A stretch of 64,000 nucleotides of DNA from Nanobdellota archaeon (GTDB lineage Archaea; Nanobdellota; Nanobdellia; Woesearchaeales; SKGA01), in assembly GCA_051819805.1 (NCBI GenBank), contig JBNJHD010000001.1, forward strand, positions 8,962 through 72,961, in the 5' to 3' direction. The position numbers were made by a program, and so were the translations under genes. Under the pieces are notes generated by a model. The model searched no databases and was not told where the DNA came from. It saw only the letters and a list, made by a program, of their open reading frames with translations. Positions 1 through 64,000 of the stretch are shown here, piece after piece. Positions within the stretch are counted from its first letter, which is position 1, and every line of letters begins with the position of its first letter.

Positions 1-274
1 CAGAGAATGTTTTTATCACCTGAATATCGCTTGATTTTCGTTCCCTATAATATTGTTTTAACGCGGTCCTGTAACCTCTAATCGCTCCTTTGTAATGTTC
101 GAAAAAAGTTTCATAGAATTCTTCAGGCTTTGAGCCATTGCACTTGGTCTCGAAAAACTCGTTCGTGAAACGGATGCCGAACTCGCCTAACACTTTCCTG
201 TGGATCCTGAGATGGAACGGGATGGAATTCACAAGAGTCCCATCGAGATCGAAAATCACTGCTCGTTTAGTCAT
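1..274 (-). CDS. HAD-superfamily hydrolase (beta-phosphoglucomutase-like), partial; N-terminus at 274, C-terminus runs off the window start
   Basis: Reverse-complement translation from ATG (274-272) gives MTKRAVIFDLDGTLVNSIPFH..., the canonical HAD motif I DxDGTL. Not present in the supplied ORF track because it is truncated. Confidence 0.6.
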   Translation of the reverse strand, partial: MTKRAVIFDLDGTLVNSIPFHLRIHRKVLGEFGIRFTNEFFETKCNGSKPEEFYETFFEHYKGAIRGYRTALKQYYRERKSSDIQVIKTFS

Positions 275-301
275 TCTACACTCTCCTCACTACTATGTTA
301 T

Positions 302-2923
302 TCATTCCAAGATGATTGCAGGTTTACCAGGGGACGCCTGCTGCGCCTTGCTTTCACTGCTGTTTTCACCACGCTCGATAATAACTTCTGCACCGAACTC
401 GCTTTTCAATTCTTCACTCAGTTCATCAAGAGCTTCGCGTTCTTTCTCCTGGCCGAGAAGCACCTCAGGAATCTTGGAAGGATCCTTGAGACAAGCAGGG
501 ATGAGCTTTGTGATCTGCTTACCATGAGTTCTCAACTCGCTTCTCATGATTTCAGGAACGATATCTTTAGGATTGCGCGTCTTCTCAATAAGACTTTTGA
601 ACACATTAAAGAACTCGTACTTCCACTCTGGCGAGATGATGAGCTTGATCTTCGAGGGATCGCTGATGTTAGCGATAGAAATGAGATTCTTGAGATCAGC
701 TTTGACGTTAGCGTGGAACTTCTCGACATACTCTGCAGTATCGTCGATGAGTTCGGGATTGAACTCCGGCCATGTCGCCTTGCTGATGTACGGCTCGTTA
801 CCGAGCTGCTCCCACCACTCCTCTGTAATATGGGGACAGATTGGATTCAAGAGGATAAGGAAGCTTTCAAGATCTTCCTTAGCGATCTCCTCATCAAACG
901 AAGAGAAGAGCTCTCTGATCTTGATAGTTGCCATATTATAACGGAACTTATCAATATCCTCGCTCACATCACGAATTGCACGTTGCACTTTGCTTTTAAC
1001 CTTGTCAGAAGAAGAGCCGAGCTTGACAGACTGCATGTACTTGTCAACACGATTGATGAACTTCAGACTACCTTCAATACCTGCTTCGCTCCAATCGATA
1101 TCCTTATCCGGTGATGCGACGCTGACAAGAAAGAAACGAGCAGTGTCAATGCCATATTTCTCTGAGACCGTTTCTGGAAGCTTGACATTACCCTTGCTCT
1201 TAGACATCTTGTTACCATTCTCACCGTGAAGCATTCCCTGATGAAACAATCGCTGGGTCGGCTCGTCAAACGTGAGAAGTCCTATGTCGCGAAGGAATTT
1301 CGTGTAGAAACGGAAATAGATCAAATGCATGCATGCATGCTCAGCACCACCTATATACTGGTCGACAGGAGCCCAGTAATCAGCTTTCTCAGGATCGAAG
1401 ATCGTATCATCATTATGCGGGTCCGTATAACGGAGGAAATACCATGATGAATTAACAAAAGTATCCATCGTGTCAGTCTCACGCTTGGCAGGAGATGCGC
1501 ACTTAGGACAAGATGTGTTGACAAATTCTTCATTTGTTTCAAGCGGGTTGCCCTCGCCGAACGTGACGTCATGAGGAAGCTCGACAGGTAAATCCTCTTC
1601 AGGGACAGGAACTGAGCCGCACTTGTCACAATGGATGATCGGAATCGGAGTTCCCCAGTAACGCTGTCTGGAAATGCCCCAGTCACGAAGCTTGAAGTTA
1701 ATAGTCTTTCTCGCAACATTTTTTTTCACGAGAGAGTCGGTAATCTTCTCTTTAGCTTCGTCGTTATCAAGACCGTCGAAGTCACCGGAATTCATGAGCT
1801 TGCCAGCGTCAGTGAACGCTCTCGTTTCAGTAAGATCTCCATCAATGACTTGCTTGATGTCAATACCGTACTTCTTAGCGAATTCGAAGTCACGTTGATC
1901 GTGAGCAGGGACAGCCATGACCATGCCAGAACCATAATCAGCAACGACGAAGTTACCAGCATACACTGGAACCTTCTCACCATTAGCAGGGTTGGTCGCA
2001 TACGCCCCAGTAAATACTCCTTCCTTCTCCATAGTATCAAGCTCTTTCTCAGAGACGCTATGGAGTTCTTTCAGGAATGCATTGACGTGCTCTTTCTGAT
2101 CGTCAGTTGTGATATCAAGAAGCCGTGAGTGTTGTGCGGAGATGACCATGAACGTCACACCGAAGATAGTGTCAGGACGCGTAGTGAACACAGGCCACTT
2201 TTCGCCGTTGATATCAAACTCAATCTCAGTGCCGTGGGACTTCCCGATCCAGTTCTTCTGCATCGCCTTGGTCCGCTCCGGCCAGTTTTTGAGGTTATCG
2301 ATATTATCATACAACTCTTCAGCGTAAGCGGTCGTCTTGAGAAACCACTGCTTGAGATGCTTGACCTCGACATCAGTATCCTCGTGACGCCAGCACTTGC
2401 CGCCTTCAACCTGCTCGTTAGCAAGAACGGTGTTACACTCAGGACACCAGTTGACCGCAGAGGTCTTCTGATACGCGAGACCTTTCTCGAACATCTTGAT
2501 AAATATCCACTGATCCCACTTGTAATACTCAGGGTCAGCAGTGCTTACGACACGACTCCAATCGTAGCTCAAGCCTAGACTCTTCTGTTGCTTGATGTAA
2601 TTCTTGATGGACTTGTCAGTATATTCTTTAGGGTGCTCACCAGCCTTGACTGCAGCATTCTCCGCAGGAAGGCCTAGGGAGTCATAACCCATAGGATGAA
2701 GGACGTTGAAACCACGAAGAAGCTTGTTACGAGCGTGAATGTCGCCGATAGTATAATTGAGAGCGTGACCCATGTGAAGGCCAGAGCCTGAAGGATAAGG
2801 AAACATCTCCAGCATGTAATACTTCTCTCTAGAATCATCTTTGACAACTTCAAAGACCTTGTCTTCATCCCACTTCTTCTGCCATTTCTTCTCGATAGCC
2901 TTGAAATCCATCATGAACACCAC
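302..2923 (-). CDS. leuS: Leucyl-tRNA synthetase (archaeal/eukaryal type)
   Basis: 873-aa ORF. N-terminus MMDFKAIEKKWQKKWDE matches LeuRS; HMGH (HIGH-class) motif and KMSKS motif are present (..NGNKMSKSKGN..), plus a CP1 editing-domain-like region. Confidence 0.9.
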   Translation of the reverse strand: MVFMMDFKAIEKKWQKKWDEDKVFEVVKDDSREKYYMLEMFPYPSGSGLHMGHALNYTIGDIHARNKLLRGFNVLHPMGYDSLGLPAENAAVKAGEHPKEYTDKSIKNYIKQQKSLGLSYDWSRVVSTADPEYYKWDQWIFIKMFEKGLAYQKTSAVNWCPECNTVLANEQVEGGKCWRHEDTDVEVKHLKQWFLKTTAYAEELYDNIDNLKNWPERTKAMQKNWIGKSHGTEIEFDINGEKWPVFTTRPDTIFGVTFMVISAQHSRLLDITTDDQKEHVNAFLKELHSVSEKELDTMEKEGVFTGAYATNPANGEKVPVYAGNFVVADYGSGMVMAVPAHDQRDFEFAKKYGIDIKQVIDGDLTETRAFTDAGKLMNSGDFDGLDNDEAKEKITDSLVKKNVARKTINFKLRDWGISRQRYWGTPIPIIHCDKCGSVPVPEEDLPVELPHDVTFGEGNPLETNEEFVNTSCPKCASPAKRETDTMDTFVNSSWYFLRYTDPHNDDTIFDPEKADYWAPVDQYIGGAEHACMHLIYFRFYTKFLRDIGLLTFDEPTQRLFHQGMLHGENGNKMSKSKGNVKLPETVSEKYGIDTARFFLVSVASPDKDIDWSEAGIEGSLKFINRVDKYMQSVKLGSSSDKVKSKVQRAIRDVSEDIDKFRYNMATIKIRELFSSFDEEIAKEDLESFLILLNPICPHITEEWWEQLGNEPYISKATWPEFNPELIDDTAEYVEKFHANVKADLKNLISIANISDPSKIKLIISPEWKYEFFNVFKSLIEKTRNPKDIVPEIMRSELRTHGKQITKLIPACLKDPSKIPEVLLGQEKEREALDELSEELKSEFGAEVIIERGENSSESKAQQASPGKPAIILE

Positions 2924-3010
2924 TGTGTATATACTATATCAGTATCAAGAGCTGTAGTGGACAGTTATTTAAAACTATTGTGTTAGTTTTCCACGGACAG
3001 AATCGACACA

Positions 3011-3024
3011 AACCTTTAAAAATC
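3011..3024 (+). promoter_or_regulatory. Putative archaeal TATA/BRE element upstream of tRNA-His
   Basis: AACCTTTAAAAAT lies ~35-45 nt upstream of the predicted tRNA 5' end. The spacing is typical of archaeal promoters. Confidence 0.3.
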
Positions 3025-3055
3025 GTCTAAAGTTACCAGAGCATACTTTGCTACT

Positions 3056-3181
3056 GGTGGCGTTAGTGTAACCTGGTTAGCACAAGGGACTGTGGCAGCG
3101 TATAAGCGGAGCTCATACGGACTTTCGCACATCGCATGCAGAAATCCCTTAGTCTGGGTTCGAATCCCAGGCGCCGCCCCA
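3056..3181 (+). tRNA. tRNA-His (anticodon GUG) with genomically encoded G-1 and a 48-nt intron at the canonical 37/38 position; CCA encoded
   Basis: Hand-folded. Acceptor g(-1)GTGGCGT pairs with GCGCCGC+C73 with two G-U pairs. D-arm GTGT/AACCTGGTTA/GCAC. Anticodon stem AGGGA...TCCCT with loop CU-GUG-G[intron 3096-3143]A. T-arm CTGGG-TTCGAAT-CCCAG; 3' CCA at 3179-3181. Confidence 0.65.
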
Positions 3182-3490
3182 TTCTTAATTTTAATATAAT
3201 ATGGCGAGGCATGGCTCGAAAACGAATGTTTTCAACTGCCAGGCGCTGCCCTCTTTTTGTTCTCTAATTTCAGGCAAAACCACAGGTTTTATAAATCAGA
3301 TATTGTTTCCCGCACCTGTTGAGTTAGCATTTCCCGAGTTCACGCGTGGAGGGAACAAGAAATCACACAACCCGATAGACGGGCGATACTTGTTCTACAC
3401 GCGAGATACGAACGGCAACTACGGTGCTGTAATCCACCTGAAAGGGTTGTCGTTTCACAATCAATAGGAAAAGATAACGGTTGAATCACA

Positions 3491-4021
3491 ATGGTACAGA
3501 AGAAAGCTTCATCCAAAAACGCATCACAAGATGCTTCTAAGGGGACACAAGTCGCTTCTAACGATGAATTCAGACACATCGTACGAGTAGCGAACACAGA
3601 CCTGAAAGGAGAGAAACCGCTCTTTCTCGCACTCCAGAAAATCAAAGGGGTCGGTGAGAACTATGCTCGAACCATCTGTAAATTGTCAAGATATGATATC
3701 ATGACAAAAACAGGGGATCTTTCCGAAAAACAGGCAGCTGAGATAGAGACTGTAGTCAAGGATCCTGCACAAGCGGGAATTCCTGAATGGATGTATAACA
3801 GTCAGAAAGACTACGAATCAGGAGAAGATATGCATCTTCTACACTCTGATCTTAATTTCAAGCAAGATAATGATATCAAGCGAAAGAAGAAGATGAAATC
3901 CAATGTCGGTCTCAGGCATCAATGGAGATTACCTGTACGAGGACAACGGACTAAATCTCACTTCCGGCCTAACGCTGGCAAAGGATCAGCAGTCAAGAAA
4001 CGGTCAACGGTCAGAAAATAA
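3491..4021 (+). CDS. rps13: 30S ribosomal protein S13 (uS13)
   Basis: FRHIVRVANTDLKGEKP...IKGVGENYARTICK matches the S13 family. It occupies the conserved position before S4-S11-RpoD. Carries a K/S-rich N-terminal extension. Confidence 0.8.
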   Translation: MVQKKASSKNASQDASKGTQVASNDEFRHIVRVANTDLKGEKPLFLALQKIKGVGENYARTICKLSRYDIMTKTGDLSEKQAAEIETVVKDPAQAGIPEWMYNSQKDYESGEDMHLLHSDLNFKQDNDIKRKKKMKSNVGLRHQWRLPVRGQRTKSHFRPNAGKGSAVKKRSTVRK

Positions 4022-4042
4022 TTAGAAGGTAGGCGTTAGAAA

Positions 4043-4765
4043 ATGGGACAACCAAAACGAATCAGGCGAAAATATGATACTCCGATCCACCCGTGGATCA
4101 AATCACGAATCGATGATGAGAAACGATTGGCAAAAACGTATGGTACGAAGAACAAGAAAGAGATCTGGAGAATGGAAACTGTTCTCAAGAAGTTCAAGAG
4201 CCAAGCGAAACATCTTATTGCAGCAACAGGGGATCAAGCGGAAATAGAGAAAGAACACCTCTTACGAAGAGTTAAGAATCTTGGTCTGGCAGGAAGCGAT
4301 GTTAATTTTGATAAGATTCTTGGAATGTCAATCGATAACGTTATGGAACGGCGATTACAGACAGTAGTATTCAAGAAAGGCCTTGCACGATCAGTCAAGC
4401 AAGCACGACAATTCATCACTCACGAGCATATTCTTGTAGACGGGAAGACAATCACGTCTCCAGCATACCTTGTAACAGTAGCTGAAGAAGCTCAACTGGA
4501 GTTCTCACCAAGTTCATCGCTTTACAGCGAAGAACATCCTGAGCGAGGATCACCAGAAACCAAGGAAAATGCAAAGGCAAAAGCTCCGAAAATGGAAGAG
4601 GAGAAAGCTGAAAGCACTGTCGTGACTGAAGATAAATCAGATGATTCATCCGAAAAATCTGAAGAACAAAACGCTGATGACGAAAAAACTGAGAAGCAGA
4701 AAGCAGATGTCGCGGCTGAAGAACAATCCGAAGAGAAAACTCAAAGCAAAGGTGAGAACAAATGA
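4043..4765 (+). CDS. rps4: 30S ribosomal protein S4 (uS4) with long acidic/Lys-rich C-terminal tail
   Basis: [11 protein letters not shown]-terminus and S4 RNA-binding domain ([18 protein letters not shown]). A ~80-aa E/K/D-rich C-terminal extension follows. Confidence 0.85.
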
Positions 4766-5163
4766 GATTCGATAAGAATGTCAGATGGGCAGTCGCTCAC
4801 ATCTACGCATCATACAACAATACTATCATCCACATTACAGATGTCACAGGAACAGAATCGTTGGCTCTGACAAGTGGTGGTCAAGTAGTCAAGAGCCACA
4901 GGTTAGAGTCAAGTCCGACAGCAGCTATGAGAGCGGCAAAGCAAGCTGCTGAAGTAGCTAAAGAGAAAGGCATCGGCGGACTGCATATCAAGGTGCGAGC
5001 GCCCGGAGGACATAACGGTCCAATGAATCCAGGACCCGGAAGCCAGGCAGCAGTACGAGCACTATCCCGAATGGGACTACGAATTGGATTCATCGAAGAC
5101 GTCACTCCAGTACCACACGGCGGATGCCGTAAAAAAGGAGGACGACGAGGACGAAGACCTTAA
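4762..5163 (+). CDS. rps11: 30S ribosomal protein S11 (uS11)
   Basis: [24 protein letters not shown]... matches S11. Its ATG overlaps the S4 stop (ATGA). Confidence 0.85.
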
Positions 5164-5195
5164 AGTTAAGGTCTCCGCTTGACAGGTGTCTAGCA

Positions 5196-5978
5196 ATGAA
5201 ACTTTCAGTCCAGAAAAAATCCGACGAGAAGCTGACGTTCACGCTCAACGGTGTGACTTCAGCATATGCCAACACGCTCCGACGACTCATGATCGGCGAG
5301 GTCCCGACCATGGCAATCGAAGACGTGACATTCAACAAGAACGACTCAATATTATATGATGAGATCCTCGCTCACCGACTGGGACTTGTTGTATTGACAA
5401 CGGATCTAGATTCGTACAATATGACTAGTGTGTGCAAGTGCAAAGGTGCAGGTTGCGCACAATGCCAGCTCAAGGTGACGCTAAGCGTAGAAGGTCCGAA
5501 GGCAGTCTATGCCAAGGACTTGAAAAGCGCTGATCCGAAGGTGAAACCGGTCTATCCGGACACTCTGCTCGTAAAACTCCGAGAAGGACAAAAATTAGAG
5601 TTTGAAGCGATAGCGACTCTCGGAACAGGTAAAGAGCATAGCAAATGGAATCCAGCACTTGTGTGGTATTACCACGAACCGACCATCAAGGTCAATAACA
5701 AGCATAAGGATTTCCAGAAGTTCAAGGATAAGTATCCGCCCCAAGTATTCAATAGTAAAGGGGAAATAGAAGTGGAGAGGATTTCGACACCACAACTCAT
5801 TGATGCAGTTGCTGACGTTAATAATGATATTGTCAACGTCAAGCTCAATAAGGATGCATTCGTGTTTACTGTGGAGTCATTCGGTGCAATGCCAGCACAG
5901 GAGATCGTTGCTCGGGCACTAAAAGTGTTCGATAACCATATAAAGGAATTTGAAAAGCTTGCGAAAAGCGAGCTTTAA
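5196..5978 (+). CDS. rpoD: DNA-directed RNA polymerase subunit D (Rpo3)
   Basis: Conserved position after S11. Cys cluster CKCKGAGCAQCQ (4Fe-4S/Zn-like domain 3 of archaeal Rpo3). Confidence 0.85.
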   Translation: MKLSVQKKSDEKLTFTLNGVTSAYANTLRRLMIGEVPTMAIEDVTFNKNDSILYDEILAHRLGLVVLTTDLDSYNMTSVCKCKGAGCAQCQLKVTLSVEGPKAVYAKDLKSADPKVKPVYPDTLLVKLREGQKLEFEAIATLGTGKEHSKWNPALVWYYHEPTIKVNNKHKDFQKFKDKYPPQVFNSKGEIEVERISTPQLIDAVADVNNDIVNVKLNKDAFVFTVESFGAMPAQEIVARALKVFDNHIKEFEKLAKSEL

Positions 5979-6024
5979 ACATTGATTCCATCAGCACGAC
6001 AATCACCAGATTGATATTTTTCGT

Positions 6025-6158
6025 GCGGGAGTGCCGGAGACGGTCGCTGTGTTCGATAATTCATTCGATCGTAGTGCTCGCCGGAGTGGTCAAACGGGCA
6101 CGGTTGAGGGCCGTGTGGCTTAGTGCCTGCGAGGGTTCGAAACCCTTCTCCCGCACCA
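6025..6158 (+). tRNA. tRNA-Leu (anticodon GAG), class II with long variable arm, carrying a ~47-nt intron at a non-canonical D-arm position; CCA encoded
   Basis: Acceptor GCGGGAG (6025-6031) is perfectly complementary to CTCCCGC (6148-6154), followed by A73 and CCA. D-arm CCG/GAGTGGTCAAA/CGG and anticodon arm CACGG-UUGAGGG-CCGUG. Variable stem GGC..GCC. T-arm GAGGG-TTCGAAA-CCCTT. A 47-nt insertion flanked by duplicated CCGGAG separates positions 8-9 from the D-arm. Confidence 0.6.
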
Positions 6159-6250
6159 TTAATTTCACTGATGATAAAACACACGTCAACTGGTGATTGG
6201 AACACACTGGTGGAAATATACACTAACAAGATACAAAGAAAGCGATTGTT

Positions 6251-6616
6251 GTGATCAAGATGAAACGAATCAAGAACGACTATGTGGAGGAGCTCATCAG
6301 AGAGCTGAAAACTCTTGCTATCAAGAAGGAAACGCCTCTCTGGAAGCGGATAGCTGTAGAGCTCGAAAAGCCCACGAGACAGAAAAGGGAAGTGAACGTC
6401 TTCAAGATAGAGCAATACGCTCGAGACGGAGAGACGATTATCGTCCCTGGTAAAGTGCTCGGTAGTGGGGCTATCAACAAGAAGGTCACTGTGGCAGCAC
6501 TGAACTTTTCAGACAGCGCACGTGACAAGATCCTCTCGAAAAAAGGGGAAGCACTCAGCATCCAGGCTCTCATGGACAAGAATCCGGACGCAAAGAAAGT
6601 CCGCATCATGGGGTAA
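6251..6616 (+). CDS. rpl18e: 50S ribosomal protein L18e (eL18)
   Basis: Conserved position and composition; KRIKNDYVEELIRELK...TPLWKRIAVELEKP resembles archaeal L18e. Confidence 0.75.
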   Translation: MIKMKRIKNDYVEELIRELKTLAIKKETPLWKRIAVELEKPTRQKREVNVFKIEQYARDGETIIVPGKVLGSGAINKKVTVAALNFSDSARDKILSKKGEALSIQALMDKNPDAKKVRIMG

Positions 6617-6621
6617 GAAAA

Positions 6622-7032
6622 ATGATAGTCATAGATGCAACCAATGTGATCCTAGGAAGACTCTCAACTTATGCAGCAAAACAAGCATTGCTGGGTCAAG
6701 ATGTGAGAATCATCAACGCTGAAAAAGCGATCATCTCAGGAAAGAAAGCGAACACTATCGCAGATCTTTCGGCAAGAAATGATAAAGGAATCCCTGCAAA
6801 GGGTCCGTTCATGCCGAAGATGCCTGACCGGTTCGTTCGAAAGACCATCCGGGGAATGCTTCCTTACAAGCAACCGAAAGGAGCAGAAGCATTCAAGCGA
6901 ATCATGTGCTACAGTGGAGTTCCTGAGGAATTGAAAGACGCAAAGCCTGTAGAGCTGAAGAATGCTACTGCAGAAAAGCTGCCGACACTCAACAAGATAC
7001 AAGTCGGTGAAGCTCTTAAGAGGTTTAGGTGA
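6622..7032 (+). CDS. rpl13: 50S ribosomal protein L13 (uL13)
   Basis: MIVIDATNVILGRLSTYAAKQALLGQDVRIINAEKAIISG matches the L13 N-terminus. Confidence 0.85.
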   Translation: MIVIDATNVILGRLSTYAAKQALLGQDVRIINAEKAIISGKKANTIADLSARNDKGIPAKGPFMPKMPDRFVRKTIRGMLPYKQPKGAEAFKRIMCYSGVPEELKDAKPVELKNATAEKLPTLNKIQVGEALKRFR

Positions 7033-7433
7033 GATTCATGAAATCAATCATCGCATCAGGAAAACGTAAGACTGCTATTGCACGCGCAACGCTCAAGTCA
7101 GGTTCTGGCAAGGTCACTATCAATAACTTGTCACTCGATGCTTTCACGCCAGCAATGGCACGACTCAAGCTTAAAGAACCGATCATCCTTGCAGGAAACG
7201 ACGCTTCAAAAGTCGATATTTCCATCAATGTGCATGGTGGGGGAATTATGAGTCAGACAGATGCTGCTAGACTTGCAATCGGTCGAGTACTTGTAGAGAA
7301 GTACCCTAAGCTGAAAGAGACATTCACTGATTATGACAGGCAACTACTTGTAGCTGATGTCAGACGACGTGAAGTATCCAAGCCAAACAGCCAAGGTAAT
7401 CCTCGTGCTAAGCGGCAGAAGTCCTACCGTTAA
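7029..7433 (+). CDS. rps9: 30S ribosomal protein S9 (uS9)
   Basis: GKRKTAIARATLKSGSGKVTIN...; C-terminal RAKRQKSYR is typical of S9. Start overlaps the L13 stop. Confidence 0.85.
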   Translation: MRFMKSIIASGKRKTAIARATLKSGSGKVTINNLSLDAFTPAMARLKLKEPIILAGNDASKVDISINVHGGGIMSQTDAARLAIGRVLVEKYPKLKETFTDYDRQLLVADVRRREVSKPNSQGNPRAKRQKSYR

Positions 7434-7446
7434 CCAAATATCGGTG

Positions 7447-7477
7447 TCGAAAGGTCTTTTCTTTCGATATTTTTTTA
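7447..7477 (+). terminator. Hairpin plus oligo-T terminator-like element after rps9
   Basis: Perfect 7-bp inverted repeat TCGAAAG..CTTTCGA followed by TATTTTTTTAT. Archaeal termination uses T-tracts. Confidence 0.4.
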
Positions 7478-7533
7478 TACTTATCATTTTTTTTGGGACA
7501 TATACAATAAAGGAATTCCTTTGAGGTTATACA

Positions 7534-7731
7534 ATGATCATTCCAATCAGATGCATCAGCTGCGGAAAGCCGATCGGACATCTCTGGGAGAAATACCAGG
7601 ATAAGGTCGCAAGAGGAGAAGACAAGAAGAAAGTCATGGACGAGCTAGGGCTGGAGCGATACTGCTGCAGGTCAGTGTTCATGGGGCATGTCGATCTCAT
7701 GGATACGGCATCCGCGTTCAAGAAGTTTTAA
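7534..7731 (+). CDS. rpoN: DNA-directed RNA polymerase subunit N (Rpo10)
   Basis: MIIPIRCISCGKPIGHLWEKYQ...RYCCR zinc-binding Rpo10 signature. Confidence 0.8.
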   Translation: MIIPIRCISCGKPIGHLWEKYQDKVARGEDKKKVMDELGLERYCCRSVFMGHVDLMDTASAFKKF

Positions 7732-7812
7732 GGGCGTATTCGCTCTCACTCTTTTTTATCTCTTTTCTCTTCTATCTATCTCTATTGTAGATTAATCATT
7801 GGTGGAATATTT

Positions 7813-8367
7813 TCACTTTTTCGCAAATTCATTTATTTCTTCAACTATTGCTTCAGGGGTCTTATCCTTCACATAAACTATTCGCTCTGCAATAGTATCA
7901 ATAACAGGTTTCAGTTTCAAGAAATCCTTTCTCACTTTATTCTTTAATTTTTCTTTGTTCATTTCTTTGAAATGCTCTCGTTGCACTTCTCTCTTAAAAA
8001 GCAAAGCAACACTCTCATCAGCATCAATAGTCGGTAATAATGCTACTATTAGTGTTTGAGTTCTAATAAACTCTATAACTTGTTGGCAGACGCCTAATTG
8101 AAAACCTCTTCTTGCACTTATAGAACCGCCTGAAAGATCAAACACGATATCTTCCTGATCAAGCCCTTTTCTCACGACTTCTGGACCTTTTTTCATAATA
8201 GTTTCTGTGTGACTGCTCTTGATTGCCTTATCAAGACCACCGTACTCTTTCATTTTTTCATCAATCAATCTGTCGACTTCGACATGCTTCAAACCAAGTC
8301 GTTTTGCAAGAAGTCTTGAGATAGTTGTTTTTCCTGAAGAGCGAGGTCCGACTATCGTGATTTTCAT
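7813..8367 (-). CDS. P-loop nucleotide kinase (shikimate kinase/AAA_33-like fold)
   Basis: MKITIVGPRSSGKTTISRLLAKRLGLKHVEVDRLIDE resembles the AroK/gluconate-kinase family N-terminus (Walker A GxxGKT plus LAKxLG...D motif). Confidence 0.5.
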   Translation of the reverse strand: MKITIVGPRSSGKTTISRLLAKRLGLKHVEVDRLIDEKMKEYGGLDKAIKSSHTETIMKKGPEVVRKGLDQEDIVFDLSGGSISARRGFQLGVCQQVIEFIRTQTLIVALLPTIDADESVALLFKREVQREHFKEMNKEKLKNKVRKDFLKLKPVIDTIAERIVYVKDKTPEAIVEEINEFAKK

Positions 8368-8514
8368 AAGAATAATAATTGCAAACTCATTTTATAAGTT
8401 ATTCGTTGAATTCCTGTATGTGAAAAATGGTTCTCACCAACCATATTATTATCTTTTTTCACTATTGCTTATACCGTTAGTTTTAAATATCTCTCTTTAT
8501 CCGGAAGCTTCACA

Positions 8515-9210
8515 ATGGTAAATTCAAAACTTGTAATGATAAGTGTTCTGGTGCTTTCCATCCTCTTCATGGTTGGATGTAGTGCTATAGACCAAGAAGA
8601 GACAAACAAGACTGATTCGCTTACGATAGATTCTGAGAATCAGGATGCTGATGTCCCTGATATTACAGGGCAAGTAATAGCAACAGTGAACGGGGAAGAG
8701 ATTTATTCTCAGGAAGTGGCTCAGGTACAACAATCACTCCAGAGCCAGGGACAGAATATCTCGCAGGAAGAAGTTCTCGGTCAGTTGATCGATCAGAAGA
8801 TACTATTCCAAGAAGCTCAACAAGAAGAGTATATCCCTAGTGATGAGGAAGCTGAATCAGTTATCGTTTCCCAACTTGAACAACAAGGTCAAGGAATGAC
8901 TCTCGAAGAATATAAGACGCAGCTTCAATCAATGGGACTCTCTTATGAGAATGAACTACAAGGTGTCAAAGAACAACTCGCTGTCCAGAATTATATCGAA
9001 ACAGAAACTCTCAATGAGAGTTTTGAAGTGACTGAAGAGGAGATCGAAACGTTCTATACTCAATATAAAGAACAATCTCCACAAGAGATTCCATCACTTG
9101 AAGAATTGAAACCTCAATTAGAAGCGACTTTGAAACAGCAGAAGCAACAAGACTATATCTTTTTGTTGATTCAAGACCTTAAAGAGAATGCAACTATCGA
9201 AATCAATTGA
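8515..9210 (+). CDS. Secreted/lipoprotein-like protein with SurA N-terminal-domain-like region
   Basis: Signal peptide with lipobox-like LFMVGCSA. ATVNGEEIYSQEV...LGQLIDQKILFQEAQQ...IPSDEEAE matches the SurA_N chaperone-domain pattern (VNGExI...LI...L..QEA..G..VSDEE). Confidence 0.4.
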   Translation: MVNSKLVMISVLVLSILFMVGCSAIDQEETNKTDSLTIDSENQDADVPDITGQVIATVNGEEIYSQEVAQVQQSLQSQGQNISQEEVLGQLIDQKILFQEAQQEEYIPSDEEAESVIVSQLEQQGQGMTLEEYKTQLQSMGLSYENELQGVKEQLAVQNYIETETLNESFEVTEEEIETFYTQYKEQSPQEIPSLEELKPQLEATLKQQKQQDYIFLLIQDLKENATIEIN

Positions 9211-9320
9211 TAGTTGATTATTTTTATTTTTTTCTTTCATAATCACATTCTGTTCTTAATTTTGCATCGCGATTTTGTTCTCAGCAAGTTTTTTATAGCA
9301 GATGTCTTCAGTAAACATAT

Positions 9321-9479
9321 ATGGTTTTATCACTGAAAAGACGAATAGGTTTGGCTTCAGCACTCATCGGTGCTCTGATGTCATTCATAGCGTCACTCAC
9401 TAAAACTTCCAATATAGTATTATTAGTGGCTTCCACTCTTCTCATCATCATCGGGATTATCTTTTGGTTCTTGGGATGA
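9321..9479 (+). CDS. Possible small membrane protein (52 aa, two hydrophobic segments)
   Basis: ATG..TGA ORF not in the supplied track (<60 aa). MVLSLKRRIGLASALIGALMSFIAS...LLVASTLLIIIGIIFWFLG; hydrophobicity only. Confidence 0.2.
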   Translation: MVLSLKRRIGLASALIGALMSFIASLTKTSNIVLLVASTLLIIIGIIFWFLG

Positions 9480-9552
9480 TGCGAGTCTTAAGTATGAAGT
9501 AGTAAGATTTATATTGTCTTCATTATGTTTTTTCCAGATTAAGGTGATATTT

Positions 9553-10107
9553 ATGAGAAAAATACTTTTATTGTTGTCCATCTTCAGTCTTCTGATCCTT
9601 AGTGGTTGTGTTGTCTCTGAAGAAAAATATACTTCTTTAGAGAATGATTTTCAATCTCTAGAACAAGAAAACTCTGTTCTTAAGGAACAAACTTCTTCTC
9701 TTAAGACAGAATTGTTGTCAACTGAAGAAGAACTTTCTTCAACAAAAAATGAATTGAATGTCACAAAAACTAACTTGGCTATTTCACACGATTATATCGA
9801 ACTTTACCAATATCTTGTGACTGCTTCATACATCGAAGGTTCTTTGGATCATCAATATTGGCAGATATATAATGATCCTGATGGTATTTACCCCTCTATT
9901 TTCAAAGATGAATACAATGAGTACAAATCTCATGTTTCAACAACAGAAGATAAGATTGATCGTCTGATTGAAAAAATGGATGCTGAATCTGTTTCTGAGA
10001 AAGGATTACCAAGGGATCTTAATTCAATTTCTGATTTAGAAGATCTAAAAGCAGGTTTTGACCTTAATAAGGATACTTACAAAGATGAAGTTGATGATTT
10101 CAACTGA
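9553..10107 (+). CDS. Lipoprotein-like secreted coiled-coil protein
   Basis: MRKILLLLSIFSLLILSGCVV signal/lipobox-like segment followed by heptad-rich sequence. No recognisable enzymatic motif. Confidence 0.4.
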   Translation: MRKILLLLSIFSLLILSGCVVSEEKYTSLENDFQSLEQENSVLKEQTSSLKTELLSTEEELSSTKNELNVTKTNLAISHDYIELYQYLVTASYIEGSLDHQYWQIYNDPDGIYPSIFKDEYNEYKSHVSTTEDKIDRLIEKMDAESVSEKGLPRDLNSISDLEDLKAGFDLNKDTYKDEVDDFN

Positions 10108-10158
10108 TTAGAGTTCGTTATTTCTTTTTTTTTATTGTTATGTATGTTCTACTTTTAT

Positions 10159-10917
10159 TCATTTTTTAGTGAACCATGGTATTAAGAGACTGGTTTTTCT
10201 CTTATACTCTTGATATCGTTTTCGAGATCCCCATTTCTTATCAGCATACTGTTCAAGCTGTGGAACTCCTGTAACAAACAATAATAATATCGTAATATAT
10301 AAGGGACTGATAAGACCAATGCTCTGTTGGATGATAGTCAAGGAAGGGAGTGATGCCATATATACTCCGACCCAACAAAGGATTTCTCCAAAATAATTAG
10401 GGTGGCGAGAATATTTCCACAAACCTGTAGAAATGAACAATCCGTTATTATGTGCTGAATTCTTGAACACGAATTTCTGATAATCAGCAATACTCTCTAT
10501 GAGAATGCCTATGATCCATATAATGACTCCTGGCCAAAATATGTTTTTCTCAGAAGAGAATATGAACATCAAAGCTGGAAGAAGAATAATCCAGACACTC
10601 GCTCCTTGAAGTATCCAGAACTTGAGAAAACCAGTGAATGATTCTCTCATATCATCAAATCGCTTATCTTTTTTCATCTTGTTGATACGAATGAAAAGAA
10701 ACATTCCTAACCTCAATGACCAGAGAAGGATCATAAATCCAATAACTACGTTCGGAAATGAAAACCTTTCACTACTAAGCGCAATGATGCTAAGAAGAAT
10801 AAATGACAGGGCATAACTTAAATCTGTCAACTTATCCGTCTTAAAGAAAAATGCGGGTAAGAACATCAATATATTCAAACCAACACTTGCTAAAAATAAA
10901 ATGAGTAAAGAGTTCAT
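10159..10917 (-). CDS. Polytopic membrane protein of the ICMT/PEMT/DUF1295 (steroid 5-alpha-reductase-like) methyltransferase superfamily
   Basis: Multiple TM segments; C-terminal RHPNYFGE...W motif characteristic of isoprenylcysteine carboxyl methyltransferase-like enzymes. Confidence 0.5.
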   Translation of the reverse strand: MNSLLILFLASVGLNILMFLPAFFFKTDKLTDLSYALSFILLSIIALSSERFSFPNVVIGFMILLWSLRLGMFLFIRINKMKKDKRFDDMRESFTGFLKFWILQGASVWIILLPALMFIFSSEKNIFWPGVIIWIIGILIESIADYQKFVFKNSAHNNGLFISTGLWKYSRHPNYFGEILCWVGVYMASLPSLTIIQQSIGLISPLYITILLLFVTGVPQLEQYADKKWGSRKRYQEYKRKTSLLIPWFTKK

Positions 10918-10983
10918 ACTACTTCATTGGTTTGCTCTCTTAAATATTTTGTGAACTTAGTTTATTCTCACAAACTCTATATT

Positions 10984-11424
10984 TCACTTCAGACTCTTCT
11001 CAAGCCAGATGGCAGAGTGAGAACCCCACTCGTTGATCTTGAAACCGACAATATCAAAACCCAACTTCAAGGTTAGACGAAGCATGTTCTTCCACCTATT
11101 GGATGTTTTCAAGAAAAATACCTCGTACTCTGATTTTTTAGCGTAATCCATCTGTTCCTCAATGATCTGCTGACCCAAACCCTGCTTGCGATAATCAGGA
11201 AGAACACCAAGCATCCAGAAATAGAACTTACCCTTCTCTTCATACCCTATACCATAACCGGCTAATTTCTCATCAACTCTTGCCAGGGTGATATGAGGAT
11301 TCTTGAACAAGGATAACTTCCGCTTGATCTGCTCGGGAGTCTTCGCCTTATCAAAAATGACTTTGTCGAGTTTAACAGTATCTTTCAAATCATCAAATGT
11401 CCCTGTCGAGATTACAGTTGCCAT
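10984..11424 (-). CDS. GNAT family N-acetyltransferase
   Basis: Motif A region ...RKQGLGQQIIEE... (R/Q-x-x-G-x-G/A) in a 146-aa protein. Confidence 0.7.
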   Translation of the reverse strand: MATVISTGTFDDLKDTVKLDKVIFDKAKTPEQIKRKLSLFKNPHITLARVDEKLAGYGIGYEEKGKFYFWMLGVLPDYRKQGLGQQIIEEQMDYAKKSEYEVFFLKTSNRWKNMLRLTLKLGFDIVGFKINEWGSHSAIWLEKSLK

Positions 11425-11478
11425 GGTAACTTGCTTTTTTTGGTTCTATATTTTAATAAACCTGTCGGTAAGGTCAAG

Positions 11479-11856
11479 ATGTCTTTTGATACCAAAGATT
11501 TTTATGTGACAAGTCTCCTTATGATGGACAAGATGCCTCGAGGACGACCAACATACAGTTTAGTGAGAGAACGATTGAAGCAACTGCTCTATCTGCTCGG
11601 GCCACTCACAGCCTATGACGCGCACAAGCATTACACCAAGCTATTCGCAAAGACCTCGCGGCGAAACGTCTATTACCAACTATCGAAAGGAGAAGAGATG
11701 GGACTCTTCAAGATAGACCGAGTCGAAGAGGAACAGGGCGACTATTCATGGGGATCGATATCGAGAAAAGTCTATTACAAGCTTGCAGGGAAAACGCCAG
11801 TAAATATTGAAGACCGCGTTCGAAATTATGCACAGAAAGAAAAAGCAAACGAATGA
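11479..11856 (+). CDS. Small putative winged-helix DNA-binding protein (PadR-like pattern)
   Basis: AYDAHKHYTKLFAKTSRRNVYYQLSKGEEMGLFKI resembles the PadR wHTH recognition helix/wing (GYDI.K....TS...VY..L..LE..G). Weak. Confidence 0.3.
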   Translation: MSFDTKDFYVTSLLMMDKMPRGRPTYSLVRERLKQLLYLLGPLTAYDAHKHYTKLFAKTSRRNVYYQLSKGEEMGLFKIDRVEEEQGDYSWGSISRKVYYKLAGKTPVNIEDRVRNYAQKEKANE

Positions 11857-11866
11857 GTGTGAAACG

Positions 11867-13045
11867 ATGAAACTGAAACGGATGCAACAATTAGCGATCA
11901 GGAACAAACGAGTATTCCTGAGAGTGGATTTCAATCTGCCACTTGACAGCAAGCAGAACATCACCAGCGATTACAGGATCAGAAACGAACTTAAGACGAT
12001 AGAATACATCCTGAAACGGCAACCAAAACAGCTCATCATCGCAACACATCTCGGACGACCGCATGGCAAGCCTGATTCGAAACTATCGCTCAAACCAGTG
12101 GCAAAACGACTGGAACACTATCTCAAGCGACCAGTACACCTGCACGAAGAACTCACGAAACGAGTGCCGGAAAACAAGAACATCGTACTCCTTGAAAACC
12201 TGAGATTCGATCCAGGGGAGAAGAAAGGACTCCTCAGTTTCGCACGAAAACTGGCTGTGAATGCAGATGTTTATATCAACGACGCCTTCGGAACAGCACA
12301 CCGAAAGGACGCGTCAGTCTACAAGCTGCCGCAACTGCTGCCGCACGGAGCAGGATATCTCATCGAACACGAGATCGAAGAAGTGCATCTCAATCATAAG
12401 CGACCGCTCATAGCGCTCTTTGGAGCTGCAAAAATAGCTGACAAGTTGCCGCTGTTCACGAAACTGCTACGGCAAGTCGACAAGCTCATGCTCGGCGGCG
12501 GAGTCGTGTTCACATTCCTCAAAGCAGGAGGGCTTGAAGTCGGACGATCACTCGTTGAAGAAGAGATGGTGGAAACAGCACGAAAGCTCATGGACAAGTA
12601 CGGTAATAAGATTGTCTTTCCGGTTGATGTGATGGTCACTGGCAAGAGTAACCTCAAACGGTTCAATACCATGACGGTGCCTGAGAGAAAAAAACTCATA
12701 GAGACAGTTCCAGTCGAGAAGATACCGAAACAACGAGCTGCATTCGATGTGGGGCCGAAGACGATCAAGCTCTTCACGAACGTCATACTCGAATCAAAAA
12801 CAGTCATCTGGAACGGACCACTGGGACTCTTCGAGATCAAGCCGTTTGACACGAGCACGAGAAAACTGGCAAAAGTGCTCGCAGAACACGATGTGACGAC
12901 AATAGTGTGTGGTGGCGACACGGCAGCAGCACTCAGGCAGACTCCGTACAAGCAGAAGATGGATCATATCTCAACAGGTGGCGGGGCGAGTCTGGAACTC
13001 CTTGCGGGCAACAAGCTGCCAGCTCTGGAAGTGCTCAAGAAGTGA
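11867..13045 (+). CDS. pgk: Phosphoglycerate kinase
   Basis: RVFLRVDFNLPLD N-terminal signature. Length ~390 aa from the internal Met start (MKLKRMQQ...); C-terminal GGGASLELLAG motif. Confidence 0.85.
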   Translation: MKLKRMQQLAIRNKRVFLRVDFNLPLDSKQNITSDYRIRNELKTIEYILKRQPKQLIIATHLGRPHGKPDSKLSLKPVAKRLEHYLKRPVHLHEELTKRVPENKNIVLLENLRFDPGEKKGLLSFARKLAVNADVYINDAFGTAHRKDASVYKLPQLLPHGAGYLIEHEIEEVHLNHKRPLIALFGAAKIADKLPLFTKLLRQVDKLMLGGGVVFTFLKAGGLEVGRSLVEEEMVETARKLMDKYGNKIVFPVDVMVTGKSNLKRFNTMTVPERKKLIETVPVEKIPKQRAAFDVGPKTIKLFTNVILESKTVIWNGPLGLFEIKPFDTSTRKLAKVLAEHDVTTIVCGGDTAAALRQTPYKQKMDHISTGGGASLELLAGNKLPALEVLKK

Positions 13046-13047
13046 AT

Positions 13048-13533
13048 TTATCGTTTTTCTCTCCGGAGTCGGTTACCGATGTCGGTGATGTTACGGAACA
13101 TGTGCTGGCCACCGCTTTTCATGGGCTTGGCAAGTCCTACTACTTCTTCGTTAGTGTCAAGAACAAGAACTAAACCTTTCGGAGTCTTGATGCTTTTCTC
13201 TTCAACAATATTTTTCGAGAAAACATCACGACCGCACACGAACAGCCACGCGGCTTTCTCGTTGAGAACGATCTTCTTATCAGTCAAAGGAGTTAACCGT
13301 TGGAGGAGCGTAGCACCGGCATGGAATACGCCGTCTTTTACATGACCGAGATACAAACCCTGACTCGATGGTTCTTCACGAGCAGTAGAGACCAACTCCC
13401 TGATGGGTTTTGGGACAAGATAATACTCTCCTTGAGAACTCACGATATCGTTTTCAGAGAATAATTCCTTGTCAGTAAATCGTTTGATGAAATCAGCTAG
13501 TATATCAGTCATATCACTATGGATTTGAACCAA
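13048..13533 (-). CDS. PUA-domain protein (NIP7-like ribosome biogenesis factor)
   Basis: C-terminal ...KGLVLVLDTNEEVVGLAKPMKSGGQHMFRNITDIGNRLRRE is PUA-like. Size and layout resemble archaeal NIP7/UPF0113 homologs. Confidence 0.4.
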   Translation of the reverse strand: MVQIHSDMTDILADFIKRFTDKELFSENDIVSSQGEYYLVPKPIRELVSTAREEPSSQGLYLGHVKDGVFHAGATLLQRLTPLTDKKIVLNEKAAWLFVCGRDVFSKNIVEEKSIKTPKGLVLVLDTNEEVVGLAKPMKSGGQHMFRNITDIGNRLRREKR

Positions 13534-13568
13534 GTTTTTTATACTTTTAGGTATTTCTAAGGATAATA

Positions 13569-13901
13569 ATGGTCAAAAAACCTGTAAAGAAACGCTATTC
13601 AGCAATAAAAGATCGTCAGAATAAAATTGCAAAAAACCACGTCAGAGAACTGTATAATGAACAGAGAAAGCAACTCTACAGCGATAAGAAACTTGCTCAG
13701 CGCTATTCGGACCTAATAAGACGTATAAGTATGAAATTCAGACTGAAACTCCCTCGAGAAGTCAAACATTCCTATTGCAAGCATTGTAAGACTGTTTTTA
13801 TTCCAGGAGAGAATTGTAGAATTCGTCTTCAAGGAAAAAAGGTTGTTTACTATTGTTTCGAGTGTAAGAACTATACACGACTCCCTTATTGGAAACGATA
13901 A
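13569..13901 (+). CDS. rnp4: RNase P protein component 4 (Rpp21/Rpr2 family)
   Basis: Basic N-terminal helices followed by zinc ribbon CKHCKTVFIPGENCRIRLQGKKVVYYCFECKNY (CxxC...CxxC) typical of Rpr2/Rpp21. Confidence 0.6.
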   Translation: MVKKPVKKRYSAIKDRQNKIAKNHVRELYNEQRKQLYSDKKLAQRYSDLIRRISMKFRLKLPREVKHSYCKHCKTVFIPGENCRIRLQGKKVVYYCFECKNYTRLPYWKR

Positions 13902-14319
13902 GGTTAAACAGCTCCTCATAATATGATCTTCTTTTTTTCTCATTCAATAAAGAAACGAATCAAAATATAGCGTTTCAAACACATAGTTATGAACATATAT
14001 GATGCGTTAGATTTATATGTGCTGACATCTACCTCGTAGGTCCTTCAGCATATATACTAATTCACTATAAAGTAATAACAATTCGAAACATTTAAATAGT
14101 ATTTATTACTGAATAATAGTATAATGGAGCGAATCCGTATAGATCTTGGGAAAGGCGTGGTGCTCTCGGCACCGATCAAGCCGAAGATGACGGTGAGGAA
14201 TGGAAGAAGATGACTGACTACATCAACCAACTACTGGAAAAAAATGTTACTGATGAAAATGCATTCGTCATGATAGGACGTTCCGAATAATACAAAAAAA
14301 TCACACGGGTGAGGTCAAG

Positions 14320-14619
14320 ATGGATTACTACGAAGAAGAACAAATGGAAGATACTTATGATCCAGACCTTTACGAAGAGTTTGGAGAAGGGTTTGAAGAT
14401 GATTTCGATGCGGTAAGCGAACAATCCTATGAGGACGCGTTCGATCGTGCAAAAGCAGAGGAAGAAGGTCTGAAACAAAATGTAGAGGCAACCTCGGGCG
14501 AAGATTACGAGTATGATGCAATCGTCGGTGGAAGGGATAAGAAACCGGTCATGAGCATCCTTAACAAAGGAAAATTATCCAAATACGAAATGGACGACCT
14601 GCTTAACACGGTTGAGTAA
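14320..14619 (+). CDS. Small highly acidic protein (D/E/Y-rich), unknown function
   Basis: 99 aa with extreme acidic composition (DYYEEEQMEDTYDPDLYEEFGEGFEDDFD...). Coding status inferred from length and codon usage only. Confidence 0.35.
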   Translation: MDYYEEEQMEDTYDPDLYEEFGEGFEDDFDAVSEQSYEDAFDRAKAEEEGLKQNVEATSGEDYEYDAIVGGRDKKPVMSILNKGKLSKYEMDDLLNTVE

Positions 14620-14790
14620 GGTCGCTTCTCTTTTTTTCTGTATAGGACTATTCTCTAAGTAGTTGTTGCTGTATTGATATTCATGAAAGTATGTCGAAGA
14701 GACAAGTTAATTAGAAAATTGACTTGATCCTTGATTGCGACGATTCTTCAAAACAAGTATTTAAATATCTCTAAATCAATTAAACTATAT

Positions 14791-15588
14791 ATGAAGATTG
14801 ATTTCACTAAATTATTCGCAACTATATGCTTTGTTGGTGTTCTGGTAGTGAATTATTTAGCGAATGCTCTTCCGATCAATAATACAACAACAGGAGACAT
14901 ATCTAACTCCTATCCTAATCTGTTCGCGCCTGCAAGCATAACTTTTTCAATCTGGGGAGTGATATATTTATTATTAGGATTGTATGTCTTGTATCAATTC
15001 TCTGTTTTCGGCGATGTCAAGAAGAATTCCTTGCTTAAGAGAGTAAATGCTTATTTCATCATCACATCCGTAGCTAACATGCTTTGGATATTCGCATGGC
15101 ATTTTGATTACATAGGTATATCAATCATTTTCATGTTACTATTATTATTTTCTTTGATTAAGATTTCAATTATATTATTCAATAAATCAAAACATCTAAC
15201 TTCAAAAGAATACTTCTTCATAAAGTTACCCTTCAGCGTTTATTTCGGATGGATAACTATTGCAACGATAGCGAACATCACGACCTTTCTTGTAAAAATC
15301 AATTGGAATGGATTCGGTTTGACAAACCAGTTATGGACGGTGATAGTATTAATTGCAGGATTACTGATAGGTGCGATAACCGGTTTCAGTAAGCAAGATA
15401 TAGCATACATAGCAGTTCTCATCTGGGCTTATGCAGGGATACTATTAAAACACATAACAGAATTCAACAGTGAATATACAGGTGTACTACTGGTTACACT
15501 TTTGTCTATTGCAATATATATTGTATTAATAGGACTTGTTCTAAAAAAAAACATCCGAGAAAGCACAACATCAACCCCTGAAAAATAA
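14791..15588 (+). CDS. Polytopic membrane protein, TspO/MBR-like (tryptophan-rich sensory protein family) candidate
   Basis: 5-6 TM segments with W-rich loops (SIWGVIYLLLGLYVLY, NMLWIFAWHFDY, YFGWITIATIAN) resembling TspO signatures. Confidence 0.4.
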   Translation: MKIDFTKLFATICFVGVLVVNYLANALPINNTTTGDISNSYPNLFAPASITFSIWGVIYLLLGLYVLYQFSVFGDVKKNSLLKRVNAYFIITSVANMLWIFAWHFDYIGISIIFMLLLLFSLIKISIILFNKSKHLTSKEYFFIKLPFSVYFGWITIATIANITTFLVKINWNGFGLTNQLWTVIVLIAGLLIGAITGFSKQDIAYIAVLIWAYAGILLKHITEFNSEYTGVLLVTLLSIAIYIVLIGLVLKKNIRESTTSTPEK

Positions 15589-15657
15589 AACAATCATGGA
15601 GGAAAGGGGTCACATCAGATATTTATTTAAAACAACACACATTCTATTTCTTCCATC

Positions 15658-16260
15658 ATGGCAGAAGAACTCTCCAGAGGAGCGGAAGCGATCATAACTC
15701 GAGACGGTGAGTATGTGTTCAAAGCACGCACAGCGAAATCATACCGGCTCAAGGAGCTAGATGATAGTCTGCGAAAAAGCAGGACGAAACGGGAGAAGAA
15801 AGCCATCCTCAAAGCGAAAGAGCTTGGTATCAGCGTACCGGATCTCTACGACCATGATGATAAGACAACGATAAAAATGAGTTATCTCAAGGGTCAACGC
15901 CTACGGGATGAACTCCTCGAAAACCCTCAGAACAAGCACCATCTCAAGACAGTAGGGAAGTTTCTGGCAACGCTTCACGAGAACGATATCATACACGGTG
16001 ATCTCACGACATCAAATGTCATACACACGCCAACTGACGAACTCGTGCTCATCGATTTCGGTCTCTCGTTCTTCTCGACAAAAATTGAAGATAAGGCGGT
16101 GGATCTTCACCTACTCAAGCAAGCGCTGGAAAGCACACATTACAAGCATACTGATGACTTCTATGACGAGTTTATGAGTGGTTACAGACAGTATGTCAAC
16201 TTCGAGCAAGTGCTGGAACGATTAAAAGATGTAGAAGCCAGAGGGCGTAACAAGCATTGA
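15658..16260 (+). CDS. bud32: KEOPS complex kinase Bud32 (RIO-like atypical kinase)
   Basis: GAEAIITRDGEYVFKAR...KELGISVPDLYDHD...IIHGDLTTSNVIHTPTDELVLIDFGLSF (catalytic HGDL..N and DFG motifs) at ~200 aa. Confidence 0.75.
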   Translation: MAEELSRGAEAIITRDGEYVFKARTAKSYRLKELDDSLRKSRTKREKKAILKAKELGISVPDLYDHDDKTTIKMSYLKGQRLRDELLENPQNKHHLKTVGKFLATLHENDIIHGDLTTSNVIHTPTDELVLIDFGLSFFSTKIEDKAVDLHLLKQALESTHYKHTDDFYDEFMSGYRQYVNFEQVLERLKDVEARGRNKH

Positions 16261-16306
16261 GCTCGCTTCCCGTAGTTTTTTATATGATGAGGAATTCTAC
16301 TGTCAA

Positions 16307-18265
16307 ATGATAACTATGGTCTCTTCACGAAAAACAGTATTATTGCTATTCTCGCTACTCTTTGTCATGACACTCCTCACGACAACGAGCGTTTCAGCAG
16401 TCCACACTGCTGATACGCAGGAAATAACGTTGTTGTCAGTCAAGCGACTGTCTAACGGCACATATCAGGGTGGAACGGCAACGTTGACACTTGATGTGAG
16501 AGAAGGAAGTGGCGCTGTTTATATACAATCATTTCCTACATCGCAAGTTGATACTCAGACCGCAACAAGGATTGCGAACGAAGTGGCATGTGATTTATCG
16601 ACTGCAGATTGCCATAATTATGATTTCTTCTACACGATAGAGGCAGGAACCTCGCTCATCGGAGGACCGAGCGCTGGAGCTGCGACAGCTCTTCTCACGA
16701 TGTCAGCGCTTGAAGATATACTGCTTGATGATGATATGGCGATAACTGGAGCGATCACATCAGGAGGTATCGTCACGCCTGTTGCAGGAATCAAGGAGAA
16801 AGTCAAAGCCGCAGATGAAGCAGGTTTGGATACAGTCTACATCCCAAAGCTTTCGATTATGCAACCCTCCACTCTCAATCTTTCACGATTACCATACAAT
16901 CAGACCTTACCGAATGCGACGGTAAATGAGACAATTCCTCTGGTAAACGATACAGTAGCTAATGTCACTGACGGGACTGCACCTGAAGAAGATATTCTTG
17001 AAGAGCTCGAAGAATTCGATATAGATGTCGTGGCTATACTCTCGATCGAAGAAGCGATGATACATGCTTCAGATGGAAAATATACGATGTCTTCTTCAAA
17101 GGAAGTCATAGCGCCAAAAGAATATGTCGACCGGATGAAAACGACAGCGGATAAGCTCTGCAAACGATCACAACAACTCTTGAGTGATGTCCCTGAACAC
17201 AAGAAAAATACTTTGCTCTATAATTACTCGCTGGATTTCTACGCGGACTCGCAACAAGCGGCGACTGATAACGAATATTATTCACGAGCATCATTCTGTT
17301 ACACGACAAACCTCCGTCTCAGGGAGTTGCTTTTGCAGAATGTCACTCAACCGGTATTGAACGAAAACTATAATCGTCTCCTCAAGGCTCATGAACTATT
17401 CGAACAACAAATTGATGATCGGAAGCTAGAGACTTTTTCTGATTTGGAGACGTATGTTATCGTCAAGGAGCGATTGCTTGAAAGCAAGAACTATCTTGAT
17501 CAGATCAACCAATCGAATATATCCTCAACACTTCTCGCCTACTCCATAGAACGATATTACAGCAGCGTTTCATGGAGCGGTTTTTTCGGCATGTCTGGAG
17601 AGAAACTCCAGCTTGATGAACGATCGATACATGTTGCGGCTGTTCGTGAACTGCACAATGTCGAAACAAGACTCAATTACTTGAGAACATTCATACCGGA
17701 AATCCTTCTGCGTGATGTATCTTCAGAAGTTGAACAAGTTTATGATTATATGGAAGAGAAAGAATATGCACTGGCGCTGTTCAAAGCATCAAAAGCGAAA
17801 GCGCAAGCTGATCTTTTCATGTCATCAATCAGTCTCAAGGAAGGATTGGAGAGTGAAATCCACGAAGCGAAAGTCAATAGGACGCAACAATTGATCCATG
17901 AGCAACAGGATAAAGGGTTTTTTCCAATACTCGGTTACAGCTACATGGAATATTCTAAACGACTGGTTGAAGATGATCCTGTCTCAGCACTGCTATTCAG
18001 CGAATATGCCTTGCAGCTCAGCGATCTCGCCAGATACTTTCCTCATGACAAGGTAAGTCTGCGATGGGAGATCACTGAAGAACATATAGTGAGTTTCATT
18101 AGTGGATTTGCTACAGCCCTCATCATTGTGATGGTCATAGGATTTGCAACTGCACGAAAACGAACTTCACAACGGCAAAAGAGACGTAATCCTAAAAAGA
18201 TAAGATCAAAACGCTCTCAGAACGGAAAAGCACGTCCTGTGAAGAAAACTTCTTCTAAGCGATAA
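16307..18265 (+). CDS. Membrane-anchored Lon-like S16 peptidase-domain protein lacking an AAA+ module
   Basis: Signal/TM N-terminus and S16 proteolytic domain (IGGPSAGAATALLTMSAL...GIKEKVKAADEAGLDTVYIP with Ser-Lys dyad). Long helical region, C-terminal TM and basic tail. No Walker motifs. Confidence 0.6.
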   Translation: MITMVSSRKTVLLLFSLLFVMTLLTTTSVSAVHTADTQEITLLSVKRLSNGTYQGGTATLTLDVREGSGAVYIQSFPTSQVDTQTATRIANEVACDLSTADCHNYDFFYTIEAGTSLIGGPSAGAATALLTMSALEDILLDDDMAITGAITSGGIVTPVAGIKEKVKAADEAGLDTVYIPKLSIMQPSTLNLSRLPYNQTLPNATVNETIPLVNDTVANVTDGTAPEEDILEELEEFDIDVVAILSIEEAMIHASDGKYTMSSSKEVIAPKEYVDRMKTTADKLCKRSQQLLSDVPEHKKNTLLYNYSLDFYADSQQAATDNEYYSRASFCYTTNLRLRELLLQNVTQPVLNENYNRLLKAHELFEQQIDDRKLETFSDLETYVIVKERLLESKNYLDQINQSNISSTLLAYSIERYYSSVSWSGFFGMSGEKLQLDERSIHVAAVRELHNVETRLNYLRTFIPEILLRDVSSEVEQVYDYMEEKEYALALFKASKAKAQADLFMSSISLKEGLESEIHEAKVNRTQQLIHEQQDKGFFPILGYSYMEYSKRLVEDDPVSALLFSEYALQLSDLARYFPHDKVSLRWEITEEHIVSFISGFATALIIVMVIGFATARKRTSQRQKRRNPKKIRSKRSQNGKARPVKKTSSKR

Positions 18266-18526
18266 GTTACTTTTTTCAAAATTAATTGCAAGAATCAAGT
18301 CTTAAAAAAACCCTGAGAAGACCACGCTAAAAGCGCGGTCCTCCCGGGAAAAAGAGGTGAGTGCTTATGATTAGTAAACACTTCAATGGGAATTTGACTT
18401 CCCACTACTCTAAAGAAGTGACGAACTACTATATAAATATTTCTTTACTGTAATCATTATATAGTGGTTGCTTTTTAAGGTGTGTTCTCCGATACGAATA
18501 AAAACAACTGTTCATTCGCCACCCAC

Positions 18527-19045
18527 ATGCCTCAAAAGATGTATCGTTCAGATGTCACAGAGCAGGACTATACTGCCGAAGAATTCCTGAGGATGGCGCA
18601 GAAGAGACTCAGAAAGCAACTCAGGCAGACAAAAGAGTTAGATGTCAGGAAACGGTATGCTATCATCAAAGAACACTCTGGTGATGCACTGCTTCTCCTA
18701 GACCTTCTCAAAAAGATCTTTGACGGGAGACTGGATGTTGATGTAGCGGACTCAGAAGACGTGAATCGTATCCCTCTGCTCGCTAGGCCGCTCGAGACGC
18801 ACGCCAAAAGAGGATTGGATTATTTCATCAAGCATAAGGACTTGAATGAGTTAGAAGATGCAAGAGCCAATCCGTTGCGTCACTTCACGATACACGAATG
18901 CAAGCAACTGGCAAGCCTCCTTGGTATTGAAGGTGAGATGTCAGAATCCACGAATGAGATGTTTGAAGCGATGCACGAGGACTATCCGCAGACGAAATCG
19001 AGCCTACTCAAGAGCATTGACGAGATCAAACGGCAGCTTGAGTGA
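18527..19045 (+). CDS. Hypothetical cytoplasmic protein
   Basis: ORF with coding-like composition and no recognisable motif. Start ambiguous (GTG 18482 or ATG 18527). Confidence 0.3.
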   Translation: MPQKMYRSDVTEQDYTAEEFLRMAQKRLRKQLRQTKELDVRKRYAIIKEHSGDALLLLDLLKKIFDGRLDVDVADSEDVNRIPLLARPLETHAKRGLDYFIKHKDLNELEDARANPLRHFTIHECKQLASLLGIEGEMSESTNEMFEAMHEDYPQTKSSLLKSIDEIKRQLE

Positions 19046-19115
19046 ACGTGTCCGGAATACTTCCGGAAAAATCTCACGAGAGTTTTTAATGAACACACTA
19101 TGTTAAGCTTATTCT

Positions 19116-20105
19116 ATGAACGCGAAGCGGAAGCGGGTACTGCTCTATTCAGGATTAGTCGTTCTCTATCTCATTTTCCTGCTAGTCTCGAATGGAAACC
19201 TGCATCTGAATACTGAAACGACCGAATTCACTGACACGGGAAGCGCGGATTACTTCAGTTGTCACGATCATGACTGTGCATACATACTCAACACGTTACT
19301 CAATCAATCACGAGAAGCGAGATGTGCATTCTATGAACTTGATCACTCACTTATCACCCTACCAGATCATGTTGAAACGCTTATCTATGAGGAGAACCAT
19401 GAAGGCACTACTGATTCTAGTGTCAAGGCAGTTCCCAGCAAAGGATTGATGCACCACAAATTCTGCATATTCAACAACAAGACAGTGCTGACAGGAACGT
19501 GGAATCCGACAATGAGAGGAACCTATGTGAACGATAACTCGATAGTGCTCATCAGATCGAAAGTCATCGCAGAACTGTATGACAAGGAATTCGAACGACT
19601 GGAAGCTCGAATCGATTCGTCTATGAAAATGCCTTCTCATCCACAAAGCGAGTATCACATCAACTTATCAGGAACTCCTATACGCTTATGCTTCAGCCCG
19701 GTACAGGACTGTGAAGGGGTGATGATCGAAGAATTAAGAGTTGCAGAAGAAGAGATTCGCATTCTTGCCTTCATGCTCACAAGTGACGCAGTCGGCGATA
19801 CGCTGGCACGGTTGACTGGAAACGTAACTATTCAAGGAGTGTTCGAAGCGACAGGAGTAAGTCGCTACAGTGAGTATGAAAAGCTACTTGATGCAGGAGC
19901 GACTATCTATAAGGATGGAAATTCAGCATTCATGCATCAGAAATTAATGGTACTTGATGAGGAGAAACTTCTCATAGGATCATACAATCCGACAAAAAAC
20001 GCTCGTGAACGCAATGATGAGAACCTGCTTATCATAAAAGACCGAAGCTTAGCTTCTAGCGCTATCAGGGAATATGAACGAATTATGACTATTGCACAAG
20101 GCTGA
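19116..20105 (+). CDS. Phospholipase D-family protein with two HKD motifs and N-terminal signal/TM (nuclease or phospholipid-transferase)
   Basis: HHKFCIFNNKTVLTGTWNPT and HQKLMVLDEEKLLIGSYNPT both fit HxK(x4)D(x6)G(S/T)xN. N-terminal hydrophobic segment VLLYSGLVVLYLIFLLV. Confidence 0.7.
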   Translation: MNAKRKRVLLYSGLVVLYLIFLLVSNGNLHLNTETTEFTDTGSADYFSCHDHDCAYILNTLLNQSREARCAFYELDHSLITLPDHVETLIYEENHEGTTDSSVKAVPSKGLMHHKFCIFNNKTVLTGTWNPTMRGTYVNDNSIVLIRSKVIAELYDKEFERLEARIDSSMKMPSHPQSEYHINLSGTPIRLCFSPVQDCEGVMIEELRVAEEEIRILAFMLTSDAVGDTLARLTGNVTIQGVFEATGVSRYSEYEKLLDAGATIYKDGNSAFMHQKLMVLDEEKLLIGSYNPTKNARERNDENLLIIKDRSLASSAIREYERIMTIAQG

Positions 20106-20329
20106 TTCTATTCTGTCAAGTGCTTTATAAGAACAATTGTCAGAGAACAACAAGCTTTAAATACTAATTCTTGCTTTAGGACTACACTACAGTGGCTTTC
20201 AAGCTGCTGTTATGGAGAGAGGGAAACGAAACAGGGGTGTAAGTCACTGGAAATGCACGTTATAGTCATCTTCGGTGGCTTTCTTTCTCCAATCAATACT
20301 GATCCATAATACTAGGAGGACGAATATCA

Positions 20330-20782
20330 ATGGCAATTTTGAACTTTGGATTCACAAAGATAAATGTAGAAAAACACAAGAAACCGACTACACAAGTCAA
20401 CATCCAATCAGGACTCAACATCAAGGATGTGAAAGAGTCTAATGTTGTGAGAGGAAGCAAGCAAAAAGCATTCTCTATCATATTCTCGTTCGAGACAAAA
20501 TATGAACCTTCAGTCGGCGCTATCAATCTTGAAGGAGAACTCCTTTTCTTGGCTGAAGAAGGGAAAGCAACAGAGATAGAGAACACCTGGAAGGAGAAGA
20601 AATCTTTGCCAAAAGACATCGCGCTTAATATCTTCAACAAGATCCTTCACCATTGCAATGTGGAAGCGCTTATCCTGAGCAAGGAAATCAACCTCCCACC
20701 ACCGATCCAGATGCCGAAAATCAAGGATCAACAGGGAGCATCAAAACAGACTGCTCAAAAACAAGGGTCTGGCAAGAAATAA
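20330..20782 (+). CDS. Hypothetical protein
   Basis: 150-aa ORF; Lys-rich; no recognisable motif. Confidence 0.3.
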   Translation: MAILNFGFTKINVEKHKKPTTQVNIQSGLNIKDVKESNVVRGSKQKAFSIIFSFETKYEPSVGAINLEGELLFLAEEGKATEIENTWKEKKSLPKDIALNIFNKILHHCNVEALILSKEINLPPPIQMPKIKDQQGASKQTAQKQGSGKK

Positions 20783-20937
20783 AACTACTTGCCACTATTT
20801 TTTTTTAAGTTGTTTCATTCGGTTCTATGAAGAATTATTTCTCAGGCAATGTTCCATAACTTATAAGAATGAGAACTACTTAACAATCCACAACATTCGT
20901 GTTATAAAAATAAAAAATACATGACTGGTGCAATACA

Positions 20938-23166
20938 ATGGCAGAAAACCAGAAAATCCACTTGAAAGTCGTTGAAGCGATACAGGAAGATGTCAATAAA
21001 GGGATAGTCCGACTTGACAGTTCATACATGAGAAAAATAGGTGTTACGCCGGGAGATTTCGTCACCATAGCAGGTGAACGGGAAACGGTAGCACTTGTTG
21101 AACGATCACTACCTGGAGATATAGGGCTGAATATTGTCAGGATGGATGGTCTTGTCAGAAGAAATGCCAAAACGAGTATTGGAGAATACGTCACGGTAGA
21201 ACACGCTGACATCCAAGAAGCGAAGAAAGTCACGATTGCACCAGCACGGGAAGGTATAAAAATCAAAGTCGATAATCCTGTTTTTTTCAACAGGGCGCTG
21301 CTATCACGTTCAATGCAGAAAGGAGACCTCATCTCGCTTGGAGGAAGCTTCTCCAGATTCGGACTCGGAGATATAAAATTCATCACAGTAGATACTGATC
21401 CAAAAAAAGTTCCTGTTCTGGTCACTGAAAACACTGAAGTTGAATGTCTCAGCGAGGCAGTGGAGCTCAAGGAAGAACCTGATGTTCCTGAAGTCTCATA
21501 CGAAGATATAGGAGGACTTGGAGAGGAAGTCAAGAAAGTACGGGAAATGGTGGAATTACCGCTCAAGCATCCAGAACTATTTGAACGACTAGGCATTGAA
21601 CCACCGAAAGGAGTGCTTATGCACGGACCACCTGGAACTGGAAAAACCTTGTTGGCAAAAGCCGTGGCTAACGAGACAAACAGCAATTTCTATGTTATCA
21701 ACGGACCGGAGATCATGAGCAAGTTCTACGGACAATCAGAAGAGAACTTGAGAAAGATATTCGAGGAGGCGGAAGAGAATGCTCCGTCAATAATTTTTAT
21801 TGATGAGATCGACGCAATCGCACCTAAGCGTGAAGAGTCAAAAGGAGAAGTCGAACGACGAGTAGTTGCTCAGCTCCTTGCGATTATGGACGGTCTGAAC
21901 ACGAGAGGGAAAGTCGTTGTCATGGCAGCGACAAACATTGTCAACTCCATCGATCAAGCTCTCAGGCGACCAGGACGCTTTGACAGGGAGATCGAGATAG
22001 GAGTCCCATCAGTGGAAGGAAGGCACAATGTCCTCAAGATCCACACGCGAAACATGCCTCTTTCAAAGAATGTCGATCTGGAAGCGTTATCACGGATAAC
22101 TCATGGTTTTGTAGGAGCAGACTTAGCCGCACTATCAAAAGAAGCGGCGATGGTGGTGCTCAGAAGGTTATTACCTGATCTTAAGCTCAGCGAAGAGGAT
22201 TCGATACCGCAAGAAGTGCTTGATAAAGTGGAAATCAAAAAATCAGACTTTCACGAAGCGCTCAAATCAGTGCGTCCGAGTGCTATGAGAGAAGTCCTTG
22301 TCCAGACACCGAATGTCAAATATGACGATATAGGAGGGCTTGATGAAGTCAAACAAGAACTCATCGAAGCCGTGGAATGGCCGCTCAAGCACAAGAAACA
22401 ATTTCAGGAACTGGGTGTGAAACCACCAAAAGGTGTATTGATATACGGACCGCCGGGAACTGGAAAGACGATGCTGGCGAAAGCTGTATCAAAAGAAAGC
22501 GAGGCTAATTTTATCGCTGTCAAAGGACCAGAACTCCTTTCTAAATGGGTAAATGAAACGCCACAACTCGTCAAGAAACTCTTTGAGAAAGCACGGCAAG
22601 TATCTCCTTCAGTCATCTTCATCGACGAGATTGACGCAATCACTGCCAACAGAAGCGCAGAAAAGAATGTGGCTTCAGATAGTGGTATGAATGCAGTCAA
22701 CCAACTGCTCACGGAACTGGATGGGTTACAGGAACTTACTGATGTTGTTGTCATCGCAGCGACGAACAGGCCGGATGTGATGGATACGGCACTCTTGAGA
22801 CCCGGAAGATTCGATCGTATTATCCTTGCAGGAATTCCTGATACGAAAGCGAGAGAATCAATTTTCAAAGTGCATCTTGATAAGATGAAACTCGCAAAAA
22901 ATATTGATGTAAAAGAACTCGTTGATAATACTGAAGGATATGTAGGCGCGGACATCGAAGCGATCTGCAGGGAAGCAGTCATGATAGAGATGCGACGAGA
23001 TATCAATACGAAAGAGATTTCAAAAGATTCCTTTGAGAAAGCGCTCAAGAAGGTCAAGCCAAGCGCGTCCAAGGAGATACAGGATGCGTATGAAGAATTG
23101 AAGGACCAGTTTTCAAGCGCCAAAGGTAAAGAGATGAAAGCCCAGAAACCAAGTTATTACGGCTGA
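20938..23166 (+). CDS. cdc48: CDC48/VCP-like AAA+ ATPase (N domain plus two AAA cassettes)
   Basis: Two Walker A GPPGTGKT and two Walker B IIFIDEIDA/VIFIDEIDA motifs, SRH regions, and a CDC48 N-terminal double-psi barrel-like region. 742 aa. Confidence 0.9.
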   Translation: MAENQKIHLKVVEAIQEDVNKGIVRLDSSYMRKIGVTPGDFVTIAGERETVALVERSLPGDIGLNIVRMDGLVRRNAKTSIGEYVTVEHADIQEAKKVTIAPAREGIKIKVDNPVFFNRALLSRSMQKGDLISLGGSFSRFGLGDIKFITVDTDPKKVPVLVTENTEVECLSEAVELKEEPDVPEVSYEDIGGLGEEVKKVREMVELPLKHPELFERLGIEPPKGVLMHGPPGTGKTLLAKAVANETNSNFYVINGPEIMSKFYGQSEENLRKIFEEAEENAPSIIFIDEIDAIAPKREESKGEVERRVVAQLLAIMDGLNTRGKVVVMAATNIVNSIDQALRRPGRFDREIEIGVPSVEGRHNVLKIHTRNMPLSKNVDLEALSRITHGFVGADLAALSKEAAMVVLRRLLPDLKLSEEDSIPQEVLDKVEIKKSDFHEALKSVRPSAMREVLVQTPNVKYDDIGGLDEVKQELIEAVEWPLKHKKQFQELGVKPPKGVLIYGPPGTGKTMLAKAVSKESEANFIAVKGPELLSKWVNETPQLVKKLFEKARQVSPSVIFIDEIDAITANRSAEKNVASDSGMNAVNQLLTELDGLQELTDVVVIAATNRPDVMDTALLRPGRFDRIILAGIPDTKARESIFKVHLDKMKLAKNIDVKELVDNTEGYVGADIEAICREAVMIEMRRDINTKEISKDSFEKALKKVKPSASKEIQDAYEELKDQFSSAKGKEMKAQKPSYYG

Positions 23167-23566
23167 TCAGGGCCTGTGGACGGCCATACAGTGTACGGGG
23201 AGTTGCGGTCAGCTGTGCAATGTTCTGTGGTCAGCTGCACTGGTAAAGCGTTGTGTTTAACGGGTGCTGGGAACTGCGATCTGCTGCGCTGTGTTTCAGA
23301 GGACGGTTTTCTGTGAATGGCTGTACTGGGTTCAGGGAGTAACTGTACAGAGAGCATGGTCCTGCTATACAATTTTTTTATCTTAATATTTATAAATAAC
23401 TTTGTATTCTTCTTGATTTCATATGACTACCTACAATTCCGTCAAGGGAAGAAGCTAAACTCTCACTCTCGTTCTAAAGGTCAGTAGGTATAGTGTTTTT
23501 CACACATCAACTTTTATTTTTTACTCTTCACATCAATTCCAAATGATACTAAGAAGGTAATTTACA

Positions 23567-24529
23567 ATGGTATATGTTAAGGATTTCAACTGGAAACAAG
23601 GGATGACAGTCAAGGATCTCGTCGATAGTTACAACTCTATAGGATTCCAATCGGTAGAACTCAAGAAGGCAAGTGACGTGTTTGTCAAGATGAAAAAGAC
23701 TAATGCGAAAGTCTATCTCACGTTCACCTCGAACATGGTGACCTCGGGACTACGAGGGTTTTTTGCACAACTCGTCAAGCTCGGCATGGCAGACGTCCTC
23801 GTCACTACGGCAGGCGGTATCGAAGAGGATATCATGAAAGCGAAAGGCGACAAGTTCAAAGTAGGAACATTCGCACAGGACGATGTCGAACTCCACGAGC
23901 AAGGCGTGAACAGGGTCGGAAACCTCATGATCGAGAACGAAAGCTACATGCATTTTGAAGACAATATCAAGCCGATGCTCAAGAAACTCTATGAAAAGCA
24001 GAAGCGATGGACGGTCTCAGAACTGCTCAAAGAAATAGGATTGCAACTTGATGACGGGAACTCCATCCTGTATCAGGCGGCAAAGAACGACATTCCTATC
24101 TTCTGCCCGGCAATCACGGATGGTGGAATCGGTTTTCACTTATACCTCTTCCAACAGGATCACAAGGACTTCATCGTCGATACAGTCAAGGACTTCGGAA
24201 ACATACTATTCACATCAACTCATGACGAAGAGAAGGCAGTCATCGCACTCGGCGGTAGCATCTCAAAACACCACGCGATCCTTGCAACACTCCTCAACGG
24301 CGGAGCGAACTACGCGGTGTACATGACAACAGCACAACGAAGCAGTGGGTCAATGAGCGGAGCGACAACAAACGAAGCGAAGTCATGGGGAAAAGTCAAG
24401 GATGAAAGTGATGTCGCCACAGTCATCGGAGATGTCACGATCACTTTTCCGATAGCAATGATCAGCGCACTTGAAGAACTGGCTGAAGACGGTATTATCG
24501 AACCCGCACAGACATCAACAGGTGAGTGA
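23567..24529 (+). CDS. dys: Deoxyhypusine synthase
   Basis: 320 aa; ...VYLTFTSNMVTSGLRG...DVLVTTAGGIEEDIMK... conserved DHS blocks. Start/stop overlaps the following decarboxylase and agmatinase genes. Confidence 0.75.
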   Translation: MVYVKDFNWKQGMTVKDLVDSYNSIGFQSVELKKASDVFVKMKKTNAKVYLTFTSNMVTSGLRGFFAQLVKLGMADVLVTTAGGIEEDIMKAKGDKFKVGTFAQDDVELHEQGVNRVGNLMIENESYMHFEDNIKPMLKKLYEKQKRWTVSELLKEIGLQLDDGNSILYQAAKNDIPIFCPAITDGGIGFHLYLFQQDHKDFIVDTVKDFGNILFTSTHDEEKAVIALGGSISKHHAILATLLNGGANYAVYMTTAQRSSGSMSGATTNEAKSWGKVKDESDVATVIGDVTITFPIAMISALEELAEDGIIEPAQTSTGE

Positions 24530-25569
24530 AAATGGAACAAGCGCATTTCACACTATCAAAACAAGTCATACTCGAACAATATGGTCGCGTCGAGAAGATA
24601 AGCGATGTGGTGTCCTACAGTTCAAAAACAAATCCCAAAGTCACACCTATCCTCGAAGAGAAGACTGACTGCTTGTTCAGCGTACACCTGACAAACGAGC
24701 TCAAAAACGTCAAGGATATGTCGCGAGTGCTCTTTCTCGCACAAGGACTTAATGAGCACCAGCTTGATGAACTCTTTGACAAAGGAGTGCGAAACCTTGC
24801 TATAGATAATGAGTATGACCTCAAGCAATTCAAGACTTACATCGAAACGCACGATGTGACTGTGGATAGGTTATTCATGCGTATGAAACTCAAAGAACGC
24901 TCTGTAAGGACAGAGAAATACTTCGTCTTCGGACTGGAATCGACACGTATCAATGAGGAAGTCAGGGAACTCTGGACAAATGATAAGATAGCTTCGCTCG
25001 GTGTGCACGTGCACAGGAAGACGCAAAATATTGCTGAATGGAATTTCAAGGAAGATTTGTACGAATACCTTGATGAGGATGTACTCGAGATACTGGATGT
25101 CATCAATATAGGAGGAGGACTGCCAGCACTCTATGCGAACACGAACAAGAAAGTATTTGAAGGGATATTCAGGCGGATCGACGAATTCAAGGAACTGCTC
25201 AAGGAGAAAAACATCAAGCTCATGATAGAACCTGGACGCTACATTGCAGCACCCGCAGGGAAACTCCATACGAGAATCATAGCGAAGTATGAGAACAACA
25301 TCATACTCAACGCGTCAGTGTATAACAGCGACATGGACGCGCTCATCGTACCAGTTAAACTTTTGGTTGAAGGAGAACTCGACAAAGGACAGGGAGAACC
25401 GTATGTGCTTAAAGGAAAGACACCATGCTCGATGGATCTCTTCAGATATAAGGTATATTTCGACGACCCAAAAATCGGTGATGAGATCGTATTTCTCAAC
25501 GCAGGAGCATACAACTTCACGACAGACTTCTGCAGTCTGGAAACGCTCGAGACAAAGGTGGTGGAGTAA
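24526..25569 (+). CDS. PLP-dependent fold-type III decarboxylase (Orn/DAP/Arg decarboxylase family), short form
   Basis: SYSSKTNP (PLP-Lys region, compare FYAVKCN), IGGGLP (Gly-rich), EPGRYIAAPAG (EPGR motif), GAYNF (GAY motif). Confidence 0.6.
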   Translation: MKMEQAHFTLSKQVILEQYGRVEKISDVVSYSSKTNPKVTPILEEKTDCLFSVHLTNELKNVKDMSRVLFLAQGLNEHQLDELFDKGVRNLAIDNEYDLKQFKTYIETHDVTVDRLFMRMKLKERSVRTEKYFVFGLESTRINEEVRELWTNDKIASLGVHVHRKTQNIAEWNFKEDLYEYLDEDVLEILDVINIGGGLPALYANTNKKVFEGIFRRIDEFKELLKEKNIKLMIEPGRYIAAPAGKLHTRIIAKYENNIILNASVYNSDMDALIVPVKLLVEGELDKGQGEPYVLKGKTPCSMDLFRYKVYFDDPKIGDEIVFLNAGAYNFTTDFCSLETLETKVVE

Positions 25570-25571
25570 AT

Positions 25572-26357
25572 ATGGTCAGAATAACATCAATACCTTTTGA
25601 CGCGGCGGGACTCGGACACGGACAAGGAGCACGGCATGCGCCTGAATCTATCAAAAAAGCGCTTGAAGAACTTTACGCCACTGAAAGCGGTCACGAACCG
25701 ACTTTCGAACACGACACTGTCGAGGTCGATAACGCCAACGTGACAGAAAGCCACGGTGCGATAGAGAAACACATTAGTGGTGTGACTGAAAAAGCTATAC
25801 TTCTTGGCGGTGATCATAGCATCAGTTATCCAGCAATCAAAGGATTCGCACAGAACAATCCGGACTTCAAACTGATCGTTTTTGATGCGCATCCCGACAC
25901 GGTCAACGATTTCCATCCGCCGACACAAGAGGATTATCTCAAAGTACTCGTTGAAGAAGGTATTGTCAAGCCAGAGAATATCATAATAGTCGGCATCCGC
26001 AACTGGGACCGACTAGAAAAAGACTATCTTGATGAGAACGGAATCCGGCATTATAGGTGCAAAGAGATGTTTGATACGGGAATCAAAGCAGTCGCTGAAG
26101 AGATAAGGCAGTTTATTGACAGAACAACATATGTGTCTTTTGATATCGATGTTGTCGATCCGGTTGAAGCGATAGGAACAGGATATATAGAACACGGTGG
26201 GTTGAGTTCACGAGAAGCGATACACCTTGTGCAAACTATCATAGCGACAGGGCATGTGAAAATGGCAGATGTCGTAGAAGTGAATCCTGAAAAGGATGTA
26301 AAGCACATGACTTCAAAGCTCGCAGCGAAGATCGTCATGGAACTCAGCGAGATGTGA
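25572..26357 (+). CDS. Agmatinase/arginase-family ureohydrolase
   Basis: GGDHSISYP, FDAHPDT, SFDIDVVDP manganese-binding motifs of the ureohydrolase family. Confidence 0.8.
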   Translation: MVRITSIPFDAAGLGHGQGARHAPESIKKALEELYATESGHEPTFEHDTVEVDNANVTESHGAIEKHISGVTEKAILLGGDHSISYPAIKGFAQNNPDFKLIVFDAHPDTVNDFHPPTQEDYLKVLVEEGIVKPENIIIVGIRNWDRLEKDYLDENGIRHYRCKEMFDTGIKAVAEEIRQFIDRTTYVSFDIDVVDPVEAIGTGYIEHGGLSSREAIHLVQTIIATGHVKMADVVEVNPEKDVKHMTSKLAAKIVMELSEM

Positions 26358-26579
26358 TTATTCGACCGGCTATGTCCAGAATGGCTAAAATGTACGTTTG
26401 CAATATATTATATTTTTCCCCGCTCCGCCCCAAAACCTCTCGTTGAGAAGTTTTTTCCACTTTTGGAGCAAACTCACATTTGACTTTTTTTTTAGTATAG
26501 AAATCGATTCTTTCTTTGACAAGACCATTCGACCAAATAATTAATAAATAATGACTCTCTGAATAAGGGTGGATCAGTC

Positions 26580-26903
26580 ATGACACTCAAGAAGTATATG
26601 AAAAAACACAAGAAAGGATTCAGCATCGCAGCGATACTCACAGGAGTGCTCGCGGGAGTTGCAGCAGCAGTATTTCTGAAGAAACGATACGAACGGATCC
26701 ACGATGAAGAACCGACCTATAAAGGTTCTGCAAAGAAAAACACTTTTTCTAAAAAACAAGCAAGCAAGAACTCTTCGAAAAAGCCGAAGAAAAAATCTAC
26801 AAAGAAAGCAACGAAGAAGGCAACCAAAAAGACTGTGAAGAAAGCAAAGTCTAAGAAAACAGGTTCTGTCAAAAAAAACACAAGCCGGAAAAACAGGAAA
26901 TAA
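26580..26903 (+). CDS. Small membrane-anchored, extremely Lys-rich (histone H1-like tail) protein
   Basis: One TM helix (FSIAAILTGVLAGVAAAVFL) then a K/S/T-rich low-complexity tail (KKPKKKSTKKATKKATKKTVKKAKSKK). Confidence 0.4.
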   Translation: MTLKKYMKKHKKGFSIAAILTGVLAGVAAAVFLKKRYERIHDEEPTYKGSAKKNTFSKKQASKNSSKKPKKKSTKKATKKATKKTVKKAKSKKTGSVKKNTSRKNRK

Positions 26904-26962
26904 TCCTTTTTAAACCACTTCTCGATACTTTTATAATGGATGAGCAGTTATAGATTTCTATC

Positions 26963-28291
26963 ATGGCATCACTATCAGACATCCCGGATAACTCCAGAGT
27001 ACACATCACGACACAACACGCAAGCTACGAAGGAATACTTCTTCCCTCAGAAAGCGACTTTATTGTTCTTAAGCTTGATTCGGGTTACAACGTCGGCATC
27101 AACCAGAAACACATCAAGGAAGCGAAACTCCTTGAGAAAAAACCTGTTTCTGAAGTGCCTGAGGCTGCAAAAAAAGAGCAGGATGAGTCACTACCTAAAC
27201 TATCTATCATTCACACGGGCGGAACAATAGCATCAAAAGTCGATTATGAGACTGGAGGGGTAGTTGCACGATTCAGCCCTGAAGAACTACTAGAATTATT
27301 TCCTGAACTAGGGGATATTGCACGGATCGACAGCAAGCTCCTCGGAAACATGCACTCGGATGACTTCAACTTCTCACACTTCAACACGATAGCTTCAGAA
27401 ATACACAGGCAAGCAAAAGAAGGACAGAAGCGATTCATCGTCACATCAGGAACGGACTTTCTCCACTACCTGAGTGCAGCGCTCTCATTCATGCTCAAAG
27501 ACTTGCCAGTAGGAGTGCTCGTCGTGGGATCACAACGTTCGAGCGATAGGGGATCAAGCGATGCAGCGATGAATCTCATCTGCGCGGCACAATTCCTCTC
27601 AACAACAGAATTCCACGGCGCTGGAGTATGCATGCACGAATCAACAGAAGATAACAGCTGCCTTATACTACCTGGAACGAACGCTCGCAAGATGCACAGC
27701 TCCAGAAGGGATGCGTTCAAGCCGATCAACACGACAGCATACGCGAAAGTCAATTATGAGAACAGATCGGTCGAACTCCTGAGAGAATTGCCTACAAAAC
27801 GATCATCAAGCATGCCAAGCAAGATAGAGTTCATCGGAAAGCCAGGCAACGAAGACAAGCTCAAGATAGGAATGATCTATTCACGACCACACATGCACGC
27901 GCAAGAATTCGATATATACAAGGATTATGATGCGCTGGTTCTTGTCGGCTCGGGACTCGGACACTTCCCAGTCTCAAAAACTGAAGGTACTGGTCCTGAC
28001 AACACGAAAAACCATGAGAAGATCACAGAGCTTGTAAAGAAGATGCCTGTTGTCATGGCAACACAAACGATCTATGGGCGAGTGCATCTTAACGTCTACA
28101 GTCCTGCACGAAAAATAAAGGATGCTGGTGTGACAGGTCATCTGTCAACAATGACGCCGGAAACAGCATATATCAAGATAGCATGGCTTGTAAGCAACAA
28201 GAACAAGGAGCAAGCCGAAAACCTTTTCATGACAAACATGGTTGGAGAACTCGATAGCATTCCTGAAGAAGCATTCCTCAACACACGATAA
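26963..28291 (+). CDS. gatD: Glutamyl-tRNA(Gln) amidotransferase subunit D
   Basis: Asparaginase-like domain with HTGGTIAS threonine motif; N-terminal GatD-specific domain; adjacent to gatE. Confidence 0.85.
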   Translation: MASLSDIPDNSRVHITTQHASYEGILLPSESDFIVLKLDSGYNVGINQKHIKEAKLLEKKPVSEVPEAAKKEQDESLPKLSIIHTGGTIASKVDYETGGVVARFSPEELLELFPELGDIARIDSKLLGNMHSDDFNFSHFNTIASEIHRQAKEGQKRFIVTSGTDFLHYLSAALSFMLKDLPVGVLVVGSQRSSDRGSSDAAMNLICAAQFLSTTEFHGAGVCMHESTEDNSCLILPGTNARKMHSSRRDAFKPINTTAYAKVNYENRSVELLRELPTKRSSSMPSKIEFIGKPGNEDKLKIGMIYSRPHMHAQEFDIYKDYDALVLVGSGLGHFPVSKTEGTGPDNTKNHEKITELVKKMPVVMATQTIYGRVHLNVYSPARKIKDAGVTGHLSTMTPETAYIKIAWLVSNKNKEQAENLFMTNMVGELDSIPEEAFLNTR

Positions 28292-28308
28292 TTGCAGAGT
28301 GATATCAA

Positions 28309-30162
28309 ATGATAGCAAAAACGCCGCAACTCAAGACGACAATCACAGAAGACGATCTCAATGAACTCAAACTCACTTGCGGGCTGGAGATTCATCAGCA
28401 ACTTGAAGGGAGGAAGCTCTTCTGCCACTGCCCGACAATTATCCGCGATGACAAGCCGGACTTTGAAGTGAAACGACACTTGAGAGCGAGCGCTGGAGAA
28501 TCAGGGCTGGTGGATAAGGCAGCAGCTGCTGAGACGAAAAAGAAGAAACACTTCATATACCAAGGATACAATAACACGACGTGCCTTGTGGAACTTGATG
28601 AAGAACCACCACACGAAGTGAGCGGAAAAGCGCTTGATTCTGCATTATCACTTTCCAAACTCTTCTCGATGAACATCGTAGACCAAGTACGTTTCATGAG
28701 AAAGACAGTCGTTAACGGGTCGAACACGTCAGGATTCCAACGGACAGCAATGATCGCATCAGACGGAAATCTTGAAACAGAAAGCGGTAACAAGATTGGT
28801 GTCGAAACTATTTGTCTGGAAGAGGATTCTGCAAAGGATATCGCTACGACCGGTAAATCAAAAACATACAACCTCTCACGACTGGGAATACCTCTCATTG
28901 AAATAGCGACAGCACCTGACATACATCATCCGGAGACAGTCAAGGAAGTGGCAGAATTCATAGGGATGGCTCTACGAAGCCTTGACAATGTCAAACGAGG
29001 ACTCGGGACGATCAGGCAAGATGTCAACATCTCCATAGAGAAAGGAGTGCGCGTGGAAATCAAGGGGGCACAGGATCTCAAGATGTTATCTGCACTAGCG
29101 CGAAACGAGATGTTACGCCAACACAACATGCTCCAGATATTCAAGGAGCTGAAAAACAGGAAGGCAAACGCTGACAATCCTATCCAAGACATCACTAACA
29201 CGATCAAGAATTCAACATCAAAGGTCATACAGAGTGCTCTCAAGAACGAGAACGGAACAGTGCTTGCAGTCAAGCTGGAAGGCTATGCTGGCATTACAGG
29301 ATTGGAAGTCCAGCAAGGACGACGATACGGTTCGGAACTTTCAGACCACGCGAAAGTCATGGGAGTCAAAGGATTATTCCACGCTGATGAACTACCTAAC
29401 TACGGCATCACAGAGGAGGAGAAACAAGCGATATTCCAAACGCTTGATGCGAATCCTGCAACTGACAACTTCCTGCTTATCGCGGCAGAGAAAGAAGTCG
29501 CTACCAGAGCGATGGAAGCAGCGATCAAAGCAGCTGGAACGCTCACGCTCGAAAAATCCGTGCGCCAAGCAAGGTCTGACGGAACGACACAATACATGAG
29601 ACCTATGCCAGGAGCAGCGAGGATGTATCCTGAAACGGACGTCGAGCCGATTACGATCGACAAGGACTCCATCGCTGTGCCGGAATTATTGTCTGATAAG
29701 ATCAACAGACTCTCAAAAAAGTATGATTTATCCGAAGAGATGACAAAACGACTCCTGAAAGACGGAATCAACATCGAGAAACTCACAGAAACATATCCGA
29801 ATGTGAAACAATCAGTTATTATCGACCTCTACTATTCACTACCAGCACAGCTCAAGAAGAAAGAAGGACTCGATATTGAGATGAACCAACATGATGTTGA
29901 CTTGCTCTCACGGCTCAACGATAATATCATCACGAAAGAATCTCTCCCTGAGATCCTGAAACAGCTTGCCCGAGGAAAGAAAGTCAACTATTCAGACTTC
30001 AGGCCTTTGACGATTGAAGATGTCAAGGACGATGTGAAACAAGTGGTCAAGGAGATGGAAGGAGCGCCGATGGGAGCTATCATCGGAAAAATGATGGGCA
30101 AATATAAAGGAACAATTGATGGGAAGGAACTCAGCGAGTATGTCAAGAGTCTTCTGAAATGA
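28309..30162 (+). CDS. gatE: Glutamyl-tRNA(Gln) amidotransferase subunit E
   Basis: 617 aa; GatB/E catalytic fold (..CGLEIHQQL.., Cys cluster CHCPT) and C-terminal YqeY-like domain; follows gatD. Confidence 0.85.
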   Translation: MIAKTPQLKTTITEDDLNELKLTCGLEIHQQLEGRKLFCHCPTIIRDDKPDFEVKRHLRASAGESGLVDKAAAAETKKKKHFIYQGYNNTTCLVELDEEPPHEVSGKALDSALSLSKLFSMNIVDQVRFMRKTVVNGSNTSGFQRTAMIASDGNLETESGNKIGVETICLEEDSAKDIATTGKSKTYNLSRLGIPLIEIATAPDIHHPETVKEVAEFIGMALRSLDNVKRGLGTIRQDVNISIEKGVRVEIKGAQDLKMLSALARNEMLRQHNMLQIFKELKNRKANADNPIQDITNTIKNSTSKVIQSALKNENGTVLAVKLEGYAGITGLEVQQGRRYGSELSDHAKVMGVKGLFHADELPNYGITEEEKQAIFQTLDANPATDNFLLIAAEKEVATRAMEAAIKAAGTLTLEKSVRQARSDGTTQYMRPMPGAARMYPETDVEPITIDKDSIAVPELLSDKINRLSKKYDLSEEMTKRLLKDGINIEKLTETYPNVKQSVIIDLYYSLPAQLKKKEGLDIEMNQHDVDLLSRLNDNIITKESLPEILKQLARGKKVNYSDFRPLTIEDVKDDVKQVVKEMEGAPMGAIIGKMMGKYKGTIDGKELSEYVKSLLK

Positions 30163-30221
30163 ATATTTTTCCTGACCGATAAGCTTTTTAAAAGCGTAAA
30201 GGTTCTCTCTTTTTCAAAGAC

Positions 30222-30572
30222 GGACCCGTGGCCTAATCTGGATAGGGCAGCAGCCTCCTAAGACAGTGGTCAGGGTGCGGCTGTAGAGCAAGTACAGTTA
30301 ATTTGTCCACTGTTTCGGCGAGAGCTGAAGCTTGGGGGTTCGAAACAGCTGGTTACGCTCAGCTGGCACGCATTAAGGGTTTCGTGCGCGTTGCACACTC
30401 AATCCCTTTGGGTTTATTCCCTTTTAATTGCTGCTTACGCTCTGTTGGCATGCATGTAGGGTTTCGTGCGCGTTGCACACTCAATCCCTTGTTTTTTTCA
30501 TGTCGGCTTTAGTTCAAAGCTGGCTTACTGTGTCAAGCGATGTGACTGCTGACGAAAGTCCCCTCGGGTCCG
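30222..30572 (+). tRNA. Putative tRNA-Arg (anticodon CCU) interrupted by two or three introns, including a ~214-nt insertion in the T-loop; no encoded CCA; followed by a T-run
   Basis: 5' acceptor GGACCCG (30222-28) is perfectly complementary to CGGGTCC (30565-71). D-arm GCCT/AATCTGGATA/GGGC; anticodon stem GCAGC with loop CUCCUA.. T-stem GGGGG + TTCGAA (30334-44) is completed by T + CCCCT (30559-64) only after removing 30345-30558. Exon ttcg / intron cgaa could form the 4-bp core of a BHB-like motif. TTTTTTT follows at 30575. Confidence 0.45.
30376..30490 (+). repeat. Two identical 33-nt direct repeats (AGGGTTTCGTGCGCGTTGCACACTCAATCCCTT) separated by 49 nt, each able to fold as an imperfect hairpin
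   Basis: Exact copies at 30376-30408 and 30458-30490. Ends are inverted (AGGGTTT / AATCCCT) with an inner GTGC..GCAC palindrome. Located inside the putative T-loop intron of the tRNA-Arg locus. Confidence 0.6.
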
Positions 30573-30705
30573 CGTTTTTTTACTTCTTTTGTGTAGTGCG
30601 TATACTTCTTGCTCTTGAAAATTGTCATCCTCTTATCGTCATACTTCGTGAACCAATACTTTTATAAAAGGGTTTAATCCTATCAATTGCAGAGGGTTGA
30701 GTACT

Positions 30706-32499
30706 ATGAACAAAAGGGTGAGTGTAGCACTAGTAATTCTATCATTAGCACTATTATTCACGTTGACATCTGCAGTCGATGCTGCTGAACAACGATCGTT
30801 TGTCATTTCAAATTCAAAAGATTGGAAAGAGATTTATGTCGCTGCAGCATACGCTGGAGTCACTGAAGCTGATTACTTCTTCTTCTTCTCAGATTTGGCG
30901 GATGCTGAGATGAAAACGAAGATGATGACCAAAAACGACATGGTCACTGTATTCGAATCATCGGAACGACCTATTATCAAGAATTATGACTCGCGACTTG
31001 ATGTCAATGGATATGATTTCGTAGCCTCAAACAAATACTCTGATCTCACTGAGTTACAGGAAACAGTCTATGAAATGGTGAATCCTGAAGGTTTCGTTGT
31101 TTTCGGAACAGATTACGGTGTAGAACCTGTTGCGGCATTGCCTTTCCTGATACAAAATAAGTTCACTCCATTCTTTTACACTGAAGACAGTGCAGATTAT
31201 ATACAGAACCAAGCTGAAGAACAACGATCCATCTTTATAGGAAGAATACCTGTGCGTAATTTTGAACTTGATAATAAAGAGACGTTTCTAGGAGGCCCCA
31301 TCCAATCAACTTTTGACGTGACTGAAGAAGTCAATAGAAATATTGCCAGTAGTTGGGGTGTAATGACAAGAATCGACCAGATAGAATTTCAATCGCTTCT
31401 TACCGGAAGGCCGGTATTCCTTCATTTCGGAACGCCGTACATGGAACAACTAGCTCAAATCACTAGAGATAGCGGTATCGAACGGTTTGAAGTCATTGGA
31501 GGAGATATGGTCAGTATTGCACAAGACATCGAATCAGCAACAGGCGAGGATCTCAAATTCATGCTCAAATACGGTCGTAAAGTCACTAACTATGCTCCAA
31601 TGGCAGGAGATTCCATTCTTGATATCGATTCAATAGAGTTACCTCGACCGATTGAGTATCTGAGCATATCCGGAGCGACATATTATCCTGAACTTGACGT
31701 TTTGGCACTGAACATCCACAACCAAGGTAATATTGATGAACTAGTCTATTCGAACATGGAATTCGGCGACGAATCATTCTCTGACGAACAACCGCACCAG
31801 GTGCCAGCACAACAGAATATGACGTTCACCTACACAGTCAATATGTCTGAAGAAACTCCTGAAACAATAATTATCACATCACGATATGGATCTGAGACTC
31901 CTCTCACGATCAATATTGAAGAGAACGGGTCGCAGATCATTGAACAAGATGTTGTTGAAGATCCTTTATTCGAGAATCATAGTCTTCTATTCAATAGTGC
32001 TCGCTTGAATACGGAAAATGGTGACTTAGCTATCTCTATAAAGAATAATGCTTCAAAACAGTTAATATATTATGCAGAACTGGTTATTGATGATGGTGAG
32101 ATCATCAGATCATCAAATATCAATCTCGTGGATTCAGGAGCTGAGGATGAGGTAATTATAGGATTCCCGTACATTCCTAATGACGAATTATTGAACAAGA
32201 CTGTGGAATTGACGCTCCGTTACGGAACAAAAGATACGATACTTACTACATCAGATTCATTTATCATCAAAGCCGATGAACAAACAAGTGATGTTCCTGG
32301 AACTGTAGTAATTGCACTCGCTGTGGTCGCTGTAGTGCTCATACTGCTCTTGTTACTTATCGGCAGGAAAAAGAAGAACTCTTCGGAAAATGATGCTCGG
32401 TCAAAACCTGAAGCATCCTCTAGAAACAAAAAGAAGAGTGCTTCAACGAGGAAGAAATCCTCTTCCTCTTCAAGATCAAAACGGACGAAGAAAAAATGA
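30706..32499 (+). CDS. Secreted surface protein with C-terminal TM anchor and K/S-rich cytoplasmic tail
   Basis: Sec-type signal peptide (VALVILSLALLFTLTSAVDA|AEQ), C-terminal TM (VVIALAVVAVVLILLLLLIG) then RKKKNSSEND...SSSSRSKRTKKK. SD-like AGAGGGTTGAG precedes the ATG at 30706 (track start is TTG at 30697). Confidence 0.5.
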   Translation: MNKRVSVALVILSLALLFTLTSAVDAAEQRSFVISNSKDWKEIYVAAAYAGVTEADYFFFFSDLADAEMKTKMMTKNDMVTVFESSERPIIKNYDSRLDVNGYDFVASNKYSDLTELQETVYEMVNPEGFVVFGTDYGVEPVAALPFLIQNKFTPFFYTEDSADYIQNQAEEQRSIFIGRIPVRNFELDNKETFLGGPIQSTFDVTEEVNRNIASSWGVMTRIDQIEFQSLLTGRPVFLHFGTPYMEQLAQITRDSGIERFEVIGGDMVSIAQDIESATGEDLKFMLKYGRKVTNYAPMAGDSILDIDSIELPRPIEYLSISGATYYPELDVLALNIHNQGNIDELVYSNMEFGDESFSDEQPHQVPAQQNMTFTYTVNMSEETPETIIITSRYGSETPLTINIEENGSQIIEQDVVEDPLFENHSLLFNSARLNTENGDLAISIKNNASKQLIYYAELVIDDGEIIRSSNINLVDSGAEDEVIIGFPYIPNDELLNKTVELTLRYGTKDTILTTSDSFIIKADEQTSDVPGTVVIALAVVAVVLILLLLLIGRKKKNSSENDARSKPEASSRNKKKSASTRKKSSSSSRSKRTKKK

Positions 32500-32618
32500 C
32501 GGATAACGGGTTGCTATCTGTCTCCTTCGTATTGTTACTACTACTGTCGTAAACACTAGGTTTATAAATAAAACCTTCTCTGGTTTACATACAGGGTACT
32601 TTCGGAAACAGGGGTGAG

Positions 32619-35600
32619 TTGGTCATACTTAAGCGTACTTTAATATTTTTTATGCTGCTTAGTGTGGTGTTGTCGGGCGTAGCACTGACAATAGCTGCAT
32701 CTAGCGGGCAATCTATCAATCTATCTAGTTCTGGGACTCCTGTTTCTATCCGAATACCATCCCTGACTTCTGAAACCTTAGAACTCACCCTCTCAGGCAA
32801 TGAGTATAGTCCTATCGAGACGAAACGAGACCCTATACGCTACAACGATCCGGTCGGATGGCAGCTCATCCTTTCTAACGGCACGACCAACAAGAGTATT
32901 GACTATACCACACCCGAAATAACTGTCGATGAAAGCATTGATACGACTCCCTCGTCATGGCTTGCGACAATCACATTCTCAACACAAGCATCAACGACGT
33001 ACACTGACCTGCCATACACATTTGAAGCACCGACAACAAGAGATATAGCAACGTCCTCGCTTCTCAGTAAACTGTCAGCAGCAAATGACAGTGTAAGTTT
33101 TATACTGCCACAACTTCATTCTGAACGGACTATCATTATCACAGGAGCACTTGGTAACGGGACGTCACGAACTGCAGTGGCGGAAACTCCTGAAGGGATT
33201 TACACGATTGAGTTGAGCAGCGGTATTCCTGAGGAATTCACTGTGCAAAACGCTTCAATTTCAACCAAGCTTGAAGAACTCAGGACTAACCAGACTCTCA
33301 CTATGCATTTACACGCTCCTGTGGCACTTGATTCAGCAACGACATTCTATATCTGGAACCAAAAACAAAGCGAAAAAATTCCTCTCAGCTATTCTCTCGA
33401 ACATAATGGCACGCTGGCAATCATCAATATACCTCCTTCTCTTCTTGAAATGTTGAGCTTGCCAGAAACATCACAATACTTCTACGGGAATCTCGAACTG
33501 GCAATGGATAATGCTCGGTATTTCACATTCACCACGGATAAAGAATTCTACTTCCCTGAAGAGACAGTGACATTTAACATCCTCCCTGAGAATACGTCAT
33601 CGTTCATCTACGTGACGACTCCTTCTGGAGAACCTGAACTTATTACTGGAACAGAATACACTCCGGAAGTTCCAGGAACCTACACTGTTGATGCCTCGCT
33701 CTATCATGAGAATATCAGTGAAGAACAGGCTCTCACATTTGATGTTCTCAATGCCACTCTTGCAAATCAGACTGAGGATGAGATCGTTCTGGAATTCAAC
33801 AATACCTATGAAGGACAGCAAAAGACTATCAGAGCATCAGTCAAGATTCCTGAACATGCTCGAGACGTTGCCCAACAACTCAATACACTAGAGCAAGAAA
33901 TCAACGTCCTGAAGAAACAAGACGAATTATCAGAGTCATTGAATGCTGTTCAACAGGGATTCAGTGCAATGAGCGCATCAACGAATATGATACAGCAATC
34001 AAATGCTCCTGCTTCTGTGAAAGAACAGATTCTTCAGAAACGCCGGCTTCTCACGCAGAAACGAGAAGAGCTCAAAGAACGAGTCAACAATAGAGTAAAT
34101 GCGACAGTCAATCTCGCTAATTCATCCTCAGACAGGGTCAAATCAATCGCATTCAACAACCTGGAAATCAAGAACGACACGATCGATCTCGGATTCAAAG
34201 AAGATGTCGATATCAACGAAGCGACTTCAAGTTTTGCAGTCGATCCAGAACGAATTAATTTCACGAACGCAACTATCACAGTCAATGCGACAGGAAATTA
34301 TCTATACAAGTGTCGCGATTGGAATTTCAGCGGTCAATACTGTCCGGAACCAGTAACTACCTGTACTGGAGTCAAAGGTGTAAATAGGAGTTGCGAGACC
34401 TATGGCGGTTGGAAGAAACTCAAGAAAGTCACACCAGGACAACTCTACACGATTTCCGTAGTACCGAAAGACCCTGCGTATGCAGAGTATGATGCAACGT
34501 ACACTGCACCTTACTGTAACGTGAGCGAGTCACCATGTATCGCTAACTCGAGTGTGCTCATGTCTTCAGGCACATATACTAACCAAAATGAGCCTAACGA
34601 GCCCAATACAGTTGATGCTTGTACTGATGGTGGAAGCGGTACGTATGAGTCAGATGAGTATGTCCAGAATGTCACGATCACCAGTCTCAATAACAGCAAT
34701 TTCCAGACTGGAGACACAGTTAACGTGTCAGCATGGGTTCATATTTGGGGGACTGCTGATGATGTCGTCAACTTCGTTTACGCAAACGATGCATCAAGCC
34801 CGAGTTGGACAGTCAAGGCAGGAGATGTTCCTCTCGATGGAACCGGCTACCAGCAAGTGAGCACGACATTCACGCTTGATGAAGTGGTGGGAGACCATGT
34901 CATACGAGTGCTCAACGAGTATCAAGGAGCGGCAACGACTACCTGTGCAAGCAACGGATACCATGATAACGATGATGTCGTCTTCAAGGTTGATAGGAAA
35001 TTCAATGTAAGTAATGCCCAATATAATTCGACATTCGGAGCACCATACTGTAGTTACGGGGCAAGTCCATGTATTGCGTATTCAGAACTTCTCAAATCAG
35101 CAGGAACATACACTAATCAGGAAGAGCCGAACTATCCGAATACAATAGATGCATGTAGTGATGGTCATAGCGGTACGTATGAAGGTGATGAGTACGTTCA
35201 GAATATAACAATTGAAAGTCTGAATCATAGTACGCTGCAAGCGGGAGACACTATCAATATCACCGCATGGGTGAATGTTTATGATGCTGCAACTGATGTA
35301 GTGAATTTTGTTTACACGAATGATGCATCATCTCCTTCATGGACGGTGGTTGATGGAGATGTTCCTCTCGGAGGAACCGGCTACCAGCAAGTGAGCACGA
35401 CATTCACGCTTGATGAAGTGGTCGGAGATCATGTCATACGAGTGCTTAACGAGTACAACGGTGCAGCAACAACTACCTGTGCAAGCAACGGGTATCACGA
35501 TAACGATGATGTCGTCTTCAAAGTACAACAGGCTGATACAGCTATCAACTGGCTAAATGAAACTTGGAAGTGGAGAATGCCATTCAACATTTCCAATACA

Positions 35601-38600
35601 GCCGGAGATCTTACTGGTTTCCAAGTTCAAGTCAATCTCACGCCTAGCAACTTTGACTTTGAAAAAGCGAACGCAAACCTGAGCGATCTGCGATTCACGT
35701 ATTACGAACCTGATGCACAGACTGAAATCGAGATCCCTTACTATATAGAATCAAATACAAGTCTCGATTATAGCACAGACGCATACACTGCCAATATATG
35801 GATAAGAACTGATTTGGTCAATGATACGAACACCACACACTATGTCTACTATGGAAATCCTGATGCTCAAAGCGAATCGAATGCAAGCGCGGTCTTTGAT
35901 TATTACAATGGTTTCGAAAGCGAAGTGGGATTCACAGATGGTGATCTCACCCTGACCAGAGATACCAATTCATCAAAGAAAGGAGATTTTGGTGTCACAG
36001 GAAATGGCGGTGGCACTCATACTCAGGCATATCGGAGTGGTGTGAATAGTGGTAGGGATGTGATCTTTGAAGTCTGGACGAAGTCATATGATGATGGGGG
36101 AAGCCAGGATACATCCCTTGCCTCTATCGCATTCGGTCATCCTAATGCAGGCGCAACTACTGATGGTTATCAAGCATTCATCGATGAGAGAGACAACGGT
36201 GAAGCATTCGGTCTCAGAGAAAATTATGGTGTTGGAACTCTTACTGCTTCGGCAACACCATTGACATATTATAATACTTGGTACTTCCAACAAGCGATAT
36301 GGAAATCAAATGGAGAGCTCGTCCACAATCTATATGATGAAGATAAGAATCTTCTTGGTTCAATAACAGCGACAGACAACACCTATACGGATGGAGAGTA
36401 CGGTCTCGGTTTGTGGCAGGCAGCACACTTCGATGAGTACAGGGTGCGAAAATACGCAAATCCTACTCCTGGAATAAGCGGTACTGGTGACGGAGAATTC
36501 GTCGGAGTCATAAACGTCACTTTCGACGAACCTACTGATGGTGATAGTACAGATACGTACAACAGCTTCACGATGAACGGTACTGTCGAATGCATCCGAG
36601 GAAATGATTGCGGTAATATCAGTGTCTGGTACCAATACTACACAACAAGCACGCCAACACAATCAATCACCGAGACCACGACAGCAGACTTCGCAAGCTA
36701 TGAGAGTGAATACAACACGTCACAATCAAACGGCAAACTCTATCTGGAGAACAAGAACTCGGAAACCAGCTGGTGGGATGGTCTCTGGCTGTACAGGCAG
36801 AACTTCACAGTCTACAATCCGAACAGCGATACAATCACTGATTATCAAATCAATCTCCAACTGAACAGTTCAAACACGCAAAGCAACTTCCCATGGAGCA
36901 ACTCAGCAGAATTGCGATTCGTCGTGTATGACAATGATACTGGTGACACCACTCTGGTGGATCACTGGGTTGAATCATGGGATCAAAGCGGTCAGAACGC
37001 AAGCGTCTGGGTTGAGATTCCTGAGTTTGAAGCGCTCAATGATACGATACTGCACATATACTATGGGAACAGCGGAGCGGCAGATATCTCCAACGCTTCA
37101 GCAACAATGCTCTATCATGATGATTTTGAGGATGGAAACGATGATGGGTGGACAGAAGAGACAGGGTCGTGGAGTGTCACAAGCGGTGAATACCAACAGA
37201 CGACAGATATCACTGACTATCTCATCTCATCAGCGGGAAGCAGTTCGTGGACAGATTATACGGTAGAAGCTGATATCAACGTGACAAACGATGGATCGAC
37301 ACGACCATTCGCCGGTATCGTGACACGATTCCAAAATACTGATAATTATTATGTGGCTGTGCTTGATGACTCTACAAACCTTGCAATAAGAAATAGGGTC
37401 GGAGGGGCGTGGGATGTTCAGAACGACTACACGATAAGTTTCGATACTCTTGATTGGACGCATTTACGAGTCGATATCTATGATGATGGAGGACAAGATA
37501 CAGTCAAAGCCAGTGTCAACGGCTATACGCATGCACATAATTTTACCAATTTCAACTCTGGAAAAATTGGTCTTTTCACGCACGGCCACCAACCATACTT
37601 CGATAACGTCATCGTAAGGACATTCGCAGAACAAGAGCCGGTCATCACAGCAGGAACTGAAACAACTTTGGAGAGAGCATCACCGGGAGAATATCTCTCG
37701 GACGTGTTTGATACAGGATCATACGATGCTCAGTTCAAAGGAATAACCTGGAATGAAGAAACAGATGCTGACACGACACTCAACATATACACGAGAACAT
37801 CTCCTGATAATGTATCGTGGTCGAACTGGTTCTTAGAAATATCAGGAAATACTATCAGTTCACCAAAGGATAACAGATACATCCAATACAAGGCTGAGAT
37901 GGGCACGACCGATACTCAAAAGAGTCCCTTGCTTGATGATATCACTATCAATTACACTATTTTAAGCAAGTCATGGAAAAATATTTCTTTATCAGGTCAG
38001 ACCTTCACAACATCAAATCCTTATGAATGTGCTGTTCTCAGTGATAATTGCACACCATCATTAACTGTTCTACCAAAAGAGTTTGGTAATTATTCGCTCA
38101 GGTTCTTGGTTGATAATAATGATTATGATATTATCGATACAACAACTGAACCTCATAATATTACAGTATATCTTCAACCATCCTTTTCCTCGTTCACAGC
38201 AACAGTGAATCCGGTATCTATTAACGATACTACTGAACTCTCAGCAGTACTAGTTGATGGATCTTCCCAATCATTATCAGGATATAATATTACTTTCTAT
38301 GATGAGACACATAATGGTACTGACAGGTATGAAATAGGATCGACACTGACTGATGCTTCAGGAGTGGCAACTATTGATTATCAAGTTCCTATTGATGGAC
38401 AGCTCTCGATTCACACGCTCAACGCAAGCTATGCTGGCGACCTATCTGAGTTCAAGAAAGGAATTGAAGTTACTCGTTCTCTTACAGTCTCTTCAACACC
38501 TAAGTTCAATGCTATTTCAGTCAATCCTGAAAATATCGGTTTCGGAAAGAACCTGACAATCGCAGCCAACATCACAGATGCTGTCGGTCTTTCAACAGTC

Positions 38601-41600
38601 AAGATCAACATCACGGACGAATCAGGAACGACAACACAGTATGACATGGCATTATCAGGACAGTTGTACGAATATACATTCCCTGAAAAATGGGAGACTG
38701 AAGAATATGAGTTCATGATTATAGCAACGAATAATGATGGTATAAGATCAATTTCAGAAACTAGATCATTTGCAGTAGATGTCACTGCAGAATTCGATAT
38801 TGTTACTGAGAAGGATGAATATAAGAATGAAGAACTTGTCAATCTTAAACTAGTGAAAGATGGTTGGTATTATCTTGGATGGACACACCGGACTCCAATC
38901 ACTGTTGTAAGCCAGAACAAACTGAAAGACTTCCAGATATCGTTTGAACTAGATGAAGAGAACTTTCAATTCAATCAGGCTAATGCTGATGGAAGCGATA
39001 TACGGGTAACATATCTCAATAAAACTAGTGGAAACGAGGAAACAATTCCTCATTGGATCGACTCATTCAATAGAACGTCAGAAGAAGCAACTATCTGGGT
39101 AAAAACACCTCTTCTGGATGATGCTATTGATAATGTATTCTACATTTATTACGGAAACGATACTGCGACAACGACAAGCAACGGTACAGATACATTTCTC
39201 TACTTCGAAGACTTCGAAGGAACATTTACCTGGACTGACTATGGTTCAGGAAGCGTTGTGAAAGACTCGACAAGGTCATATGACAACACTTACTCCGGAC
39301 ATAAGATCAACAACAACGATCCTAACGGTGCATACGATGATGTTGGTTTCACGTTCGGACGTGATGTCATCATGGAATTCTGGGTGAATAGGAACGCAGG
39401 ATTTACTGGTGGAAACCAAGATAGGGTTGGTTTCATCGATAATAGCGGTAACGGTTATGGATGGGTATTTATCCATAGTGGTTCTGAAATCGCAGCAGAC
39501 AGGCGTGATTCATATACTGGAAGTAATCTTCCAGGAACAACTGCTACTGATTATACTGACACATGGGTCTTCGGTCGGTTCGTGGTCAAATCGAACGGTG
39601 TCGTAGAAGCATACCGATATGTGAATGACACGTTAGCAGGAAGTATGGCAATCACAGATAATACATACAATAGTTTCACACGAGCATATATCTTTGGTGG
39701 AAACGATTACTGGGTGGATGATATCAGGATCAGGAATTATGATGCAGGAGTCATCGAAAAACAATACAAGATGACAGAACAAGGAATCCATGGACTCCTC
39801 AACAAAGGAGATACTGAATTTGAAGGACAACTAAGAATGCTCGTCCAGGAATGGACAGGATCAAGCTGGCAGAATATCATGCCACCTGTTGTTGAAGATG
39901 AATGGACGAATGTCAGCGGATATGAAGCAATCGAACTTTCAGGTCTTTGGGATGCAAAAGGTGCTTGGAACACTTCAAACCGTGATTCAGGAACATACAG
40001 AGTATATGCTATTATGGAAGATCCTTCCTATAATACGCTATACACTACAGATGGTCAACCGCTTATCGGAACGTACAATTTCACGATCATACAATCATCA
40101 GTAGAGCTGGAAAACCTCACTCACGAGAATGAACATGAAGACACGATCAACGAATACGAAACAGGAGATGTCATCGACTGGATCAACGCGACTGTCAAAG
40201 CGTATGACAACACAGCGTACAATGCCTATGTTAACCTCTCACTCTATGATGATTCTAAACAACCTCTTCCATGGGGGCCTCAAGAAGAGCTCAAGAACTG
40301 TGGAACACTGACTGAAGGAAGCACATGCGAACGACAGTGGACGAATTCCAGCAACGGTTACATCATTCCTCAAGATGCAATTGCAGGAACCTACACCTTC
40401 TACTGGAATGTCAAGTCAGATTCCGATAATGGACCTGTCAACATCAACGACTCAACATCATTCACCATCCACAGTGTCCCATCAACAGTCTCAAGTGCTC
40501 TTGAGAAGATCCGTGTAGAAAAACCTAACTCTACACTCTACAACTTCACGTTCACGAACCCTTGGAGCGAATCGCTCACAAGTACGACTGCGACAATCAA
40601 TTGTCCGACGATGAGCGGCTTTGAGTGCGATTCACTCGTGTCAGGAACAAGAACTGAAAATATAGGTACGGTCACTTCTTCAGACACAGTTACGGTACAG
40701 TTCAATGTCTCGGCTAACGAAAGCGTACCATCCGACAACTATAACATCTCAATAGAACTCAATTACACTAACCCTGGTGCTGAAGATAAAAGCTGGTCAG
40801 GACTCGGTGAGCAGATTGTGGAAGTGAGAATCGCAGGTATACTCGAGATTACAGACTTTTACCATCCTAATAATATTACACGAGGTATCACTTATGACTT
40901 TGATTCCCATATGAACAATTCAGCAGATAATACTGCCAATAATGCATGGTTGAACTACACCTTGCCTGCATCATGGCAACTCATCTCAGGAACCTTAAGC
41001 ACAACTTTCGGTAGTCTTGCACCTGGTGAGATCGGTTGGAACAATATCTCTGCACAACCAGAAGCAGATGCACCTCTTGGACCACGTCAAGTGCGTCTCG
41101 ATTCCGGAGCCGATGATGGTAGGTATGATTTCAAGGTATATTCGGTTGATGTGTACGCTCAAACAAATATCAATGCTTCAAAAGATCGTTATATCGTCAA
41201 CAGAGGAGAGAATGTTAATCTTTCAGCAACATTATATTATGACAACTCATCAACTATCAACGGTCAAGAAATCGAATTCGTCGACACGCGAACAGCGACA
41301 ACAATCGGAACTGCAACAACTAACACGAGTGGAGTAGCGACCATCCCTTATTATATCAACTCAACATCTCCGCTTGGAACTCACACAATAAATGTGACTT
41401 TTGATGGTAGCGTGACTGACTATCTCCGTCCAAGCTATAACACCACAGATATCAATATTCATGAAGTACCTGAAATATCGAATATAGTGATTTCTCCAAA
41501 TGTGACCAGCTATGGACAGGACATATGGATTAACGCGACGATAACAGATACTGATGATGTCGATAGCGCATGGTATGAGATCACATTCCCTAACGGCACT

Positions 41601-44600
41601 GCAAAGAATTATTCGATGAACAATATTCCTCCTTCAGACTACTATTCAATATTCAATGATACGTGGCAGAACGGAACTTACTCTATAATCATCTATGCGA
41701 ATGATACAACATCTGCACGATCACAAAGCGAAGAATTATTCATCATCGACAACGCTGATCTGACACTAGGACTCTTGACAGATTATCCTTCTTACGGACA
41801 GAATTCGGATGTCAATCTGCTGCCGACCACTGCAACGACGTGGTGGAATACGAATTACGGATATAAGCGAGTGAGAAATATCACGAACACTGCAGGAAAC
41901 CTGACCGAATACCAATTCTTCATTGAAGAGAACCTGTCACAAGCATATGCAGATGACCTTATCAACGATGATTGTAAGAGTGTGAGGTTCACTTATTATA
42001 ACAGCACTTCAAGAAAAGAAGAGAGAATACCATACTATGTTGATTATTGTAACTTGACCGTCGAAGATAATGCCGGGTTCTGGGTGAAAGTTCCTTTCCT
42101 TGAAAATGATACTGACACGAGAATTTCAATGTATTATGGTAACACGCAAGCGGACTCAGAAAGCAATCTCACTGAAGTATTCACCTATGATACTAGACAA
42201 ACAATAGGTTATGTCGTTTCAGATCTCACTGCAACAAATGGAGTGACGTTGACAGGAATAACTGCTGAAGGGTCGAATGTGCAAGTGGGAGGTTCAGTTT
42301 ATACTATCGGTGAGCTCCAGACAAGAACCCCTGGTACTTTAGAAGTATATGACCCGATCAAAGCAACGAATCCTGTACAAGTCGAAGGAAATGGTGCATA
42401 TGATGGTGTTGTCGTTCCGATATCATGGGCTTCAACAGAGTTCCTGCTCGCAGGAATGAGGGGAACAGAAGATTTCTGTATGCTCAGTCCTTGGGGTGAT
42501 GCTAGTGTTGACATCTATGATGGAAGCAGTGGAACGCCTGAGTGGAGTGGCACTATCAATAACACCGGAAACTGTATCAATAACGATATTACTGAACGGA
42601 ATACCGGACGTATCACTTCGGACAAGCCAATTCTCTTATTCAAGTCAACTTCCGATAGCAATGACGCTTATCCTGTGTATCCGGCTACAGATGAAGACTT
42701 ATATCTCGCTTCACTTTCCAATCAAGGGTATGTGGCTGCGGGAACGACAAGCACGACTGTTGACTTCTACGGAAGCAGTGGTGGAACAGGTTCAGAAACG
42801 ATACAGAATGTTGATGCGAATGCTGCCACTTACCTTACTACTGGAGATTCAGGATCAGGAGATGCAGTACGGTTCTCTGCAGATAATCCTGTAGGAGCTA
42901 TCCAGCAGGCAGACCATGACGGAACCGAATCCAGTGTTGCAGTACCTCGAAAAGAGATGAGTCCTGAATTTGCAGCAGCACATGACGCGCAATATATTGC
43001 TGTAGTGTCTGGCGATCAAGATGTTTCTTGTAGCATTTACGATACGAATGGACTGGTAGCTACAAACACTACAACGGGAAGCATAGCTAATCGTGTCTAC
43101 AAGACCTGCTTCGGCTGTGGCAATGATAATATCTTTGTCAATGGTCCGTGGAAGTTGGAATGTGACAAACCAGTGTGGGCGTATTATGAAGAGAACACTG
43201 ATGATGCGGAAACGAACATGATCAGTTATAAGCAGATGAGAACGAAAGTCTATCCAGAACCTGTAGTTTCAGAAAGTGAAGAACAGCAAGTGGGATCGCA
43301 CATATTCAACGACTTTGAAGATCAGGCATCAGGATACCTCTACCTGACAATCCAGACAAACAACTCAGGAAGCTGGCAACATGTCGATACAGTCGTTGAT
43401 GACATATCAACATCCACAAAAAGGGATATTCCACTCGTCTCAGGTCTCGATCTTTCATCAATATGGAATGCCACTCCGTGGAATACTGCCAATTATGATG
43501 CAGGAACATACAAGGTGTATGGTGAATTAAGGGCTCCTGATGGTTCTGTCCTTGAAAACACTAACGGGTCTGACATCAATGGATACTGGACTTTTACCAT
43601 CGAAGAACCCGATCTCCAACTTGATCTTGATGATATAAGAATATATGATCTTTCAAATACTGATAACTCAAATTGGCATTATTATACGAACGATCTTGAG
43701 GGTTCGGGTCTGAACACAACCTATACTTTAGGAAAAGATAAAATATACAGGGTTGAGGTTGATATACTCAATTCAGGAAGTTCCACATGGGATATCAACG
43801 AGACAGATGTGGATTACAATTATTTGAATAGTGTCTGGCCTGTCAATGAGACAGATGATATATGGTATTCAGATAAAACATCAATCTCCGATCGGAGAAA
43901 CGATGCTACAAAAACAACAGGTTCATTCGATGGGAATGTCTCATGGGATACTCTTGCTGATGATGGTAGCGTGAGTTCCTCAGGAACAGCAACGTTCTTC
44001 TTCATAGTCAACACGAGCACTGAAGAGACAAGACAAGTGAACTTCAATATAGAACACAGCACGTTCATCAAGAGTGATTATTCTACGTGGGAAATTATTG
44101 ATCTTGATGAAGAAATACCTTATATCATCAATGATAATTATAACATCACTACACTTGATATCATCCGAGGTAATGATTTAACCTTATTCGGTCAATGGAA
44201 TGAAGAGATTGATATGGCTAATGCCACCTACTCCACTTCAGGTCCTTCGACATATGTCACCACAACAGACACTAATCCTGGAGGAAACTGGACGAACTTC
44301 ACGATAACAAGCTATCCGACATGGTATCTGGGAGATCATGATGCGAAGCTCACTGCAAAAGACAAGAGCGGTAATGTGAATGACACGCTCGCTTATATTC
44401 CGTTCACAATCTGGGGTCTGGCGCAGATAGAGAGTATGACGTCAGATAACGAACCAGCAACAGAGCAGGAAAACGCAGTCTATGACACAGCTTATACAAC
44501 ACCATATTGTAACTCAACACGTTCACCATGTGTCGCTAACTCGAGCCTGCTCATGTCTTCAAATTCATATACTGATCAAAATGAGCCGAACCAGCCGAAT

Positions 44601-47600
44601 ACTGTTGATGGCTGTGCTGATGGTGGAAGTGGAGGATATGAAAGTGATGAATACGTCCAGAACATCACTATAGAAAGCTTGAACCATACGCTCATCCAAC
44701 GAGGAGACACGGTCAATGTCACAGCAACTGTATATGTTTATGATACCAATTCCGATTTTGTCAACTTCGTCTATGCGAATAACGCGTCAAGTCCAAGCTG
44801 GACAGTCATGGCGGGAGATGTGGCGCTGCCTGGAACCGGCTATCAGCAAGTGAGCACGACATTCAAGCTTGATGATGTATCAGGAGACCATGTCATTCGA
44901 GTCCTCAACGAGTACAATGGAGCAGCAACGACTACCTGTGCAAGCAACGGCTATCACGATAACGATGATGTGGTTTTTACCGTAGCAGAAGAGAATATTC
45001 CATTGCGATGTAAAGTGGTCGATGCGACAGACAGCGATAGTCCTATAGAAAACTATAACGTATCATTCTATAACAATGACGGACTGCTTGACTGGAAACT
45101 GACAGATTCACAAGGATACGCATATTACAGGTATTATGATCAGTCTCCAGGACCTGAAACACTCTCCTGTAAGATAAGAAATGATACAGTCAATTATTAC
45201 AAGACAGACAGCAATAACGAAAGTTCAATCAATATCAACACACTAGAAGATATTCCGCCGACATACTCAAGCGTTTCAGGACCTACGCCGGTACACAAGG
45301 GAGATGTCATTACGCTCTCGACATTATGGCAGGATAACTATCAACTAGACACTGCAACACTCCAGATAAACACGAGCGGAGCATACGTCGATGAAGATAC
45401 TATTGCTCTCTCTGGAAATGAGAGCTGGGCGAACTTCAGCTATACAATCTCTAACTCATTGCTTCCAGGAACCTTCGGGTGGAGACAGATCGCAAACGAC
45501 ACGTCAAAGAATACGAACCAGACTCCTGATCAGACATTAGAAGTGTGGGGATACTCGCGAGTCGATTCTTCATCAATCTCGCCTTCTAGCATCCAGGAGA
45601 CGAACAGCACGACGATGACATGTACAGTGCAAGATGCAGGTGACAACAGTGGACTTCAGGACTATGCAGTCTACTTCTGGTACAAGAACTCAAGTGAAAG
45701 TACATACACGGCTCTCGGTAGCAACACTACAGATGCAAGTGGACAGGCGAGCTACTCGTTTGTCGTTAATACAGCAGCAACATATGATGTGAAATGTAAT
45801 ATCACTGACAATGCAACGCAACAATATAATGTATCAAGTCCTGATAATAGGATTGAAGAACTGAATGTTATCGTAGGTGATGATACCCGACCGCCACAAA
45901 TCATCGGAGAAAACTATACAGTCACACCATCTCTGGTTCACAGAGGAGGCTGCATCGATATTTCAGGATTATGGGATGAAAATATCAGCGAAGCGTACGT
46001 CAGATACAACCAGACATCAACTGAATATACGCAAGTGAACATCTCAAGCCCGTACACTGGCAACTGGACGAACACGACCATCTGCACGAACGAGACATGG
46101 GATCTTGATGACTATACGTTCAAACTATTTGCAAAAGATCTAGAAGGAAATCGTAATGACACGCTCTCCTACAAGACAGTCGCAGTCAAAGGGCTGGCTC
46201 AACTTGAATGGGATGCGCCGACAGGAGACCAGAACAGGACTACGCTGAATGTCAGCTGTAAGGTCATCGATAACGAGACCGCTAACCCTATATCCGGATA
46301 TCCAGTAACGTTCTACGATGGGGATAAAGGTATTTCAATAGGAAATGATGATACGAACGCTTCAGGAATCGCACAGATACAATACGATTACTCGGGAGCG
46401 CTTGTCGGACCTGATGAACTCTCATGTACATTCAGCGATGAACCATCGCTCAACTACGAAACGACAGGATCAACAACTGTCTCAGAGACAATTGACTTCT
46501 ACGGATACCTCAACGCGACAATAGCAACCCCTGTTTCCGACCAGATCCTCCACAGAGGAACTGGAGAGTCGCTAGAGGTAAACGTCGTCGACGAGTTCGG
46601 TAACACGCCGCTTGACCAAAACGGCAACACAGCAGCGCTGTCAGCGATCTGGAGAAACGCTTCTTCAGACCAGATAGCGACAGGTACGACCACTACCTGG
46701 AATGTTCCATCAAGTTACCAGCTCGGAAGCGATACTCTAGAAGTCGATGTCTCTGAGACTTATTATTACCCTGACAACGATAGCCAGAACGTAGAGATAT
46801 GGAGCTATGCGCAAGTGGACTTGACAAGCCCGACTGCAGACACATACGGTGCTGGAGTCAATCTTGATATCAACTGTACCGTGACTGACGAAGCAAGCAC
46901 TGATTCTATTTCCGGCTACGATGTCAACTTTTATGATAATGGGGCCTTGCTCGGCACAGGGACAAGTGATGCCGCTGGAGAAGCGAGCTTGACCGTCAGC
47001 ACGGACACGCTCGGAGATGGCAGTCATGACTTGAGCTGTAACATCAGCGACAATCCTATAAACTATTATGAGGCAGGAGCGAACAAGGAAGATCTCGTCA
47101 GCATAACAGTAGACGGCTCGACACCGGAAATCTCATACGCTGCCAATACGGATACGAACGGAACGTATGACAAGACATGGATACTCGTCAATGTCACGTC
47201 AGTAGAAAGCAATCCTGACACTGCACTGCTCTACTGGAACGGAGTCCCTGAAGAATTCACTTACACGGACGGAACGAACTACTGGGTCAACAAGTCAGTA
47301 CTCTCAGACGGCAATTATGAGTTCTATGCGTACATCAACGATACAGCCGGCAATGAGAACCAGACCGGACTACGGAACGTCACGCTCGATACGACAGCTC
47401 CAGTAGTCACGCTCGACAATCCGCTCAACACGACATACAACACGTCATCATTTGATCTCAATTATACAGTCGTCGAAGAGAATCCTGATACGTGCTGGTA
47501 CAAGATAGACAGCAATCCGAACCAGACGATAGCAGGCTGTTCCAACATCACGATAGGATCGCTCGGCGAGGGAACACATACAGTCGTTATAGCAGCTAGC

Positions 47601-50600
47601 GATACGGTCGGACATGTTGACGAGGACAATGTCACATTCACGATAGACCAGACACTACCACAAGTCACAATAGATAACCCAGTGCTCGGTGTTGAATACA
47701 CTGATAATGATGTCGATCTCAATTACACAGTCAGTGATGACAGGAATGTGGATGAATGCTGGTATAAGCTCAATGGTGGAACCAAAGTCGCCATGCCAAG
47801 CTGCCAGAACACGACACTTACCAGTCTATCAAACGACAACCACACGATAGAAGTCTTCGCTAACGATACGGCAGGAAACATCAACTCATCATCACTCTGG
47901 TTTGAAGTGAACTATAGCGTGCTCACAGCAACACCACTTTATCCCGATAATGATACGATCATTGCCAGTCAGACGATAAATGTCAATGTCACGACGAACA
48001 AGCAGGCGAACGAGTGTAACTACTCTCTTGACGGTGGGGCTTATACTCCGATGACAAACTATACGTTGCTGGACTGGTCAGCATCAGCAGGTCCGCTCAC
48101 TGAATCAACACATAACGTCAGATTTACCTGTACAGATGGTATCAACACGTCAACGACAGATTTGGTCTATTTCACGATCGACGTGACAGGACCGACGATC
48201 ACCTATGAACTACCTACACCGGGAGATGGTGATGGTCGAGGAGTAGATTGGGCGGTTGTCAACGTCACGCTTGACGAACCGGGAGATACAGCGCTGCTCG
48301 AATGGGAGAACAGCACAGCTATCACGAACATCACGATGAACCAGCACAATAGCACCAGCTACTGGTACAACATGTCAGGACTGGCAGATGCGACGTACAA
48401 CTACACAGTCTACGCCAATGACACGATCGGCAACATGAACAACGCTTCAACACGAGAAGTGATCATATCAACAACAGCACCAGTCATACAACTGGATAGT
48501 CCGACAGCACAGGAATACACGACTAGTGTTATCGATCTGAATGTGAGTTCGAACATGGAAATTGATGAATGGTGGTATGAGTTCAATGGACGTAATTTCT
48601 CACTGATACCTAACACCACTATCACTGCAGAAATGAACGAGAATAAAATTACTGTCTATGGTAATGATACTTTCGGAAATATAGGAAATGAAAGCGTCAC
48701 GTTCATTGTGAATGCGACATCCTGGACGGATGACTTCACTGGACTCACAGGAATTTCCAGTAGCAGTAATGTAAAAACCGGAGGGGCTGCTCAGATCGAT
48801 CCGTGCTGGCCACTCTATCACGAAGAGGACAGTGACGACTATAACAGGGATACGTGCTGGCATTATCGAAAACCAGTAACAATAAGCGCGTCATCGCAGC
48901 TTAAAGACTACCAGATGCTACTCAACATCGACTTGAGCACTGAATACTCGCAAGGAAAACTACAGGATAACTGTGAAGACCTCAGATTAAGCTATTACAA
49001 CAGCACGAGCGGCGATGACCAGAAGATCAGTCACTGGATAGAAGATTGCAGCGACAAGAGCAACATCAGCGTGTGGGTCAAATCACCGCAGATAGACACT
49101 AGCTCGACAACACTGCATGCCTATTATGGAAATGACCGGGCAGGAGATAGTTCCAACGGAACGGCAGTCTTTGAGATGTTTGATAACTTCAACACAGTCT
49201 CATCGACGGACTGGGGAAGCAATGCAGCTAACTGGAACACTGAAAAAGGAGTGGCGTATCCGACTGTATCAGGATCAAGCTCCCGACTCACTCACGACTA
49301 TTCATTCGGCAGCACTTACGCAACAGAACTCTATATGAAAGCGAACGCGACAAGCGGTTCAGCAGGTTACTACGGACTTGGTAACGGTGCAGGAACAAAG
49401 TATTTACGACTCTATCTTGAACCGTCAAATAATAGGGTAAGTCTCTACAATGGAGCGAATAATTACTACTCTCTCGATTCAGGATCGTACCAGAAATACA
49501 CTATCATCTCAGACTATACGAATGATGAATACAAACTGCTCATCAACAATTCACAAACAGCACTTGATCTCTCATCAGCAGCATCATCAAGTACATCGTC
49601 GCCCACGTTCTATTCATACTATACTAACGGTCTTTATCTTGATCACATAGCGATAAGGAAGTATGCAGGTAATACTCCTTCCATGGATGCTATTGGTGCT
49701 GAACAGCAACCGACAGTCAATGGATCAGTGGAAAGCATTGTCGTCAAACCTCTCGAACTCTATAGTTGGGATACGTTTTCAGCAACAGTAAATACTCCTG
49801 GAACGACCAGTCTCACCTTCCACCTACTTAATGAATCGGGAAGCGATCTCTGTGGTGACATCTCTGAAGCACAGATAACAAGCGGTTATGAAGTCTGTAG
49901 CGCTGCAAACTCATATGATAGTATTGTTCTTCAGGCAAACTTGACGACAGCTTCATCATCCGAAACACCGCAGATAGACTCATGGACCATCAACTGGAGC
50001 GAAACAATAACGACACAACCTGATCTCATCATCAATTCGATAAACTTCACGCCAGAAAGGTTCATCGAGAACAAGAACGTGACTGTCAATATCAACGTGT
50101 CAAACAACGGAAGCGCGGACGCAGGAGAATCAACAGTTAGGCTCAATGTCTTGCTCTGGAAAGGGAGCAGGATTCTCAAGAAAACATACGAAGAGAATGT
50201 GACTTTACCAGTAGGAGCGTCGACAATCGTCAGCTTCAACTGGACAGCAGCCATAGGAACGCACATCTTTGACGCGTATGCCGATGCAGATAATGTTATT
50301 CTCGAAAGCAATGAGACAAACAACAACCTCACAGTCAACGGTTCCACGTCAGCATGGCAGACGTTCTACGGGAACTACAGCTATACCTACTTCCTAGGAG
50401 ATGCTGATAATAGGAGTTACATGAACTGGTCAAACTTCGTCGCAAAAGGAAACATATACTATTCAGATGTGGATGCCAGCTACTATCCATTCGACCTGCA
50501 ACCGCTTGACGGAACGAACGACTTCACAGAAGCGGATACAGCACTTGGCATGACATACTTCAACGATTCCATCAGTAAAGAATTCGACAGCAATAATGAT

Positions 50601-50888
50601 GGAACAGCTGACCAGACAAGCACGTTCAACATAGGAGGGACACAGGTCGCGAATGTACCGGTCATCAACTCGACCGATGCAGGAACATTCATCACAGGAA
50701 TCCTCTGGGACAGCGCTGATGGCGGAAGCGAATACGACGGAAGCCAGGATCTGGTCATCATCACGAAACTCAACGAATCGACAGCAGGAAAATACGGTAC
50801 GTATGATTTCGAAGCGAGAGTGCCGGTACTGCTCAGGAACCAGACCGGAAATATACATCAACTGGAGCGATATGATGAATTGCAATAA
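32619..50888 (+). CDS. Giant (6,089 aa) secreted multidomain surface glycoprotein/adhesin-like protein
   Basis: Uninterrupted 18.27-kb ORF with SD (GGGGTGAG) plus TTG start and signal peptide. Contains 5 DUF2341-like modules each followed by LamG-like regions, three ~180-aa Cys-containing modules, Ig-like repeats and a C-terminal CARDB-like domain. Hundreds of NxS/T sequons. Confidence 0.8.
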   Translation: MVILKRTLIFFMLLSVVLSGVALTIAASSGQSINLSSSGTPVSIRIPSLTSETLELTLSGNEYSPIETKRDPIRYNDPVGWQLILSNGTTNKSIDYTTPEITVDESIDTTPSSWLATITFSTQASTTYTDLPYTFEAPTTRDIATSSLLSKLSAANDSVSFILPQLHSERTIIITGALGNGTSRTAVAETPEGIYTIELSSGIPEEFTVQNASISTKLEELRTNQTLTMHLHAPVALDSATTFYIWNQKQSEKIPLSYSLEHNGTLAIINIPPSLLEMLSLPETSQYFYGNLELAMDNARYFTFTTDKEFYFPEETVTFNILPENTSSFIYVTTPSGEPELITGTEYTPEVPGTYTVDASLYHENISEEQALTFDVLNATLANQTEDEIVLEFNNTYEGQQKTIRASVKIPEHARDVAQQLNTLEQEINVLKKQDELSESLNAVQQGFSAMSASTNMIQQSNAPASVKEQILQKRRLLTQKREELKERVNNRVNATVNLANSSSDRVKSIAFNNLEIKNDTIDLGFKEDVDINEATSSFAVDPERINFTNATITVNATGNYLYKCRDWNFSGQYCPEPVTTCTGVKGVNRSCETYGGWKKLKKVTPGQLYTISVVPKDPAYAEYDATYTAPYCNVSESPCIANSSVLMSSGTYTNQNEPNEPNTVDACTDGGSGTYESDEYVQNVTITSLNNSNFQTGDTVNVSAWVHIWGTADDVVNFVYANDASSPSWTVKAGDVPLDGTGYQQVSTTFTLDEVVGDHVIRVLNEYQGAATTTCASNGYHDNDDVVFKVDRKFNVSNAQYNSTFGAPYCSYGASPCIAYSELLKSAGTYTNQEEPNYPNTIDACSDGHSGTYEGDEYVQNITIESLNHSTLQAGDTINITAWVNVYDAATDVVNFVYTNDASSPSWTVVDGDVPLGGTGYQQVSTTFTLDEVVGDHVIRVLNEYNGAATTTCASNGYHDNDDVVFKVQQADTAINWLNETWKWRMPFNISNTAGDLTGFQVQVNLTPSNFDFEKANANLSDLRFTYYEPDAQTEIEIPYYIESNTSLDYSTDAYTANIWIRTDLVNDTNTTHYVYYGNPDAQSESNASAVFDYYNGFESEVGFTDGDLTLTRDTNSSKKGDFGVTGNGGGTHTQAYRSGVNSGRDVIFEVWTKSYDDGGSQDTSLASIAFGHPNAGATTDGYQAFIDERDNGEAFGLRENYGVGTLTASATPLTYYNTWYFQQAIWKSNGELVHNLYDEDKNLLGSITATDNTYTDGEYGLGLWQAAHFDEYRVRKYANPTPGISGTGDGEFVGVINVTFDEPTDGDSTDTYNSFTMNGTVECIRGNDCGNISVWYQYYTTSTPTQSITETTTADFASYESEYNTSQSNGKLYLENKNSETSWWDGLWLYRQNFTVYNPNSDTITDYQINLQLNSSNTQSNFPWSNSAELRFVVYDNDTGDTTLVDHWVESWDQSGQNASVWVEIPEFEALNDTILHIYYGNSGAADISNASATMLYHDDFEDGNDDGWTEETGSWSVTSGEYQQTTDITDYLISSAGSSSWTDYTVEADINVTNDGSTRPFAGIVTRFQNTDNYYVAVLDDSTNLAIRNRVGGAWDVQNDYTISFDTLDWTHLRVDIYDDGGQDTVKASVNGYTHAHNFTNFNSGKIGLFTHGHQPYFDNVIVRTFAEQEPVITAGTETTLERASPGEYLSDVFDTGSYDAQFKGITWNEETDADTTLNIYTRTSPDNVSWSNWFLEISGNTISSPKDNRYIQYKAEMGTTDTQKSPLLDDITINYTILSKSWKNISLSGQTFTTSNPYECAVLSDNCTPSLTVLPKEFGNYSLRFLVDNNDYDIIDTTTEPHNITVYLQPSFSSFTATVNPVSINDTTELSAVLVDGSSQSLSGYNITFYDETHNGTDRYEIGSTLTDASGVATIDYQVPIDGQLSIHTLNASYAGDLSEFKKGIEVTRSLTVSSTPKFNAISVNPENIGFGKNLTIAANITDAVGLSTVKINITDESGTTTQYDMALSGQLYEYTFPEKWETEEYEFMIIATNNDGIRSISETRSFAVDVTAEFDIVTEKDEYKNEELVNLKLVKDGWYYLGWTHRTPITVVSQNKLKDFQISFELDEENFQFNQANADGSDIRVTYLNKTSGNEETIPHWIDSFNRTSEEATIWVKTPLLDDAIDNVFYIYYGNDTATTTSNGTDTFLYFEDFEGTFTWTDYGSGSVVKDSTRSYDNTYSGHKINNNDPNGAYDDVGFTFGRDVIMEFWVNRNAGFTGGNQDRVGFIDNSGNGYGWVFIHSGSEIAADRRDSYTGSNLPGTTATDYTDTWVFGRFVVKSNGVVEAYRYVNDTLAGSMAITDNTYNSFTRAYIFGGNDYWVDDIRIRNYDAGVIEKQYKMTEQGIHGLLNKGDTEFEGQLRMLVQEWTGSSWQNIMPPVVEDEWTNVSGYEAIELSGLWDAKGAWNTSNRDSGTYRVYAIMEDPSYNTLYTTDGQPLIGTYNFTIIQSSVELENLTHENEHEDTINEYETGDVIDWINATVKAYDNTAYNAYVNLSLYDDSKQPLPWGPQEELKNCGTLTEGSTCERQWTNSSNGYIIPQDAIAGTYTFYWNVKSDSDNGPVNINDSTSFTIHSVPSTVSSALEKIRVEKPNSTLYNFTFTNPWSESLTSTTATINCPTMSGFECDSLVSGTRTENIGTVTSSDTVTVQFNVSANESVPSDNYNISIELNYTNPGAEDKSWSGLGEQIVEVRIAGILEITDFYHPNNITRGITYDFDSHMNNSADNTANNAWLNYTLPASWQLISGTLSTTFGSLAPGEIGWNNISAQPEADAPLGPRQVRLDSGADDGRYDFKVYSVDVYAQTNINASKDRYIVNRGENVNLSATLYYDNSSTINGQEIEFVDTRTATTIGTATTNTSGVATIPYYINSTSPLGTHTINVTFDGSVTDYLRPSYNTTDINIHEVPEISNIVISPNVTSYGQDIWINATITDTDDVDSAWYEITFPNGTAKNYSMNNIPPSDYYSIFNDTWQNGTYSIIIYANDTTSARSQSEELFIIDNADLTLGLLTDYPSYGQNSDVNLLPTTATTWWNTNYGYKRVRNITNTAGNLTEYQFFIEENLSQAYADDLINDDCKSVRFTYYNSTSRKEERIPYYVDYCNLTVEDNAGFWVKVPFLENDTDTRISMYYGNTQADSESNLTEVFTYDTRQTIGYVVSDLTATNGVTLTGITAEGSNVQVGGSVYTIGELQTRTPGTLEVYDPIKATNPVQVEGNGAYDGVVVPISWASTEFLLAGMRGTEDFCMLSPWGDASVDIYDGSSGTPEWSGTINNTGNCINNDITERNTGRITSDKPILLFKSTSDSNDAYPVYPATDEDLYLASLSNQGYVAAGTTSTTVDFYGSSGGTGSETIQNVDANAATYLTTGDSGSGDAVRFSADNPVGAIQQADHDGTESSVAVPRKEMSPEFAAAHDAQYIAVVSGDQDVSCSIYDTNGLVATNTTTGSIANRVYKTCFGCGNDNIFVNGPWKLECDKPVWAYYEENTDDAETNMISYKQMRTKVYPEPVVSESEEQQVGSHIFNDFEDQASGYLYLTIQTNNSGSWQHVDTVVDDISTSTKRDIPLVSGLDLSSIWNATPWNTANYDAGTYKVYGELRAPDGSVLENTNGSDINGYWTFTIEEPDLQLDLDDIRIYDLSNTDNSNWHYYTNDLEGSGLNTTYTLGKDKIYRVEVDILNSGSSTWDINETDVDYNYLNSVWPVNETDDIWYSDKTSISDRRNDATKTTGSFDGNVSWDTLADDGSVSSSGTATFFFIVNTSTEETRQVNFNIEHSTFIKSDYSTWEIIDLDEEIPYIINDNYNITTLDIIRGNDLTLFGQWNEEIDMANATYSTSGPSTYVTTTDTNPGGNWTNFTITSYPTWYLGDHDAKLTAKDKSGNVNDTLAYIPFTIWGLAQIESMTSDNEPATEQENAVYDTAYTTPYCNSTRSPCVANSSLLMSSNSYTDQNEPNQPNTVDGCADGGSGGYESDEYVQNITIESLNHTLIQRGDTVNVTATVYVYDTNSDFVNFVYANNASSPSWTVMAGDVALPGTGYQQVSTTFKLDDVSGDHVIRVLNEYNGAATTTCASNGYHDNDDVVFTVAEENIPLRCKVVDATDSDSPIENYNVSFYNNDGLLDWKLTDSQGYAYYRYYDQSPGPETLSCKIRNDTVNYYKTDSNNESSININTLEDIPPTYSSVSGPTPVHKGDVITLSTLWQDNYQLDTATLQINTSGAYVDEDTIALSGNESWANFSYTISNSLLPGTFGWRQIANDTSKNTNQTPDQTLEVWGYSRVDSSSISPSSIQETNSTTMTCTVQDAGDNSGLQDYAVYFWYKNSSESTYTALGSNTTDASGQASYSFVVNTAATYDVKCNITDNATQQYNVSSPDNRIEELNVIVGDDTRPPQIIGENYTVTPSLVHRGGCIDISGLWDENISEAYVRYNQTSTEYTQVNISSPYTGNWTNTTICTNETWDLDDYTFKLFAKDLEGNRNDTLSYKTVAVKGLAQLEWDAPTGDQNRTTLNVSCKVIDNETANPISGYPVTFYDGDKGISIGNDDTNASGIAQIQYDYSGALVGPDELSCTFSDEPSLNYETTGSTTVSETIDFYGYLNATIATPVSDQILHRGTGESLEVNVVDEFGNTPLDQNGNTAALSAIWRNASSDQIATGTTTTWNVPSSYQLGSDTLEVDVSETYYYPDNDSQNVEIWSYAQVDLTSPTADTYGAGVNLDINCTVTDEASTDSISGYDVNFYDNGALLGTGTSDAAGEASLTVSTDTLGDGSHDLSCNISDNPINYYEAGANKEDLVSITVDGSTPEISYAANTDTNGTYDKTWILVNVTSVESNPDTALLYWNGVPEEFTYTDGTNYWVNKSVLSDGNYEFYAYINDTAGNENQTGLRNVTLDTTAPVVTLDNPLNTTYNTSSFDLNYTVVEENPDTCWYKIDSNPNQTIAGCSNITIGSLGEGTHTVVIAASDTVGHVDEDNVTFTIDQTLPQVTIDNPVLGVEYTDNDVDLNYTVSDDRNVDECWYKLNGGTKVAMPSCQNTTLTSLSNDNHTIEVFANDTAGNINSSSLWFEVNYSVLTATPLYPDNDTIIASQTINVNVTTNKQANECNYSLDGGAYTPMTNYTLLDWSASAGPLTESTHNVRFTCTDGINTSTTDLVYFTIDVTGPTITYELPTPGDGDGRGVDWAVVNVTLDEPGDTALLEWENSTAITNITMNQHNSTSYWYNMSGLADATYNYTVYANDTIGNMNNASTREVIISTTAPVIQLDSPTAQEYTTSVIDLNVSSNMEIDEWWYEFNGRNFSLIPNTTITAEMNENKITVYGNDTFGNIGNESVTFIVNATSWTDDFTGLTGISSSSNVKTGGAAQIDPCWPLYHEEDSDDYNRDTCWHYRKPVTISASSQLKDYQMLLNIDLSTEYSQGKLQDNCEDLRLSYYNSTSGDDQKISHWIEDCSDKSNISVWVKSPQIDTSSTTLHAYYGNDRAGDSSNGTAVFEMFDNFNTVSSTDWGSNAANWNTEKGVAYPTVSGSSSRLTHDYSFGSTYATELYMKANATSGSAGYYGLGNGAGTKYLRLYLEPSNNRVSLYNGANNYYSLDSGSYQKYTIISDYTNDEYKLLINNSQTALDLSSAASSSTSSPTFYSYYTNGLYLDHIAIRKYAGNTPSMDAIGAEQQPTVNGSVESIVVKPLELYSWDTFSATVNTPGTTSLTFHLLNESGSDLCGDISEAQITSGYEVCSAANSYDSIVLQANLTTASSSETPQIDSWTINWSETITTQPDLIINSINFTPERFIENKNVTVNINVSNNGSADAGESTVRLNVLLWKGSRILKKTYEENVTLPVGASTIVSFNWTAAIGTHIFDAYADADNVILESNETNNNLTVNGSTSAWQTFYGNYSYTYFLGDADNRSYMNWSNFVAKGNIYYSDVDASYYPFDLQPLDGTNDFTEADTALGMTYFNDSISKEFDSNNDGTADQTSTFNIGGTQVANVPVINSTDAGTFITGILWDSADGGSEYDGSQDLVIITKLNESTAGKYGTYDFEARVPVLLRNQTGNIHQLERYDELQ
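34498..35570 (+). repeat. Tandem intragenic duplication (2 x ~540 bp) encoding a Cys-containing ~180-aa module; the 3' ~150 bp of each copy is >90% identical at nucleotide level
   Basis: GGAACCGGCTACCAGCAAGTGAGCACGACATTCACGCTTGATGAAGTGG...GATAACGATGATGTCGTCTTCAA recurs at 34839-34990 and 35378-35530. Protein copies YTAPYCNVSESPCIANS...VFKV and APYCSYGASPCIAYS...VFKV. Confidence 0.8.
44488..44990 (+). repeat. Third dispersed copy of the same ~180-aa module / 150-bp near-identical nucleotide core, ~9.5 kb downstream in the same gene
   Basis: GGAACCGGCTATCAGCAAGTGAGCACGACATTCAAGCTTGATGA...GATAACGATGATGTGGTTTTTAC at 44833-44985. Protein YTTPYCNSTRSPCVANS...VVFTV. Confidence 0.75.
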
Positions 50889-50981
50889 TCAGATAAAAAC
50901 AAGCTCATCAAGAACAGTTAGCTTTATAAATGAACTTCGCTACTTTATAAATGCGGCGTTGTGTGAACAAGAGGTGTTGTT

Positions 50982-52130
50982 GTGAAACAAGCAAGAGCGA
51001 AAAATAGAGCGGGAAAGACGGCTCTGTCAGCAACCATGACGATGGTGATGCTTCTAGTCATCGTGCTATCCTTAGCAGCGCCTTTCGCACTGACACAAAA
51101 CGAGACCAACTCTTCACAGGTTGTCGTTGAAGAACTTGGTGAAGAAGAAAATACTACTGAAGTCACTGATTCTGACTTGAATGAATCTACAAACAATGAG
51201 AACGGGACAGCCGATGTTGACGTTGCAAATGAAACCTCGAACGAGACTGATACCGAAACTACTGATGATAATCAGACAGTGAATGATTCACAAAAGAATG
51301 AAACTATCCTCTTTGGTCAAGATTCTGAATTTTCAAACTCTACTAATATCACCAACGAATCAGTCGTTGATGATAATGATACATCGCTAACTCCTGGTTC
51401 AAACGAATACGGACAGTACTATGAACTTGGCTCTGATAACCAGATGGCAGAAAACGAATCGATCACAACAGATACTGATGAGAATGATTCAATAAAGCTT
51501 GTTTCTGGAGAAGTCATTACTGATACTGATATTACGACGAATTCATCATCATATTATATAGAACTTGATGAGACTGCAGAACCACTAGAACTCAATGTTT
51601 CGGTAGATGGGACTGAACAAGGAGACGTGCAAATTGATGTGCCTGTGAAATTCACACAGGAATTGTCTGTCACGAATGTCGCTCCTTCAGAAGTCGAACT
51701 GACGATCAACCTCTGGAAACTCAGAGGCGTGGATGATGCGCTTCTCAACGACATGAACTCTCTCGAGATTACATCGAATGGAACTCTCATTTCAGAACAG
51801 TCCTTGTTTCCATTACGATTGGAAGCGAATGAATCCAAAAATCTGATGATCACTTATACGCTACCGGAAGTCACTATGACAATGGAATGCACTGAGAAAA
51901 CTATTGAAGATGTACTACCTGAAGACGCGACGATAACAGAAGCGGAACTCAATATCTCGTCAGTGCTGACCAAAGAATGCTCCGTACAGGTAGCGCATGA
52001 TGGTTCTGCTGTGTATGAGGATGTGACTATTCCTCTGGATCAGGTTGATGTGAAAGACTTGATTACAGTGATTGATGCTTCGACAGGTGACGAACTGCCT
52101 ATTATCAATGGAACTATAATGATGGATTGA
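50982..52130 (+). CDS. Secreted, highly acidic S/T/N/D/E-rich protein with N-terminal signal/anchor
   Basis: N-terminal basic region plus hydrophobic segment (TMTMVMLLVIVLSLAAPFA) then low-complexity acidic sequence with many sequons. Stop overlaps the next gene. Confidence 0.5.
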   Translation: MKQARAKNRAGKTALSATMTMVMLLVIVLSLAAPFALTQNETNSSQVVVEELGEEENTTEVTDSDLNESTNNENGTADVDVANETSNETDTETTDDNQTVNDSQKNETILFGQDSEFSNSTNITNESVVDDNDTSLTPGSNEYGQYYELGSDNQMAENESITTDTDENDSIKLVSGEVITDTDITTNSSSYYIELDETAEPLELNVSVDGTEQGDVQIDVPVKFTQELSVTNVAPSEVELTINLWKLRGVDDALLNDMNSLEITSNGTLISEQSLFPLRLEANESKNLMITYTLPEVTMTMECTEKTIEDVLPEDATITEAELNISSVLTKECSVQVAHDGSAVYEDVTIPLDQVDVKDLITVIDASTGDELPIINGTIMMD

Positions 52131-52138
52131 GATTGAAT

Positions 52139-53788
52139 ATGAAACATAAAGAACGAATTCGTGCATTGGCGTTGGTTCTTGTAGCTGTAGCGCTATTATT
52201 CACTATCTCTCAATTTTCCCAAGCTGACTCGGTTGATGTTCTCGCAGGCCGATCTTACAAAGTAAGTCTGGAAGCGAATGCTCCAAGCGGACGATGGGCT
52301 GGAGTCACGATAAGTCATAATGAAGTAGAACTTGATGAGAGTAACTTGCCCTTCGGGTCCATACGATTCGATACTCCTGAAATTGAAGCTCGTCAATTCC
52401 CAGGTAAAAATCTCAATGATGATATTCATTATTACGCAGCGATGTTCGATGAGAGTTTCAACCTGACACGAGTCCATAATGTCACTGTAGAAGATCTCGA
52501 TCCGAACGAAATGTTCGATCAAACGGACTTTCCTGATTTTTATCCAGATTATCTTTCTTATGGCGATAATCCCAAACGAACATTTGAAGGGAACACGACT
52601 GACATATTACTTGGTGGAGAGAATTTTACAGCATTTGTCATGACACTAGCTGAAGATGTCACCTACTATCTGCTCCGCTATGATGAAGGAAGCAACAAAC
52701 GACCATTGTTTCTCACGCATCTTGATTACCAAACCTGTTACAAGGGTCAGGAATGTGTTGGTGAATTCATGCTTCCTGTTTCACCGAACGAATATAATTT
52801 TTATGCATTGAACAAGTATACTTCTTATGATTACAGGATATGGGTTGATGGAGTGGAGACTAACTCCTTCAGCCAGACAGCTCTGCCATATAATCTCACT
52901 GTGGAAGTATCAAATCTTTACACCAGTCAACTGGAACCAGGAGTCGATGTTTTAGTGGGAGAGCACAATGGTCAAAATATCTTCATCCCCTATAGGATGT
53001 CAGGGTATATCAGCGACTCCTACACTGTAGGAACGGCAGATGCTGATGCAATGGAAACGTTCCTAGTTGCACCGACAGTCTATCCATCAGTAGATAATTA
53101 CACTATATTCGTAGCAGTCCTCAAAGAAGGTAATCTCTTGAGTGAAGAAGAGCTCTATGTCAATTCGAAAGACACGCTTGTACGGTTCTCAAAACCGCTC
53201 TCGCCATCAACACTATATGATAATGCAAAAGCATCAGTCAATGCAATGAGCCAGATAGCGAACTCGTTGTTCAAATGGTCAAGCCAATTCCTCTCATCAA
53301 AACGTTTCAAGATCAGCTATGATATATCCTCGGATTCATTCACTACATACGATTATGAAATCAGTAGCTATCTACCAAGTCCTATCTCGCTCAAGACAGG
53401 GGCTCCGAATGTCATTGAGACTTCTGTAACTGATGGTGGAACACCACAGTCAGATTATATGATCCGGATTTCAGAAAAGGATGGATATCTCATCATGAAT
53501 CCGTATACAGAATCATCTCCGTTGTCTGAAAAGCAGAGGTATCATCGTCAAAGCGTTCCTGTATCACAGGAATTCATTATCACGCCAACAAGCCTTGGAA
53601 AGATTGATTCGAATGTGACCTTCGAAGTCCTTGATTACAGAGGAGAAATTGTAGCTGAGAAGCAATTCAATGTCACTTCAAGTCTGGTTTATACAGGAGG
53701 CGTATATTTTAACAATGACCAGCTGAAAACGATTGTAAATGCGATGAATCAGGTCTTGAGTTCGTTGTATTATTCGTTAAATTTTTAA
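52139..53788 (+). CDS. Secreted protein of unknown function (signal peptide, sequon-rich)
   Basis: Signal peptide ALALVLVAVALLFTISQFSQA|DS; no recognisable catalytic motif. Confidence 0.5.
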   Translation: MKHKERIRALALVLVAVALLFTISQFSQADSVDVLAGRSYKVSLEANAPSGRWAGVTISHNEVELDESNLPFGSIRFDTPEIEARQFPGKNLNDDIHYYAAMFDESFNLTRVHNVTVEDLDPNEMFDQTDFPDFYPDYLSYGDNPKRTFEGNTTDILLGGENFTAFVMTLAEDVTYYLLRYDEGSNKRPLFLTHLDYQTCYKGQECVGEFMLPVSPNEYNFYALNKYTSYDYRIWVDGVETNSFSQTALPYNLTVEVSNLYTSQLEPGVDVLVGEHNGQNIFIPYRMSGYISDSYTVGTADADAMETFLVAPTVYPSVDNYTIFVAVLKEGNLLSEEELYVNSKDTLVRFSKPLSPSTLYDNAKASVNAMSQIANSLFKWSSQFLSSKRFKISYDISSDSFTTYDYEISSYLPSPISLKTGAPNVIETSVTDGGTPQSDYMIRISEKDGYLIMNPYTESSPLSEKQRYHRQSVPVSQEFIITPTSLGKIDSNVTFEVLDYRGEIVAEKQFNVTSSLVYTGGVYFNNDQLKTIVNAMNQVLSSLYYSLNF

Positions 53789-53831
53789 ACGCTTATGGCT
53801 GGACAATAGGTAAAAGAGTGTGAGTGCAAAC

Positions 53832-55625
53832 ATGAAAGCAAGGGAAATCACGAAAACAATCTTCATTCTAGTAATCATCACGCTCTTTACAGCATCAGTA
53901 ACTGCAGAATCAGGCAGTTTCATATCACAGAATCCGATGAACCCTTCCGAATATGTTCAAGCATCATCACTTTATTTCACCGGAACAAGTTCCGATCCTG
54001 GAAACCTGTATCTGGATGCGTATGGTGCTAACGAGGACATCGGAATACAACTATGCGATGTCGGACAACGATACGTAGGCGGCTTCTACGCGATGAATAT
54101 AGGAGGAGCATGGGAATCCTCGCTTGTGACGTATTCCTCGAGCAGTGAAGCACTCGCTTACACGTCAGAAGATACGGAGAGCGGCTGTTACGGCACAGTG
54201 CCTGGTTTCGTCACGATATCACCGTCTCACCTGACAACATCTGATCCGGATGTCTACAAGGCAGCTTTGCCGGGAAATCTCTGGATAGGGTATGATACCG
54301 GAGCGAACCCTGGAACTGTGAGTGATTTTGTCTTTTCAGGAGGGGATGCGAAACTACGAGGGGATTATAACGTCCAACGTTCCTTCGATCAATCAACACG
54401 ACAGATTGCTGCTCAAACTCCGCAGATACAATTCAGGACATCATCAACATCATTCTCGAAACCAGCTTCGGATTCATCATTCGGCATATCCTCTTCCAGA
54501 CAGATGGTTATGGGAGTCTGCGATGACGATTACGGACAATTCTGTTCAGACGGACAGTTATTCAGTTCTCCGACGTTCCCTGCAACTTTCGATACAGGAC
54601 TCGGAGAGAGCCAGGTGAACGACCAGCAGATACACACGAAGTATGTTGTCATGAACGGAATCGGAAAAGAGATGTGCATCGGAGCGAATCTCAAGTCCCA
54701 GATTTCTTCAGTAACTCCTGATCCTGTCTATTATAGCCAGAATCTAGAGATACAATTCGCTATCAACAATCCACGTGACACTCCGTATGAGACCTATGGC
54801 GGTAACGTCGATGTCACGACACCGTTTGACGTGCGGTTGCGGATCTATGAAGCAGCAGACCCCTCGAATGTCGTCTACACGGATACATTCACAGTGTCAA
54901 GCTCTGTGCTTTCAGAAGGGTCCTTACCATATATCATTAACTGGCCTGCCTTTGAGCATAGTGGCATCTACACGGTAGAGATTGATGCTGATATCGGTGG
55001 AGATATCACTGAGTGTAATGAAGGGGATAATATCGCTACAATGAATTTTGAGCTACTCCCGATTACTCTTCCTGAAATCAACATTGATGGTCTGGAACTG
55101 GATTCATTCCCTGTGCCTAATGTGCCGTATAATGTCACGTTCCACATGGAAAACTCTGATGGTGATGTGCTACGAAACGCTAATGTCATCATGACTGAAA
55201 AGAATGGTCTCAACCTGGCAGCACCCACACAGACTTTTGAAGCAGACATTGATGATATGGGCAATACTGAAAATCGAGGAGTGGTTTCAACGTCACAAGC
55301 TTATTTCATGACAGATTATTATGGTAATGTGAGTTTTACGTTCATACCAACATATAACAAACTCTATTTCGATGGGTCAGGAGTCAATCTCAGTGAATAT
55401 GTAGGTAATTACTCGCTCTCATTCACTGGAAACCAATCCGATGGAGAGAATTTCAAGTTCGTCCTCAATGGTTCGTTAGAGTCCGATTATCCTCTGACTA
55501 TCGACAATAAGAATTATACAGGACCATACAATCAAAAAGAGCTTCCTAACAAGAATATGGTCTCTCAAGTACTTGACTATGCATACCATGCTTATACTAA
55601 CTTTATCGAAACACTAGTCGGCTAA
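53832..55625 (+). CDS. Secreted protein with CARDB-like segment
   Basis: Signal peptide (IFILVIITLFTASVTA|ESG) and a CARDB-like stretch (VEIDADIGGDITECNEGDNIATMNFEL). Confidence 0.5.
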   Translation: MKAREITKTIFILVIITLFTASVTAESGSFISQNPMNPSEYVQASSLYFTGTSSDPGNLYLDAYGANEDIGIQLCDVGQRYVGGFYAMNIGGAWESSLVTYSSSSEALAYTSEDTESGCYGTVPGFVTISPSHLTTSDPDVYKAALPGNLWIGYDTGANPGTVSDFVFSGGDAKLRGDYNVQRSFDQSTRQIAAQTPQIQFRTSSTSFSKPASDSSFGISSSRQMVMGVCDDDYGQFCSDGQLFSSPTFPATFDTGLGESQVNDQQIHTKYVVMNGIGKEMCIGANLKSQISSVTPDPVYYSQNLEIQFAINNPRDTPYETYGGNVDVTTPFDVRLRIYEAADPSNVVYTDTFTVSSSVLSEGSLPYIINWPAFEHSGIYTVEIDADIGGDITECNEGDNIATMNFELLPITLPEINIDGLELDSFPVPNVPYNVTFHMENSDGDVLRNANVIMTEKNGLNLAAPTQTFEADIDDMGNTENRGVVSTSQAYFMTDYYGNVSFTFIPTYNKLYFDGSGVNLSEYVGNYSLSFTGNQSDGENFKFVLNGSLESDYPLTIDNKNYTGPYNQKELPNKNMVSQVLDYAYHAYTNFIETLVG

Positions 55626-55661
55626 ATGCATTTTCATCACATTCAGTAGGGGTTTTATGGG

Positions 55662-58250
55662 GTGGCAGTGATTAAAAGTATGAAACAACGACAATACCTA
55701 TCACTAACGATTTCTCTAGTCGTAGCTCTCATTCTCTTGACAGCTTTCGTTTCAGCCGTAATCCCTGAACCTGAACTCACTTACCTTAATGGAAGTTCTG
55801 TGCCTGTATTCAATTTCGACAGGAAAGGATATGATCTTGATGGCCAGCCTTACGGAAGCAACTCTTATATGGATCACAGCATAACAAATCCCGATGTAGA
55901 ATTATCGCTCTGCCACCAGAATCTCTCTGTCGGTGACGGGGTTGATCTGGTCTATTATTCAGAGAATAAATCCCTTATTGCAAGTGTTCTCAATTATAAG
56001 CCTCTCATCACGAATGTCACGACACACGCTGATGGGAATGGTACATATAACTGCACTGTTATCAATATTGATCTCTCTTCAACGAACGCTCTGTATCCTG
56101 GAAAAATCGCTCCTGTGCTCATTGACAATCACACTGCTAATACGCCTACAGAGTATGAATTCACACAAAACTCCACAGAACTCTTTGAACCGCTTGATCC
56201 GATGTTCAATGGTTCATATAAAATAGGGGTTCGTGTTGAAGGACCTCCAAAGACATATTATCTGTTTACCGAATATATTTACGATGAGAACAAGAAATCC
56301 ATCAATTCATCTGCGCAGAAACTAGTCACGAGCATTGTTGATTCCAGTCGTATTTCTGTAGCTGAAGCAATACTCAATCCTTCAGACCTGTTGGAATACC
56401 AAGATACATTTCAGGGTGGAGAGGAAGTCATTGTCAACGGACTCTCGTCACTTGAGATCAAGATGTATGATCCCTGCACTCCAATCAATGAATCAGGATA
56501 TTATATCATGAACGAGAGTATTGGTAATAGTTCTGGGCAGAATCTTAATGATACTTGCTTGGAACTCAATAATATCTCAAATGTCGTTCTCAATTTCGGA
56601 GAGGAATTCGTCACAGGTGATGATGATTCAATAGCAGGAAGCAAGAAAAATGATACTTGTGCTTTCACGATACGGAATTCTCACAATATAACCTTTGAAA
56701 GTTTCAAAACATACCAATTCTACTATGGCATTTGTGTGGAGAACAGTTCCATCAACATTTTCGGAACGCAATCATCACACAACATACATGGAGCGAAAAT
56801 AACTCATAAGAGTAAGGTGCAATTCATCGATACTCGATTCTCGAATGATGATTCAGAAATACTGGTAGAGGATGATTCTAAATTATCTTTATCGCATGCA
56901 CGATTCGAACTTGAGAACAGCGACCCACTCAATGTAACTCATCTTGATTCTGAAGCGAGTAACGTGCGGATACGGACAGTCAATCCACGACCGGTGATTC
57001 CGAATACTACAACACCTGACGGCAGAGAGCTCAAGGATATCGGTCAATACATCCGTTATGACAATCTCAGCTCAAACAATTCATTCGCACAATTAACATT
57101 TCACTTCCGGGAATATGCACAAAGTAATCTCTCAGAAAAAGTAGCTACAGACAATATCTCTATCTACAAATACAATGGGACTATGAAATCAGAAGACCCT
57201 GACTACGTCATGTCTGCTAACGAATCAGATGGTTGGATCAATGGAAATTGGTCACAAATCTATACGCTGGTCTATCCTGCAGAACAACTCATTTTAAGTC
57301 CGAACATGAGTAGTTTTTCAGTTTATGCACCACTCGGTTTCGTCACTAACAACACTAACCCTGAGCCAGTACCTGAGCCGACACCAGAGCCAACTCCTGA
57401 CCCTGTTGCGGGAAGCGATTCTGGAGGTGGAGGGACGCCTTCAAGAAACGAATTTGAAGATGAATCAGTTTTAGTCTATCCTGAACCACCTAATTTCGAG
57501 CTTGAGATACCTGATAATGTGACTCTGATGCAAGGAGAAGCAGGAGATATAAGTTTTAATATCAGCAATAAAGGACGAGCAGATTATGAAGATGTGAAAG
57601 TAGGTCCTGTACTACCCAATGGATGGGAAGGAACAAACCACACATTCTCCATGGTCGAAGCTTATTCGAATATGTCAGCAACATTCAGCATGGCATCATA
57701 TGAAAAAGCGTTACCTGGACGATACTGGGTACCTATCAAAGTCTATGTTCCAAGTGAAAACGGAACGACCGATGTCGTTACAGAATTATTGGCTGTCCAT
57801 GTCACTCCACGAAAAGACCTGCGACGACTGAAAGTGGTGGAATATCCGCCTGAAGTGGTCGTTAAACCAAATTCGCGACTGGACATATCGTTCCTTGCGA
57901 AGAATATTGGTGATTTCAACCTCTATAATATCACGATCGAGCATGAACCTGAAGAGTGTATCGAAAGAATCGAAGGACAACAGAATATCAGTGTCGGGCG
58001 GGAAAAGGATCTCACATATACCTTCTATTTCGGAGATCGGAAAGAATGTGATGCGAACCTCAAGTTCTACTCTGAAGAAGAGCTGGTAGGGTTTGTACCA
58101 GTATCGTTCAAGATCACGCCTAGAGGAATCGGAGAGTTCTATCTTTCAACAAAAGATACTTTCGTGCTGCTCGTTGTTATCGCATGGACGATACTGACAA
58201 TAATGATCATCTCAAGATGGTGGAAGAGAAGGAAATATCACACGAGCTAA
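55662..58250 (+). CDS. Large secreted protein with right-handed beta-helix (NosD/pectate-lyase-like) repeats, Pro/Thr linker and C-terminal TM anchor
   Basis: Signal peptide. Parallel beta-helix-like repeats (NISNVVLNFGEEF...NSHNITFESF...NSSINIFGTQSSHNIHGAKITH...). PEPVPEPTPEPTPDPV linker. C-terminal TM VLLVVIAWTILTIMIIS plus RWWKRRKYHTS. Confidence 0.55.
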   Translation: MAVIKSMKQRQYLSLTISLVVALILLTAFVSAVIPEPELTYLNGSSVPVFNFDRKGYDLDGQPYGSNSYMDHSITNPDVELSLCHQNLSVGDGVDLVYYSENKSLIASVLNYKPLITNVTTHADGNGTYNCTVINIDLSSTNALYPGKIAPVLIDNHTANTPTEYEFTQNSTELFEPLDPMFNGSYKIGVRVEGPPKTYYLFTEYIYDENKKSINSSAQKLVTSIVDSSRISVAEAILNPSDLLEYQDTFQGGEEVIVNGLSSLEIKMYDPCTPINESGYYIMNESIGNSSGQNLNDTCLELNNISNVVLNFGEEFVTGDDDSIAGSKKNDTCAFTIRNSHNITFESFKTYQFYYGICVENSSINIFGTQSSHNIHGAKITHKSKVQFIDTRFSNDDSEILVEDDSKLSLSHARFELENSDPLNVTHLDSEASNVRIRTVNPRPVIPNTTTPDGRELKDIGQYIRYDNLSSNNSFAQLTFHFREYAQSNLSEKVATDNISIYKYNGTMKSEDPDYVMSANESDGWINGNWSQIYTLVYPAEQLILSPNMSSFSVYAPLGFVTNNTNPEPVPEPTPEPTPDPVAGSDSGGGGTPSRNEFEDESVLVYPEPPNFELEIPDNVTLMQGEAGDISFNISNKGRADYEDVKVGPVLPNGWEGTNHTFSMVEAYSNMSATFSMASYEKALPGRYWVPIKVYVPSENGTTDVVTELLAVHVTPRKDLRRLKVVEYPPEVVVKPNSRLDISFLAKNIGDFNLYNITIEHEPEECIERIEGQQNISVGREKDLTYTFYFGDRKECDANLKFYSEEELVGFVPVSFKITPRGIGEFYLSTKDTFVLLVVIAWTILTIMIISRWWKRRKYHTS

Positions 58251-58281
58251 AGGCTCGATTCATATGAGAAGTTGATGAACT

Positions 58282-58686
58282 ATGGCTGCAAAGAAAAACG
58301 ATAAGATGTTCTCGTCATTCTTCGACGAATCAGGACAATCTCCTGAGCAAGCTAGCGAAAGCCATACTAAAAGGAAAAAAGGACGGAAAAAGAAAAAGGA
58401 CAAGGACACTCAAGAACAACACTCTACCTTTTTTGATGATATGCCTCAAGAGATGGATGATGATCTTTCAGGATCATTCTATGACACGCCGGAATCAAAG
58501 AGTGAAGAGGATTTCCAAGAGGATATGTATGAGCATAAGCCTCATAGGAAAGCAGCTAAGGATCATATGAATTCAATACTCCATCTGTTCGGTTTCACAT
58601 GGTGGGAGTTTCTCATCGTCCTCTGTGAAGTTGCTCTTATCGTCTTGACAATACTTTATTTCATGGGACTATTCACTCCTTTCTGA
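58282..58686 (+). CDS. Small tail-anchored membrane protein with disordered charged N-terminus
   Basis: 134 aa; K/E/D-rich N-terminal two-thirds; single C-terminal TM (WWEFLIVLCEVALIVLTILYFMGLF). Confidence 0.4.
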   Translation: MAAKKNDKMFSSFFDESGQSPEQASESHTKRKKGRKKKKDKDTQEQHSTFFDDMPQEMDDDLSGSFYDTPESKSEEDFQEDMYEHKPHRKAAKDHMNSILHLFGFTWWEFLIVLCEVALIVLTILYFMGLFTPF

Positions 58687-58729
58687 AATCGGGAGAGAAC
58701 TAATCACTGTCAGCTGAATATTAAGGAAA

Positions 58730-59761
58730 ATGACTATACGAATACTGCTTGTGGACGACTCATTGTATGCTCGACATACAATCATGAACGTGTTAGATTC
58801 TTCAAAAGCACTCTCTGTAGTAGCTTCTGTGTCACGAGCTTCTCAAGCGCTTGATAAGATACGTCAGACTGGTCCTGATGTTGTTCTTATGAAAGTAGCT
58901 CCGCATGATCCGCAACCAGTCAAAGAGATAAGAAGGATAATGAAGGATTGGCCTGTACCACTACTTCTTCTAGCTACTCAAGCAGATGATAACTCGCAAA
59001 AACACATTTTTGATGCGATGGATGCAGGCGCTATCGATTTTCTCATGCAACCACCCGCAAACCAACTCAACTCTATCAAGGATGAACTCATCAGGAAGAT
59101 ACAACAAGTCGCACTGGCACGCTTGCCGGAAACAAGAACTGTCACTCATAGAACAAAACCGTTATCTGGCGATTTCAGCAATTCAAAAGAAAAAATCATC
59201 GTTATAGGATCATCAACCGGTGGTCCGAGAACGCTAGAACGACTTCTTGGTGAAATTCCTGCAAATATCCCTGCACCGATTCTTGTCGTGCAACACATGC
59301 CAAAAGGGTTCACTAAATCATTCTCTGAGCGACTCAACAAGCTCTGCTCCTTGGAAGTGAGGGAAGCAAAAGATGGTGAACCAGTAAAAAAAGGCGTGGC
59401 ACTCATAGCGCCAAGCGGTCAACATATGCTGCTTGAAGAAGATTATCTTGATACTGCAAAAGTACGATTGACCGATGATCCTCCCGAACTTGGTGTTCGT
59501 CCTACAGTCAATAAACTATTTAAATCAGCGGCTTTGGTCTATGGATCGAAGGTAATAGGGATAGTACTTACAGGAATGGGTTTTGATGGAACTCTAGGTG
59601 CCAAAGCGATAAAGGAACGTCATGGTACGATCATAGCACAATCAAAAGAATCATGTGTCATCTACGGGATGCCGAAATCAATTGTGGATAATGGTTTTGC
59701 CGATGAGATCGTTTCGCTCGATCAGATGACTGTGGCACTCATACAATTACTGGAATTATAA
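58730..59761 (+). CDS. cheB: Chemotaxis response regulator protein-glutamate methylesterase CheB
   Basis: N-terminal receiver (ILLVDDS) and C-terminal methylesterase domain (GSSTGGP..., catalytic S/H/D context). Confidence 0.85.
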   Translation: MTIRILLVDDSLYARHTIMNVLDSSKALSVVASVSRASQALDKIRQTGPDVVLMKVAPHDPQPVKEIRRIMKDWPVPLLLLATQADDNSQKHIFDAMDAGAIDFLMQPPANQLNSIKDELIRKIQQVALARLPETRTVTHRTKPLSGDFSNSKEKIIVIGSSTGGPRTLERLLGEIPANIPAPILVVQHMPKGFTKSFSERLNKLCSLEVREAKDGEPVKKGVALIAPSGQHMLLEEDYLDTAKVRLTDDPPELGVRPTVNKLFKSAALVYGSKVIGIVLTGMGFDGTLGAKAIKERHGTIIAQSKESCVIYGMPKSIVDNGFADEIVSLDQMTVALIQLLEL

Positions 59762-59805
59762 TACTATACATTCATTACTAAAGGCAAAAAATAAGAGGTG
59801 GTCAT

Positions 59806-61782
59806 GTGGATCTATCAAAATATAAAAAGGAGTTCGTCATGGAAGTGCGCGAACACCTTGACAGTCTTAATCAGAATCTTCTTGATTTAGAGGATGCTCC
59901 TCAAGATGAAGATACCATAAATAATATTTTCAGATCATTTCACACGCTTAAAGGAAATGCTGCGACAATGGGCTATACGAAATTTTCCGACCTTGCTCAT
60001 TCGCTTGAGAATGTTCTTTCGAAAATCAGGGATGGTGAGTTCAAAGTCACACAAAATGTCATGAACTCATTATTTGAAGGATGCGATGTTATGGAAGACG
60101 GTCTGGAAAAAATAGAGAATGATACTCCTGATGACATTCATGTGGAAAATCTTATCAACGAATTGAGTTCTTATCTGGATGTCGATACTCATAATAACCA
60201 CTCTGTCGCTATAAACGAAACAATCGAGCTTGATGCTGGAGAAAAAAAGAAAATCTCTGAACTGAAAAAGAAAAAATACTCTGTTTATCGCTTGGTGGCT
60301 TTGTTTGATAGTGATAATCCTCTCAAGGCTGCAAAAGCACAGATTCTCATCAGGGATATAGGTGATAAGAATATTATCAAGACAACTCCTACTATTGATG
60401 AGATCAAAAAGGCAAAATTCAATACTGAAATAGAGATAGTGCTTTCCAGCAAGAAGAAAAAAGAGGATGTGAAACAATCTATAGGTACAATTTCAGGAAT
60501 CAAGAATATTTCAGTGCTTGATTTGGATGAAGCGTATAAGAAAGATGAAAAATTCAAGCATGAAGAGAATGAACGGGCTAAGCATCATATTGCAAAAAAG
60601 CATCATGATGAAGTGACTAGACAGATACAATCAGTGAGAGTAGATATGGATCGTCTTGATAAGATAATGAATGTTATCGGAGAACTGCTCATCTATAATA
60701 TCCGATTACAGGATCTTCATCAGAAGAAAGACTACAAGTCACTTGATACTATAATGTCAGGTATCAATGGTTTTGTTCTCGATCTCAAGAGCAAGATGCT
60801 TGATATACGAATGGTGCCGATGGAAAATATTTTCAAACGATTTCCTCGGATGGTCCGTGATCTGGCACAGAAAGAAAATAAGAAAGTTGATTTCCAGATA
60901 GAAGGTGGGGAGATAGAGCTTGATAGGACTATTCTTGATAAGATCGGAGAACCGCTGGTCCATATACTCCGAAATAGCGTCGATCACGGAATCGAAACTC
61001 CCTCTGATAGGAAGAAAGCTGGTAAGCAAGAACAAGGGAACGTCCGACTCATAGCACGACGAGAGAAGAATAATGCTGTTGTCGAGATTACTGATGATGG
61101 TGCAGGAATCGATGCTGATGCACTGAAAGAAAAATGTTTGAAGAAAGGTATTATCACAAAAGAGCAAGCGAACAAGATGTCTGAACAAGATCTTCAGATG
61201 CTCGTATTCTCGCCAGGAGTGAGTACCAGCGATAATGTCACGGAAGTCTCCGGTCGAGGTGTGGGTATGGATGTTGTGATGAGCTCAGTCAAAGAACTAG
61301 GTGGAGATGTGAAAATATCTTCCGAACTAGGTAAAGGCTCAACTATAACGCTCCAACTACCGCTCACGATTGCAATCGTATCAGTACTGCTTGTCAATGT
61401 GGCACATCAGCCCTATGCACTACCATTGTCCAATATCAACCAGATTCTTGAGGTTAAAAAAGAGGATGTGAAGACTATACAGGGAAAAGAAGTTTTTATC
61501 ATGAGAGGTTCGGAAGTGCCTCTGCTTTGGCTTGATGAGTTCGTAGGTGAAGGTCGGAAAAGCGGTGCTGATTCTGGACGATTCACTGTTGTCGTTGTAG
61601 AACACTCTGATAAGAAAATAGGATTAGTCCTTGATTCGATTATCGGACAACGACAGATACTTATCAAGAGTCTTGATGGTATGGTCAAAGGAGTGAAAGG
61701 CTTTGCAGGAGCGACAATCCTTGGAGACGGGCGTATAGCTCTCGTCTACGATGTGCCTGGTTTTTTCAGAGCGCATATCTGA
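59806..61782 (+). CDS. cheA: Chemotaxis histidine kinase CheA
   Basis: GTG start with SD. HPt domain FRSFHTLKGNAATMG; dimerisation, HATPase_c (DDGAGID, GRGVGMD) and C-terminal CheW-like domain. Confidence 0.85.
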   Translation: MDLSKYKKEFVMEVREHLDSLNQNLLDLEDAPQDEDTINNIFRSFHTLKGNAATMGYTKFSDLAHSLENVLSKIRDGEFKVTQNVMNSLFEGCDVMEDGLEKIENDTPDDIHVENLINELSSYLDVDTHNNHSVAINETIELDAGEKKKISELKKKKYSVYRLVALFDSDNPLKAAKAQILIRDIGDKNIIKTTPTIDEIKKAKFNTEIEIVLSSKKKKEDVKQSIGTISGIKNISVLDLDEAYKKDEKFKHEENERAKHHIAKKHHDEVTRQIQSVRVDMDRLDKIMNVIGELLIYNIRLQDLHQKKDYKSLDTIMSGINGFVLDLKSKMLDIRMVPMENIFKRFPRMVRDLAQKENKKVDFQIEGGEIELDRTILDKIGEPLVHILRNSVDHGIETPSDRKKAGKQEQGNVRLIARREKNNAVVEITDDGAGIDADALKEKCLKKGIITKEQANKMSEQDLQMLVFSPGVSTSDNVTEVSGRGVGMDVVMSSVKELGGDVKISSELGKGSTITLQLPLTIAIVSVLLVNVAHQPYALPLSNINQILEVKKEDVKTIQGKEVFIMRGSEVPLLWLDEFVGEGRKSGADSGRFTVVVVEHSDKKIGLVLDSIIGQRQILIKSLDGMVKGVKGFAGATILGDGRIALVYDVPGFFRAHI

Positions 61783-61880
61783 ACCACTGTGGAGAAGTAG
61801 CACAGCTTTAAAAATGAATACTTCTCAGGAATTGAAATAAGAGAGTGTTATGATATAATGATCAATCTAATTATTGGGGT

Positions 61881-63887
61881 GTGTGTATAGTGAATCTGAA
61901 AAATATAAGTTTGAAATGGCAGATATTAGTTCTTGTGGTCTTACTTATTATTGTTCCAACACTCGTTGTAGGAATGATAGGATATAATACTGCAAATCAA
62001 GAGATGGTCAACTCGGTAGAAGGTGATTTGACACAAAAATCCCTTCTGGTAAGGGATCATGTGGAAACAGCTTATAATCTACAGAAAAGCAAAGTGACTG
62101 ATGCTCTCAATCTGTTCATAGAAGAGATTACGGTCTCTGGTCTGGATTTCGCTTCAGGAACAGAAACTCTTGTTATAGAAGGTTCTGGAGAGAGAATTGA
62201 TTTTACACCTCTAGAACTCAAAGGACAAGACTTGTTGCTTTCAGACTATATATATGGCCAAGCAGAATCACTCTCGTCAGACACCTTGTTTTACTTTCGG
62301 ATTACAGATAATGGTCTTCTCAACATCCCTCTCACTAATCAAGAGACTGCTTTTCTTATTCCAGATAATGAACAAGAATACACCTCTCTGACCTCGAACG
62401 GTTTTTACGGAGTAATCAATCTCAATAACACTGATTACATACTCGGTTGTGCTGTTCTTGAAGCAGAAAATAAAGATGAAGCTGTATTGTGTGAAGGTAC
62501 GGAAAAAGCAGCGCTTGCAAAACCGATCAAAGAACAACTTTCCGATTTTGTCATTGGGGAAACAGGATACATTGCACTACTCAATTCGGAGGGTGATTAT
62601 GTTCTTTCAAAGAATATGGAGCAGGATGGAAAAAATATATGGGGTGCAACTGATGATGATGGAGAATTGTTCGTCCAGCAAGTCATCAATGATAGCTTGA
62701 CATTCTCATCATCTGATGATTCAGGTATTGTCTATTATTCATGGAAAAATCCTGGTGAGCTATTCGCTCGACAGAAAGTAGGAGCTTACACTTATTTTGA
62801 ACAGTTGGATTGGGTCATCTGGCCTAACGCTTACCATAGTGAATTCCTGTCCGGAATGAATCGTATCAGAGCAGTCACTGTACTGGTCATTGTCCTATCG
62901 GTGCTTATTGCAGGAGGATTAGCATATCTTTTTGTCAGTCGATTCACAAGTCCTTTCAAGAAGATCATTGATTCGATGAAACAAGTAGCTGATGGTGATC
63001 TCACGCAGAAATCAGCTCTTAATGGTAACAAAGAGTTCGAGATGTTAAGTGATTCTTTCAACAAGATGGTCGATAATCTGAAATCACTCATCAAGAAACT
63101 GCAAGAGACTGTGTCTGTCACGGCATCATCCTCGCAACAACTCTCTGCGAGTTCAGAACAAGTCAATACTGCAACTAATCAGGTCAGCACGACAATTCAA
63201 GAACTGGCTAAAGGATCAGAAACTCTTTCAAAATCATCAGAAGATGCAAAACATGCTTCTCAAGAAACAGCTGCTAATGCTGAACAAGGAAAGGCGTCTG
63301 CAAGTCAGATCACTGATAGGATGAATTCGATCTCACAGATCACTACTGAAAGTGCCCAGCAGATAAATGCGCTTGGAGAGAAATCCGATCAGATCAGCGA
63401 GATAGTCTCGACAATTGAGGATGTTTCGAAACAGACGAATCTGCTTGCTCTCAATGCAGCTATCGAAGCGGCCAGAGCTGGCGATGCAGGAAGAGGATTT
63501 GCAGTAGTAGCGGATCAAGTCAGGAAACTTGCTGAAGAGACTCAGGAAGCTACAGGGAAAATTTCAACGCTTATCACAGGCATACAGGGTCAGATCCATG
63601 ATTCTGTCGATAGTATGGATAAGAACTCCAAAGAGGTCGCTGAGAGCACTGATAAAGTCCAACAAGCGATCAGCTTGTTTGAACAGATTCCTGAACTCAT
63701 CAACAAAGCGAATGGTGCTCTTAATGACATGGCTTCAGTAGCTGAAGAGAATGCAGCGGGAACAGAAGAAGTTTCAGCTTCAATCGAAGAAGTCTCATCC
63801 TCGATGAATCAAGTGAGTTCGACGGCTCAGCAACTGACTAGCCAAGCAGAAAATCTCAAGGATCTTGCGAATAAATTCAAGGTATGA
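61881..63887 (+). CDS. Methyl-accepting chemotaxis protein (transmembrane sensor with extracellular ligand-binding domain, HAMP and MCP signalling domain)
   Basis: N-terminal TM, ~270-aa periplasmic domain, second TM, HAMP ([14 protein letters not shown]) and conserved MCP signalling core (...[40 protein letters not shown]...). Confidence 0.8.
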
Positions 63888-63916
63888 TTATTTTGGACTT
63901 TCAGGAGTGATACATA

Positions 63917-64000
63917 TGCTAGAACAAAAAAAGGAAGATACAACCTCTCAAGAGAAAGAATATCAGCTAGTGATCTGCAAGCTCAATGACGAAGAATTCG
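63917..64000 (+). CDS. cheW: Probable CheW adaptor, 5' fragment (runs off window)
   Basis: MLEQKKEDTTSQEKEYQLVICKLNDEEF resembles the CheW N-terminus (QYLTFxLxxEEYG pattern). Position immediately after MCP. Confidence 0.45.

Follow-up and report, generated by a model that had tools for sequence, protein, structure and literature searches.

A tRNA-Leu(GAG) gene with a probable protein-spliced D-loop intron in a ribosomal protein and RNA polymerase operon of a Nanobdellota archaeon

Relaxed splice motifs in archaeal tRNA genes

The geometry of tRNA splicing in archaea is known from the canonical site at 37/38, where two 3-nt bulges flank a 4-bp helix, H, and each bulge is cut 2 nt in. Cleavage by the endonuclease EndA yields a 2',3'-cyclic phosphate and a 5'-OH, after which RtcB ligates the exons. 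Non-canonical archaeal tRNA introns with relaxed forms of this bulge-helix-bulge (BHB) motif, termed HBh' and hBH, were reportedly catalogued by Marck and Grosjean in 2003 and by Sugahara et al. in 2008. The BHB motif is described in a review (PMC4090602), which finds ample documentation of non-canonical BHB, HBh' and hBH introns, chiefly from Crenarchaeota and Nanoarchaeota. Its list of sites, open-ended and closing with "etc.", comprises 20/21, 22/23, 25/26, 29/30, 30/31, 45/46, 53/54, 56/57 and 59/60, plus 3/4 (PMC4090602). In Methanopyrus kandleri, pre-tRNA-Glu(UUC) has an HBh' intron in the D-loop, and experiments have shown that a broad-specificity EndA is needed for its efficient removal (PMC5829648). 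A survey of DPANN archaea that included a Woesearchaeota genome found alpha4-type EndAs with an "L3" insert in several lineages, associated with more tRNA gene disruption, and the incomplete tRNA sets of DPANN genomes point to disrupted genes that escape detection (PMC5829648). Relaxed motifs are likewise cut by the epsilon2 EndA of ARMAN-2 and by (alpha-beta)2 enzymes (PMC3239211).

Here we describe a locus of this kind in a window of 64 kb, by which we mean the whole stretch of DNA that was analysed. Positions 6025-6158 on the plus strand hold a class II tRNA-Leu(GAG) gene with an encoded CCA end, interrupted by a 47-nt intron. Taking together its sequence, the structures open to its RNA and the comparison with relatives, the locus is very probably a functional gene carrying one archaeal, protein-spliced intron of the BHB type between D-loop positions 15 and 16. 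Like the catalogued relaxed-BHB introns, this one is short, lies outside 37/38, combines a 4-bp H with 3-nt bulges and lacks one flanking helix; the exon strand of H would, as in those introns, re-pair into the tRNA body on splicing. The catalogued hosts are Thermoproteales/Crenarchaeota, whereas the present host belongs to Woesearchaeota/Nanobdellota (DPANN) and the site is 15/16 of a class II tRNA-Leu. With the M. kandleri intron it shares the HBh' motif and the D-loop, yet that intron resides in a different tRNA species, which has an extra canonical intron, and in a host with an (alpha-beta)2 EndA without specific loop, while the case described here is known from sequence alone. ARMAN-2, with its epsilon2 EndA, and the surveyed DPANN genomes belong to the same superphylum, have many introns at varied positions and, like the genome studied here, give incomplete tRNA sets with standard predictors; the ARMAN-2 examples in PMC3239211, however, lie at 59/60 and 53/54 in the T-loop and not in the D-loop. 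Both HBh' D-loop introns and heavily disrupted DPANN tRNA genes have thus been documented before (PMC5829648, PMC4090602, PMC3239211). The tRNA-Leu(GAG) intron belongs to a known type of archaeal intron, of which it is an unremarkable example, and leaves the current understanding of archaeal tRNA splicing unchanged. What it adds is a well-supported, covarying relaxed HBh' example in the D-loop, common to a DPANN clade and to tRNA-Leu isoacceptors, and the set of 15/16 introns offers natural substrates for the study of the little-characterised DPANN splicing endonucleases.

The interrupted gene and its predicted splice motif

The locus was singled out in a sequence-only reading of the window, which had recognised between rpoD and rpl18e a tRNA with acceptor, D-arm, GAG anticodon arm, long variable arm, T-arm and CCA, provided that 47 nt were removed from the D-arm region to leave a mature tRNA of about 87 nt. 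We find each of these parts where it had been placed, by sequence and by ARAGORN, and Pfam confirms the two flanking genes (Table 1). ARAGORN folds the 47-nt-deleted sequence as an 87-nt tRNA-Leu(GAG) in which the acceptor stem, D-stem and anticodon stem have 7, 3 and 5 bp and which also shows the long variable arm, the T-arm, A73 and the CCA end. The variable arm has a GGC/GCC stem, which along with A73 and the GAG anticodon characterises a class II tRNA-Leu. Written out along the DNA, the locus reads GCGGGAGTG-CCGGAG-(ACGG...GCTCGCCGGAG)-TGGTCAAACGGGC-ACGGTTGAGGGCCGT-..., after which come the T-arm, CTCCCGC, A and CCA. The 5' and 3' exons are collinear and contiguous within 134 nt, an arrangement distinct from that of split or permuted tRNA genes. 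Two ORFs overlap the gene, 5975-6415 on the minus strand and 6011-6196 on the plus strand; neither has a Pfam match, in agreement with their earlier dismissal as spurious.

Table 1. Coordinates in the window of the tRNA-Leu(GAG) gene, its predicted splice motif and neighbouring features
Feature	Position	Strand	Basis
5' exon, tRNA-Leu positions 1-15: acceptor 5' strand GCGGGAG (6025-6031), U8 G9, D-stem 5' strand CCG, G13 A14 G15	6025..6039	+	sequence; ARAGORN cloverleaf of spliced product
Intron, 47 nt, between tRNA positions 15 and 16 (D-loop)	6040..6086	+	removal restores tRNA; BHB register test; same site in relatives
3' exon, tRNA positions 16-73: D-loop remainder UGGUCAAA, D-stem 3' strand CGG, anticodon arm, long variable arm, T-arm, acceptor 3' strand, A73	6087..6155	+	sequence; ARAGORN; partial Rfam tRNA match
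Anticodon GAG (Leu; reads CUC/CUU)	6106..6108	+	ARAGORN
Acceptor 3' strand CTCCCGC	6148-6154	+	pairs with GCGGGAG 6025-6031
Discriminator A73	6155	+	sequence
Encoded CCA end	6156..6158	+	sequence
Direct repeat GCCGGAG (7 nt), copies 1 and 2	6033..6039 and 6080-6086	+	sequence
Central helix H, 5' strand CCGG (tRNA nt 10-13)	6034..6037	+	4/4 pairs with 6081-6084; local MFE fold; covariation
Central helix H, 3' strand CCGG (intron nt 42-45)	6081..6084	+	register test; local fold; covariation
5' splice-site bulge A-G/A, predicted cut 6039/6040	6038..6040	+	BHB geometry
3' splice-site trinucleotide A-G/U, predicted cut 6086/6087, no outer helix	6085..6087	+	BHB geometry
Intron hairpin h'	6041..6080	+	predicted folds; covariation
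tRNA-His(GUG) with intron, upstream of S13	3057-3178, G-1 at 3056	+	Rfam tRNA, 39.7 bits, above threshold
rpoD	5196-5978		Pfam
L18e (rpl18e)	6251-6616		Pfam

The last seven nucleotides of the 5' exon, GCCGGAG, recur at the end of the intron. The copies are separated by a 40-nt spacer and the repeat period of 47 nt equals the intron length, so that any cut after tRNA nucleotides 8 to 15 gives an identical mature sequence. All eight of these sequence-equivalent removals were therefore scored for H, the bulges, the inner helix h' and the outer helix h. Only one of the eight registers, the cut after nucleotide 15, gives both a complete helix H (4/4) and a helix h' (three pairs, one mismatch, four pairs). 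At this register removal of the intron restores the tRNA, the splice sites lie in bulges on opposite strands of a 4-bp H, and h' closes the 5' bulge. The register test thereby assigns the intron to 15/16, within the D-arm and away from 37/38, as had been proposed. In the predicted fold, h' next to the 5' bulge consists of 3 bp, one mismatch and then 7 bp, the pairings being 6041-6043/6078-6080, 6045-6051/6070-6076 and 6053-6056/6065-6068. The outer helix h between the 5' and 3' exons is absent at 15/16 (a mismatch, two pairs, three mismatches). Because h is absent, with G9 facing G17, the motif is a relaxed HBh' and not a strict hBHBh', and given that the 3' splice site is left open, cutting by an endonuclease of strict specificity, such as the alpha4 and alpha'2 EndAs that act on hBHBh', is not expected. 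Folding around the CCGGAG junctions, which the earlier reading had suggested as its own check, succeeds for the 15/16 register in this relaxed form.

Minimum free energy (MFE) predictions are unreliable for tRNAs, and local folding was used instead. When pre-tRNA nucleotides 8-65 are folded, the MFE structure is exactly the H-bulge-h' structure, at -19.0 kcal/mol. The full-length MFE fold has the intron hairpin but neither the cloverleaf nor H/BHB, and a hand-built BHB-plus-cloverleaf structure reaches -39.7 kcal/mol versus -55.7 kcal/mol for this fold, a comparison that we take as uninformative because the predicted optimum destroys the tRNA body too.

What does the direct repeat signify? It stems from helix H, whose CCGG is palindromic, together with the two bulges, each of which starts with AG. 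Among relatives the 3' copy reads CUGGAA, ACGGAA, UCGGAA, CCGGAU or CCGCAG, and given this divergence the direct repeat is not conserved. The duplicated flank that had drawn attention to the intron does exist, yet it is the 7-nt GCCGGAG and not CCGGAG, and it does not define the intron boundaries, being an incidental by-product of the palindromic helix and the similar bulges.

Orthologous genes and competing explanations

Protein homology assigns the host MAG to Woesearchaeota/Nanobdellota (DPANN), Nanobdellota being a phylum of archaea in the kingdom Nanobdellati. The RpoD of the window is 100% identical to an NCBI protein labelled "MAG: Nanobdellota archaeon", and the next proteins, from Woesearchaeota/Nanoarchaeota MAGs, are 81% and 79% identical. 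The best 80 loci in a species-representative genome set all come from DPANN MAGs of the Woesearchaeota/Nanobdellota group, some of the records being plainly mislabelled. ARAGORN detects a tRNA-Leu directly after rpoD in 50 of 80 related loci, 38 times without an intron and 12 times with an intron in the anticodon loop. The anticodon of these genes is GAG in nearly all and AAG in two. Further post-rpoD tRNA-Leu genes were found by eye in loci that have a large rpoD-L18e gap and no ARAGORN call. In six loci (L001, L015, L033, L037, L065 and L076) the 16-70 nt that separate rpoD from L18e hold no tRNA, so that tRNA-Leu(GAG) has there been lost from the operon or moved out of it; one of the six, L001, with an RpoD 71% identical, counts as a closer relative.

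How well are the two parts of the gene preserved? Without its CCA, the spliced window tRNA is identical end to end at 83 of 84 positions to the intronless tRNA-Leu(GAG) of L017, although the RpoD of L017 is only 51% identical. The 15/16 intron is found in 17 distinct sequences, in which the intron bodies are unrelated and 26-47 nt long. Six loci share the exon junctions, ...GUGCCGGAG before the intron and UGGYCAAACGGGC after it, around unrelated bodies of 43 nt in L010 (RpoD 77% identical), 45 nt in L002, 46 nt in both L003 and L006, 26 nt in L018 and 32 nt in L075. The closest relatives, L145 (GCA_046539405.1, RpoD 81%) and L147 (GCA_048626815.1, RpoD 79%), also have the intron at 15/16, and at two places in the hairpin where the intron of the window has wobble pairs, L145 has Watson-Crick pairs. 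CCA is encoded in L010, L003, L006 and L147, and not in L002 or L145.

A pattern scan of metagenome contigs gave 64 matches, including those to the form with a 24-nt spacer, GTGCCGGAG-N24-TGGCCAAACGGGC. Twelve of the 64 are tRNA-Leu genes with the 15/16 intron, their anticodons being GAG, CAG, UAG and UAA, and several of them carry additional introns in the anticodon loop or the T-loop. The remaining 52 matches were discarded, 46 with the 24-nt spacer as bacterial protein-coding sequence and 6 as other non-tRNA sequence. The 24-nt form matches a conserved, GC-rich bacterial coding sequence found in many soil metagenomes (within L081-L144), and such false positives call for caution in the pattern-based harvesting of tRNA genes.

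Covariation was assessed in a gap-free alignment of the junction region of 15 distinct sequences, which had been chosen on exon sequence only, so that the intron strands were free to vary. The 5' bulge is AG/N in all 15, and the 3' trinucleotide has A(G/A/U) before the cut and U after it. Helix H is fully paired in 12 of the 15 sequences and has one mismatch in the other 3, with 95% of cells paired. Standard pairs occupy 80% of cells at the true register versus 58.7% in shuffles, none of 500 of which reach 80%, and versus 29-47% at slid registers. Likewise, the covariation score is 0.585 as against 0.209 in shuffles, and 0 of 500 reach 0.585. The h' pair adjoining the bulge is paired in 100% of the sequences with 3 pair types, and the second h' pair in 93% with 5 pair types. 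This comparison shows exons under strong constraint and an insert in which the one conserved property is the ability to form H-bulge-h' at a single register.

Could the gene instead be dead, its D-arm broken when 40 nt were inserted and a 7-nt target site (GCCGGAG) was duplicated, leaving a pseudogene that is never spliced? The repeat is perfect on both sides of the insert, ARAGORN makes no call, the Rfam match is partial and below threshold, and Pfam finds no endonuclease gene in the 64-kb window, all of which would suit a pseudogene. Set against this, the exons have kept near-identity with the intronless orthologue of L017 across a wide distance in RpoD, inserts with unrelated bodies occupy the same site in 17 distinct sequences and their splice-motif helices covary, and in relatives the repeat has decayed while the pairing has been kept, which a target-site duplication does not predict. 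We therefore regard a dead gene as highly improbable. An equally slim chance is left to a real intron that is cut at another register within the repeat, for example after nucleotide 10, which would move the intron to 10/11. In the window itself the cuts after nucleotides 8-15 all yield the same mature sequence, and the nucleotide-10 register has a 4/4 central helix (GAGU/GCUC) and GC/C in both bulges. This register nevertheless has no h' helix (single pairs separated by two mismatches each, then a mismatch) and no h helix, and the H/h' covariation is confined to 15/16. Relatives with a diverged 3' copy, L002, L006, L018 and L075 among others, retain the CCGGAG-UGG D-loop of the intronless orthologues with the 15/16 cut only, which settles the register.

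There is precedent for an insert of another nature: the tRNA-Leu genes of some bacteria host group I introns, and in archaea certain tRNA introns, such as that of tRNA-Trp, encode C/D box RNAs. A self-splicing element or a guide-RNA carrier is nonetheless scarcely conceivable at this locus: 47 nt is far below the size of group I or group II introns (hundreds of nt), the region matches no Rfam family except tRNA, direct reading of the intron finds neither a C box (RUGAUGA) nor a D box (CUGA), and the intron bodies are not conserved between relatives. A protein-spliced intron at 15/16 is the reading that we follow below.

Introns at sites other than 15/16 were also seen in orthologous tRNA-Leu(GAG) genes. 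L064 has a 35-nt D-loop intron after linear nucleotide 24; L053 has a 44-nt intron after nucleotide 22 plus an anticodon-loop intron; in L062 the intron lies within the 3' strand of the D-stem; T-loop introns occur in L046 and L042, the latter gene having up to three introns; and L044 also belongs to this group. L039 has tandem duplicated copies of the tRNA-Leu 5' exon region besides an intron at another site. With introns at so many positions, this single gene is a hot spot at which introns are gained and lost. Brute-force intron location returned no solutions or spurious ones for L062, L042, L039 and L044.

Predicted maturation, gene detection and genomic setting

For the maturation of the transcript we infer the following course. 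In the precursor the D-stem 5' strand (C10-G13) would pair with CCGG at the intron 3' end, forming the 4-bp helix H. The bulge A14-G15/A would present the 5' splice site, closed by the long intron hairpin h', and on the other strand A-G/U16 would present the 3' splice site, open on its outer side as in a relaxed HBh'. EndA would cut after G15 and after the last intron base, and an RtcB-type ligase would join the exons, creating the predicted junction G15-U16, at which ...GUGCCGGAG is joined to UGGUCAAACGGG.... Freed from H, C10-C11-G12 would then pair with C23-G24-G25 as the D-stem of the 87-nt mature tRNA. The tRNA is probably co-transcribed with the operon, and RNase P together with processing at the 3' end would free it; the window encodes an Rpr2 subunit of RNase P at 13569-13901.

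Does the intron serve the cell? In most archaeal tRNAs G15 carries archaeosine. The intron lies directly 3' of G15, which occupies the second place in the 5' bulge of the precursor. Given that the intron adjoins G15 and keeps the D-stem 5' strand occupied, folding of the D-arm, modification of G15 or recognition by LeuRS could be gated by splicing. That the 15/16 intron is an old, lineage-wide feature of Woesearchaeal tRNA-Leu genes, retained as a maturation checkpoint and not as a neutral passenger, is an idea that we offer as speculation and think unlikely; its presence in GAG, CAG, UAG and UAA isoacceptors counts toward it. Another possible benefit is protection of the gene against elements that use tRNA genes as integration sites. 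Transposition of introns between tRNA genes has been proposed for Thermoproteales, and by analogy a spread of the 15/16 intron among tRNA-Leu paralogues by transposition is a possibility.

Among 44 ORFs and segments of ORFs from the window that were scanned with Pfam, none has an EndA domain (PF01974/PF02778), and Pfam found neither an EndA nor an RtcB gene in the 64-kb window. A regular expression for an EndA motif had no match in the window, and phmmer with an approximate M. jannaschii EndA query, a search to be taken as a lead only, had none in the window or in 144 loci. The sequence-only reading had argued that non-canonical intron positions require broad-specificity endonuclease forms found in particular archaeal clades, so that the intron would hint at phylogeny. 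The hint itself holds in so far as the host is a member of DPANN, a group known for disrupted tRNA genes (PMC5829648), but the link between position and endonuclease type is looser than claimed. EndA subunit type has been concluded to contribute little to substrate range (PMC5829648), and the step from intron position to endonuclease class, though it points the right way, is drawn too strictly. If the EndA of this lineage should be a plain alpha4 enzyme with only L3, the conserved HBh' substrate would provide a clean test of how broad specificity is gained.

The second tRNA gene of the window also has an intron. Its G-1 and its C73 discriminator identify it as tRNA-His(GUG). After the anticodon loop CUGUGG comes an intron of the BHB type, some 48-51 nt long and at or adjoining 37/38, whose presence shows that the host genome uses the protein-splicing pathway. 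A tRNA-His is found at the equivalent position in many related loci. The tRNA-Tyr(GUA) that ARAGORN calls at 3057 in intron mode has a misplaced intron and was rejected; the same miscall occurs in L002. The introns of the two genes are alike in that they share a genome and an operon neighbourhood, are of the BHB type and measure about 50 nt. They differ in that the tRNA-His intron is in the anticodon loop, at or next to 37/38, within a gene that Rfam finds, whereas the tRNA-Leu intron is in the D-loop and its gene scores below threshold.

Standard tools do not report the tRNA-Leu gene. ARAGORN in default mode finds no tRNA anywhere in the 64-kb window, and in intron mode, run over the whole window, it reports only the miscalled gene at 3057 and misses the tRNA-Leu at 6025-6158. 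At gathering thresholds Rfam reports a single tRNA in the window, 3057-3178, and not the tRNA-Leu locus. A permissive Rfam scan of 5950-6250 yields a tRNA match at 6080-6155 with 22.8 bits, below the gathering score of 29; this partial match was set aside, for it takes the second GCCGGAG copy as a false acceptor strand. Neither the gathering nor the permissive scan gives a credible family besides tRNA in the region, and the competing RNA family that would have spoken against a tRNA did not appear. The check by tRNA finders that had been put forward is therefore divided in its outcome: ARAGORN with intron mode misses the unspliced gene, and calls the spliced sequence Leu(GAG).

The chief practical value of the finding is the correction of annotation, both ARAGORN and the Rfam tRNA model having missed the gene. 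Given that finders miss it, an apparent absence of tRNA-Leu(GAG) from Woesearchaeota MAGs can be an artefact of prediction and not a real loss, and missed tRNA genes bear on claims about the tRNA complement and host dependence of DPANN archaea. A 2026 preprint on 208 complete Nanobdellota genomes lists order-level "missing" tRNAs from tRNAscan-SE output (10.64898/2026.05.13.725050). In the records of L145 (2408-2908) and L147 (2440-2910), the L18e calls are 166 and 156 aa long, versus 121 aa in the window. Both begin within the tRNA-Leu 3' exon, which suggests that the tRNA went unrecognised at gene calling.

The gene order given by Pfam is LeuRS (302-2923, minus strand), the tRNA at 3057-3178, S13, S4, S11, RpoD, tRNA-Leu, L18e, L13, S9 and RpoN. 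The LeuRS gene, about 3 kb upstream of tRNA-Leu and on the opposite strand, encodes 873 aa with a PF13603 editing domain. Farther along the window, a single ORF of 6089 aa (18.3 kb) occupies 32619-50888 on the plus strand; with its repeated DUF2341 and its CARDB, Ig-like and MG2/MG3-like domains it presumably encodes a giant surface or adhesion protein. It is followed at 50982-58250 by several ORFs of 380-860 aa with weak or no Pfam matches. A chemotaxis set lies at 58730-63887 on the plus strand, made up of a CheB methylesterase with receiver, a CheA histidine kinase with CheW domain and a methyl-accepting chemotaxis protein (MCP) with Cache and HAMP domains, a gene set of note for a small-genome DPANN archaeon.

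Follow-up and report, generated by a model that had tools for sequence, protein, structure and literature searches.

Introns at position 59/60 of tRNA genes have been described in the DPANN archaeon ARMAN-2, in which tRNA-Cys contains such an intron and tRNA-Pro contains introns at both 53/54 and 59/60 (PMC3239211). tRNAs with multiple introns are typical of Thermoproteales (PMC4033280 and PMC8450103, summarising Sugahara et al. 2008 and Fujishima et al. 2010). A survey published in 2018 found more disrupted tRNAs in DPANN archaea, including Woesearchaeota, linked them to α4 endonucleases with an L3 loop, described a raised share of non-canonical or multiple introns, and predicted disrupted tRNA genes that are still hidden (PMC5829648). 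A tRNA intron can also contain another RNA: according to work cited in PMC4090602, the tRNA-Trp intron of Haloferax volcanii carries a box C/D guide RNA.

The locus described here is located at positions 30222–30572 of a 64-kb stretch of DNA (hereafter, the window) and is very probably a functional gene for tRNA-Arg(CCU) in a Nanobdellota/Woesearchaeota archaeon, containing two BHB-type introns that would be spliced by proteins. The exon/intron boundaries, the cloverleaf, the BHB geometry, the covariation, and the presence/absence polymorphism of the introns among orthologues are directly established.

Host and genomic context

Genes for GatD (26963–28291) and GatE (28309–30162) are located directly upstream of the tRNA gene. 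GatD and GatE are archaeal markers, and the nearest relatives of the window (G+C content, 43%) bear the label Candidatus Woesearchaeota or Nanobdellota, which places the host among the DPANN archaea, as the initial annotation had considered possible. A Nanobdellota MAG encodes a protein with 100% identity to the GatE of the window. Neither a splicing endonuclease (PF01974/PF02778) nor an RtcB gene was found among 20 ORFs of the window that were scanned against Pfam.

Exon–intron organization of the tRNA-Arg(CCU) gene

The gene (+ strand, 351 nt) consists of three exons and two introns. When joined, the exons read GGACCCG-TG-GCCT-AATCTGGATA-GGGC-A-GCAGC-CTCCTA / A-GCTGA-AGCTT-GGGGG-TTCGAA / T-CCCCT-CGGGTCC-G, with 62 and 214 nt removed at the first and second slashes, respectively. 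Exon 1 (30222–30260, +; tRNA nucleotides 1–37) contains the 5' strand of the acceptor stem, the D arm, the 5' strand of the anticodon stem, and the loop CUCCUA, and is identical in the orthologous locus L047 (see below). Exon 2 (30323–30344, +; nucleotides 38–59) contains A38, the 3' strand of the anticodon stem, the variable loop, the 5' strand of the T stem, and UUCGAA. Exon 3 (30559–30572, +; nucleotides 60–73) contains U60, the 3' strands of the T and acceptor stems, and the discriminator G (30572), but does not encode CCA. Intron 1 (30261–30322, +; 62 nt) occupies the canonical 37/38 site, and its boundary is ambiguous by 1 nt, which leaves the product unchanged. Intron 2 (30345–30558, +; 214 nt) occupies the non-canonical 59/60 site in the T-loop, as indicated by the orthologues and the predicted fold.

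Most elements of this organization had been recognized in the initial annotation. The acceptor halves GGACCCG (30222–30228) and CGGGTCC (30565–30571) are, as it had noted, perfectly complementary; the D arm (GCCT/GGGC, with GG in its loop) and the anticodon loop (CU-CCU-AA, 30255–30261) are present 3' of the first half as described; and GGGGG-TTCGAA (30334–30344) is indeed completed by T-CCCCT (30559–30564). The T-loop insertion, which had been estimated at ~214 nt, is exactly of this length, and its assignment to 59/60 agrees with orthologues that hold insertions of other lengths, or none, at the same nucleotide. A further intron, which had been postulated between the anticodon and T arms, does exist, but it is located at 37/38 inside the anticodon loop.

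A TATA-box-like element, TTTTTAAAA (30185–30193, +), was read from the sequence ~30 nt upstream of the 5' end of the tRNA. The block AAGCTTTTTAAAA at this element is retained in L047, in which the surrounding spacer has otherwise diverged, and by analogy with archaeal promoter architecture, TTTTTAAAA may serve as the promoter. The oligo-T run already noticed after the 3' end is a T7 terminator (30575–30581, +) just past the discriminator G; T-rich runs are also found 3' of the gene in loci L002, L004, and L047.

Gene finding and in silico splicing

With default settings, ARAGORN detected no tRNA in the 64-kb window. With the -i option (introns ≤400 nt), it missed the locus and made a single call in the window, a tRNA-Tyr at 3057–3181, which was also the sole match of the window to Rfam at the gathering threshold. 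A local Rfam scan of 30100–30700 at E ≤ 10 identified no tRNA or intron family, and ARAGORN with a relaxed threshold generated 167 calls, most of which were spurious. After deletion of both 30261–30322 and 30345–30558, ARAGORN identified a 75-nt tRNA-Arg(CCT) with all four arms, in line with the tRNA-Arg(CCU) proposed initially. In the spliced 75-mer, the acceptor, D, and T stems measure 7, 4, and 5 bp, respectively, the T stem carries the loop TTCGAAT, and a G27-A43 mismatch is present at the top of the anticodon stem. A one-intron model, in which only the T-loop intron was deleted, was called as tRNA-Asp(GTC) with a long variable arm; this call was rejected because the orthologues fix the anticodon arm as CCU.

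The window contains 2,224 perfect 7-nt inverted pairs separated by 60–500 nt, and the complementarity of the acceptor halves alone therefore proves nothing. The locus is set above chance by the full cloverleaf obtained after deletion, by exact conservation and covariation in orthologues, and by the unconstrained fold of the precursor. No second tRNA-Arg(CCU) was found within the window, and a BLAST hint of a further tRNA at ~54280–54390 (−) proved not to be a tRNA. In total, the window contains at least three tRNAs, one of which was found by ARAGORN and Rfam and two of which were masked by non-canonical introns.

Distribution of introns among orthologous genes

Orthologous loci were gathered on the basis of GatE synteny and by one pattern scan of metagenomes with exon 2 plus the start of the intron, to which only two contigs matched. 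The closest relative, L047 (83% GatE identity), contains 86 nt at 37/38 and 269 nt at 59/60, and L002 (71%) contains 59 and 58 nt at these sites, respectively. MAGs of the close relative derive from GCA_046539405.1, GCA_046546105.1, and SRR21542053. Three insertions are found in L004, L045, and L182–184 (57%), namely 48 nt in the D-loop, 56 nt at 37/38, and 88 nt at 59/60, and L046 apparently has four (15 nt in the D-loop, 13 nt at 29/30, 21 nt at 37/38, and 18 nt at 59/60). Single insertions are present at 37/38 in L003 and L020 (60 and 57%, respectively), at 29/30 in L185 (33 nt; 56%), and in the D-loop in L052 (62%). L022, L053, and L057 (58–61%) contain no introns. Thus, among ten orthologues, the 59/60 site holds 18, 58, 88, 214, or 269 nt or is empty, the last being the case in L003, L020, L022, L053, and L057, and the 37/38 site holds 21–86 nt or no intron in the orthologues.

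The spliced form of every orthologue was called as tRNA-Arg(CCT) (by ARAGORN for L047, L002, L003, L004, and L046). When the cloverleaf was imposed on nine spliced or intronless orthologues, 98.9% of cells were paired and 10 of the 21 pairs showed compensation; in a control in which the 3' partners were slid by 1–3 columns, pairing did not exceed 52%. C6-G67 is unique to the window and is replaced by U-A in all others, a difference that ties together tRNA halves lying 340 nt apart. The window and L047 agree at every one of the 75 exon nucleotides, despite only 51% identity at the 4-fold degenerate sites of GatE, which indicates that the exons are under strong selection and that the gene is no wreck. 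These orthologues settle the reading of the locus as a predicted tRNA-Arg(CCU) gene.

Precursor folding and BHB motifs

A strict BHB motif (hBHBh') places the splice sites in two bulges of 3 nt on either side of a 4-bp helix; relaxed forms (HBh', hBH, or BHL) are also accepted. The unconstrained minimum free energy (MFE) structure of the 351-nt precursor (−135.4 kcal/mol, z = −3.5) contains the acceptor, D, and T stems, a UUCG/CGAA helix, the 3-nt bulge A58-A59-A(i1), and an inner helix. The 5' strand of the central helix, UUCG (nucleotides 54–57; 30339–30342, +), is paired with CGAA (30553–30556, +) and is followed by the bulge A58 A59 | A; the 3' strand is followed by the bulge A G | U60. 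The inner helix (h') of ~14 bp is formed between the two ends of the 214-nt intron, by CAGCUGGUUACGCUC (30346–30360, +) and GAUGUGACUGCUG (30539–30551, +). The BHB motif of intron 2 is thus made up of the T stem, UUCG/CGAA, one bulge AA|A, a second bulge AG|U, and the inner helix. Because one unpaired A (30552) is located opposite the 5' bulge, the motif is relaxed rather than strict, and forcing the exact 3-4-3 geometry costs 1 kcal/mol. The motif of intron 1 is also relaxed, since only three of the four pairs are formed in its central helix, which contains a U33-C mismatch.

The relaxed BHB that had been proposed from exon TTCG and intron-terminal CGAA is therefore present in the unconstrained structure, and it covaries among orthologues. 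The central helix at 59/60 is UUCG/CGAA in the window, L047, and L046; in L004 it is UUCA/UGAA, the change of exon G57 to A being matched by a change of C to U in the intron; and in L002 it is UUCG/CGAU, with three pairs only. In all five genes (window, L047, L046, L004, and L002), one bulge is A58 A59 | A and the other is A(G/A) | U60. The inner helix also covaries, CAGC/GCUG in the window corresponding to CAAC/GUUG in L047 (compensation of G-C by A-U). In L047, the A is present only in the exon-adjacent module of the intron (see the next subsection) and matches the U in the intron 3' tail, which indicates selection on the pairing required for the BHB. The duplicated module also provides competing pairing partners for this tail.

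Tandem modules in the T-loop intron

Intron 2 is long because a structured module of ~65–82 nt is tandemly duplicated inside it. Copy 1 (30348–30429, +) has an 82-nt period, and its 61-nt core is 90% identical to that of copy 2 (30430–30518, +), the orthologue of the last L047 module; at 30519 begins a third 5' segment, which is partial. The L047 intron contains three modules, one of which lacks the inner hairpin, and of the four assemblies of that species from short reads, three are broken within this array. Each of the two copies in the window contains the same hairpin, GGG-UUUC-[GUGC GCGUU GCAC]-AC-UCAA-U-CCC (30377–30406 and 30459–30488, +). The corresponding hairpins are GUGC(G)-UUUC-[CCGU GAAAAA ACGG]-UCAA-CA-GCAC in L047 and GGG-UUUC-[GCGU GAAA ACGC]-UCAA-G-CCC in L004. 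A structural pattern search of 368 kb found this motif in these T-loop introns and at two isolated positions (window 401–433 and L027), with about one match expected by chance. Over 119 nt comprising the last module and the 3' tail, the window and L047 share 87% identity, compared with 51% at the 4-fold sites of GatE, and conservation extends to UUGUUUUUUCAUGU, a stretch that seems to be single-stranded. The intron also contains a T7 run (30492–30498, +) that equals the gene's own terminator in length and is T6 in L047; it is a potential premature termination signal, at which some transcripts may end before the 3' exon.

No Rfam family matched the intron module at the window, L047, or L004 loci. 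A phage collection contained nothing that matched the intron, and a scan of viral contigs with the 14-mer CTGGTTACGCTCAG yielded, among the matches listed, only chance matches, the longest of which extended 21 nt into the intron. No UGAUGA box is present in 30345–30558, and the CUGA at 30549–30552 (UUGA in L047) overlaps the covarying helix h' (30549–30551). A box C/D guide RNA in the introns of the window and L047 was accordingly rejected. L004 carries GUGAUGA-N6-CUGA, which is not conserved. The hairpin was also considered as a nested BHB (GGGU/ACUC in the window copy), an interpretation that was rejected since L004 does not conserve it. The motif, or a GGGTTTATTCCC hairpin at 30410–30421, may be a degenerate copy of the T arm, a reading that is suggestive only.

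Predicted processing and alternative interpretations

Cleavage by the splicing endonuclease and joining by RtcB constitute the established pathway for archaeal tRNA introns, and by analogy, the same pathway is most likely used here. A 351-nt precursor would be transcribed from the TATA-like element at ~30185–30193 and would end at the T7 run at 30575–30581. In this precursor, the T stem (GGGGG/CCCCU) would be lengthened by the 4-bp helix between U54–G57 and CGAA, flanked by the bulges and the ~14-bp inner helix. An archaeal splicing endonuclease would cut in both bulges, at the A59–intron and intron–U60 junctions, and would likewise excise the 62-nt intron at 37/38; an RtcB-type ligase would then join the three exons into the 75-nt tRNA, the introns probably being circularised. 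Because CCA is not encoded, it must be added later, presumably after splicing. The T-loop cannot form before the removal of intron 2, so that T-loop modifications and the D-loop/T-loop interaction would also follow splicing. The steps would presumably occur in this order.

A further role of the T-loop intron would supplement, and not replace, the explanation of the locus as a gene with two introns. The module may represent an undescribed structured RNA, consisting of an outer stem, a UUUC/UCAA internal loop, an inner hairpin, and a U-rich tail, which amplifies tandemly under purifying selection and, once spliced out, persists as a stable and probably circular RNA that has an independent function; alternatively, the internal T-run and the competing helices may set the level of this rare AGG-decoding tRNA. 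Such a role is considered unlikely, even though the last module and tail are much better conserved than the 4-fold sites, UUGUUUUUUCAUGU is conserved, the stems around UUUC/UCAA are compensated in three genomes (GUGC/GCAC, CCGU/ACGG, and GCGU/ACGC), and the copy number varies (two in the window versus three in L047, and one, two, or three across genomes). Only three independent sequences are involved, one L047 module has no inner hairpin, the module has no Rfam match, and its copy in the window has no C/D boxes. In addition, L002 and L046 have short, unrelated introns at 59/60, which means that the module is dispensable for the tRNA, and the requirement for the BHB inner helix explains part of the conservation.

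Other readings would replace the explanation as a two-intron gene. That the locus is a dead gene, i.e. a once-intact tRNA-Arg(CCU) broken by the insertion of repeats into the T-loop, is very unlikely: the standard tRNA finders and Rfam miss it and the insertion is unusually long and repetitive with an internal T7, but the exons are fully conserved with L047 while neutral sites have diverged by about half, the acceptor stem covaries across the insertion, the ends of the insertion form a BHB that covaries, 59/60 introns occur in four other lineages, and the window has no other tRNA-Arg(CCU). The internal T7, conserved as T6 in L047, could instead mark the end of a first transcript, with a second start inside the intron and joining of the halves in trans, as split tRNAs are known in Nanoarchaeota (PMC4033280). 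This arrangement is very unlikely, given that no TATA-like element follows the internal T7, where the remaining segment is only 60 nt, that relatives with introns of 18–88 nt have no T-run, and that the halves are contiguous and the intron ends pair in cis in the MFE structure. Virtually no credence is given to attL/attR remnants of an integrated element, a self-splicing group I or II intron, or a mini CRISPR array, all of which can be taken as already refuted by the sequence. Integrative elements do target tRNA genes, and the initial annotation had named att-site remnants as an alternative, but the two halves complement each other without overlap within one cloverleaf and are not direct repeats, no ORF or integrase is present in the 214 nt, and the phage collection provided no match. 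Although group I introns occur in Woesearchaeota (PMC6125680), the Intron_gpI and Intron_gpII covariance models gave no match at E ≤ 10 at the window, L047, or L004 loci. The 32-nt exact repeat gave weak matches to CRISPR direct repeats (E = 3–5), but the ‘spacers’ between the repeats are themselves duplicated and 90% identical, indicating tandem duplication rather than CRISPR. The locus is thus best read as the two-intron tRNA-Arg(CCU) gene.

Comparison with known tRNA introns

The locus shows why the tRNA sets of DPANN genomes look incomplete. It also belongs to a series of orthologous genes for one tRNA that, among close relatives, carry 0, 1, 2, 3, or seemingly 4 introns distributed over four sites; this series is useful for studying the gain, loss, and expansion of BHB introns and the substrates that the poorly known DPANN endonucleases must accept. 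The repeat-bearing T-loop intron of 214–269 nt is a candidate for a functional RNA in the tRNA introns of reduced genomes. A precedent for a functional intron is the tRNA-Trp intron of Haloferax volcanii, which is ~100 nt in length. It is a long BHB intron conserved for its functional RNA, but it is located at 37/38 and has canonical C/D boxes, whereas the window intron is located in the T-loop and lacks RUGAUGA. The same three-site pattern as in L004, with BHB-like motifs, is found in a eukaryotic nuclear gene with short introns.

The locus shares with ARMAN-2 a DPANN host, a 59/60 T-loop intron, and a BHB or relaxed BHB on the T stem; the ARMAN-2 introns are cleaved by an endonuclease of broad specificity. 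ARMAN-2 differs in its phylum and in the tRNAs concerned, and its introns are presented as BHB introns of the ordinary type, for which a repeat structure was not reported, unlike the window intron (214 nt; 269 nt in L047) with its tandem structured modules. With Thermoproteales, the locus shares the presence of multiple BHB introns within one tRNA, at canonical as well as non-canonical sites, their rapid gain and loss among relatives, and the failure of default gene finders to detect them. The hosts there are crenarchaeal and have an (αβ)2 endonuclease, and in the summaries of that work, introns are common to different tRNAs, which is ascribed to transposition. The maximum in the literature so summarised is three introns per tRNA, whereas the relative L046 apparently has four. 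The Woesearchaeota and Pacearchaeota surveyed in PMC5829648 belong to the same superphylum, and probably the same phylum, as the window host; that survey applied tRNAscan-SE to one Woesearchaeota genome and includes neither this gene nor its intron length or modules. Since 59/60 introns and multi-intron tRNAs are documented in DPANN archaea and Thermoproteales, the kind of gene described here is already known, and only its T-loop intron is unusual, in size, repeat structure, and conservation.

Other tRNA genes and coding regions of the window

The only tRNA gene of the window detected by standard tools is tRNA-Tyr(GTA) (3057-3181, + strand), which carries a canonical intron of 48 nt. A tRNA-Leu(GAG) gene with an encoded CCA is located at 6025-6158 on the same strand and was called by neither ARAGORN nor Rfam, being hidden by a 47-nt insertion in its D-loop; upon removal of the insertion, ARAGORN reports an 87-nt tRNA-Leu(gag). 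The insertion lies at about 6040-6086, its boundary being ambiguous because GCCGGAG occurs at either end.

A single ORF of 6089 aa (32619-50888, + strand) apparently encodes a secreted or surface protein and is followed by four further proteins with signal peptides. It contains several repeats of a module of ~150 aa, with the consensus ...NQ(N/E)EPN.PNT(V/I)D.C.DG.SG.YE.DEYVQN(V/I)TI...HVIRVLNEY.GAATTTCASNGYHDNDDVVF.V. Surface proteins of giant size are a typical feature of DPANN archaea. A chemotaxis-like gene group, which is unexpected in a reduced DPANN genome, was found at 58730-63887 (+ strand). Its first gene encodes a CheB methylesterase/response regulator (Pfam), and the two large ORFs after it look like genes for CheA and a chemoreceptor.

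Elements within the T-loop intron of tRNA-Arg(CCU)

The T-loop intron of the window's tRNA-Arg(CCU) gene, which contains two copies of a structured tandem module, includes a T7 run at 30492-30498 preceded by a conserved hairpin. The run is conserved, as T6, in L047, the locus of the closest relative. Premature termination is one possible effect of the T7 run; another is protein binding at this U-rich site. Within the module 1 tail, GGGTTTATTCCC (30410-30421) forms a small hairpin resembling a degenerate T arm (GGGGG-TTCGAAT-CCCC), which may be a trace of the origin of the duplication.

In L047, the T-loop intron (4556-4824) is 269 nt long and contains three tandem modules. Contig ends fall within the module array in three of the four independent assemblies of this species (L048, L049, and L050), suggesting either assembly breaks caused by the repeats or heterogeneity in copy number.

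Intron sites of tRNA-Arg(CCU) among relatives

The orthologue in L004 (6123-6389), the locus of another relative, contains three introns, located in the D-loop (48 nt), at 37/38 (56 nt), and at 59/60 (88 nt), and is identical in L045 and L182-L184. The T-loop intron of this orthologue terminates in a C box and a D box, both perfect (GUGAUGA-N6-CUGA), a feature conserved in neither the window nor L047. The L185 orthologue (- strand) has a single 33-nt intron at 29/30, and that of L052 (5431-5560, - strand) is interrupted in the D-loop alone, by about 52 nt. Within a narrow clade, one and the same orthologous gene thus uses four different sites.

The orthologue in L046 (1934-2075; JGI contig Ga0315277_10133692) appears to contain four introns, in the D-loop (15 nt), at 29/30 (13 nt), at 37/38 (21 nt), and at 59/60 (18 nt), the removal of which yields a clean 75-nt tRNA-Arg(CCT). 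The maximum number of introns per archaeal tRNA given in the literature consulted is three (PMC3239211, PMC4033280, PMC8450103).

Follow-up and report, generated by a model that had tools for sequence, protein, structure and literature searches.

The window, by which we mean the whole 64-kb stretch of DNA that was analysed, contains a tRNA-Arg(CCT) gene at positions 30222-30572 that is interrupted by two BHB introns: one of 62 nt at the canonical position 37/38, and one of 214 nt in the T-loop, at position 59/60. All features described here lie on the forward strand. The gene is missed by ARAGORN with default settings and by Rfam; once 30261-30322 and 30345-30558 are removed in silico, ARAGORN calls tRNA-Arg(CCT) with the T-loop TTCGAAT. 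This confirms the tRNA T-loop intron that the first-pass annotation had proposed as the context of the repeats that are the subject of this study. The gene sits after gatE; at three other gatE loci (L018-L020, with 60-71% GatE identity) the tRNA is not found beside gatE.

An A/T-rich, TATA-box-like element, CTTTTTAAAAG (30184-30194), lies some 30 nt 5' of the tRNA and may serve as the promoter, and the block AAGCTTTTTAAAA is kept upstream of the orthologous tRNA at two related loci (L001 and L011). Since oligo-T is a termination signal in archaea, the T7 tract found 3' of the gene (30575-30581) is likely its terminator. The exons, as delimited by ARAGORN and in-silico splicing, are fully identical to those of L001: exon 1 (30222-30260, tRNA positions 1-37) in 39/39, exon 2 (30323-30344, positions 38-59, with the 5' strand of the T-stem, GGGGG, and the T-loop bases TTCGAA) in 22/22 and exon 3 (30559-30572, positions 60-73) in 14/14 nucleotides. 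Intron 1 (30261-30322) is poorly conserved with respect to L001, with 48 of 87 aligned columns being identical.

Intron 2 (30345-30558), which contains the entire repeated element, has the border motif GGGGG-TTCG-aaa-CAGC / GCTG-a-CGAA-agt-CCCCT and an excised length of 214 nt. The motif consists of an outer helix h (GGGGG/CCCCT), a central 4-bp helix (TTCG/CGAA), two 3-nt bulges (AAA and AGT) and an inner helix h' (CAGC/GCTG), that is, of all parts of a BHB in its relaxed form; the 5' bulge is non-canonical, with one extra unpaired A (30552) opposite. Its 5' half covers 30339-30345 (helix strand 30339-30342, bulge 30343-30345) and its 3' half 30553-30559 (helix strand 30553-30556, bulge 30557-30559). 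Read in this way, the splicing endonuclease would cut after 30344 and after 30558, the exons would be ligated and the 214-nt intron released. In the relatives, compensatory changes preserve the helices at the borders: the central helix is TTCG/CGAA in the window, L001 and L011 and TTCA/TGAA in L008 and L015, and h' is CAGC/GCTG in the window and L011, CAAC/GTTG in L001 and CAG/CTG in L008, with CCA/TGG also seen. Furthermore, the junction of GAAAGT with the T-stem is conserved across all complete hosts.

The first-pass annotation had noticed a 33-mer, AGGGTTTCGTGCGCGTTGCACACTCAATCCCTT, and it does occur in two exact copies (30376-30408 and 30458-30490). The described pairing within it is present as well (outer stem AAGGG/CCCTT, inner stem GTGC/GCAC), and the second copy is followed by G, a T7 tract (30492-30498) and C. 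Such a repeat did not arise in any of 100 shuffles, i.e. none is expected by chance, and the 64-kb window holds no other copy with up to 3 mismatches. The full repeat is longer, however, and extends over 61 nt (30348-30408 against 30430-30490) with an identity of 90% and a period of 82. The 49-nt segment between the two 33-mers is thus not unique, as had been thought, because its final 28 nt repeat, in diverged form, the 28 nt in front of the first 33-mer. The mismatches between the two units are spread unevenly (Fisher p = 0.0018): 8 fall within the first 31 nt, and the final 33 nt have none.

Each repeat unit can be divided into a part M and a part H, in this order. M consists of a 7-bp hairpin, whose loop UUACGC is invariant, and of the linker ACACGCAU 3' of it; H is the 33-mer, in which covarying outer and inner stems surround an invariant UUUC/UCAA junction. 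The presence of identical 33-mers beside 8 differences in the adjoining M parts may reflect either a recent homogenisation of H or selection on H. In the 214-nt intron, two tandem M-H units are followed by a tract rich in U, by one further hairpin and by a tail, which base-pairs with the first M. According to folding and comparison, M1 (30346-30373) has the hairpin CAGCTGG/TCAGCTG with the loop TTACGC at 30346-30365 and the linker GCACGCAT at 30366-30373; H1 (30375-30408) includes the first 33-mer with both of its stems and the junction TTTC...TCAA. A non-repeated linker (30409-30427) joins the units. M2 (30428-30457) is a degenerate copy of M, in which the stem is mostly broken and the loop TTACGC is kept, and it ends with ATGCAT, as does the last unit of L001; H2 (30458-30490) is the second exact 33-mer. 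After the T7 tract, the MFE folds contain hairpin 2 (GTCGGCTTT/AAAGCTGGC, 30502-30524) and the tail TGTCAAGCGATGTGACTGCTG with the unpaired A 30552 (30531-30552), which is complementary to M1, closes the intron and forms h'. Given the degenerate state of M2, function cannot extend to all units.

The description of the 33-mer as hairpin-forming holds, although not on the grounds of its stability. Its folding energy is unexceptional (-8.7 kcal/mol, z = -1.46), and the case for a real hairpin is made by the covariation among relatives. A covariance model (R1), which was built from 4 units only, from two other genomes, recovers both units of the window (M1 and H1 at 30346-30410, 55 bits, E = 3.6e-12; M2 and H2 at 30428-30492, 27.7 bits, E = 4e-5) as well as all other variants. 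Since MAFFT combined with RNAalifold misaligned the region downstream of H when applied to the full elements, and recovered only the M hairpin, we have adopted the alignment based on the model. Here, 88% of the cells are paired (75% after shuffling, 29-51% when the partners are slid), and changes on both sides are seen in 11 of 20 pairs overall and in 10 of the 13 pairs of H, in an alignment that is fitted to the model. In total, no more than about 10 different variants of H are known, and these come from 5 genomes.

For example, the outer stems of H occur as AAGGG/CCCTT, GTGC/GCAC, GGAAG/CTTCC and GAGGG/CCCTC, and the stem of M as CAACTGG/TCAGTTG or CAGCTGG/TCAGCTG. Hairpin 2 also has compensatory forms, namely GTCGGCTTC/GAAGCTGGC in L008, GTGAGGC/GCCTCAC in L009, L010 and L013 and GATGAT/ATCATC in L015. 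Judged from these sequence comparisons, compensatory changes are shown to maintain the M and H hairpins, whose loop and junction bases are invariant, and the earlier suggestion that the 33-mer belongs to a structured intron-borne RNA is borne out by the covarying stems in the relatives.

Three related Woesearchaeota genomes have the M-H core in 59/60 introns, in at least 5 or 6 different tRNA genes. The hosts that could be identified are tRNA-Arg(CCT), tRNA-Arg(TCT) and tRNA-Ala(GGC); the 59/60 introns of the hosts seen have lengths of 146-322 nt, with one to three or more tandem M-H units per intron. Three free-standing copies are present in a Nanoarchaeia genome. A search with a degenerate M pattern among 185,579 species gave 10 loci in 3 genomes, and all woesearchaeal M copies lie directly 3' of a tRNA T-loop. 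The family appears to be narrow and to have no viral link, since the M pattern retrieved only a duplicate of L009 from the JGI metagenomes and nothing from the viral contigs. Neither an nhmmer profile of M nor the covariance model R1 revealed further copies in the 64-kb window and the rest of the fetched loci. A comparison with Rfam 15, at gathering as well as at permissive thresholds, left the element unmatched in the window and in six related loci; judged by this, M-H matches no described RNA family. In a sister species, the interior of the array is the end point of 3/4 contigs.

A genome-wide search for the 33-mer had been proposed as a way of telling a dispersed element from a local one, and its outcome is divided: there is no exact match across 185,579 species genomes, but the M-H module that contains the 33-mer is dispersed. 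That the exact 33-mer is absent elsewhere, both in the window and in these genomes, and that the units stand in tandem with a period of 82, is what one would see if the repeat were a plain local duplication within the intron, without any wider meaning. We think that this is very unlikely. Although the exact 33-mer occurs nowhere else, an explanation by local duplication is incomplete because copies of the module are found in several tRNA genes and genomes, with covariation among them; also, the mismatches between the units are not uniform. Furthermore, M1 differs from the M of the second unit of L001 at only 1 of 29 positions, and M2 has its ATGCAT ending in common with the M of the third; an array of at least two units is therefore older than the split from the species of L001.

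Two other proposals of the first-pass annotation were given up, namely a degenerate mini-CRISPR and a very small insertion, with the 33-mers as its termini, as the cause of the split in the tRNA gene; we consider their probability to be close to nil. Two direct repeats of 33 nt, spaced by 49 nt, do resemble CRISPR repeats in length and hairpin potential, and Rfam gives weak alignments with CRISPR-DR families (DR25 and DR36). These alignments are at noise level, however, with 13.6-15.7 bits against gathering thresholds of 36-38 and E = 3-5. There are only two copies, and rather than constant repeats with unique spacers we find a "spacer" that is homologous to the sequence 5' of the first repeat and, in the array of the L001 ortholog, inter-repeat segments that are identical. 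None of the 20 window ORFs that were tested is a cas gene, a transposase, an integrase or a reverse transcriptase; they are housekeeping, chemotaxis or unknown genes. As for an insertion, such as a MITE with the 33-mers as its termini, the 33-mers are direct repeats in the interior of the intron, with no copies elsewhere in the window or in the 185,579 genomes. In addition, the L005 ortholog has a 57-nt intron at the same 59/60 site without the module, and therefore the repeats did not create the split of the tRNA.

The T7 tract at 30492-30498 raises the question of transcription control. It equals the terminator-like T7 of the gene itself and should hamper the transcription of the 3' exon. 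Potentially, H2 and the tract (30458-30498) could restrict the output of full-length pre-tRNA, as a terminator or attenuator within the gene, or give rise to a transcript of the 5' exon plus M-H. A U-rich tract does follow the last H in most members of the family. On the other hand, a scan for consensus terminators finds none at H2/T7, the free-standing copy L013 has no T-run, and the upstream H copies in arrays precede other linkers. Past the tract, hairpin 2 and the tail are conserved, with compensatory changes, and so is the 3' exon; the downstream region must therefore be transcribed. All in all, a role in transcription control seems improbable to us.

How did the same module come to reside in several tRNA genes? 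In one genome, the introns of L008 (tRNA-Arg(TCT)) and L012 (another tRNA) are identical in 89/89 bases, in a comparison that ends where the fetched locus L012 ends, and only 16 of 60 exon positions match. The orthologs of tRNA-Arg(CCT) after gatE differ in their intron content: the window has two units, L001 has three units with other variants (GTGC and AAGGG), L011 has one unit of the GGAAG variant, and L005 has none. Since L008 and L012 have this stretch of intron in common while orthologs differ in the variant that they carry, the element undergoes transfer or conversion from gene to gene. The spread among tRNA genes may have occurred by intron transfer or gene conversion, and the spread within one intron by unequal recombination.

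The literature on archaea documents introns at 59/60, families of introns that different tRNAs have in common, and tRNA introns in circular form (PMC4090602, PMC3326292, PMC12558985). There is a close likeness to the families of non-canonical, "transposing" BHB introns in Thermoproteales (Fujishima et al. 2010, as presented in PMC4090602), which also combine a non-canonical 59/60 site with a canonical 37/38 intron, have nearly the same introns across isoacceptors of one genome, and are presumed to be removed by the endonuclease. Since the lineage is a different one (DPANN / Woesearchaeota), we would say that the M-H introns work like these families rather than class them as members. In contrast to the Thermoproteales families, the introns described here are long, have a conserved core of several hairpins with invariant loops, and carry this core in tandem within one intron and also outside of tRNA genes.

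These observations invite the view that M-H is a purely selfish mobile intron, a MITE-like passenger of T-loops and intergenic sites whose RNA has no role of its own. Its structure would then be kept only for clean removal by the endonuclease, and the tandem units would stem from slippage during replication or recombination. The identical intron stretch of L008 and L012, the variants swapped between orthologs, the degenerate second M in the window and the precedent of intron "transposition" reported for Thermoproteales in PMC4090602 all fit with it, and constraint at the RNA level could serve harmless splicing alone. The free-standing copies fit as well: they are three near-identical copies in one genome, with unrelated flanks and a 7-bp inverted end, GCTGACA/TGTCAGC, and they recall MITEs and the palindrome-associated elements of IS200/IS605 in being short, non-coding, multi-copy and rich in hairpins. 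As a lead only, the invariant TTAC and TCAA are what we take to be the cleavage tetranucleotides of IS608. On the other hand, the ends of M-H are not conserved between contexts, the tRNA copies being bounded by BHB features, and the interior is invariant, the reverse of the usual signals of mobility. We saw no target-site duplication at M-H elements and no transposase nearby, the neighbouring genes that were tested include no integrase or reverse transcriptase either, the viral contigs are without matches, and H is kept by compensatory changes even though it is far from the splice sites. We therefore find a purely selfish intron rather doubtful.

The reading that we prefer is that the 33-mers are the H parts of M-H, the core of a small multi-copy RNA family which resides in 59/60 BHB introns; we put its probability at about 0.7. 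In this intron, the duplex between M and the tail would present the bulges at the splice sites. By analogy with other archaeal tRNA introns, the released 214-nt intron is probably a circle. Circular tRNA introns are known as archaeal circRNAs (PMC3326292, PMC12558985) and as metazoan tricRNAs (PMC4536317), and an intron as long and highly structured as this one could be stable, but none of those described so far forms a multi-copy family in which internal modules stand in tandem. Across genomes, the ends of the family are specific to their context and the M loop, the linker and the H junction are invariant. Because this is the opposite of a classical transposon, M-H is most likely, as far as sequences can tell, a small-RNA module that binds a ligand (a protein or an RNA), with the intron as its vehicle of expression.

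Expression by way of an intron would resemble that of intron-hosted guide RNAs. The best functional analogy seems to be the box C/D guide RNA in the tRNA-Trp intron of Euryarchaeota (as cited in PMC4090602), also a small structured RNA that resides within an intron of an archaeal tRNA gene until splicing frees it. The intron studied here, in contrast, lies in the T-loop and not in the anticodon loop, and it does not belong to the box C/D RNAs: 30345-30558 contains no C box (RUGAUGA) and a single CTGA (30549), which is part of the border helix, and no Rfam snoRNA matches intron 2 above noise. Other candidates were rejected. We attribute a weak similarity, in antisense, to human SNORD10 (E = 0.04-0.9) to chance; the motifs needed for an H/ACA pocket, a K-turn or a hammerhead core are absent; and an origin of H or M from a tRNA T-arm or D-arm, suggestive by eye (GGGTTTC..TCAA.CCC compared with GGGTTCAAATCCC), is off register.

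More tentatively, M-H could represent an undescribed class of archaeal sRNA, made from T-loop introns or from a gene of its own, which binds a partner and copies itself among tRNA genes; this is possible, and we would not go further than that. The partner might be contacted through the invariant UUACGC loop, the ACACGCAU linker and the UUUC/UCAA junction, and one candidate would be an Sm-like protein, seated on the U tract that lies single-stranded between the hairpins. M may in addition be complementary to the region around position 1100 of 16S rRNA. Release would proceed via tRNA splicing, perhaps as a circle, and copying possibly by reverse splicing at the RNA level. Around the free-standing copies, a scan for BHB motifs gave many chance matches and none that is convincing; the adjoining genes are housekeeping genes and include no conserved partner gene. 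We found no ligand or target of M-H.

Archaeal tRNA introns are usually viewed as short spacers that are free of sequence constraint and defined by the fold of the splice sites alone. The intron family described here has a conserved, covarying interior with several hairpins, which occurs in tandem, is common to different tRNAs and is also present outside of tRNA genes. In practical terms, such introns hide tRNA genes from the standard finders and break assemblies. Should the RNA have a function, it would add a new intron-hosted small RNA to those of DPANN archaea, a group whose RNA biology has hardly been explored; a selfish element would provide a clear case, beyond Thermoproteales, in which the spread of BHB introns can be studied.

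The repeat AGGGTTTCGTGCGCGTTGCACACTCAATCCCTT described by the first-pass annotation was found in two exact copies on the + strand, at 30376-30408 and 30458-30490. We were not able to find a third copy in the window with up to three mismatches, and none of 100 shuffles contained such a repeat. The repeat is real, neither chance nor artefact, and forms one domain of an intron-borne RNA family. The 49 nt between the copies, previously called unique, finish with a diverged repeat of the 28 nt that stand before the first one, and the resulting 61-nt pair (30348-30408 and 30430-30490) is 90% identical with a period of 82. Mismatches between the two units number 8 in the first 31 aligned bases against 0 in the last 33 (Fisher p = 0.0018). 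The hairpin-forming termini and the internal palindrome are likewise present: the 33-mer, which we call H, has an outer stem AAGGG/CCCTT, a junction TTTC...(C)TCAA and an inner stem GTGC/GCAC. Folded alone, it does not stand out as a hairpin (-8.7 kcal/mol, z = -1.46).

The proposed setting, a tRNA T-loop intron, also held. Default ARAGORN and Rfam both missed a tRNA at 30222-30572; in-silico removal of 30261-30322 and 30345-30558 (both +) leaves a sequence that ARAGORN calls as tRNA-Arg(CCT). Intron 1 has 62 nt and lies at the canonical 37/38 site, and intron 2, in the T-loop, comprises 214 excised nt. By fold and motif scan, the borders of intron 2 form a bulge-helix-bulge (BHB): the T-stem GGGGG/CCCCT is the outer helix, TTCG (30339-42) and CGAA (30553-56) form the 4-bp helix, AAA (30343-45) and AGT (30557-59) are the bulges, and CAGC/GCTG, with one extra unpaired A at 30552, is the inner helix. 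Cleavage in the canonical archaeal BHB follows the second base of each bulge, which would place intron 2 at 59/60 and restore the T-loop TTCGAAT. Counted along the loop this is position six/seven, which structurally mirrors 37/38 of the anticodon loop. Introns at the non-canonical site 59/60 are already documented (PMC4090602). The host (window G+C 43%) is a DPANN archaeon: the adjoining GatE matches a protein from a 'Nanobdellota archaeon' MAG at 100% identity, and its relatives are Woesearchaeota.

Intron 2 opens with the M1 hairpin (30346-30365, +; 7-bp stem CAGCTGG/TCAGCTG, loop TTACGC). The M hairpin and its 3' linker GCACGCAT together with H make up what we call the M-H unit. In the second unit M2 is degenerate and its stem largely broken; H2 is perfect. 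G-T7-C follows directly 3' of the second 33-mer (T7 at 30492-30498, +). Further 3' lie the third hairpin (30502-30524, +) and a tail (30531-30551, +) that is imperfectly complementary to M1; in the folds the tail pairs with M1 and closes the intron beneath the BHB. The T7 tract is as long as the one ending the gene (30575-30581), and a U-rich tract follows the last H in most family members. Such a tract should terminate archaeal transcription, yet everything 3' of it is conserved.

The same tRNA follows gatD-gatE in related genomes, and these orthologous tRNA-Arg(CCT) genes carry different variants of the module or none. In the relative at locus L001 (GatE 83% identical) all three exons are 100% identical to ours, and intron 1 keeps identity in only 48 of 87 aligned columns. 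Its 269-nt T-loop intron holds three tandem units, two with GTGCGTTTCCCGTGAAAAAACGGTCAACAGCAC-type H and the last with AAGGGTTTCATGCACTCAAGCCCTT, after which come T6 and the tail seen in the window. At L005 (GatE 71% identical), the intron at the same site has 57 nt and lacks the module. Four contigs of the L001 species stop or start inside the array (the ends of L002, 8133, L003, 8115, and L004, 7310, and the start of L014); thus the tandem array breaks short-read assemblies, and copy numbers from any single assembly should be treated with care.

Elsewhere in the window, a tRNA-Tyr(GTA) gene (3057-3181, +) with a ~48-51-nt anticodon-loop intron lies just 5' of the S13-S4-RpoD ribosomal gene cluster; default ARAGORN missed it, and Rfam and ARAGORN with the intron option found it. 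A probable class-II-like tRNA with genome-encoded CCA (~6060-6158, +; ends GAGGGTTCGAAACCCTTCTCCCGCACCA) received no call from default ARAGORN or from Rfam at gathering score; in L018 gatE is followed by a close homologue that has no intron (3240-3322). Two genes 3' of tRNA-Arg(CCT) is a 6089-codon ORF (32619-50888, +), whose syntenic L001 gene has Peptidase_S8, Laminin_G_3 and CARDB domains. The next four large ORFs (50982-58250) gave no Pfam match. This DPANN-type genome also has a chemotaxis cluster (58730-63887, +), which encodes CheB, a CheA that includes a CheW domain, and a methyl-accepting protein of Cache-HAMP type.

We scanned a degenerate M pattern through one genome per species for 185,579 species and found 10 loci in three MAGs. 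In Woesearchaeon C1M08_52 the module lies directly 3' of the T-loop in tRNA-Arg(CCT), tRNA-Arg(TCT) (L008) and a third tRNA (L012). A Methanosarcinales-labelled MAG has it in tRNA-Arg(CCT) (L011), tRNA-Ala(GGC) (L015, at least two units) and another tRNA (L006, at least two units). This 'uncultured Methanosarcinales archaeon' (CAZRUJ01 contigs L011, L015, L006, L017) shows Woesearchaeal arginase-GatD-GatE-tRNA-Arg synteny, its GatE is 77% identical to that of the window, and it is probably mislabelled or mis-binned. The third, a Nanoarchaeia MAG, holds three free-standing, non-tRNA copies (L009, L010, L013) with unrelated flanks and housekeeping genes as neighbours, each bounded by GGCTGACATT...GTCAGCT; we found no convincing BHB around them. 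Two lie between long inverted repeats, L010 at ~900-1280 (-; GGCTCTGTCCGGAAT...ATTCCGGACAGAGCC) and L013 at ~2990-3400 (+; GTTTAGCGGC..AAAGTT / AACTTT..GCCGCTAAAC), and neither matched Rfam. A TATA-like box 5' and a T-run 3' of the L010 copy suggest a ~300-nt transcript with paired ends. With the M pattern, a duplicate of L009 was the sole addition from JGI metagenomes, and no viral contig matched.

One subfamily (L008 6191-6265, -; L011; L012) has a 13-14-nt leader, CAGCTTTAGTCCAA, between T-loop and M. Its length equals that of a tRNA 3' end (5+7+1 nt); ARAGORN and Rfam (31.4 bits) read 5' exon plus leader as a complete tRNA-Arg(TCT), in which the T-stem would not pair. The leader may be a donor-tRNA relic or chance.

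L001 unit 1, L008, L011 and the Nanoarchaeia copies share one M sequence over the 29 nt compared, and most other units depart from it at one to three positions; the M stem occurs as CAACTGG/TCAGTTG or CAGCTGG/TCAGCTG. The H stems, linkers and tails all differ between copies. For the H outer stem we found AAGGG/CCCTT, GTGC/GCAC, GGAAG/CTTCC and GAGGG/CCCTC, in each case enclosing TTT(C/G)...TCAA, and the inner stems are every one different and every one paired. A covariance model built from only four units of two other genomes, excluding the window, recovered every other variant (window units 55 and 27.7 bits), with no further matches in 174 kb. Paired cells make up 88% of the model alignment, compared with 75% in column shuffles and 29-51% with slid partners, and 11 of 20 pairs (10 of 13 in H) changed on both sides. 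The covariation score was 0.33 versus 0.145, reached by 0 of 500 shuffles, on an alignment fitted to the model and with few independent sequences. The folded strand is more likely the + strand, that of the tRNA, judging by G-U pairs in the M stem, the L008 H outer stem and the M1-tail duplex; a single C-A in the window's inner stem points the opposite way.

L008 and L012 belong to different tRNAs of a single genome. They agree without mismatch over 89 bases that run from the T-loop into the intron, as far as the fetched L012 locus extends; in the 60 nt upstream, 16 of 60 match. Window M1 and L001 M2 have a single difference over 29 positions, and the unusual ATGCAT ending is common to window M2 and the last M of L001, so two or more units were already arrayed before the two species diverged. 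We therefore do not read the H identity in the window as duplication age; from sequence comparison, it is best read as later homogenisation or selection.

At the sequence level, we could show that a long intron whose splice-site helices covary splits the tRNA gene at 59/60, and that inside it lies a core of several hairpins, conserved and covarying, which exists in multiple copies and has moved between genes. The splicing endonuclease would excise the 214-nt intron, and the ligase would join the exons and probably circularise it, as shown for introns of other archaeal tRNAs (PMC3326292, PMC12558985). DPANN endonucleases with an extra loop go with disrupted tRNA genes (PMC5829648).

Other identities could be set aside. 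For the CRISPR-like repeat-spacer-repeat of the first-pass annotation, the spacers are not unique, Rfam matches are noise and no cas gene was found among the neighbouring genes tested; its alternative, terminal repeats of a tiny insertion, does not fit their direct orientation and internal position, nor the L005 intron, which exists without them. The C box of a box C/D RNA is absent, and no known RNA family matched in Rfam.

The main rival of the reading that we favour is a purely selfish mobile intron. In this family, however, it is the ends that vary with context (BHB-shaped in tRNA hosts, a separate closing stem in free-standing copies) and the interior that stays invariant, the reverse of the transposon pattern. 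We found no published description in the literature searched, and this intron-borne family, apparently undescribed, takes its place among known kinds, the BHB intron families and intron-hosted small RNAs. Because of its invariant interior and context-specific ends, we favour M-H as a functional small-RNA module with the intron as its vehicle, much as the tRNA-Trp intron carries a box C/D RNA; this reading and that of a selfish intron may both be true.

Follow-up and report, generated by a model that had tools for sequence, protein, structure and literature searches.

A predicted 6,089-residue secreted modular protein of a Nanobdellota archaeon as a candidate glycan-binding tether or adhesin

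The gene and its surroundings

The 64,000-nucleotide stretch of Nanobdellota DNA analysed here (the window) carries a giant open reading frame of 18.3 kb, which starts with TTG and runs through 6,089 codons without a stop (Table 1). From the base composition, the probability of finding no stop in 6,089 codons was calculated as ~1e-158, whereas the other five frames contain 217-552 stops across the same stretch. This is a real, intact gene, and its description in an earlier note, made from the sequence of the window, as a single uninterrupted ORF holds. The same note called it one of the largest possible archaeal ORFs, which is overstated, since one homologue reaches 7,549 aa and archaeal proteins of 9,409 aa (PMC10266531) and of more than 10,000 aa (10.1101/2023.11.21.568195) are on record. 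The Laminin_G_3 domain dominates archaeal proteins above 5,000 aa, whose function is described as 'not understood' (PMC11573180). The predicted product has an unmodified mass of 671 kDa and a pI of 4.1, and threonine, serine and asparagine make up 30% of its residues. No tandem DNA repeats were found in the ORF, and its sole dispersed repeat is formed by three Cys modules, with 68-80% DNA identity.

A candidate promoter element, a TATA-like box, lies ~50 nt upstream of the start codon, and a similar box, TTTATAAAT, precedes the orthologue in a related locus (L001). The TTG start had been placed behind a strong Shine-Dalgarno (SD) sequence: the motif GGGGTGA is indeed present, and L001 keeps the arrangement with GGGGTGA directly before GTG, but the spacing of 1 nt is shorter than canonical. 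The N-termini of the giant protein and of the L001 orthologue align from residue 1. The hydrophobic segment that follows, conserved in L001 and in most giant homologues, is predicted to be a signal peptide or signal anchor, and on a Kyte-Doolittle scan of the whole protein it is the only transmembrane-like segment (aa 1-30). No window outside it exceeds 1.6 and the C-terminal 40 residues are polar; therefore there is no C-terminal anchor, as had been proposed together with the signal peptide. As no C-terminal wall or membrane anchor is recognised, release from the cell is possible and retention at the surface is putative. An archaeosortase substrate of the PGF-CTERM type, or another protein with a C-terminal transmembrane anchor, was considered and rejected, there being no C-terminal hydrophobic segment with a sorting motif.

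The giant gene is one of six consecutive genes for exported proteins, which together span 27 kb. In L001, too, the giant gene is immediately preceded by the gene of the 600-aa neighbour (48% identity), and this adjacency, conserved in one relative, suggests that the two proteins may be functionally linked. Among the four exported proteins encoded downstream, the sole Pfam signal is a weak NPCBM_assoc match, the 382-aa and 862-aa proteins have 5.8 and 4.2 sequons per 100 aa, respectively, and for the latter L004 offers a weak match (24% over 262 aa) on the downstream side of its giant gene. The giant protein itself contains 223 N-x-S/T sequons as opposed to 111 expected from its own composition (2.0-fold), which bears out the heavy sequon decoration noticed earlier. 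Its density of 3.66 per 100 aa is several-fold higher than in most of the non-secreted neighbours (0-1.8, most below 0.8), and many of the 223 sites are probably N-glycosylated.

Table 1. Features of the giant gene and of the adjacent genes for exported proteins.
Feature	Position (nt)	Strand	Basis or remark
Upstream neighbour, 600-aa secreted protein with C-terminal membrane segment and Lys/Ser-rich tail	30697..32499	+	Translation; no Pfam match
TATA-like box TTTATAAATA	32561..32570	+	Read from sequence
SD-like GGGGTGA	32611..32617	+	Ends 1 nt before TTG
Giant ORF	32619..50888	+	
Predicted signal peptide or signal anchor, aa 1-29: MVILKR, 21 hydrophobic residues, AASSG	32619..32705	+	Kyte-Doolittle
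N-terminal domain common to distant giant homologues, aa ~30-240	32706..33338	+	BLASTP; no Pfam match
Lineage-specific block, aa 241-621	33339..34481	+	Whole block aligns with L001 only, among homologues compared
Cys module 1, aa 622-793: 4 invariant Cys, EPNxPNT, DDxDD	34482..34997	+	Self-comparison
Cys module 2, aa 800-971	35016..35531	+	Self-comparison
Cassette 1: DUF2341 aa 983-1100, ~185-aa domain aa 1105-1290 ending FDEYRVRKYA	35565..36488	+	Pfam, alignment
Cassette 2: DUF2341 aa 1385-1504, DUF1080/3keto-disac_hyd aa 1505-1675 (concanavalin-like, CBM66-like)	36771..37643	+	Pfam
Ig-like domain pair before cassette 3, aa 1876-2076	38244..38846	+	Self-BLAST, HMM iteration
Cassette 3: DUF2341 aa 2083-2200, cassette-1-homologous domain aa 2206-2385	38865..39773	+	Pfam, self-BLAST, hhalign
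NEW3/CARDB-like aa ~2755-2830 and Ig-like aa 2873-3067	40881..41819	+	Pfam below or near cut-offs, HMM iteration
Cassette 4: DUF2341 aa 3077-3190, ~360-aa postD4 domain aa 3195-3555	41847..43283	+	Pfam (DUF2341)
Beta-rich modules, aa 3556-3938	43284..44432	+	Internal repeats
Cys module 3, aa 3953-4122, lineage-specific insertion	44475..44984	+	Self-comparison, homologue alignments
Big-like/Ig-like array, aa 4129-4830	45003..47108	+	Weak Pfam Big_1, Big_3_5, bMG3; internal repeats
Six to seven ~90-aa Ig-like repeats, several with a Cys pair, aa 4831-5364	47109..48710	+	Internal repeats; weak Big_13
Cassette 5: DUF2341 aa 5411-5525, ~190-aa domain aa 5530-5720 ending LDHIAIRKYA	48849..49778	+	Pfam, alignment
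CARDB domain, aa ~5800-5905	50016..50333	+	Pfam
Conserved C-terminal domain (~185 aa), aa 5906-6089, ending YDFEARVPVLLRN	50334..50885	+	Alignment with homologues
Four exported-protein genes (382, 553, 601 and 862 aa; the 862-aa product with C-terminal membrane segment)	50982..58250	+	Translations

Modules of the predicted protein

The protein appears to be built of about 50 lectin-like and Ig-like modules. Its most recognisable elements are five DUF2341 domains (PF10102), to which Pfam assigned four stretches in aa 1-3200 (187.4 bits, E 5.6e-56) and two in aa 2901-6089 (78.7 bits, E 4.7e-22; gathering threshold 23.4 bits), together counted as five domains. By motif and self-comparison they start at aa 983, ~1385, 2083/2088, ~3077 and 5411/5414 (nt 35565, ~36771, 38865/38880, ~41847 and 48849/48858), in agreement with the five positions given earlier, and YYGN is invariant in all of them.

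Each DUF2341 domain is followed by a further domain, and these trailing regions had all been taken as concanavalin/LamG-like. Of the five cassettes, this could be borne out for cassette 2 only. The trailing domain of cassette 2 is matched by Pfam 3keto-disac_hyd/DUF1080 (PF06439) over aa 1505-1671 (31.6 bits against a gathering threshold of 26.8, E 2.2e-7) and, in a phmmer search, by the levanase CBM66 structures 4b1l/4azz (E 1.7e-4); these matches imply a beta-sandwich of the concanavalin-like type, in a family to which a fructan-binding module also belongs. Unlike the CBM66 of Bacillus subtilis levanase SacC (PDB 4B1L/4AZZ), the module sits here in a non-enzymatic giant protein. The trailing domains of cassettes 1 and 3 are homologous to each other (hhalign probability 100%), and the regions after cassettes 1, 3 and 4 have no Pfam matches even at E<=1; that of cassette 5 has only a sub-threshold RicinB_lectin_2 match (E 0.007). 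When the domains after cassettes 1, 3 and 5 were compared by hhalign with the Laminin_G_3 of a family of ~845-aa proteins and with DUF1080, the probability was <=3%. A shared terminal motif, [FVL]D.[IVY].[IV]R.[YF], is the only hint of a jelly-roll fold.

The domain following the fourth DUF2341, here named postD4, has no Pfam or PDB match and is found in 95 instances in 74 of the best 148 homologue matches; it is also the C-terminal domain of the ~845-aa LamG_3-DUF2341 family. In an AF2 model of cassette 4 the DUF2341 part is a beta-sandwich with pLDDT 80-89 and postD4 stays below 50. Among the modules without relatives, AF2 models were poor (pLDDT 44 and <50).

The three Cys-containing modules of ~180 aa reported earlier were recovered at aa 622-793, 800-971 and 3953-4122, and are 68-76% identical in protein sequence. 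The Cys module has no Pfam or PDB relative, and is present in bacterial subtilisin-family proteases too. The lineage-specific block preceding the first copy consists of a beta-rich region, a helical and charged stretch (aa ~430-520) and a CxC module (aa 535-621) with the pattern 'YKCRDWNF...C...PGQLY...P.DPAYAE'. The CxC module also occurs in P0001 and recurs three times in an unrelated ORF of more than 6,000 aa from a Nanoarchaeota SAG (L002).

Much of the remaining length is Ig-like. The pair before cassette 3 is duplicated before cassette 4, since aa 1914-2076 align with aa 2904-3067 in self-BLAST, and the Pfam matches over aa ~2755-3067 (NPCBM_assoc, E 4e-5; Big_3_5, E 1.8e-5; MG2) are all below or near the cut-offs. 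Further downstream, aa 2369-2498 reappear as a copy at aa 3540-3669, and the stretch of aa 3788-3898 recurs at 4165-4277 and 4374-4490. The run of Ig-like repeats described between 47.1 and 48.7 kb was also found, with a repeat length of ~90 aa. The CARDB-like region noticed near the C-terminus (~50.03-50.35 kb) is a full Pfam CARDB domain (PF07705, E 8e-14, 52.1 bits against a gathering threshold of 22.7, profile positions 1-100 of 101). CARDB and the ~185-aa end domain form the C-terminus of 22 homologues with the motif YDYE[IV]RVP..L[KR], which here reads YDFEARVPVLLRN; in the end domain no transmembrane segment and no Pfam or PDB match was found.

Pfam and NCBIfam returned no enzyme family, which fits the earlier view of an all-beta-looking modular protein with no recognisable catalytic domain. 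Only one of the five post-DUF2341 domains was assigned to a lectin-type family, which counts against the tether or adhesin proposed below, and enzymatic activity may be hidden in postD4, in the Cys module or in the C-terminal domain, none of which has known relatives.

A woesearchaeal family and its divergence

Homologues were gathered by an exhaustive HMMER search and compared by BLASTP. Judged by these comparisons, the giant protein belongs to a conserved, uncharacterised woesearchaeal family of 4,000-7,549-aa 'DUF2341 domain-containing proteins'; among the best 148 homologue matches, 31 are at least 4,000 aa long. MCF7798375.1 (P0005, 7,549 aa, Candidatus Woesearchaeota archaeon) follows 4,916 of the 6,089 residues collinearly, with 41-49% identity, and the collinear chains with P0004-P0007, P0016 and P0020 cover 3,730-4,916 residues. 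The partial L001 orthologue (P0012, MGM5480554.1) is collinear with aa 1-1099 at 46% identity, and L004, with an open frame of at least 4,234 aa, is collinear as well. Thus, the statement that the architecture maps to no characterised protein stands insofar as no homologue is functionally characterised, but a collinear public family exists. The nearest loci are from Nanobdellota/Woesearchaeota (DPANN), in keeping with the small-genome archaeal lineage suspected from the sequence.

Family members have in common the order of cassettes, postD4, Ig arrays, CARDB and C-terminal domain. They also possess the same N-terminal domain, in which residues 2-214 of P0005 match aa 23-237 (27% identity) and residues 11-153 of P0006 match aa 35-178 (35% identity). 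The best conserved stretch relative to the homologues is aa 3556-3938, at 44-49% identity. L001 has the same flanking genes, and gene order around the giant gene is the same in a Nanobdellota MAG. On the other hand, the block of aa ~240-975, with the helical stretch, the CxC module and two Cys modules, is shared with L001 alone among the homologues compared, the numbers of cassettes and Ig-like domains vary, and orthologues differ by gain and loss of modules, including alternative C-terminal domains, with some relatives ending in '...MANAS'. Cys module 3 is missing from all compared homologues: at the matching position in L004, P0004-P0007, P0016 and P0020 the alignments skip aa ~3940 to ~4125. 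This module is not a chimeric copy, because it is only 73% identical to module 1 in nucleotides.

Beyond the giant proteins, the cassette of aa 3077-3555 is found at 33-45% identity in the ~845-aa LamG_3-DUF2341-postD4 proteins (P0058, P0056 and ~25 further cluster representatives). Unlike the giant protein, these have a single cassette, in the layout of a short N-terminus, a hydrophobic segment, a bona fide Laminin_G_3, DUF2341 and postD4, and from this layout they are predicted to be smaller membrane- or pilus-linked proteins.

The homologues also bear on whether the ORF could be an artefact of wrong joining or repeat collapse in assembly, or a pseudogene in decay, as the earlier note had considered. 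Misassembly is frequent in giant repetitive genes, and frameshifts break such genes in two related long-read contigs (L003 and L010). Against this, tandem repeats are absent, the only dispersed repeat is 68-80% identical, the 18.3 kb are free of stops that abound in the other frames, synteny with L001 is kept, and independent homologues are collinear with all parts except the inserted Cys module 3 (L001 over aa 1-1099, P0005 over aa 976-3940 and 4125-5855, P0006 over aa 5787-6088), so we give an artefact hardly any credence.

Identity to the L001 orthologues is 46-48% for the giant protein and its secreted upstream neighbour, as opposed to 71-92% for five adjacent housekeeping proteins, a pattern as expected of surface proteins under diversifying pressure.

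Possible roles of the giant protein

It is fairly probable that the protein is a giant extracellular glycan-binding tether or adhesin of the woesearchaeal (Nanobdellota, DPANN) cell. The chain would be exported by Sec through its N-terminal signal peptide or signal anchor, be N-glycosylated at many of its sequons, and fold into a string of ~50 beta-sandwich modules. At ~4 nm per Ig-like domain, its extended length would be ~150-250 nm, comparable to the cell diameter. Along this stalk, the five cassettes, each with a DUF2341 domain and an effector (one concanavalin/CBM66-like DUF1080, two of the shared ~185-aa domain, one postD4 and one ~190-aa domain), and the three Cys modules may serve as multiple heads, each of low affinity, that bind glycans or glycoproteins of a partner surface, such as a host S-layer, envelope or exopolymer. 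The termini conserved across the family would supply invariant functions, the likeliest being to hold the protein on the envelope of the cell that makes it, by an N-terminal anchor left uncleaved, by non-covalent C-terminal docking or by both, possibly onto the membrane-anchored neighbour proteins. The variable middle and the lineage-specific insertions would set binding specificity and evolve quickly. Giant bacterial adhesins such as SiiE, LapA and MpIBP project ligand-binding modules from the cell surface on long chains of Ig-like spacers. The likeness is one of working, and no sequence kinship is claimed; unlike those adhesins, the protein lacks both an RTX/T1SS signal and tandem repeats of near-identical sequence, and would use Sec, not type I secretion. 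We infer attachment to a host or substrate from the domains present, the phyletic distribution and the fast divergence, and giant or LamG/CARDB/Ig-rich surface proteins of DPANN archaea are generally read as host-attachment factors (PMC10266531, PMC5498576, PMC7414124).

The same product could instead be a component of the envelope or coat, forming a hydrated protective or structural layer that is halomucin-like or S-layer-associated, or a scaffold on which polysaccharides from the environment are captured as food. Halomucin of Haloquadratum is a glycosylated giant extracellular archaeal protein. A very acidic (pI 4.1), T/S/N-rich and sequon-dense product with no dedicated anchor, encoded among other secreted, sequon-rich proteins including the mucin-like acidic 382-aa protein, would suit such a layer, and the CBM66-like domain is of a kind found on fructan-degrading enzymes. 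However, the protein has distinct folded modules in a conserved order; mucin-type repeats of low complexity are absent, as are tandem DNA repeats, and neither a glycoside hydrolase nor a lyase was found in the protein or in the scanned neighbours. Divergence that is fast relative to housekeeping neighbours, and module turnover, fit partner recognition better, and we regard a coat or scaffold as rather unlikely.

DUF2341 proteins encoded in type IV pilus (T4P) loci of Methanococci are predicted pilus-tip adhesins, and one is required for transformation of M. maripaludis (PMC4858521, PMC10133366). The giant protein might thus be an adhesin displayed on a type IV pilus-like filament or passed to it, serving attachment or DNA uptake, and the ~845-aa DUF2341-postD4 proteins do begin with 'MSGF' and a hydrophobic stretch, resembling a pilin/archaellin-type N-terminus. 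The methanococcal proteins (arCOG03508; M. maripaludis MMJJ_08210) also share the DUF2341 domain and the predicted adhesin role, with genetic evidence for a surface-appendage function in the case of MMJJ_08210, but they are much smaller and lie inside pilus loci, whereas here five copies occur in 6,089 aa, and among the scanned ORFs of at least 150 aa in the 64-kb window there is no pilin, PilB/TadC-type or prepilin-peptidase gene. In class III signals the hydrophobic segment is typically preceded at once by a [KR]-[GAS] cleavage motif, which the N-terminus MVILKR-TLIFFML... lacks (no G/A/S at -1). Moreover, a 671-kDa subunit is hard to fit into a pilus, which makes this possibility improbable.

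A role as a SPEARE-type protein, a conduit set in the membrane and equipped with a VirB4/TraG-like ATPase, through which effectors are injected into a host as in nanohaloarchaea, has very little to commend it beyond a similar size class, DPANN origin, Sec signal, presumed host interaction and an enormous acidic Ig/lectin-like ectodomain. SPEARE proteins (SVXNc_0300, 9,409 aa; BNXNv_0298, 8,880 aa) carry membrane segments at the C-terminus together with a VirB4/TraG-like ATPase domain, followed by an adjacent gene for such an ATPase (PMC10266531), and the comparison fails on both the C-terminal membrane segment and the ATPase: the only membrane segment here is N-terminal, neither Pfam nor NCBIfam gave an ATPase, P-loop or cytoplasmic domain, and the gene downstream codes for a secreted acidic protein without a Pfam match. 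The conserved family C-terminus argues against loss of a membrane-plus-ATPase part in assembly, the retrieved homologues are Woesearchaeota DUF2341 proteins, and no sequence relationship to the Nanohaloarchaeota giants was detected in the searches run.

Returning to the tether or adhesin, a bolder version of it, which we consider speculative and unlikely to hold as a whole, is that the conserved ends join with the membrane-anchored 600-aa neighbour, conserved alongside them, in a system dedicated to docking a glycoprotein filament of ~200 nm, on which the Cys module (EPNxPNT/DDxDD), postD4 and the C-terminal domain would be new binding or catalytic heads. If so, the docked filament would be the main host-contact organelle of a large, almost uncultivated DPANN lineage, and gain or loss of heads that are orphans in Pfam and PDB, such as the third Cys module, would track host switching.

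The organism also carries chemotaxis genes; therefore an obligately attached lifestyle is not a given.

A single open frame and its start

The giant ORF occupies the + strand as a single open frame of 6,089 codons, and the probability of so long a stop-free run, computed from the regional base composition, is about 1e-158. The earlier note described the ORF as uninterrupted, which is borne out by the count of zero in-frame stops as opposed to 217-552 in the five alternative frames over the same stretch. Tandem Repeats Finder detected no tandem repeat within the gene, and its sole dispersed DNA repeat is formed by the three Cys modules, whose copies are 68-80% identical in nucleotides and share no identical stretch longer than 50 nt. 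Since there are no tandem repeats and the only dispersed repeat is this diverged, an artefact of repeat collapse or chimerism is very unlikely. On the stops, the repeat analyses and the existence of collinear homologues, repeat collapse or chimeric assembly was rejected, and there is very little chance that the ORF is an artefact or a pseudogene.

We accept the TTG at 32619 as the start codon, as had been proposed from the Shine-Dalgarno (SD)-like motif ahead of it. The spacing between the two is unusually short. The arrangement is matched in L001, a Nanobdellota MAG contig, where the orthologue has an identical GGGGTGA directly ahead of a GTG start as well as a TATA box, and the two proteins can be aligned from their first residue onwards. 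On the 3' side of the giant gene, two TTTATAAAT TATA-like boxes are found in the 94-nt spacer (window 50922-50960); the 382-aa gene that follows is probably transcribed from a promoter of its own and not together with the giant gene.

Features of the giant gene, its product and its surroundings
Feature	Window position	Residues of giant protein	Remarks
Synteny block	23567-32499		L001 60-8150; deoxyhypusine synthase to 600-aa secreted protein
Surface-protein island	30697-58250		products in order: 600, 6,089, 382, 553, 601, 862 aa
TATA-like TTTATAAATA	32561-32570		upstream of giant ORF; read from sequence
SD-like GGGGTGA	32611-32617		ends 1 nt before TTG, closer than usual
Giant ORF	32619-50888	1-6089	+ strand
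Signal peptide or signal anchor		1-29
N-terminal domain		~30-240
Lineage-specific block		241-621	charged helical stretch and 'YKCRDWNF..C' module
Cys modules 1 and 2	34482-35531	622-793, 800-971
Cassettes 1, 2, 3		983-1290, 1385-1675, 2083-2385	DUF2341 and trailing domain
Ig-like and NEW3-like modules			in stretches separating cassettes
Cassette 4		3077-3555
postD4 domain	42201-43283		~360 aa
Beta-rich modules		3556-3938
Cys module 3	44475-44984	3953-4122
Big-like array		4129-4830
~90-aa repeats		4831-5364	six to seven
Cassette 5		5411-5720
CARDB		5800-5905
Terminal domain		5906-6089

Module architecture and domains missing from Pfam and PDB

The predicted protein has 671 kDa, a pI of 4.1 and a T+S+N content of 30%. 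Its N-x-S/T sequons number 223, where its composition would predict 111, and their density is 3.66 per 100 residues as opposed to 0-1.8 in the non-secreted neighbours. Its sole hydrophobic, membrane-type segment is aa 1-30, in agreement with the proposed lack of a C-terminal anchor; a C-terminal sorting signal was rejected for the same reason, and no PGF-CTERM-like anchor was found in the protein.

The module map, built from self-comparison and HMM iteration, depicts a chain of about fifty beta-rich modules in which no enzyme or ATPase is detectable, and the module positions of the earlier note all coincide with it. The Pfam DUF2341 profile hits aa 1-3200 in four stretches (E 5.6e-56) and aa 2901-6089 in two (E 4.7e-22), five domains in all; CARDB is found at aa ~5800-5905 (E 8e-14), and there are weak Ig-type Pfam matches to Big_1, Big_3_5, Big_13, MG2 and bMG3. 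An NCBIfam scan of the protein gave no match. It had been suggested that a concanavalin/LamG-like region follows each DUF2341 domain, and this holds for cassette 2 only: its trailing domain (aa 1505-1675) passes the Pfam threshold for 3keto-disac_hyd/DUF1080 and is similar to CBM66 structures of the levanase SacC. The trailing domains of cassettes 1 and 3 are mutually homologous (hhalign probability 100%). Those of cassettes 1, 3 and 5 gave nothing significant in hhalign comparisons with Laminin_G_3 and DUF1080 (<=3%), so that the LamG assignment for every cassette was rejected, and in cassette 4 DUF2341 is followed by a different domain of ~360 aa, postD4.

Three conserved domain families missing from Pfam and PDB were brought to light. 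The Cys module, of ~175 aa, is characterized by four invariant Cys, EPNxPNT and a C-terminal motif of the DDxDD type. Word-index searches returned only one protein for this module and two for postD4, an impression of rarity that was overturned by the exhaustive HMMER search, with 62 instances of the Cys module in 30 retrieved proteins (e.g. P0057, P0122, P0078) and 95 of postD4 in 74 proteins. Carriers of the Cys module include GC-rich bacterial proteins named in their source 'subtilisin family serine protease' or 'choice-of-anchor B domain-containing protein', with up to 5 copies, and we regard the module as a widespread family that is absent from both Pfam and PDB. The postD4 domain is also the C-terminal domain of a ~845-aa family (P0058, P0056, P0044 and ~25 more), in which an N-terminus of 2-4 residues ('MSGF') and a hydrophobic segment are followed by Laminin_G_3, DUF2341 and postD4; this N-terminus may be of a pilin- or archaellin-like type.

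Profile searches with the Cys module, postD4, the C-terminal domain and DUF2341+LamG against PDB sequences gave nothing significant, and Pfam scans of all alignment members of the first three gave only scattered chance matches. The AF2 model of the Cys module, from a 4-sequence alignment, had a pLDDT of 44, and that of the fourth DUF2341 with postD4 (7 sequences) was confident in the DUF2341 part only; Foldseek searches of these models, made from shallow alignments, found no match in PDB at E<=1e-3. A different ORF of >6,000 aa was seen in the Nanoarchaeota SAG AM-311-M09 (contig JBHPGL010000019.1, ~410-18430), where it occupies nearly the entire 18.7-kb contig and has FN3-like, MAM/LamG-like and Gly-rich beta-helix-like regions. 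It has only a 'KC.DWNF..C...PGQ.Y...DPGFGE' module in common with the giant protein, present there in three copies.

A woesearchaeal family within a conserved neighbourhood

With aa 3195-4125 as query, HMMER was run exhaustively over 1.84 billion cluster representatives and retrieved 1,258 proteins at E<=1e-3, of which 273 reach E<=1e-30; among the best 148 newly listed matches, 31 have at least 4,000 aa and 18 at least 5,000 aa. The homologue P0005 (MCF7798375.1, 'DUF2341 domain-containing protein [Candidatus Woesearchaeota archaeon]') has 7,549 aa, and thus the ORF, once considered one of the largest possible in archaea, is large and not extreme. The L001 fragment, P0012, carries the same annotation, and another homologue, P0006, is located on a 1.07-Mb contig. 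Collinear BLASTP chains cover 3,730-4,916 of the 6,089 residues in six giant homologues; for P0005 they comprise aa 23-237, 976-3940 and 4125-5855, with 41-49% identity in three long segments. A scan of metagenomes added four more loci at about 44-45% identity, and the metagenome locus L004 contains a collinear frame that stays open for at least 4,234 aa.

The C-terminus, CARDB plus a ~185-aa domain ending in YDYE[IV]RVP..L[KR], is common to 22 homologues, and others, L004 among them, have an alternative C-terminal domain ('...MANAS'). Among the compared homologues, the block at aa ~240-975 is common to L001 only, and Cys module 3 is missing at its position in every one. The union of independent homologues spans the entire protein except the Cys module 3 insertion, which removes the objection that the ORF could be a concatenation of unrelated genes. 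Because of the collinearity and the conserved termini, the protein can be assigned to a woesearchaeal giant DUF2341 family, in which the ends appear invariant and the middle rapidly changing, as would be expected if the protein were a main determinant of contact or specificity. It is distinguished by the N-terminal block shared with L001, the inserted Cys module 3 and the three unannotated conserved domain families.

In two long-read contigs (ERZ25039514 contig_47108 and ERZ25042269 ctg7724l), gene calling has broken related giant/LamG-DUF2341 genes into numerous short pieces. PGK, too, is in four pieces on these contigs, the homologue P0001 has an out-of-frame tail at its end, and P0001 and P0003 are located on long-read contigs with frameshift-fragmented genes. 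The fragmentation on the two contigs points to indel errors of long-read assembly and not to real pseudogenes.

The neighbours in the window are archaeal housekeeping genes (LeuRS, ribosomal proteins S13 and S4, RpoD, PGK, CDC48, deoxyhypusine synthase, agmatinase, GatD and GatE). A search through the GTDB species representatives yielded L001, in which the genes are ordered identically (deoxyhypusine synthase, PLP decarboxylase, agmatinase, GatD, GatE, a 560-aa secreted protein and the giant frame, of at least 1,239 aa and cut off by the end of the contig). Between the two loci, identity is 71-92% for the five housekeeping proteins, 48% for the 600-aa secreted protein and 46% for the giant protein; therefore, the surface genes evolve much faster than their neighbours. 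The latter two belong to an island of ~27 kb with six consecutive same-strand genes for exported proteins, two of which have C-terminal membrane anchors and two a very high sequon density; the five genes besides the giant one gave no Pfam family above threshold.

Proposed function

Few DPANN archaea are as widespread as Woesearchaeales and their relatives and, to our knowledge, no part of the machinery by which they interact with hosts has been characterised. We consider it fairly probable that the giant protein is an extracellular tether or adhesin that binds glycans or glycoproteins of a partner surface. It would be exported by Sec, N-glycosylated, and project from the cell as a filament of perhaps 150-250 nm, an estimate that allows ~4 nm for each Ig-like domain. 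The cassettes and Cys modules would provide multivalent binding of partner glycans or glycoproteins, and the conserved termini could retain the protein on its producer. Either the N-terminal anchor would stay uncleaved or the C-terminal domain would dock, possibly onto the 600-aa or 862-aa neighbour, both of which are membrane-anchored.

Comparable proteins are viewed similarly in the literature. LamG-, CARDB-, Ig-rich and giant DPANN surface proteins are regarded as host-attachment factors (PMC10266531, PMC5498576, PMC7414124), DUF2341 proteins are predicted pilus-tip adhesins, one of them needed for transformation in M. maripaludis (PMC4858521, PMC10133366), and in archaeal proteins of >5,000 aa Laminin_G_3 is dominant and the function 'not understood' (PMC11573180). 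Giant DUF2341 proteins have also been noted in Patescibacteria (PMC11809585). Giant lectin/Ig-rich DPANN surface proteins being already recognised, no new kind of system is revealed here. The gene takes ~18 kb in a lineage of small genomes, and the five DUF2341 cassettes, the CBM66-like domain, postD4, the Cys module and the C-terminal domain are now delimited for expression and testing.

A role as envelope coat or polysaccharide-capture scaffold is unlikely, though it is the best placed of the alternatives. A pilus-linked adhesin is more doubtful still: the giant protein lacks an N-terminus of class III type, and the scanned window ORFs include no pilus genes. The SPEARE proteins, giant nanohaloarchaeal proteins with which a comparison had been suggested, have C-terminal membrane segments, a VirB4/TraG ATPase and an adjoining ATPase gene, whereas the giant protein has none of these, and a secretion protein of this type was rejected as highly improbable.

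The secreted-protein cluster is followed directly on its downstream side, at window 58730-63887, by genes for CheB, CheA and a methyl-accepting chemotaxis protein of the Cache/HAMP type. With Nanobdellota/Woesearchaeota (DPANN) as the nearest relatives of the genome, it is unusual to find a chemotaxis system, and these genes suggest a motile rather than permanently attached lifestyle. Elsewhere in the window, a 122-nt tRNA missing from the ARAGORN output, presumably intron-containing, was recognised by Rfam at 3057-3178 (39.7 bits).
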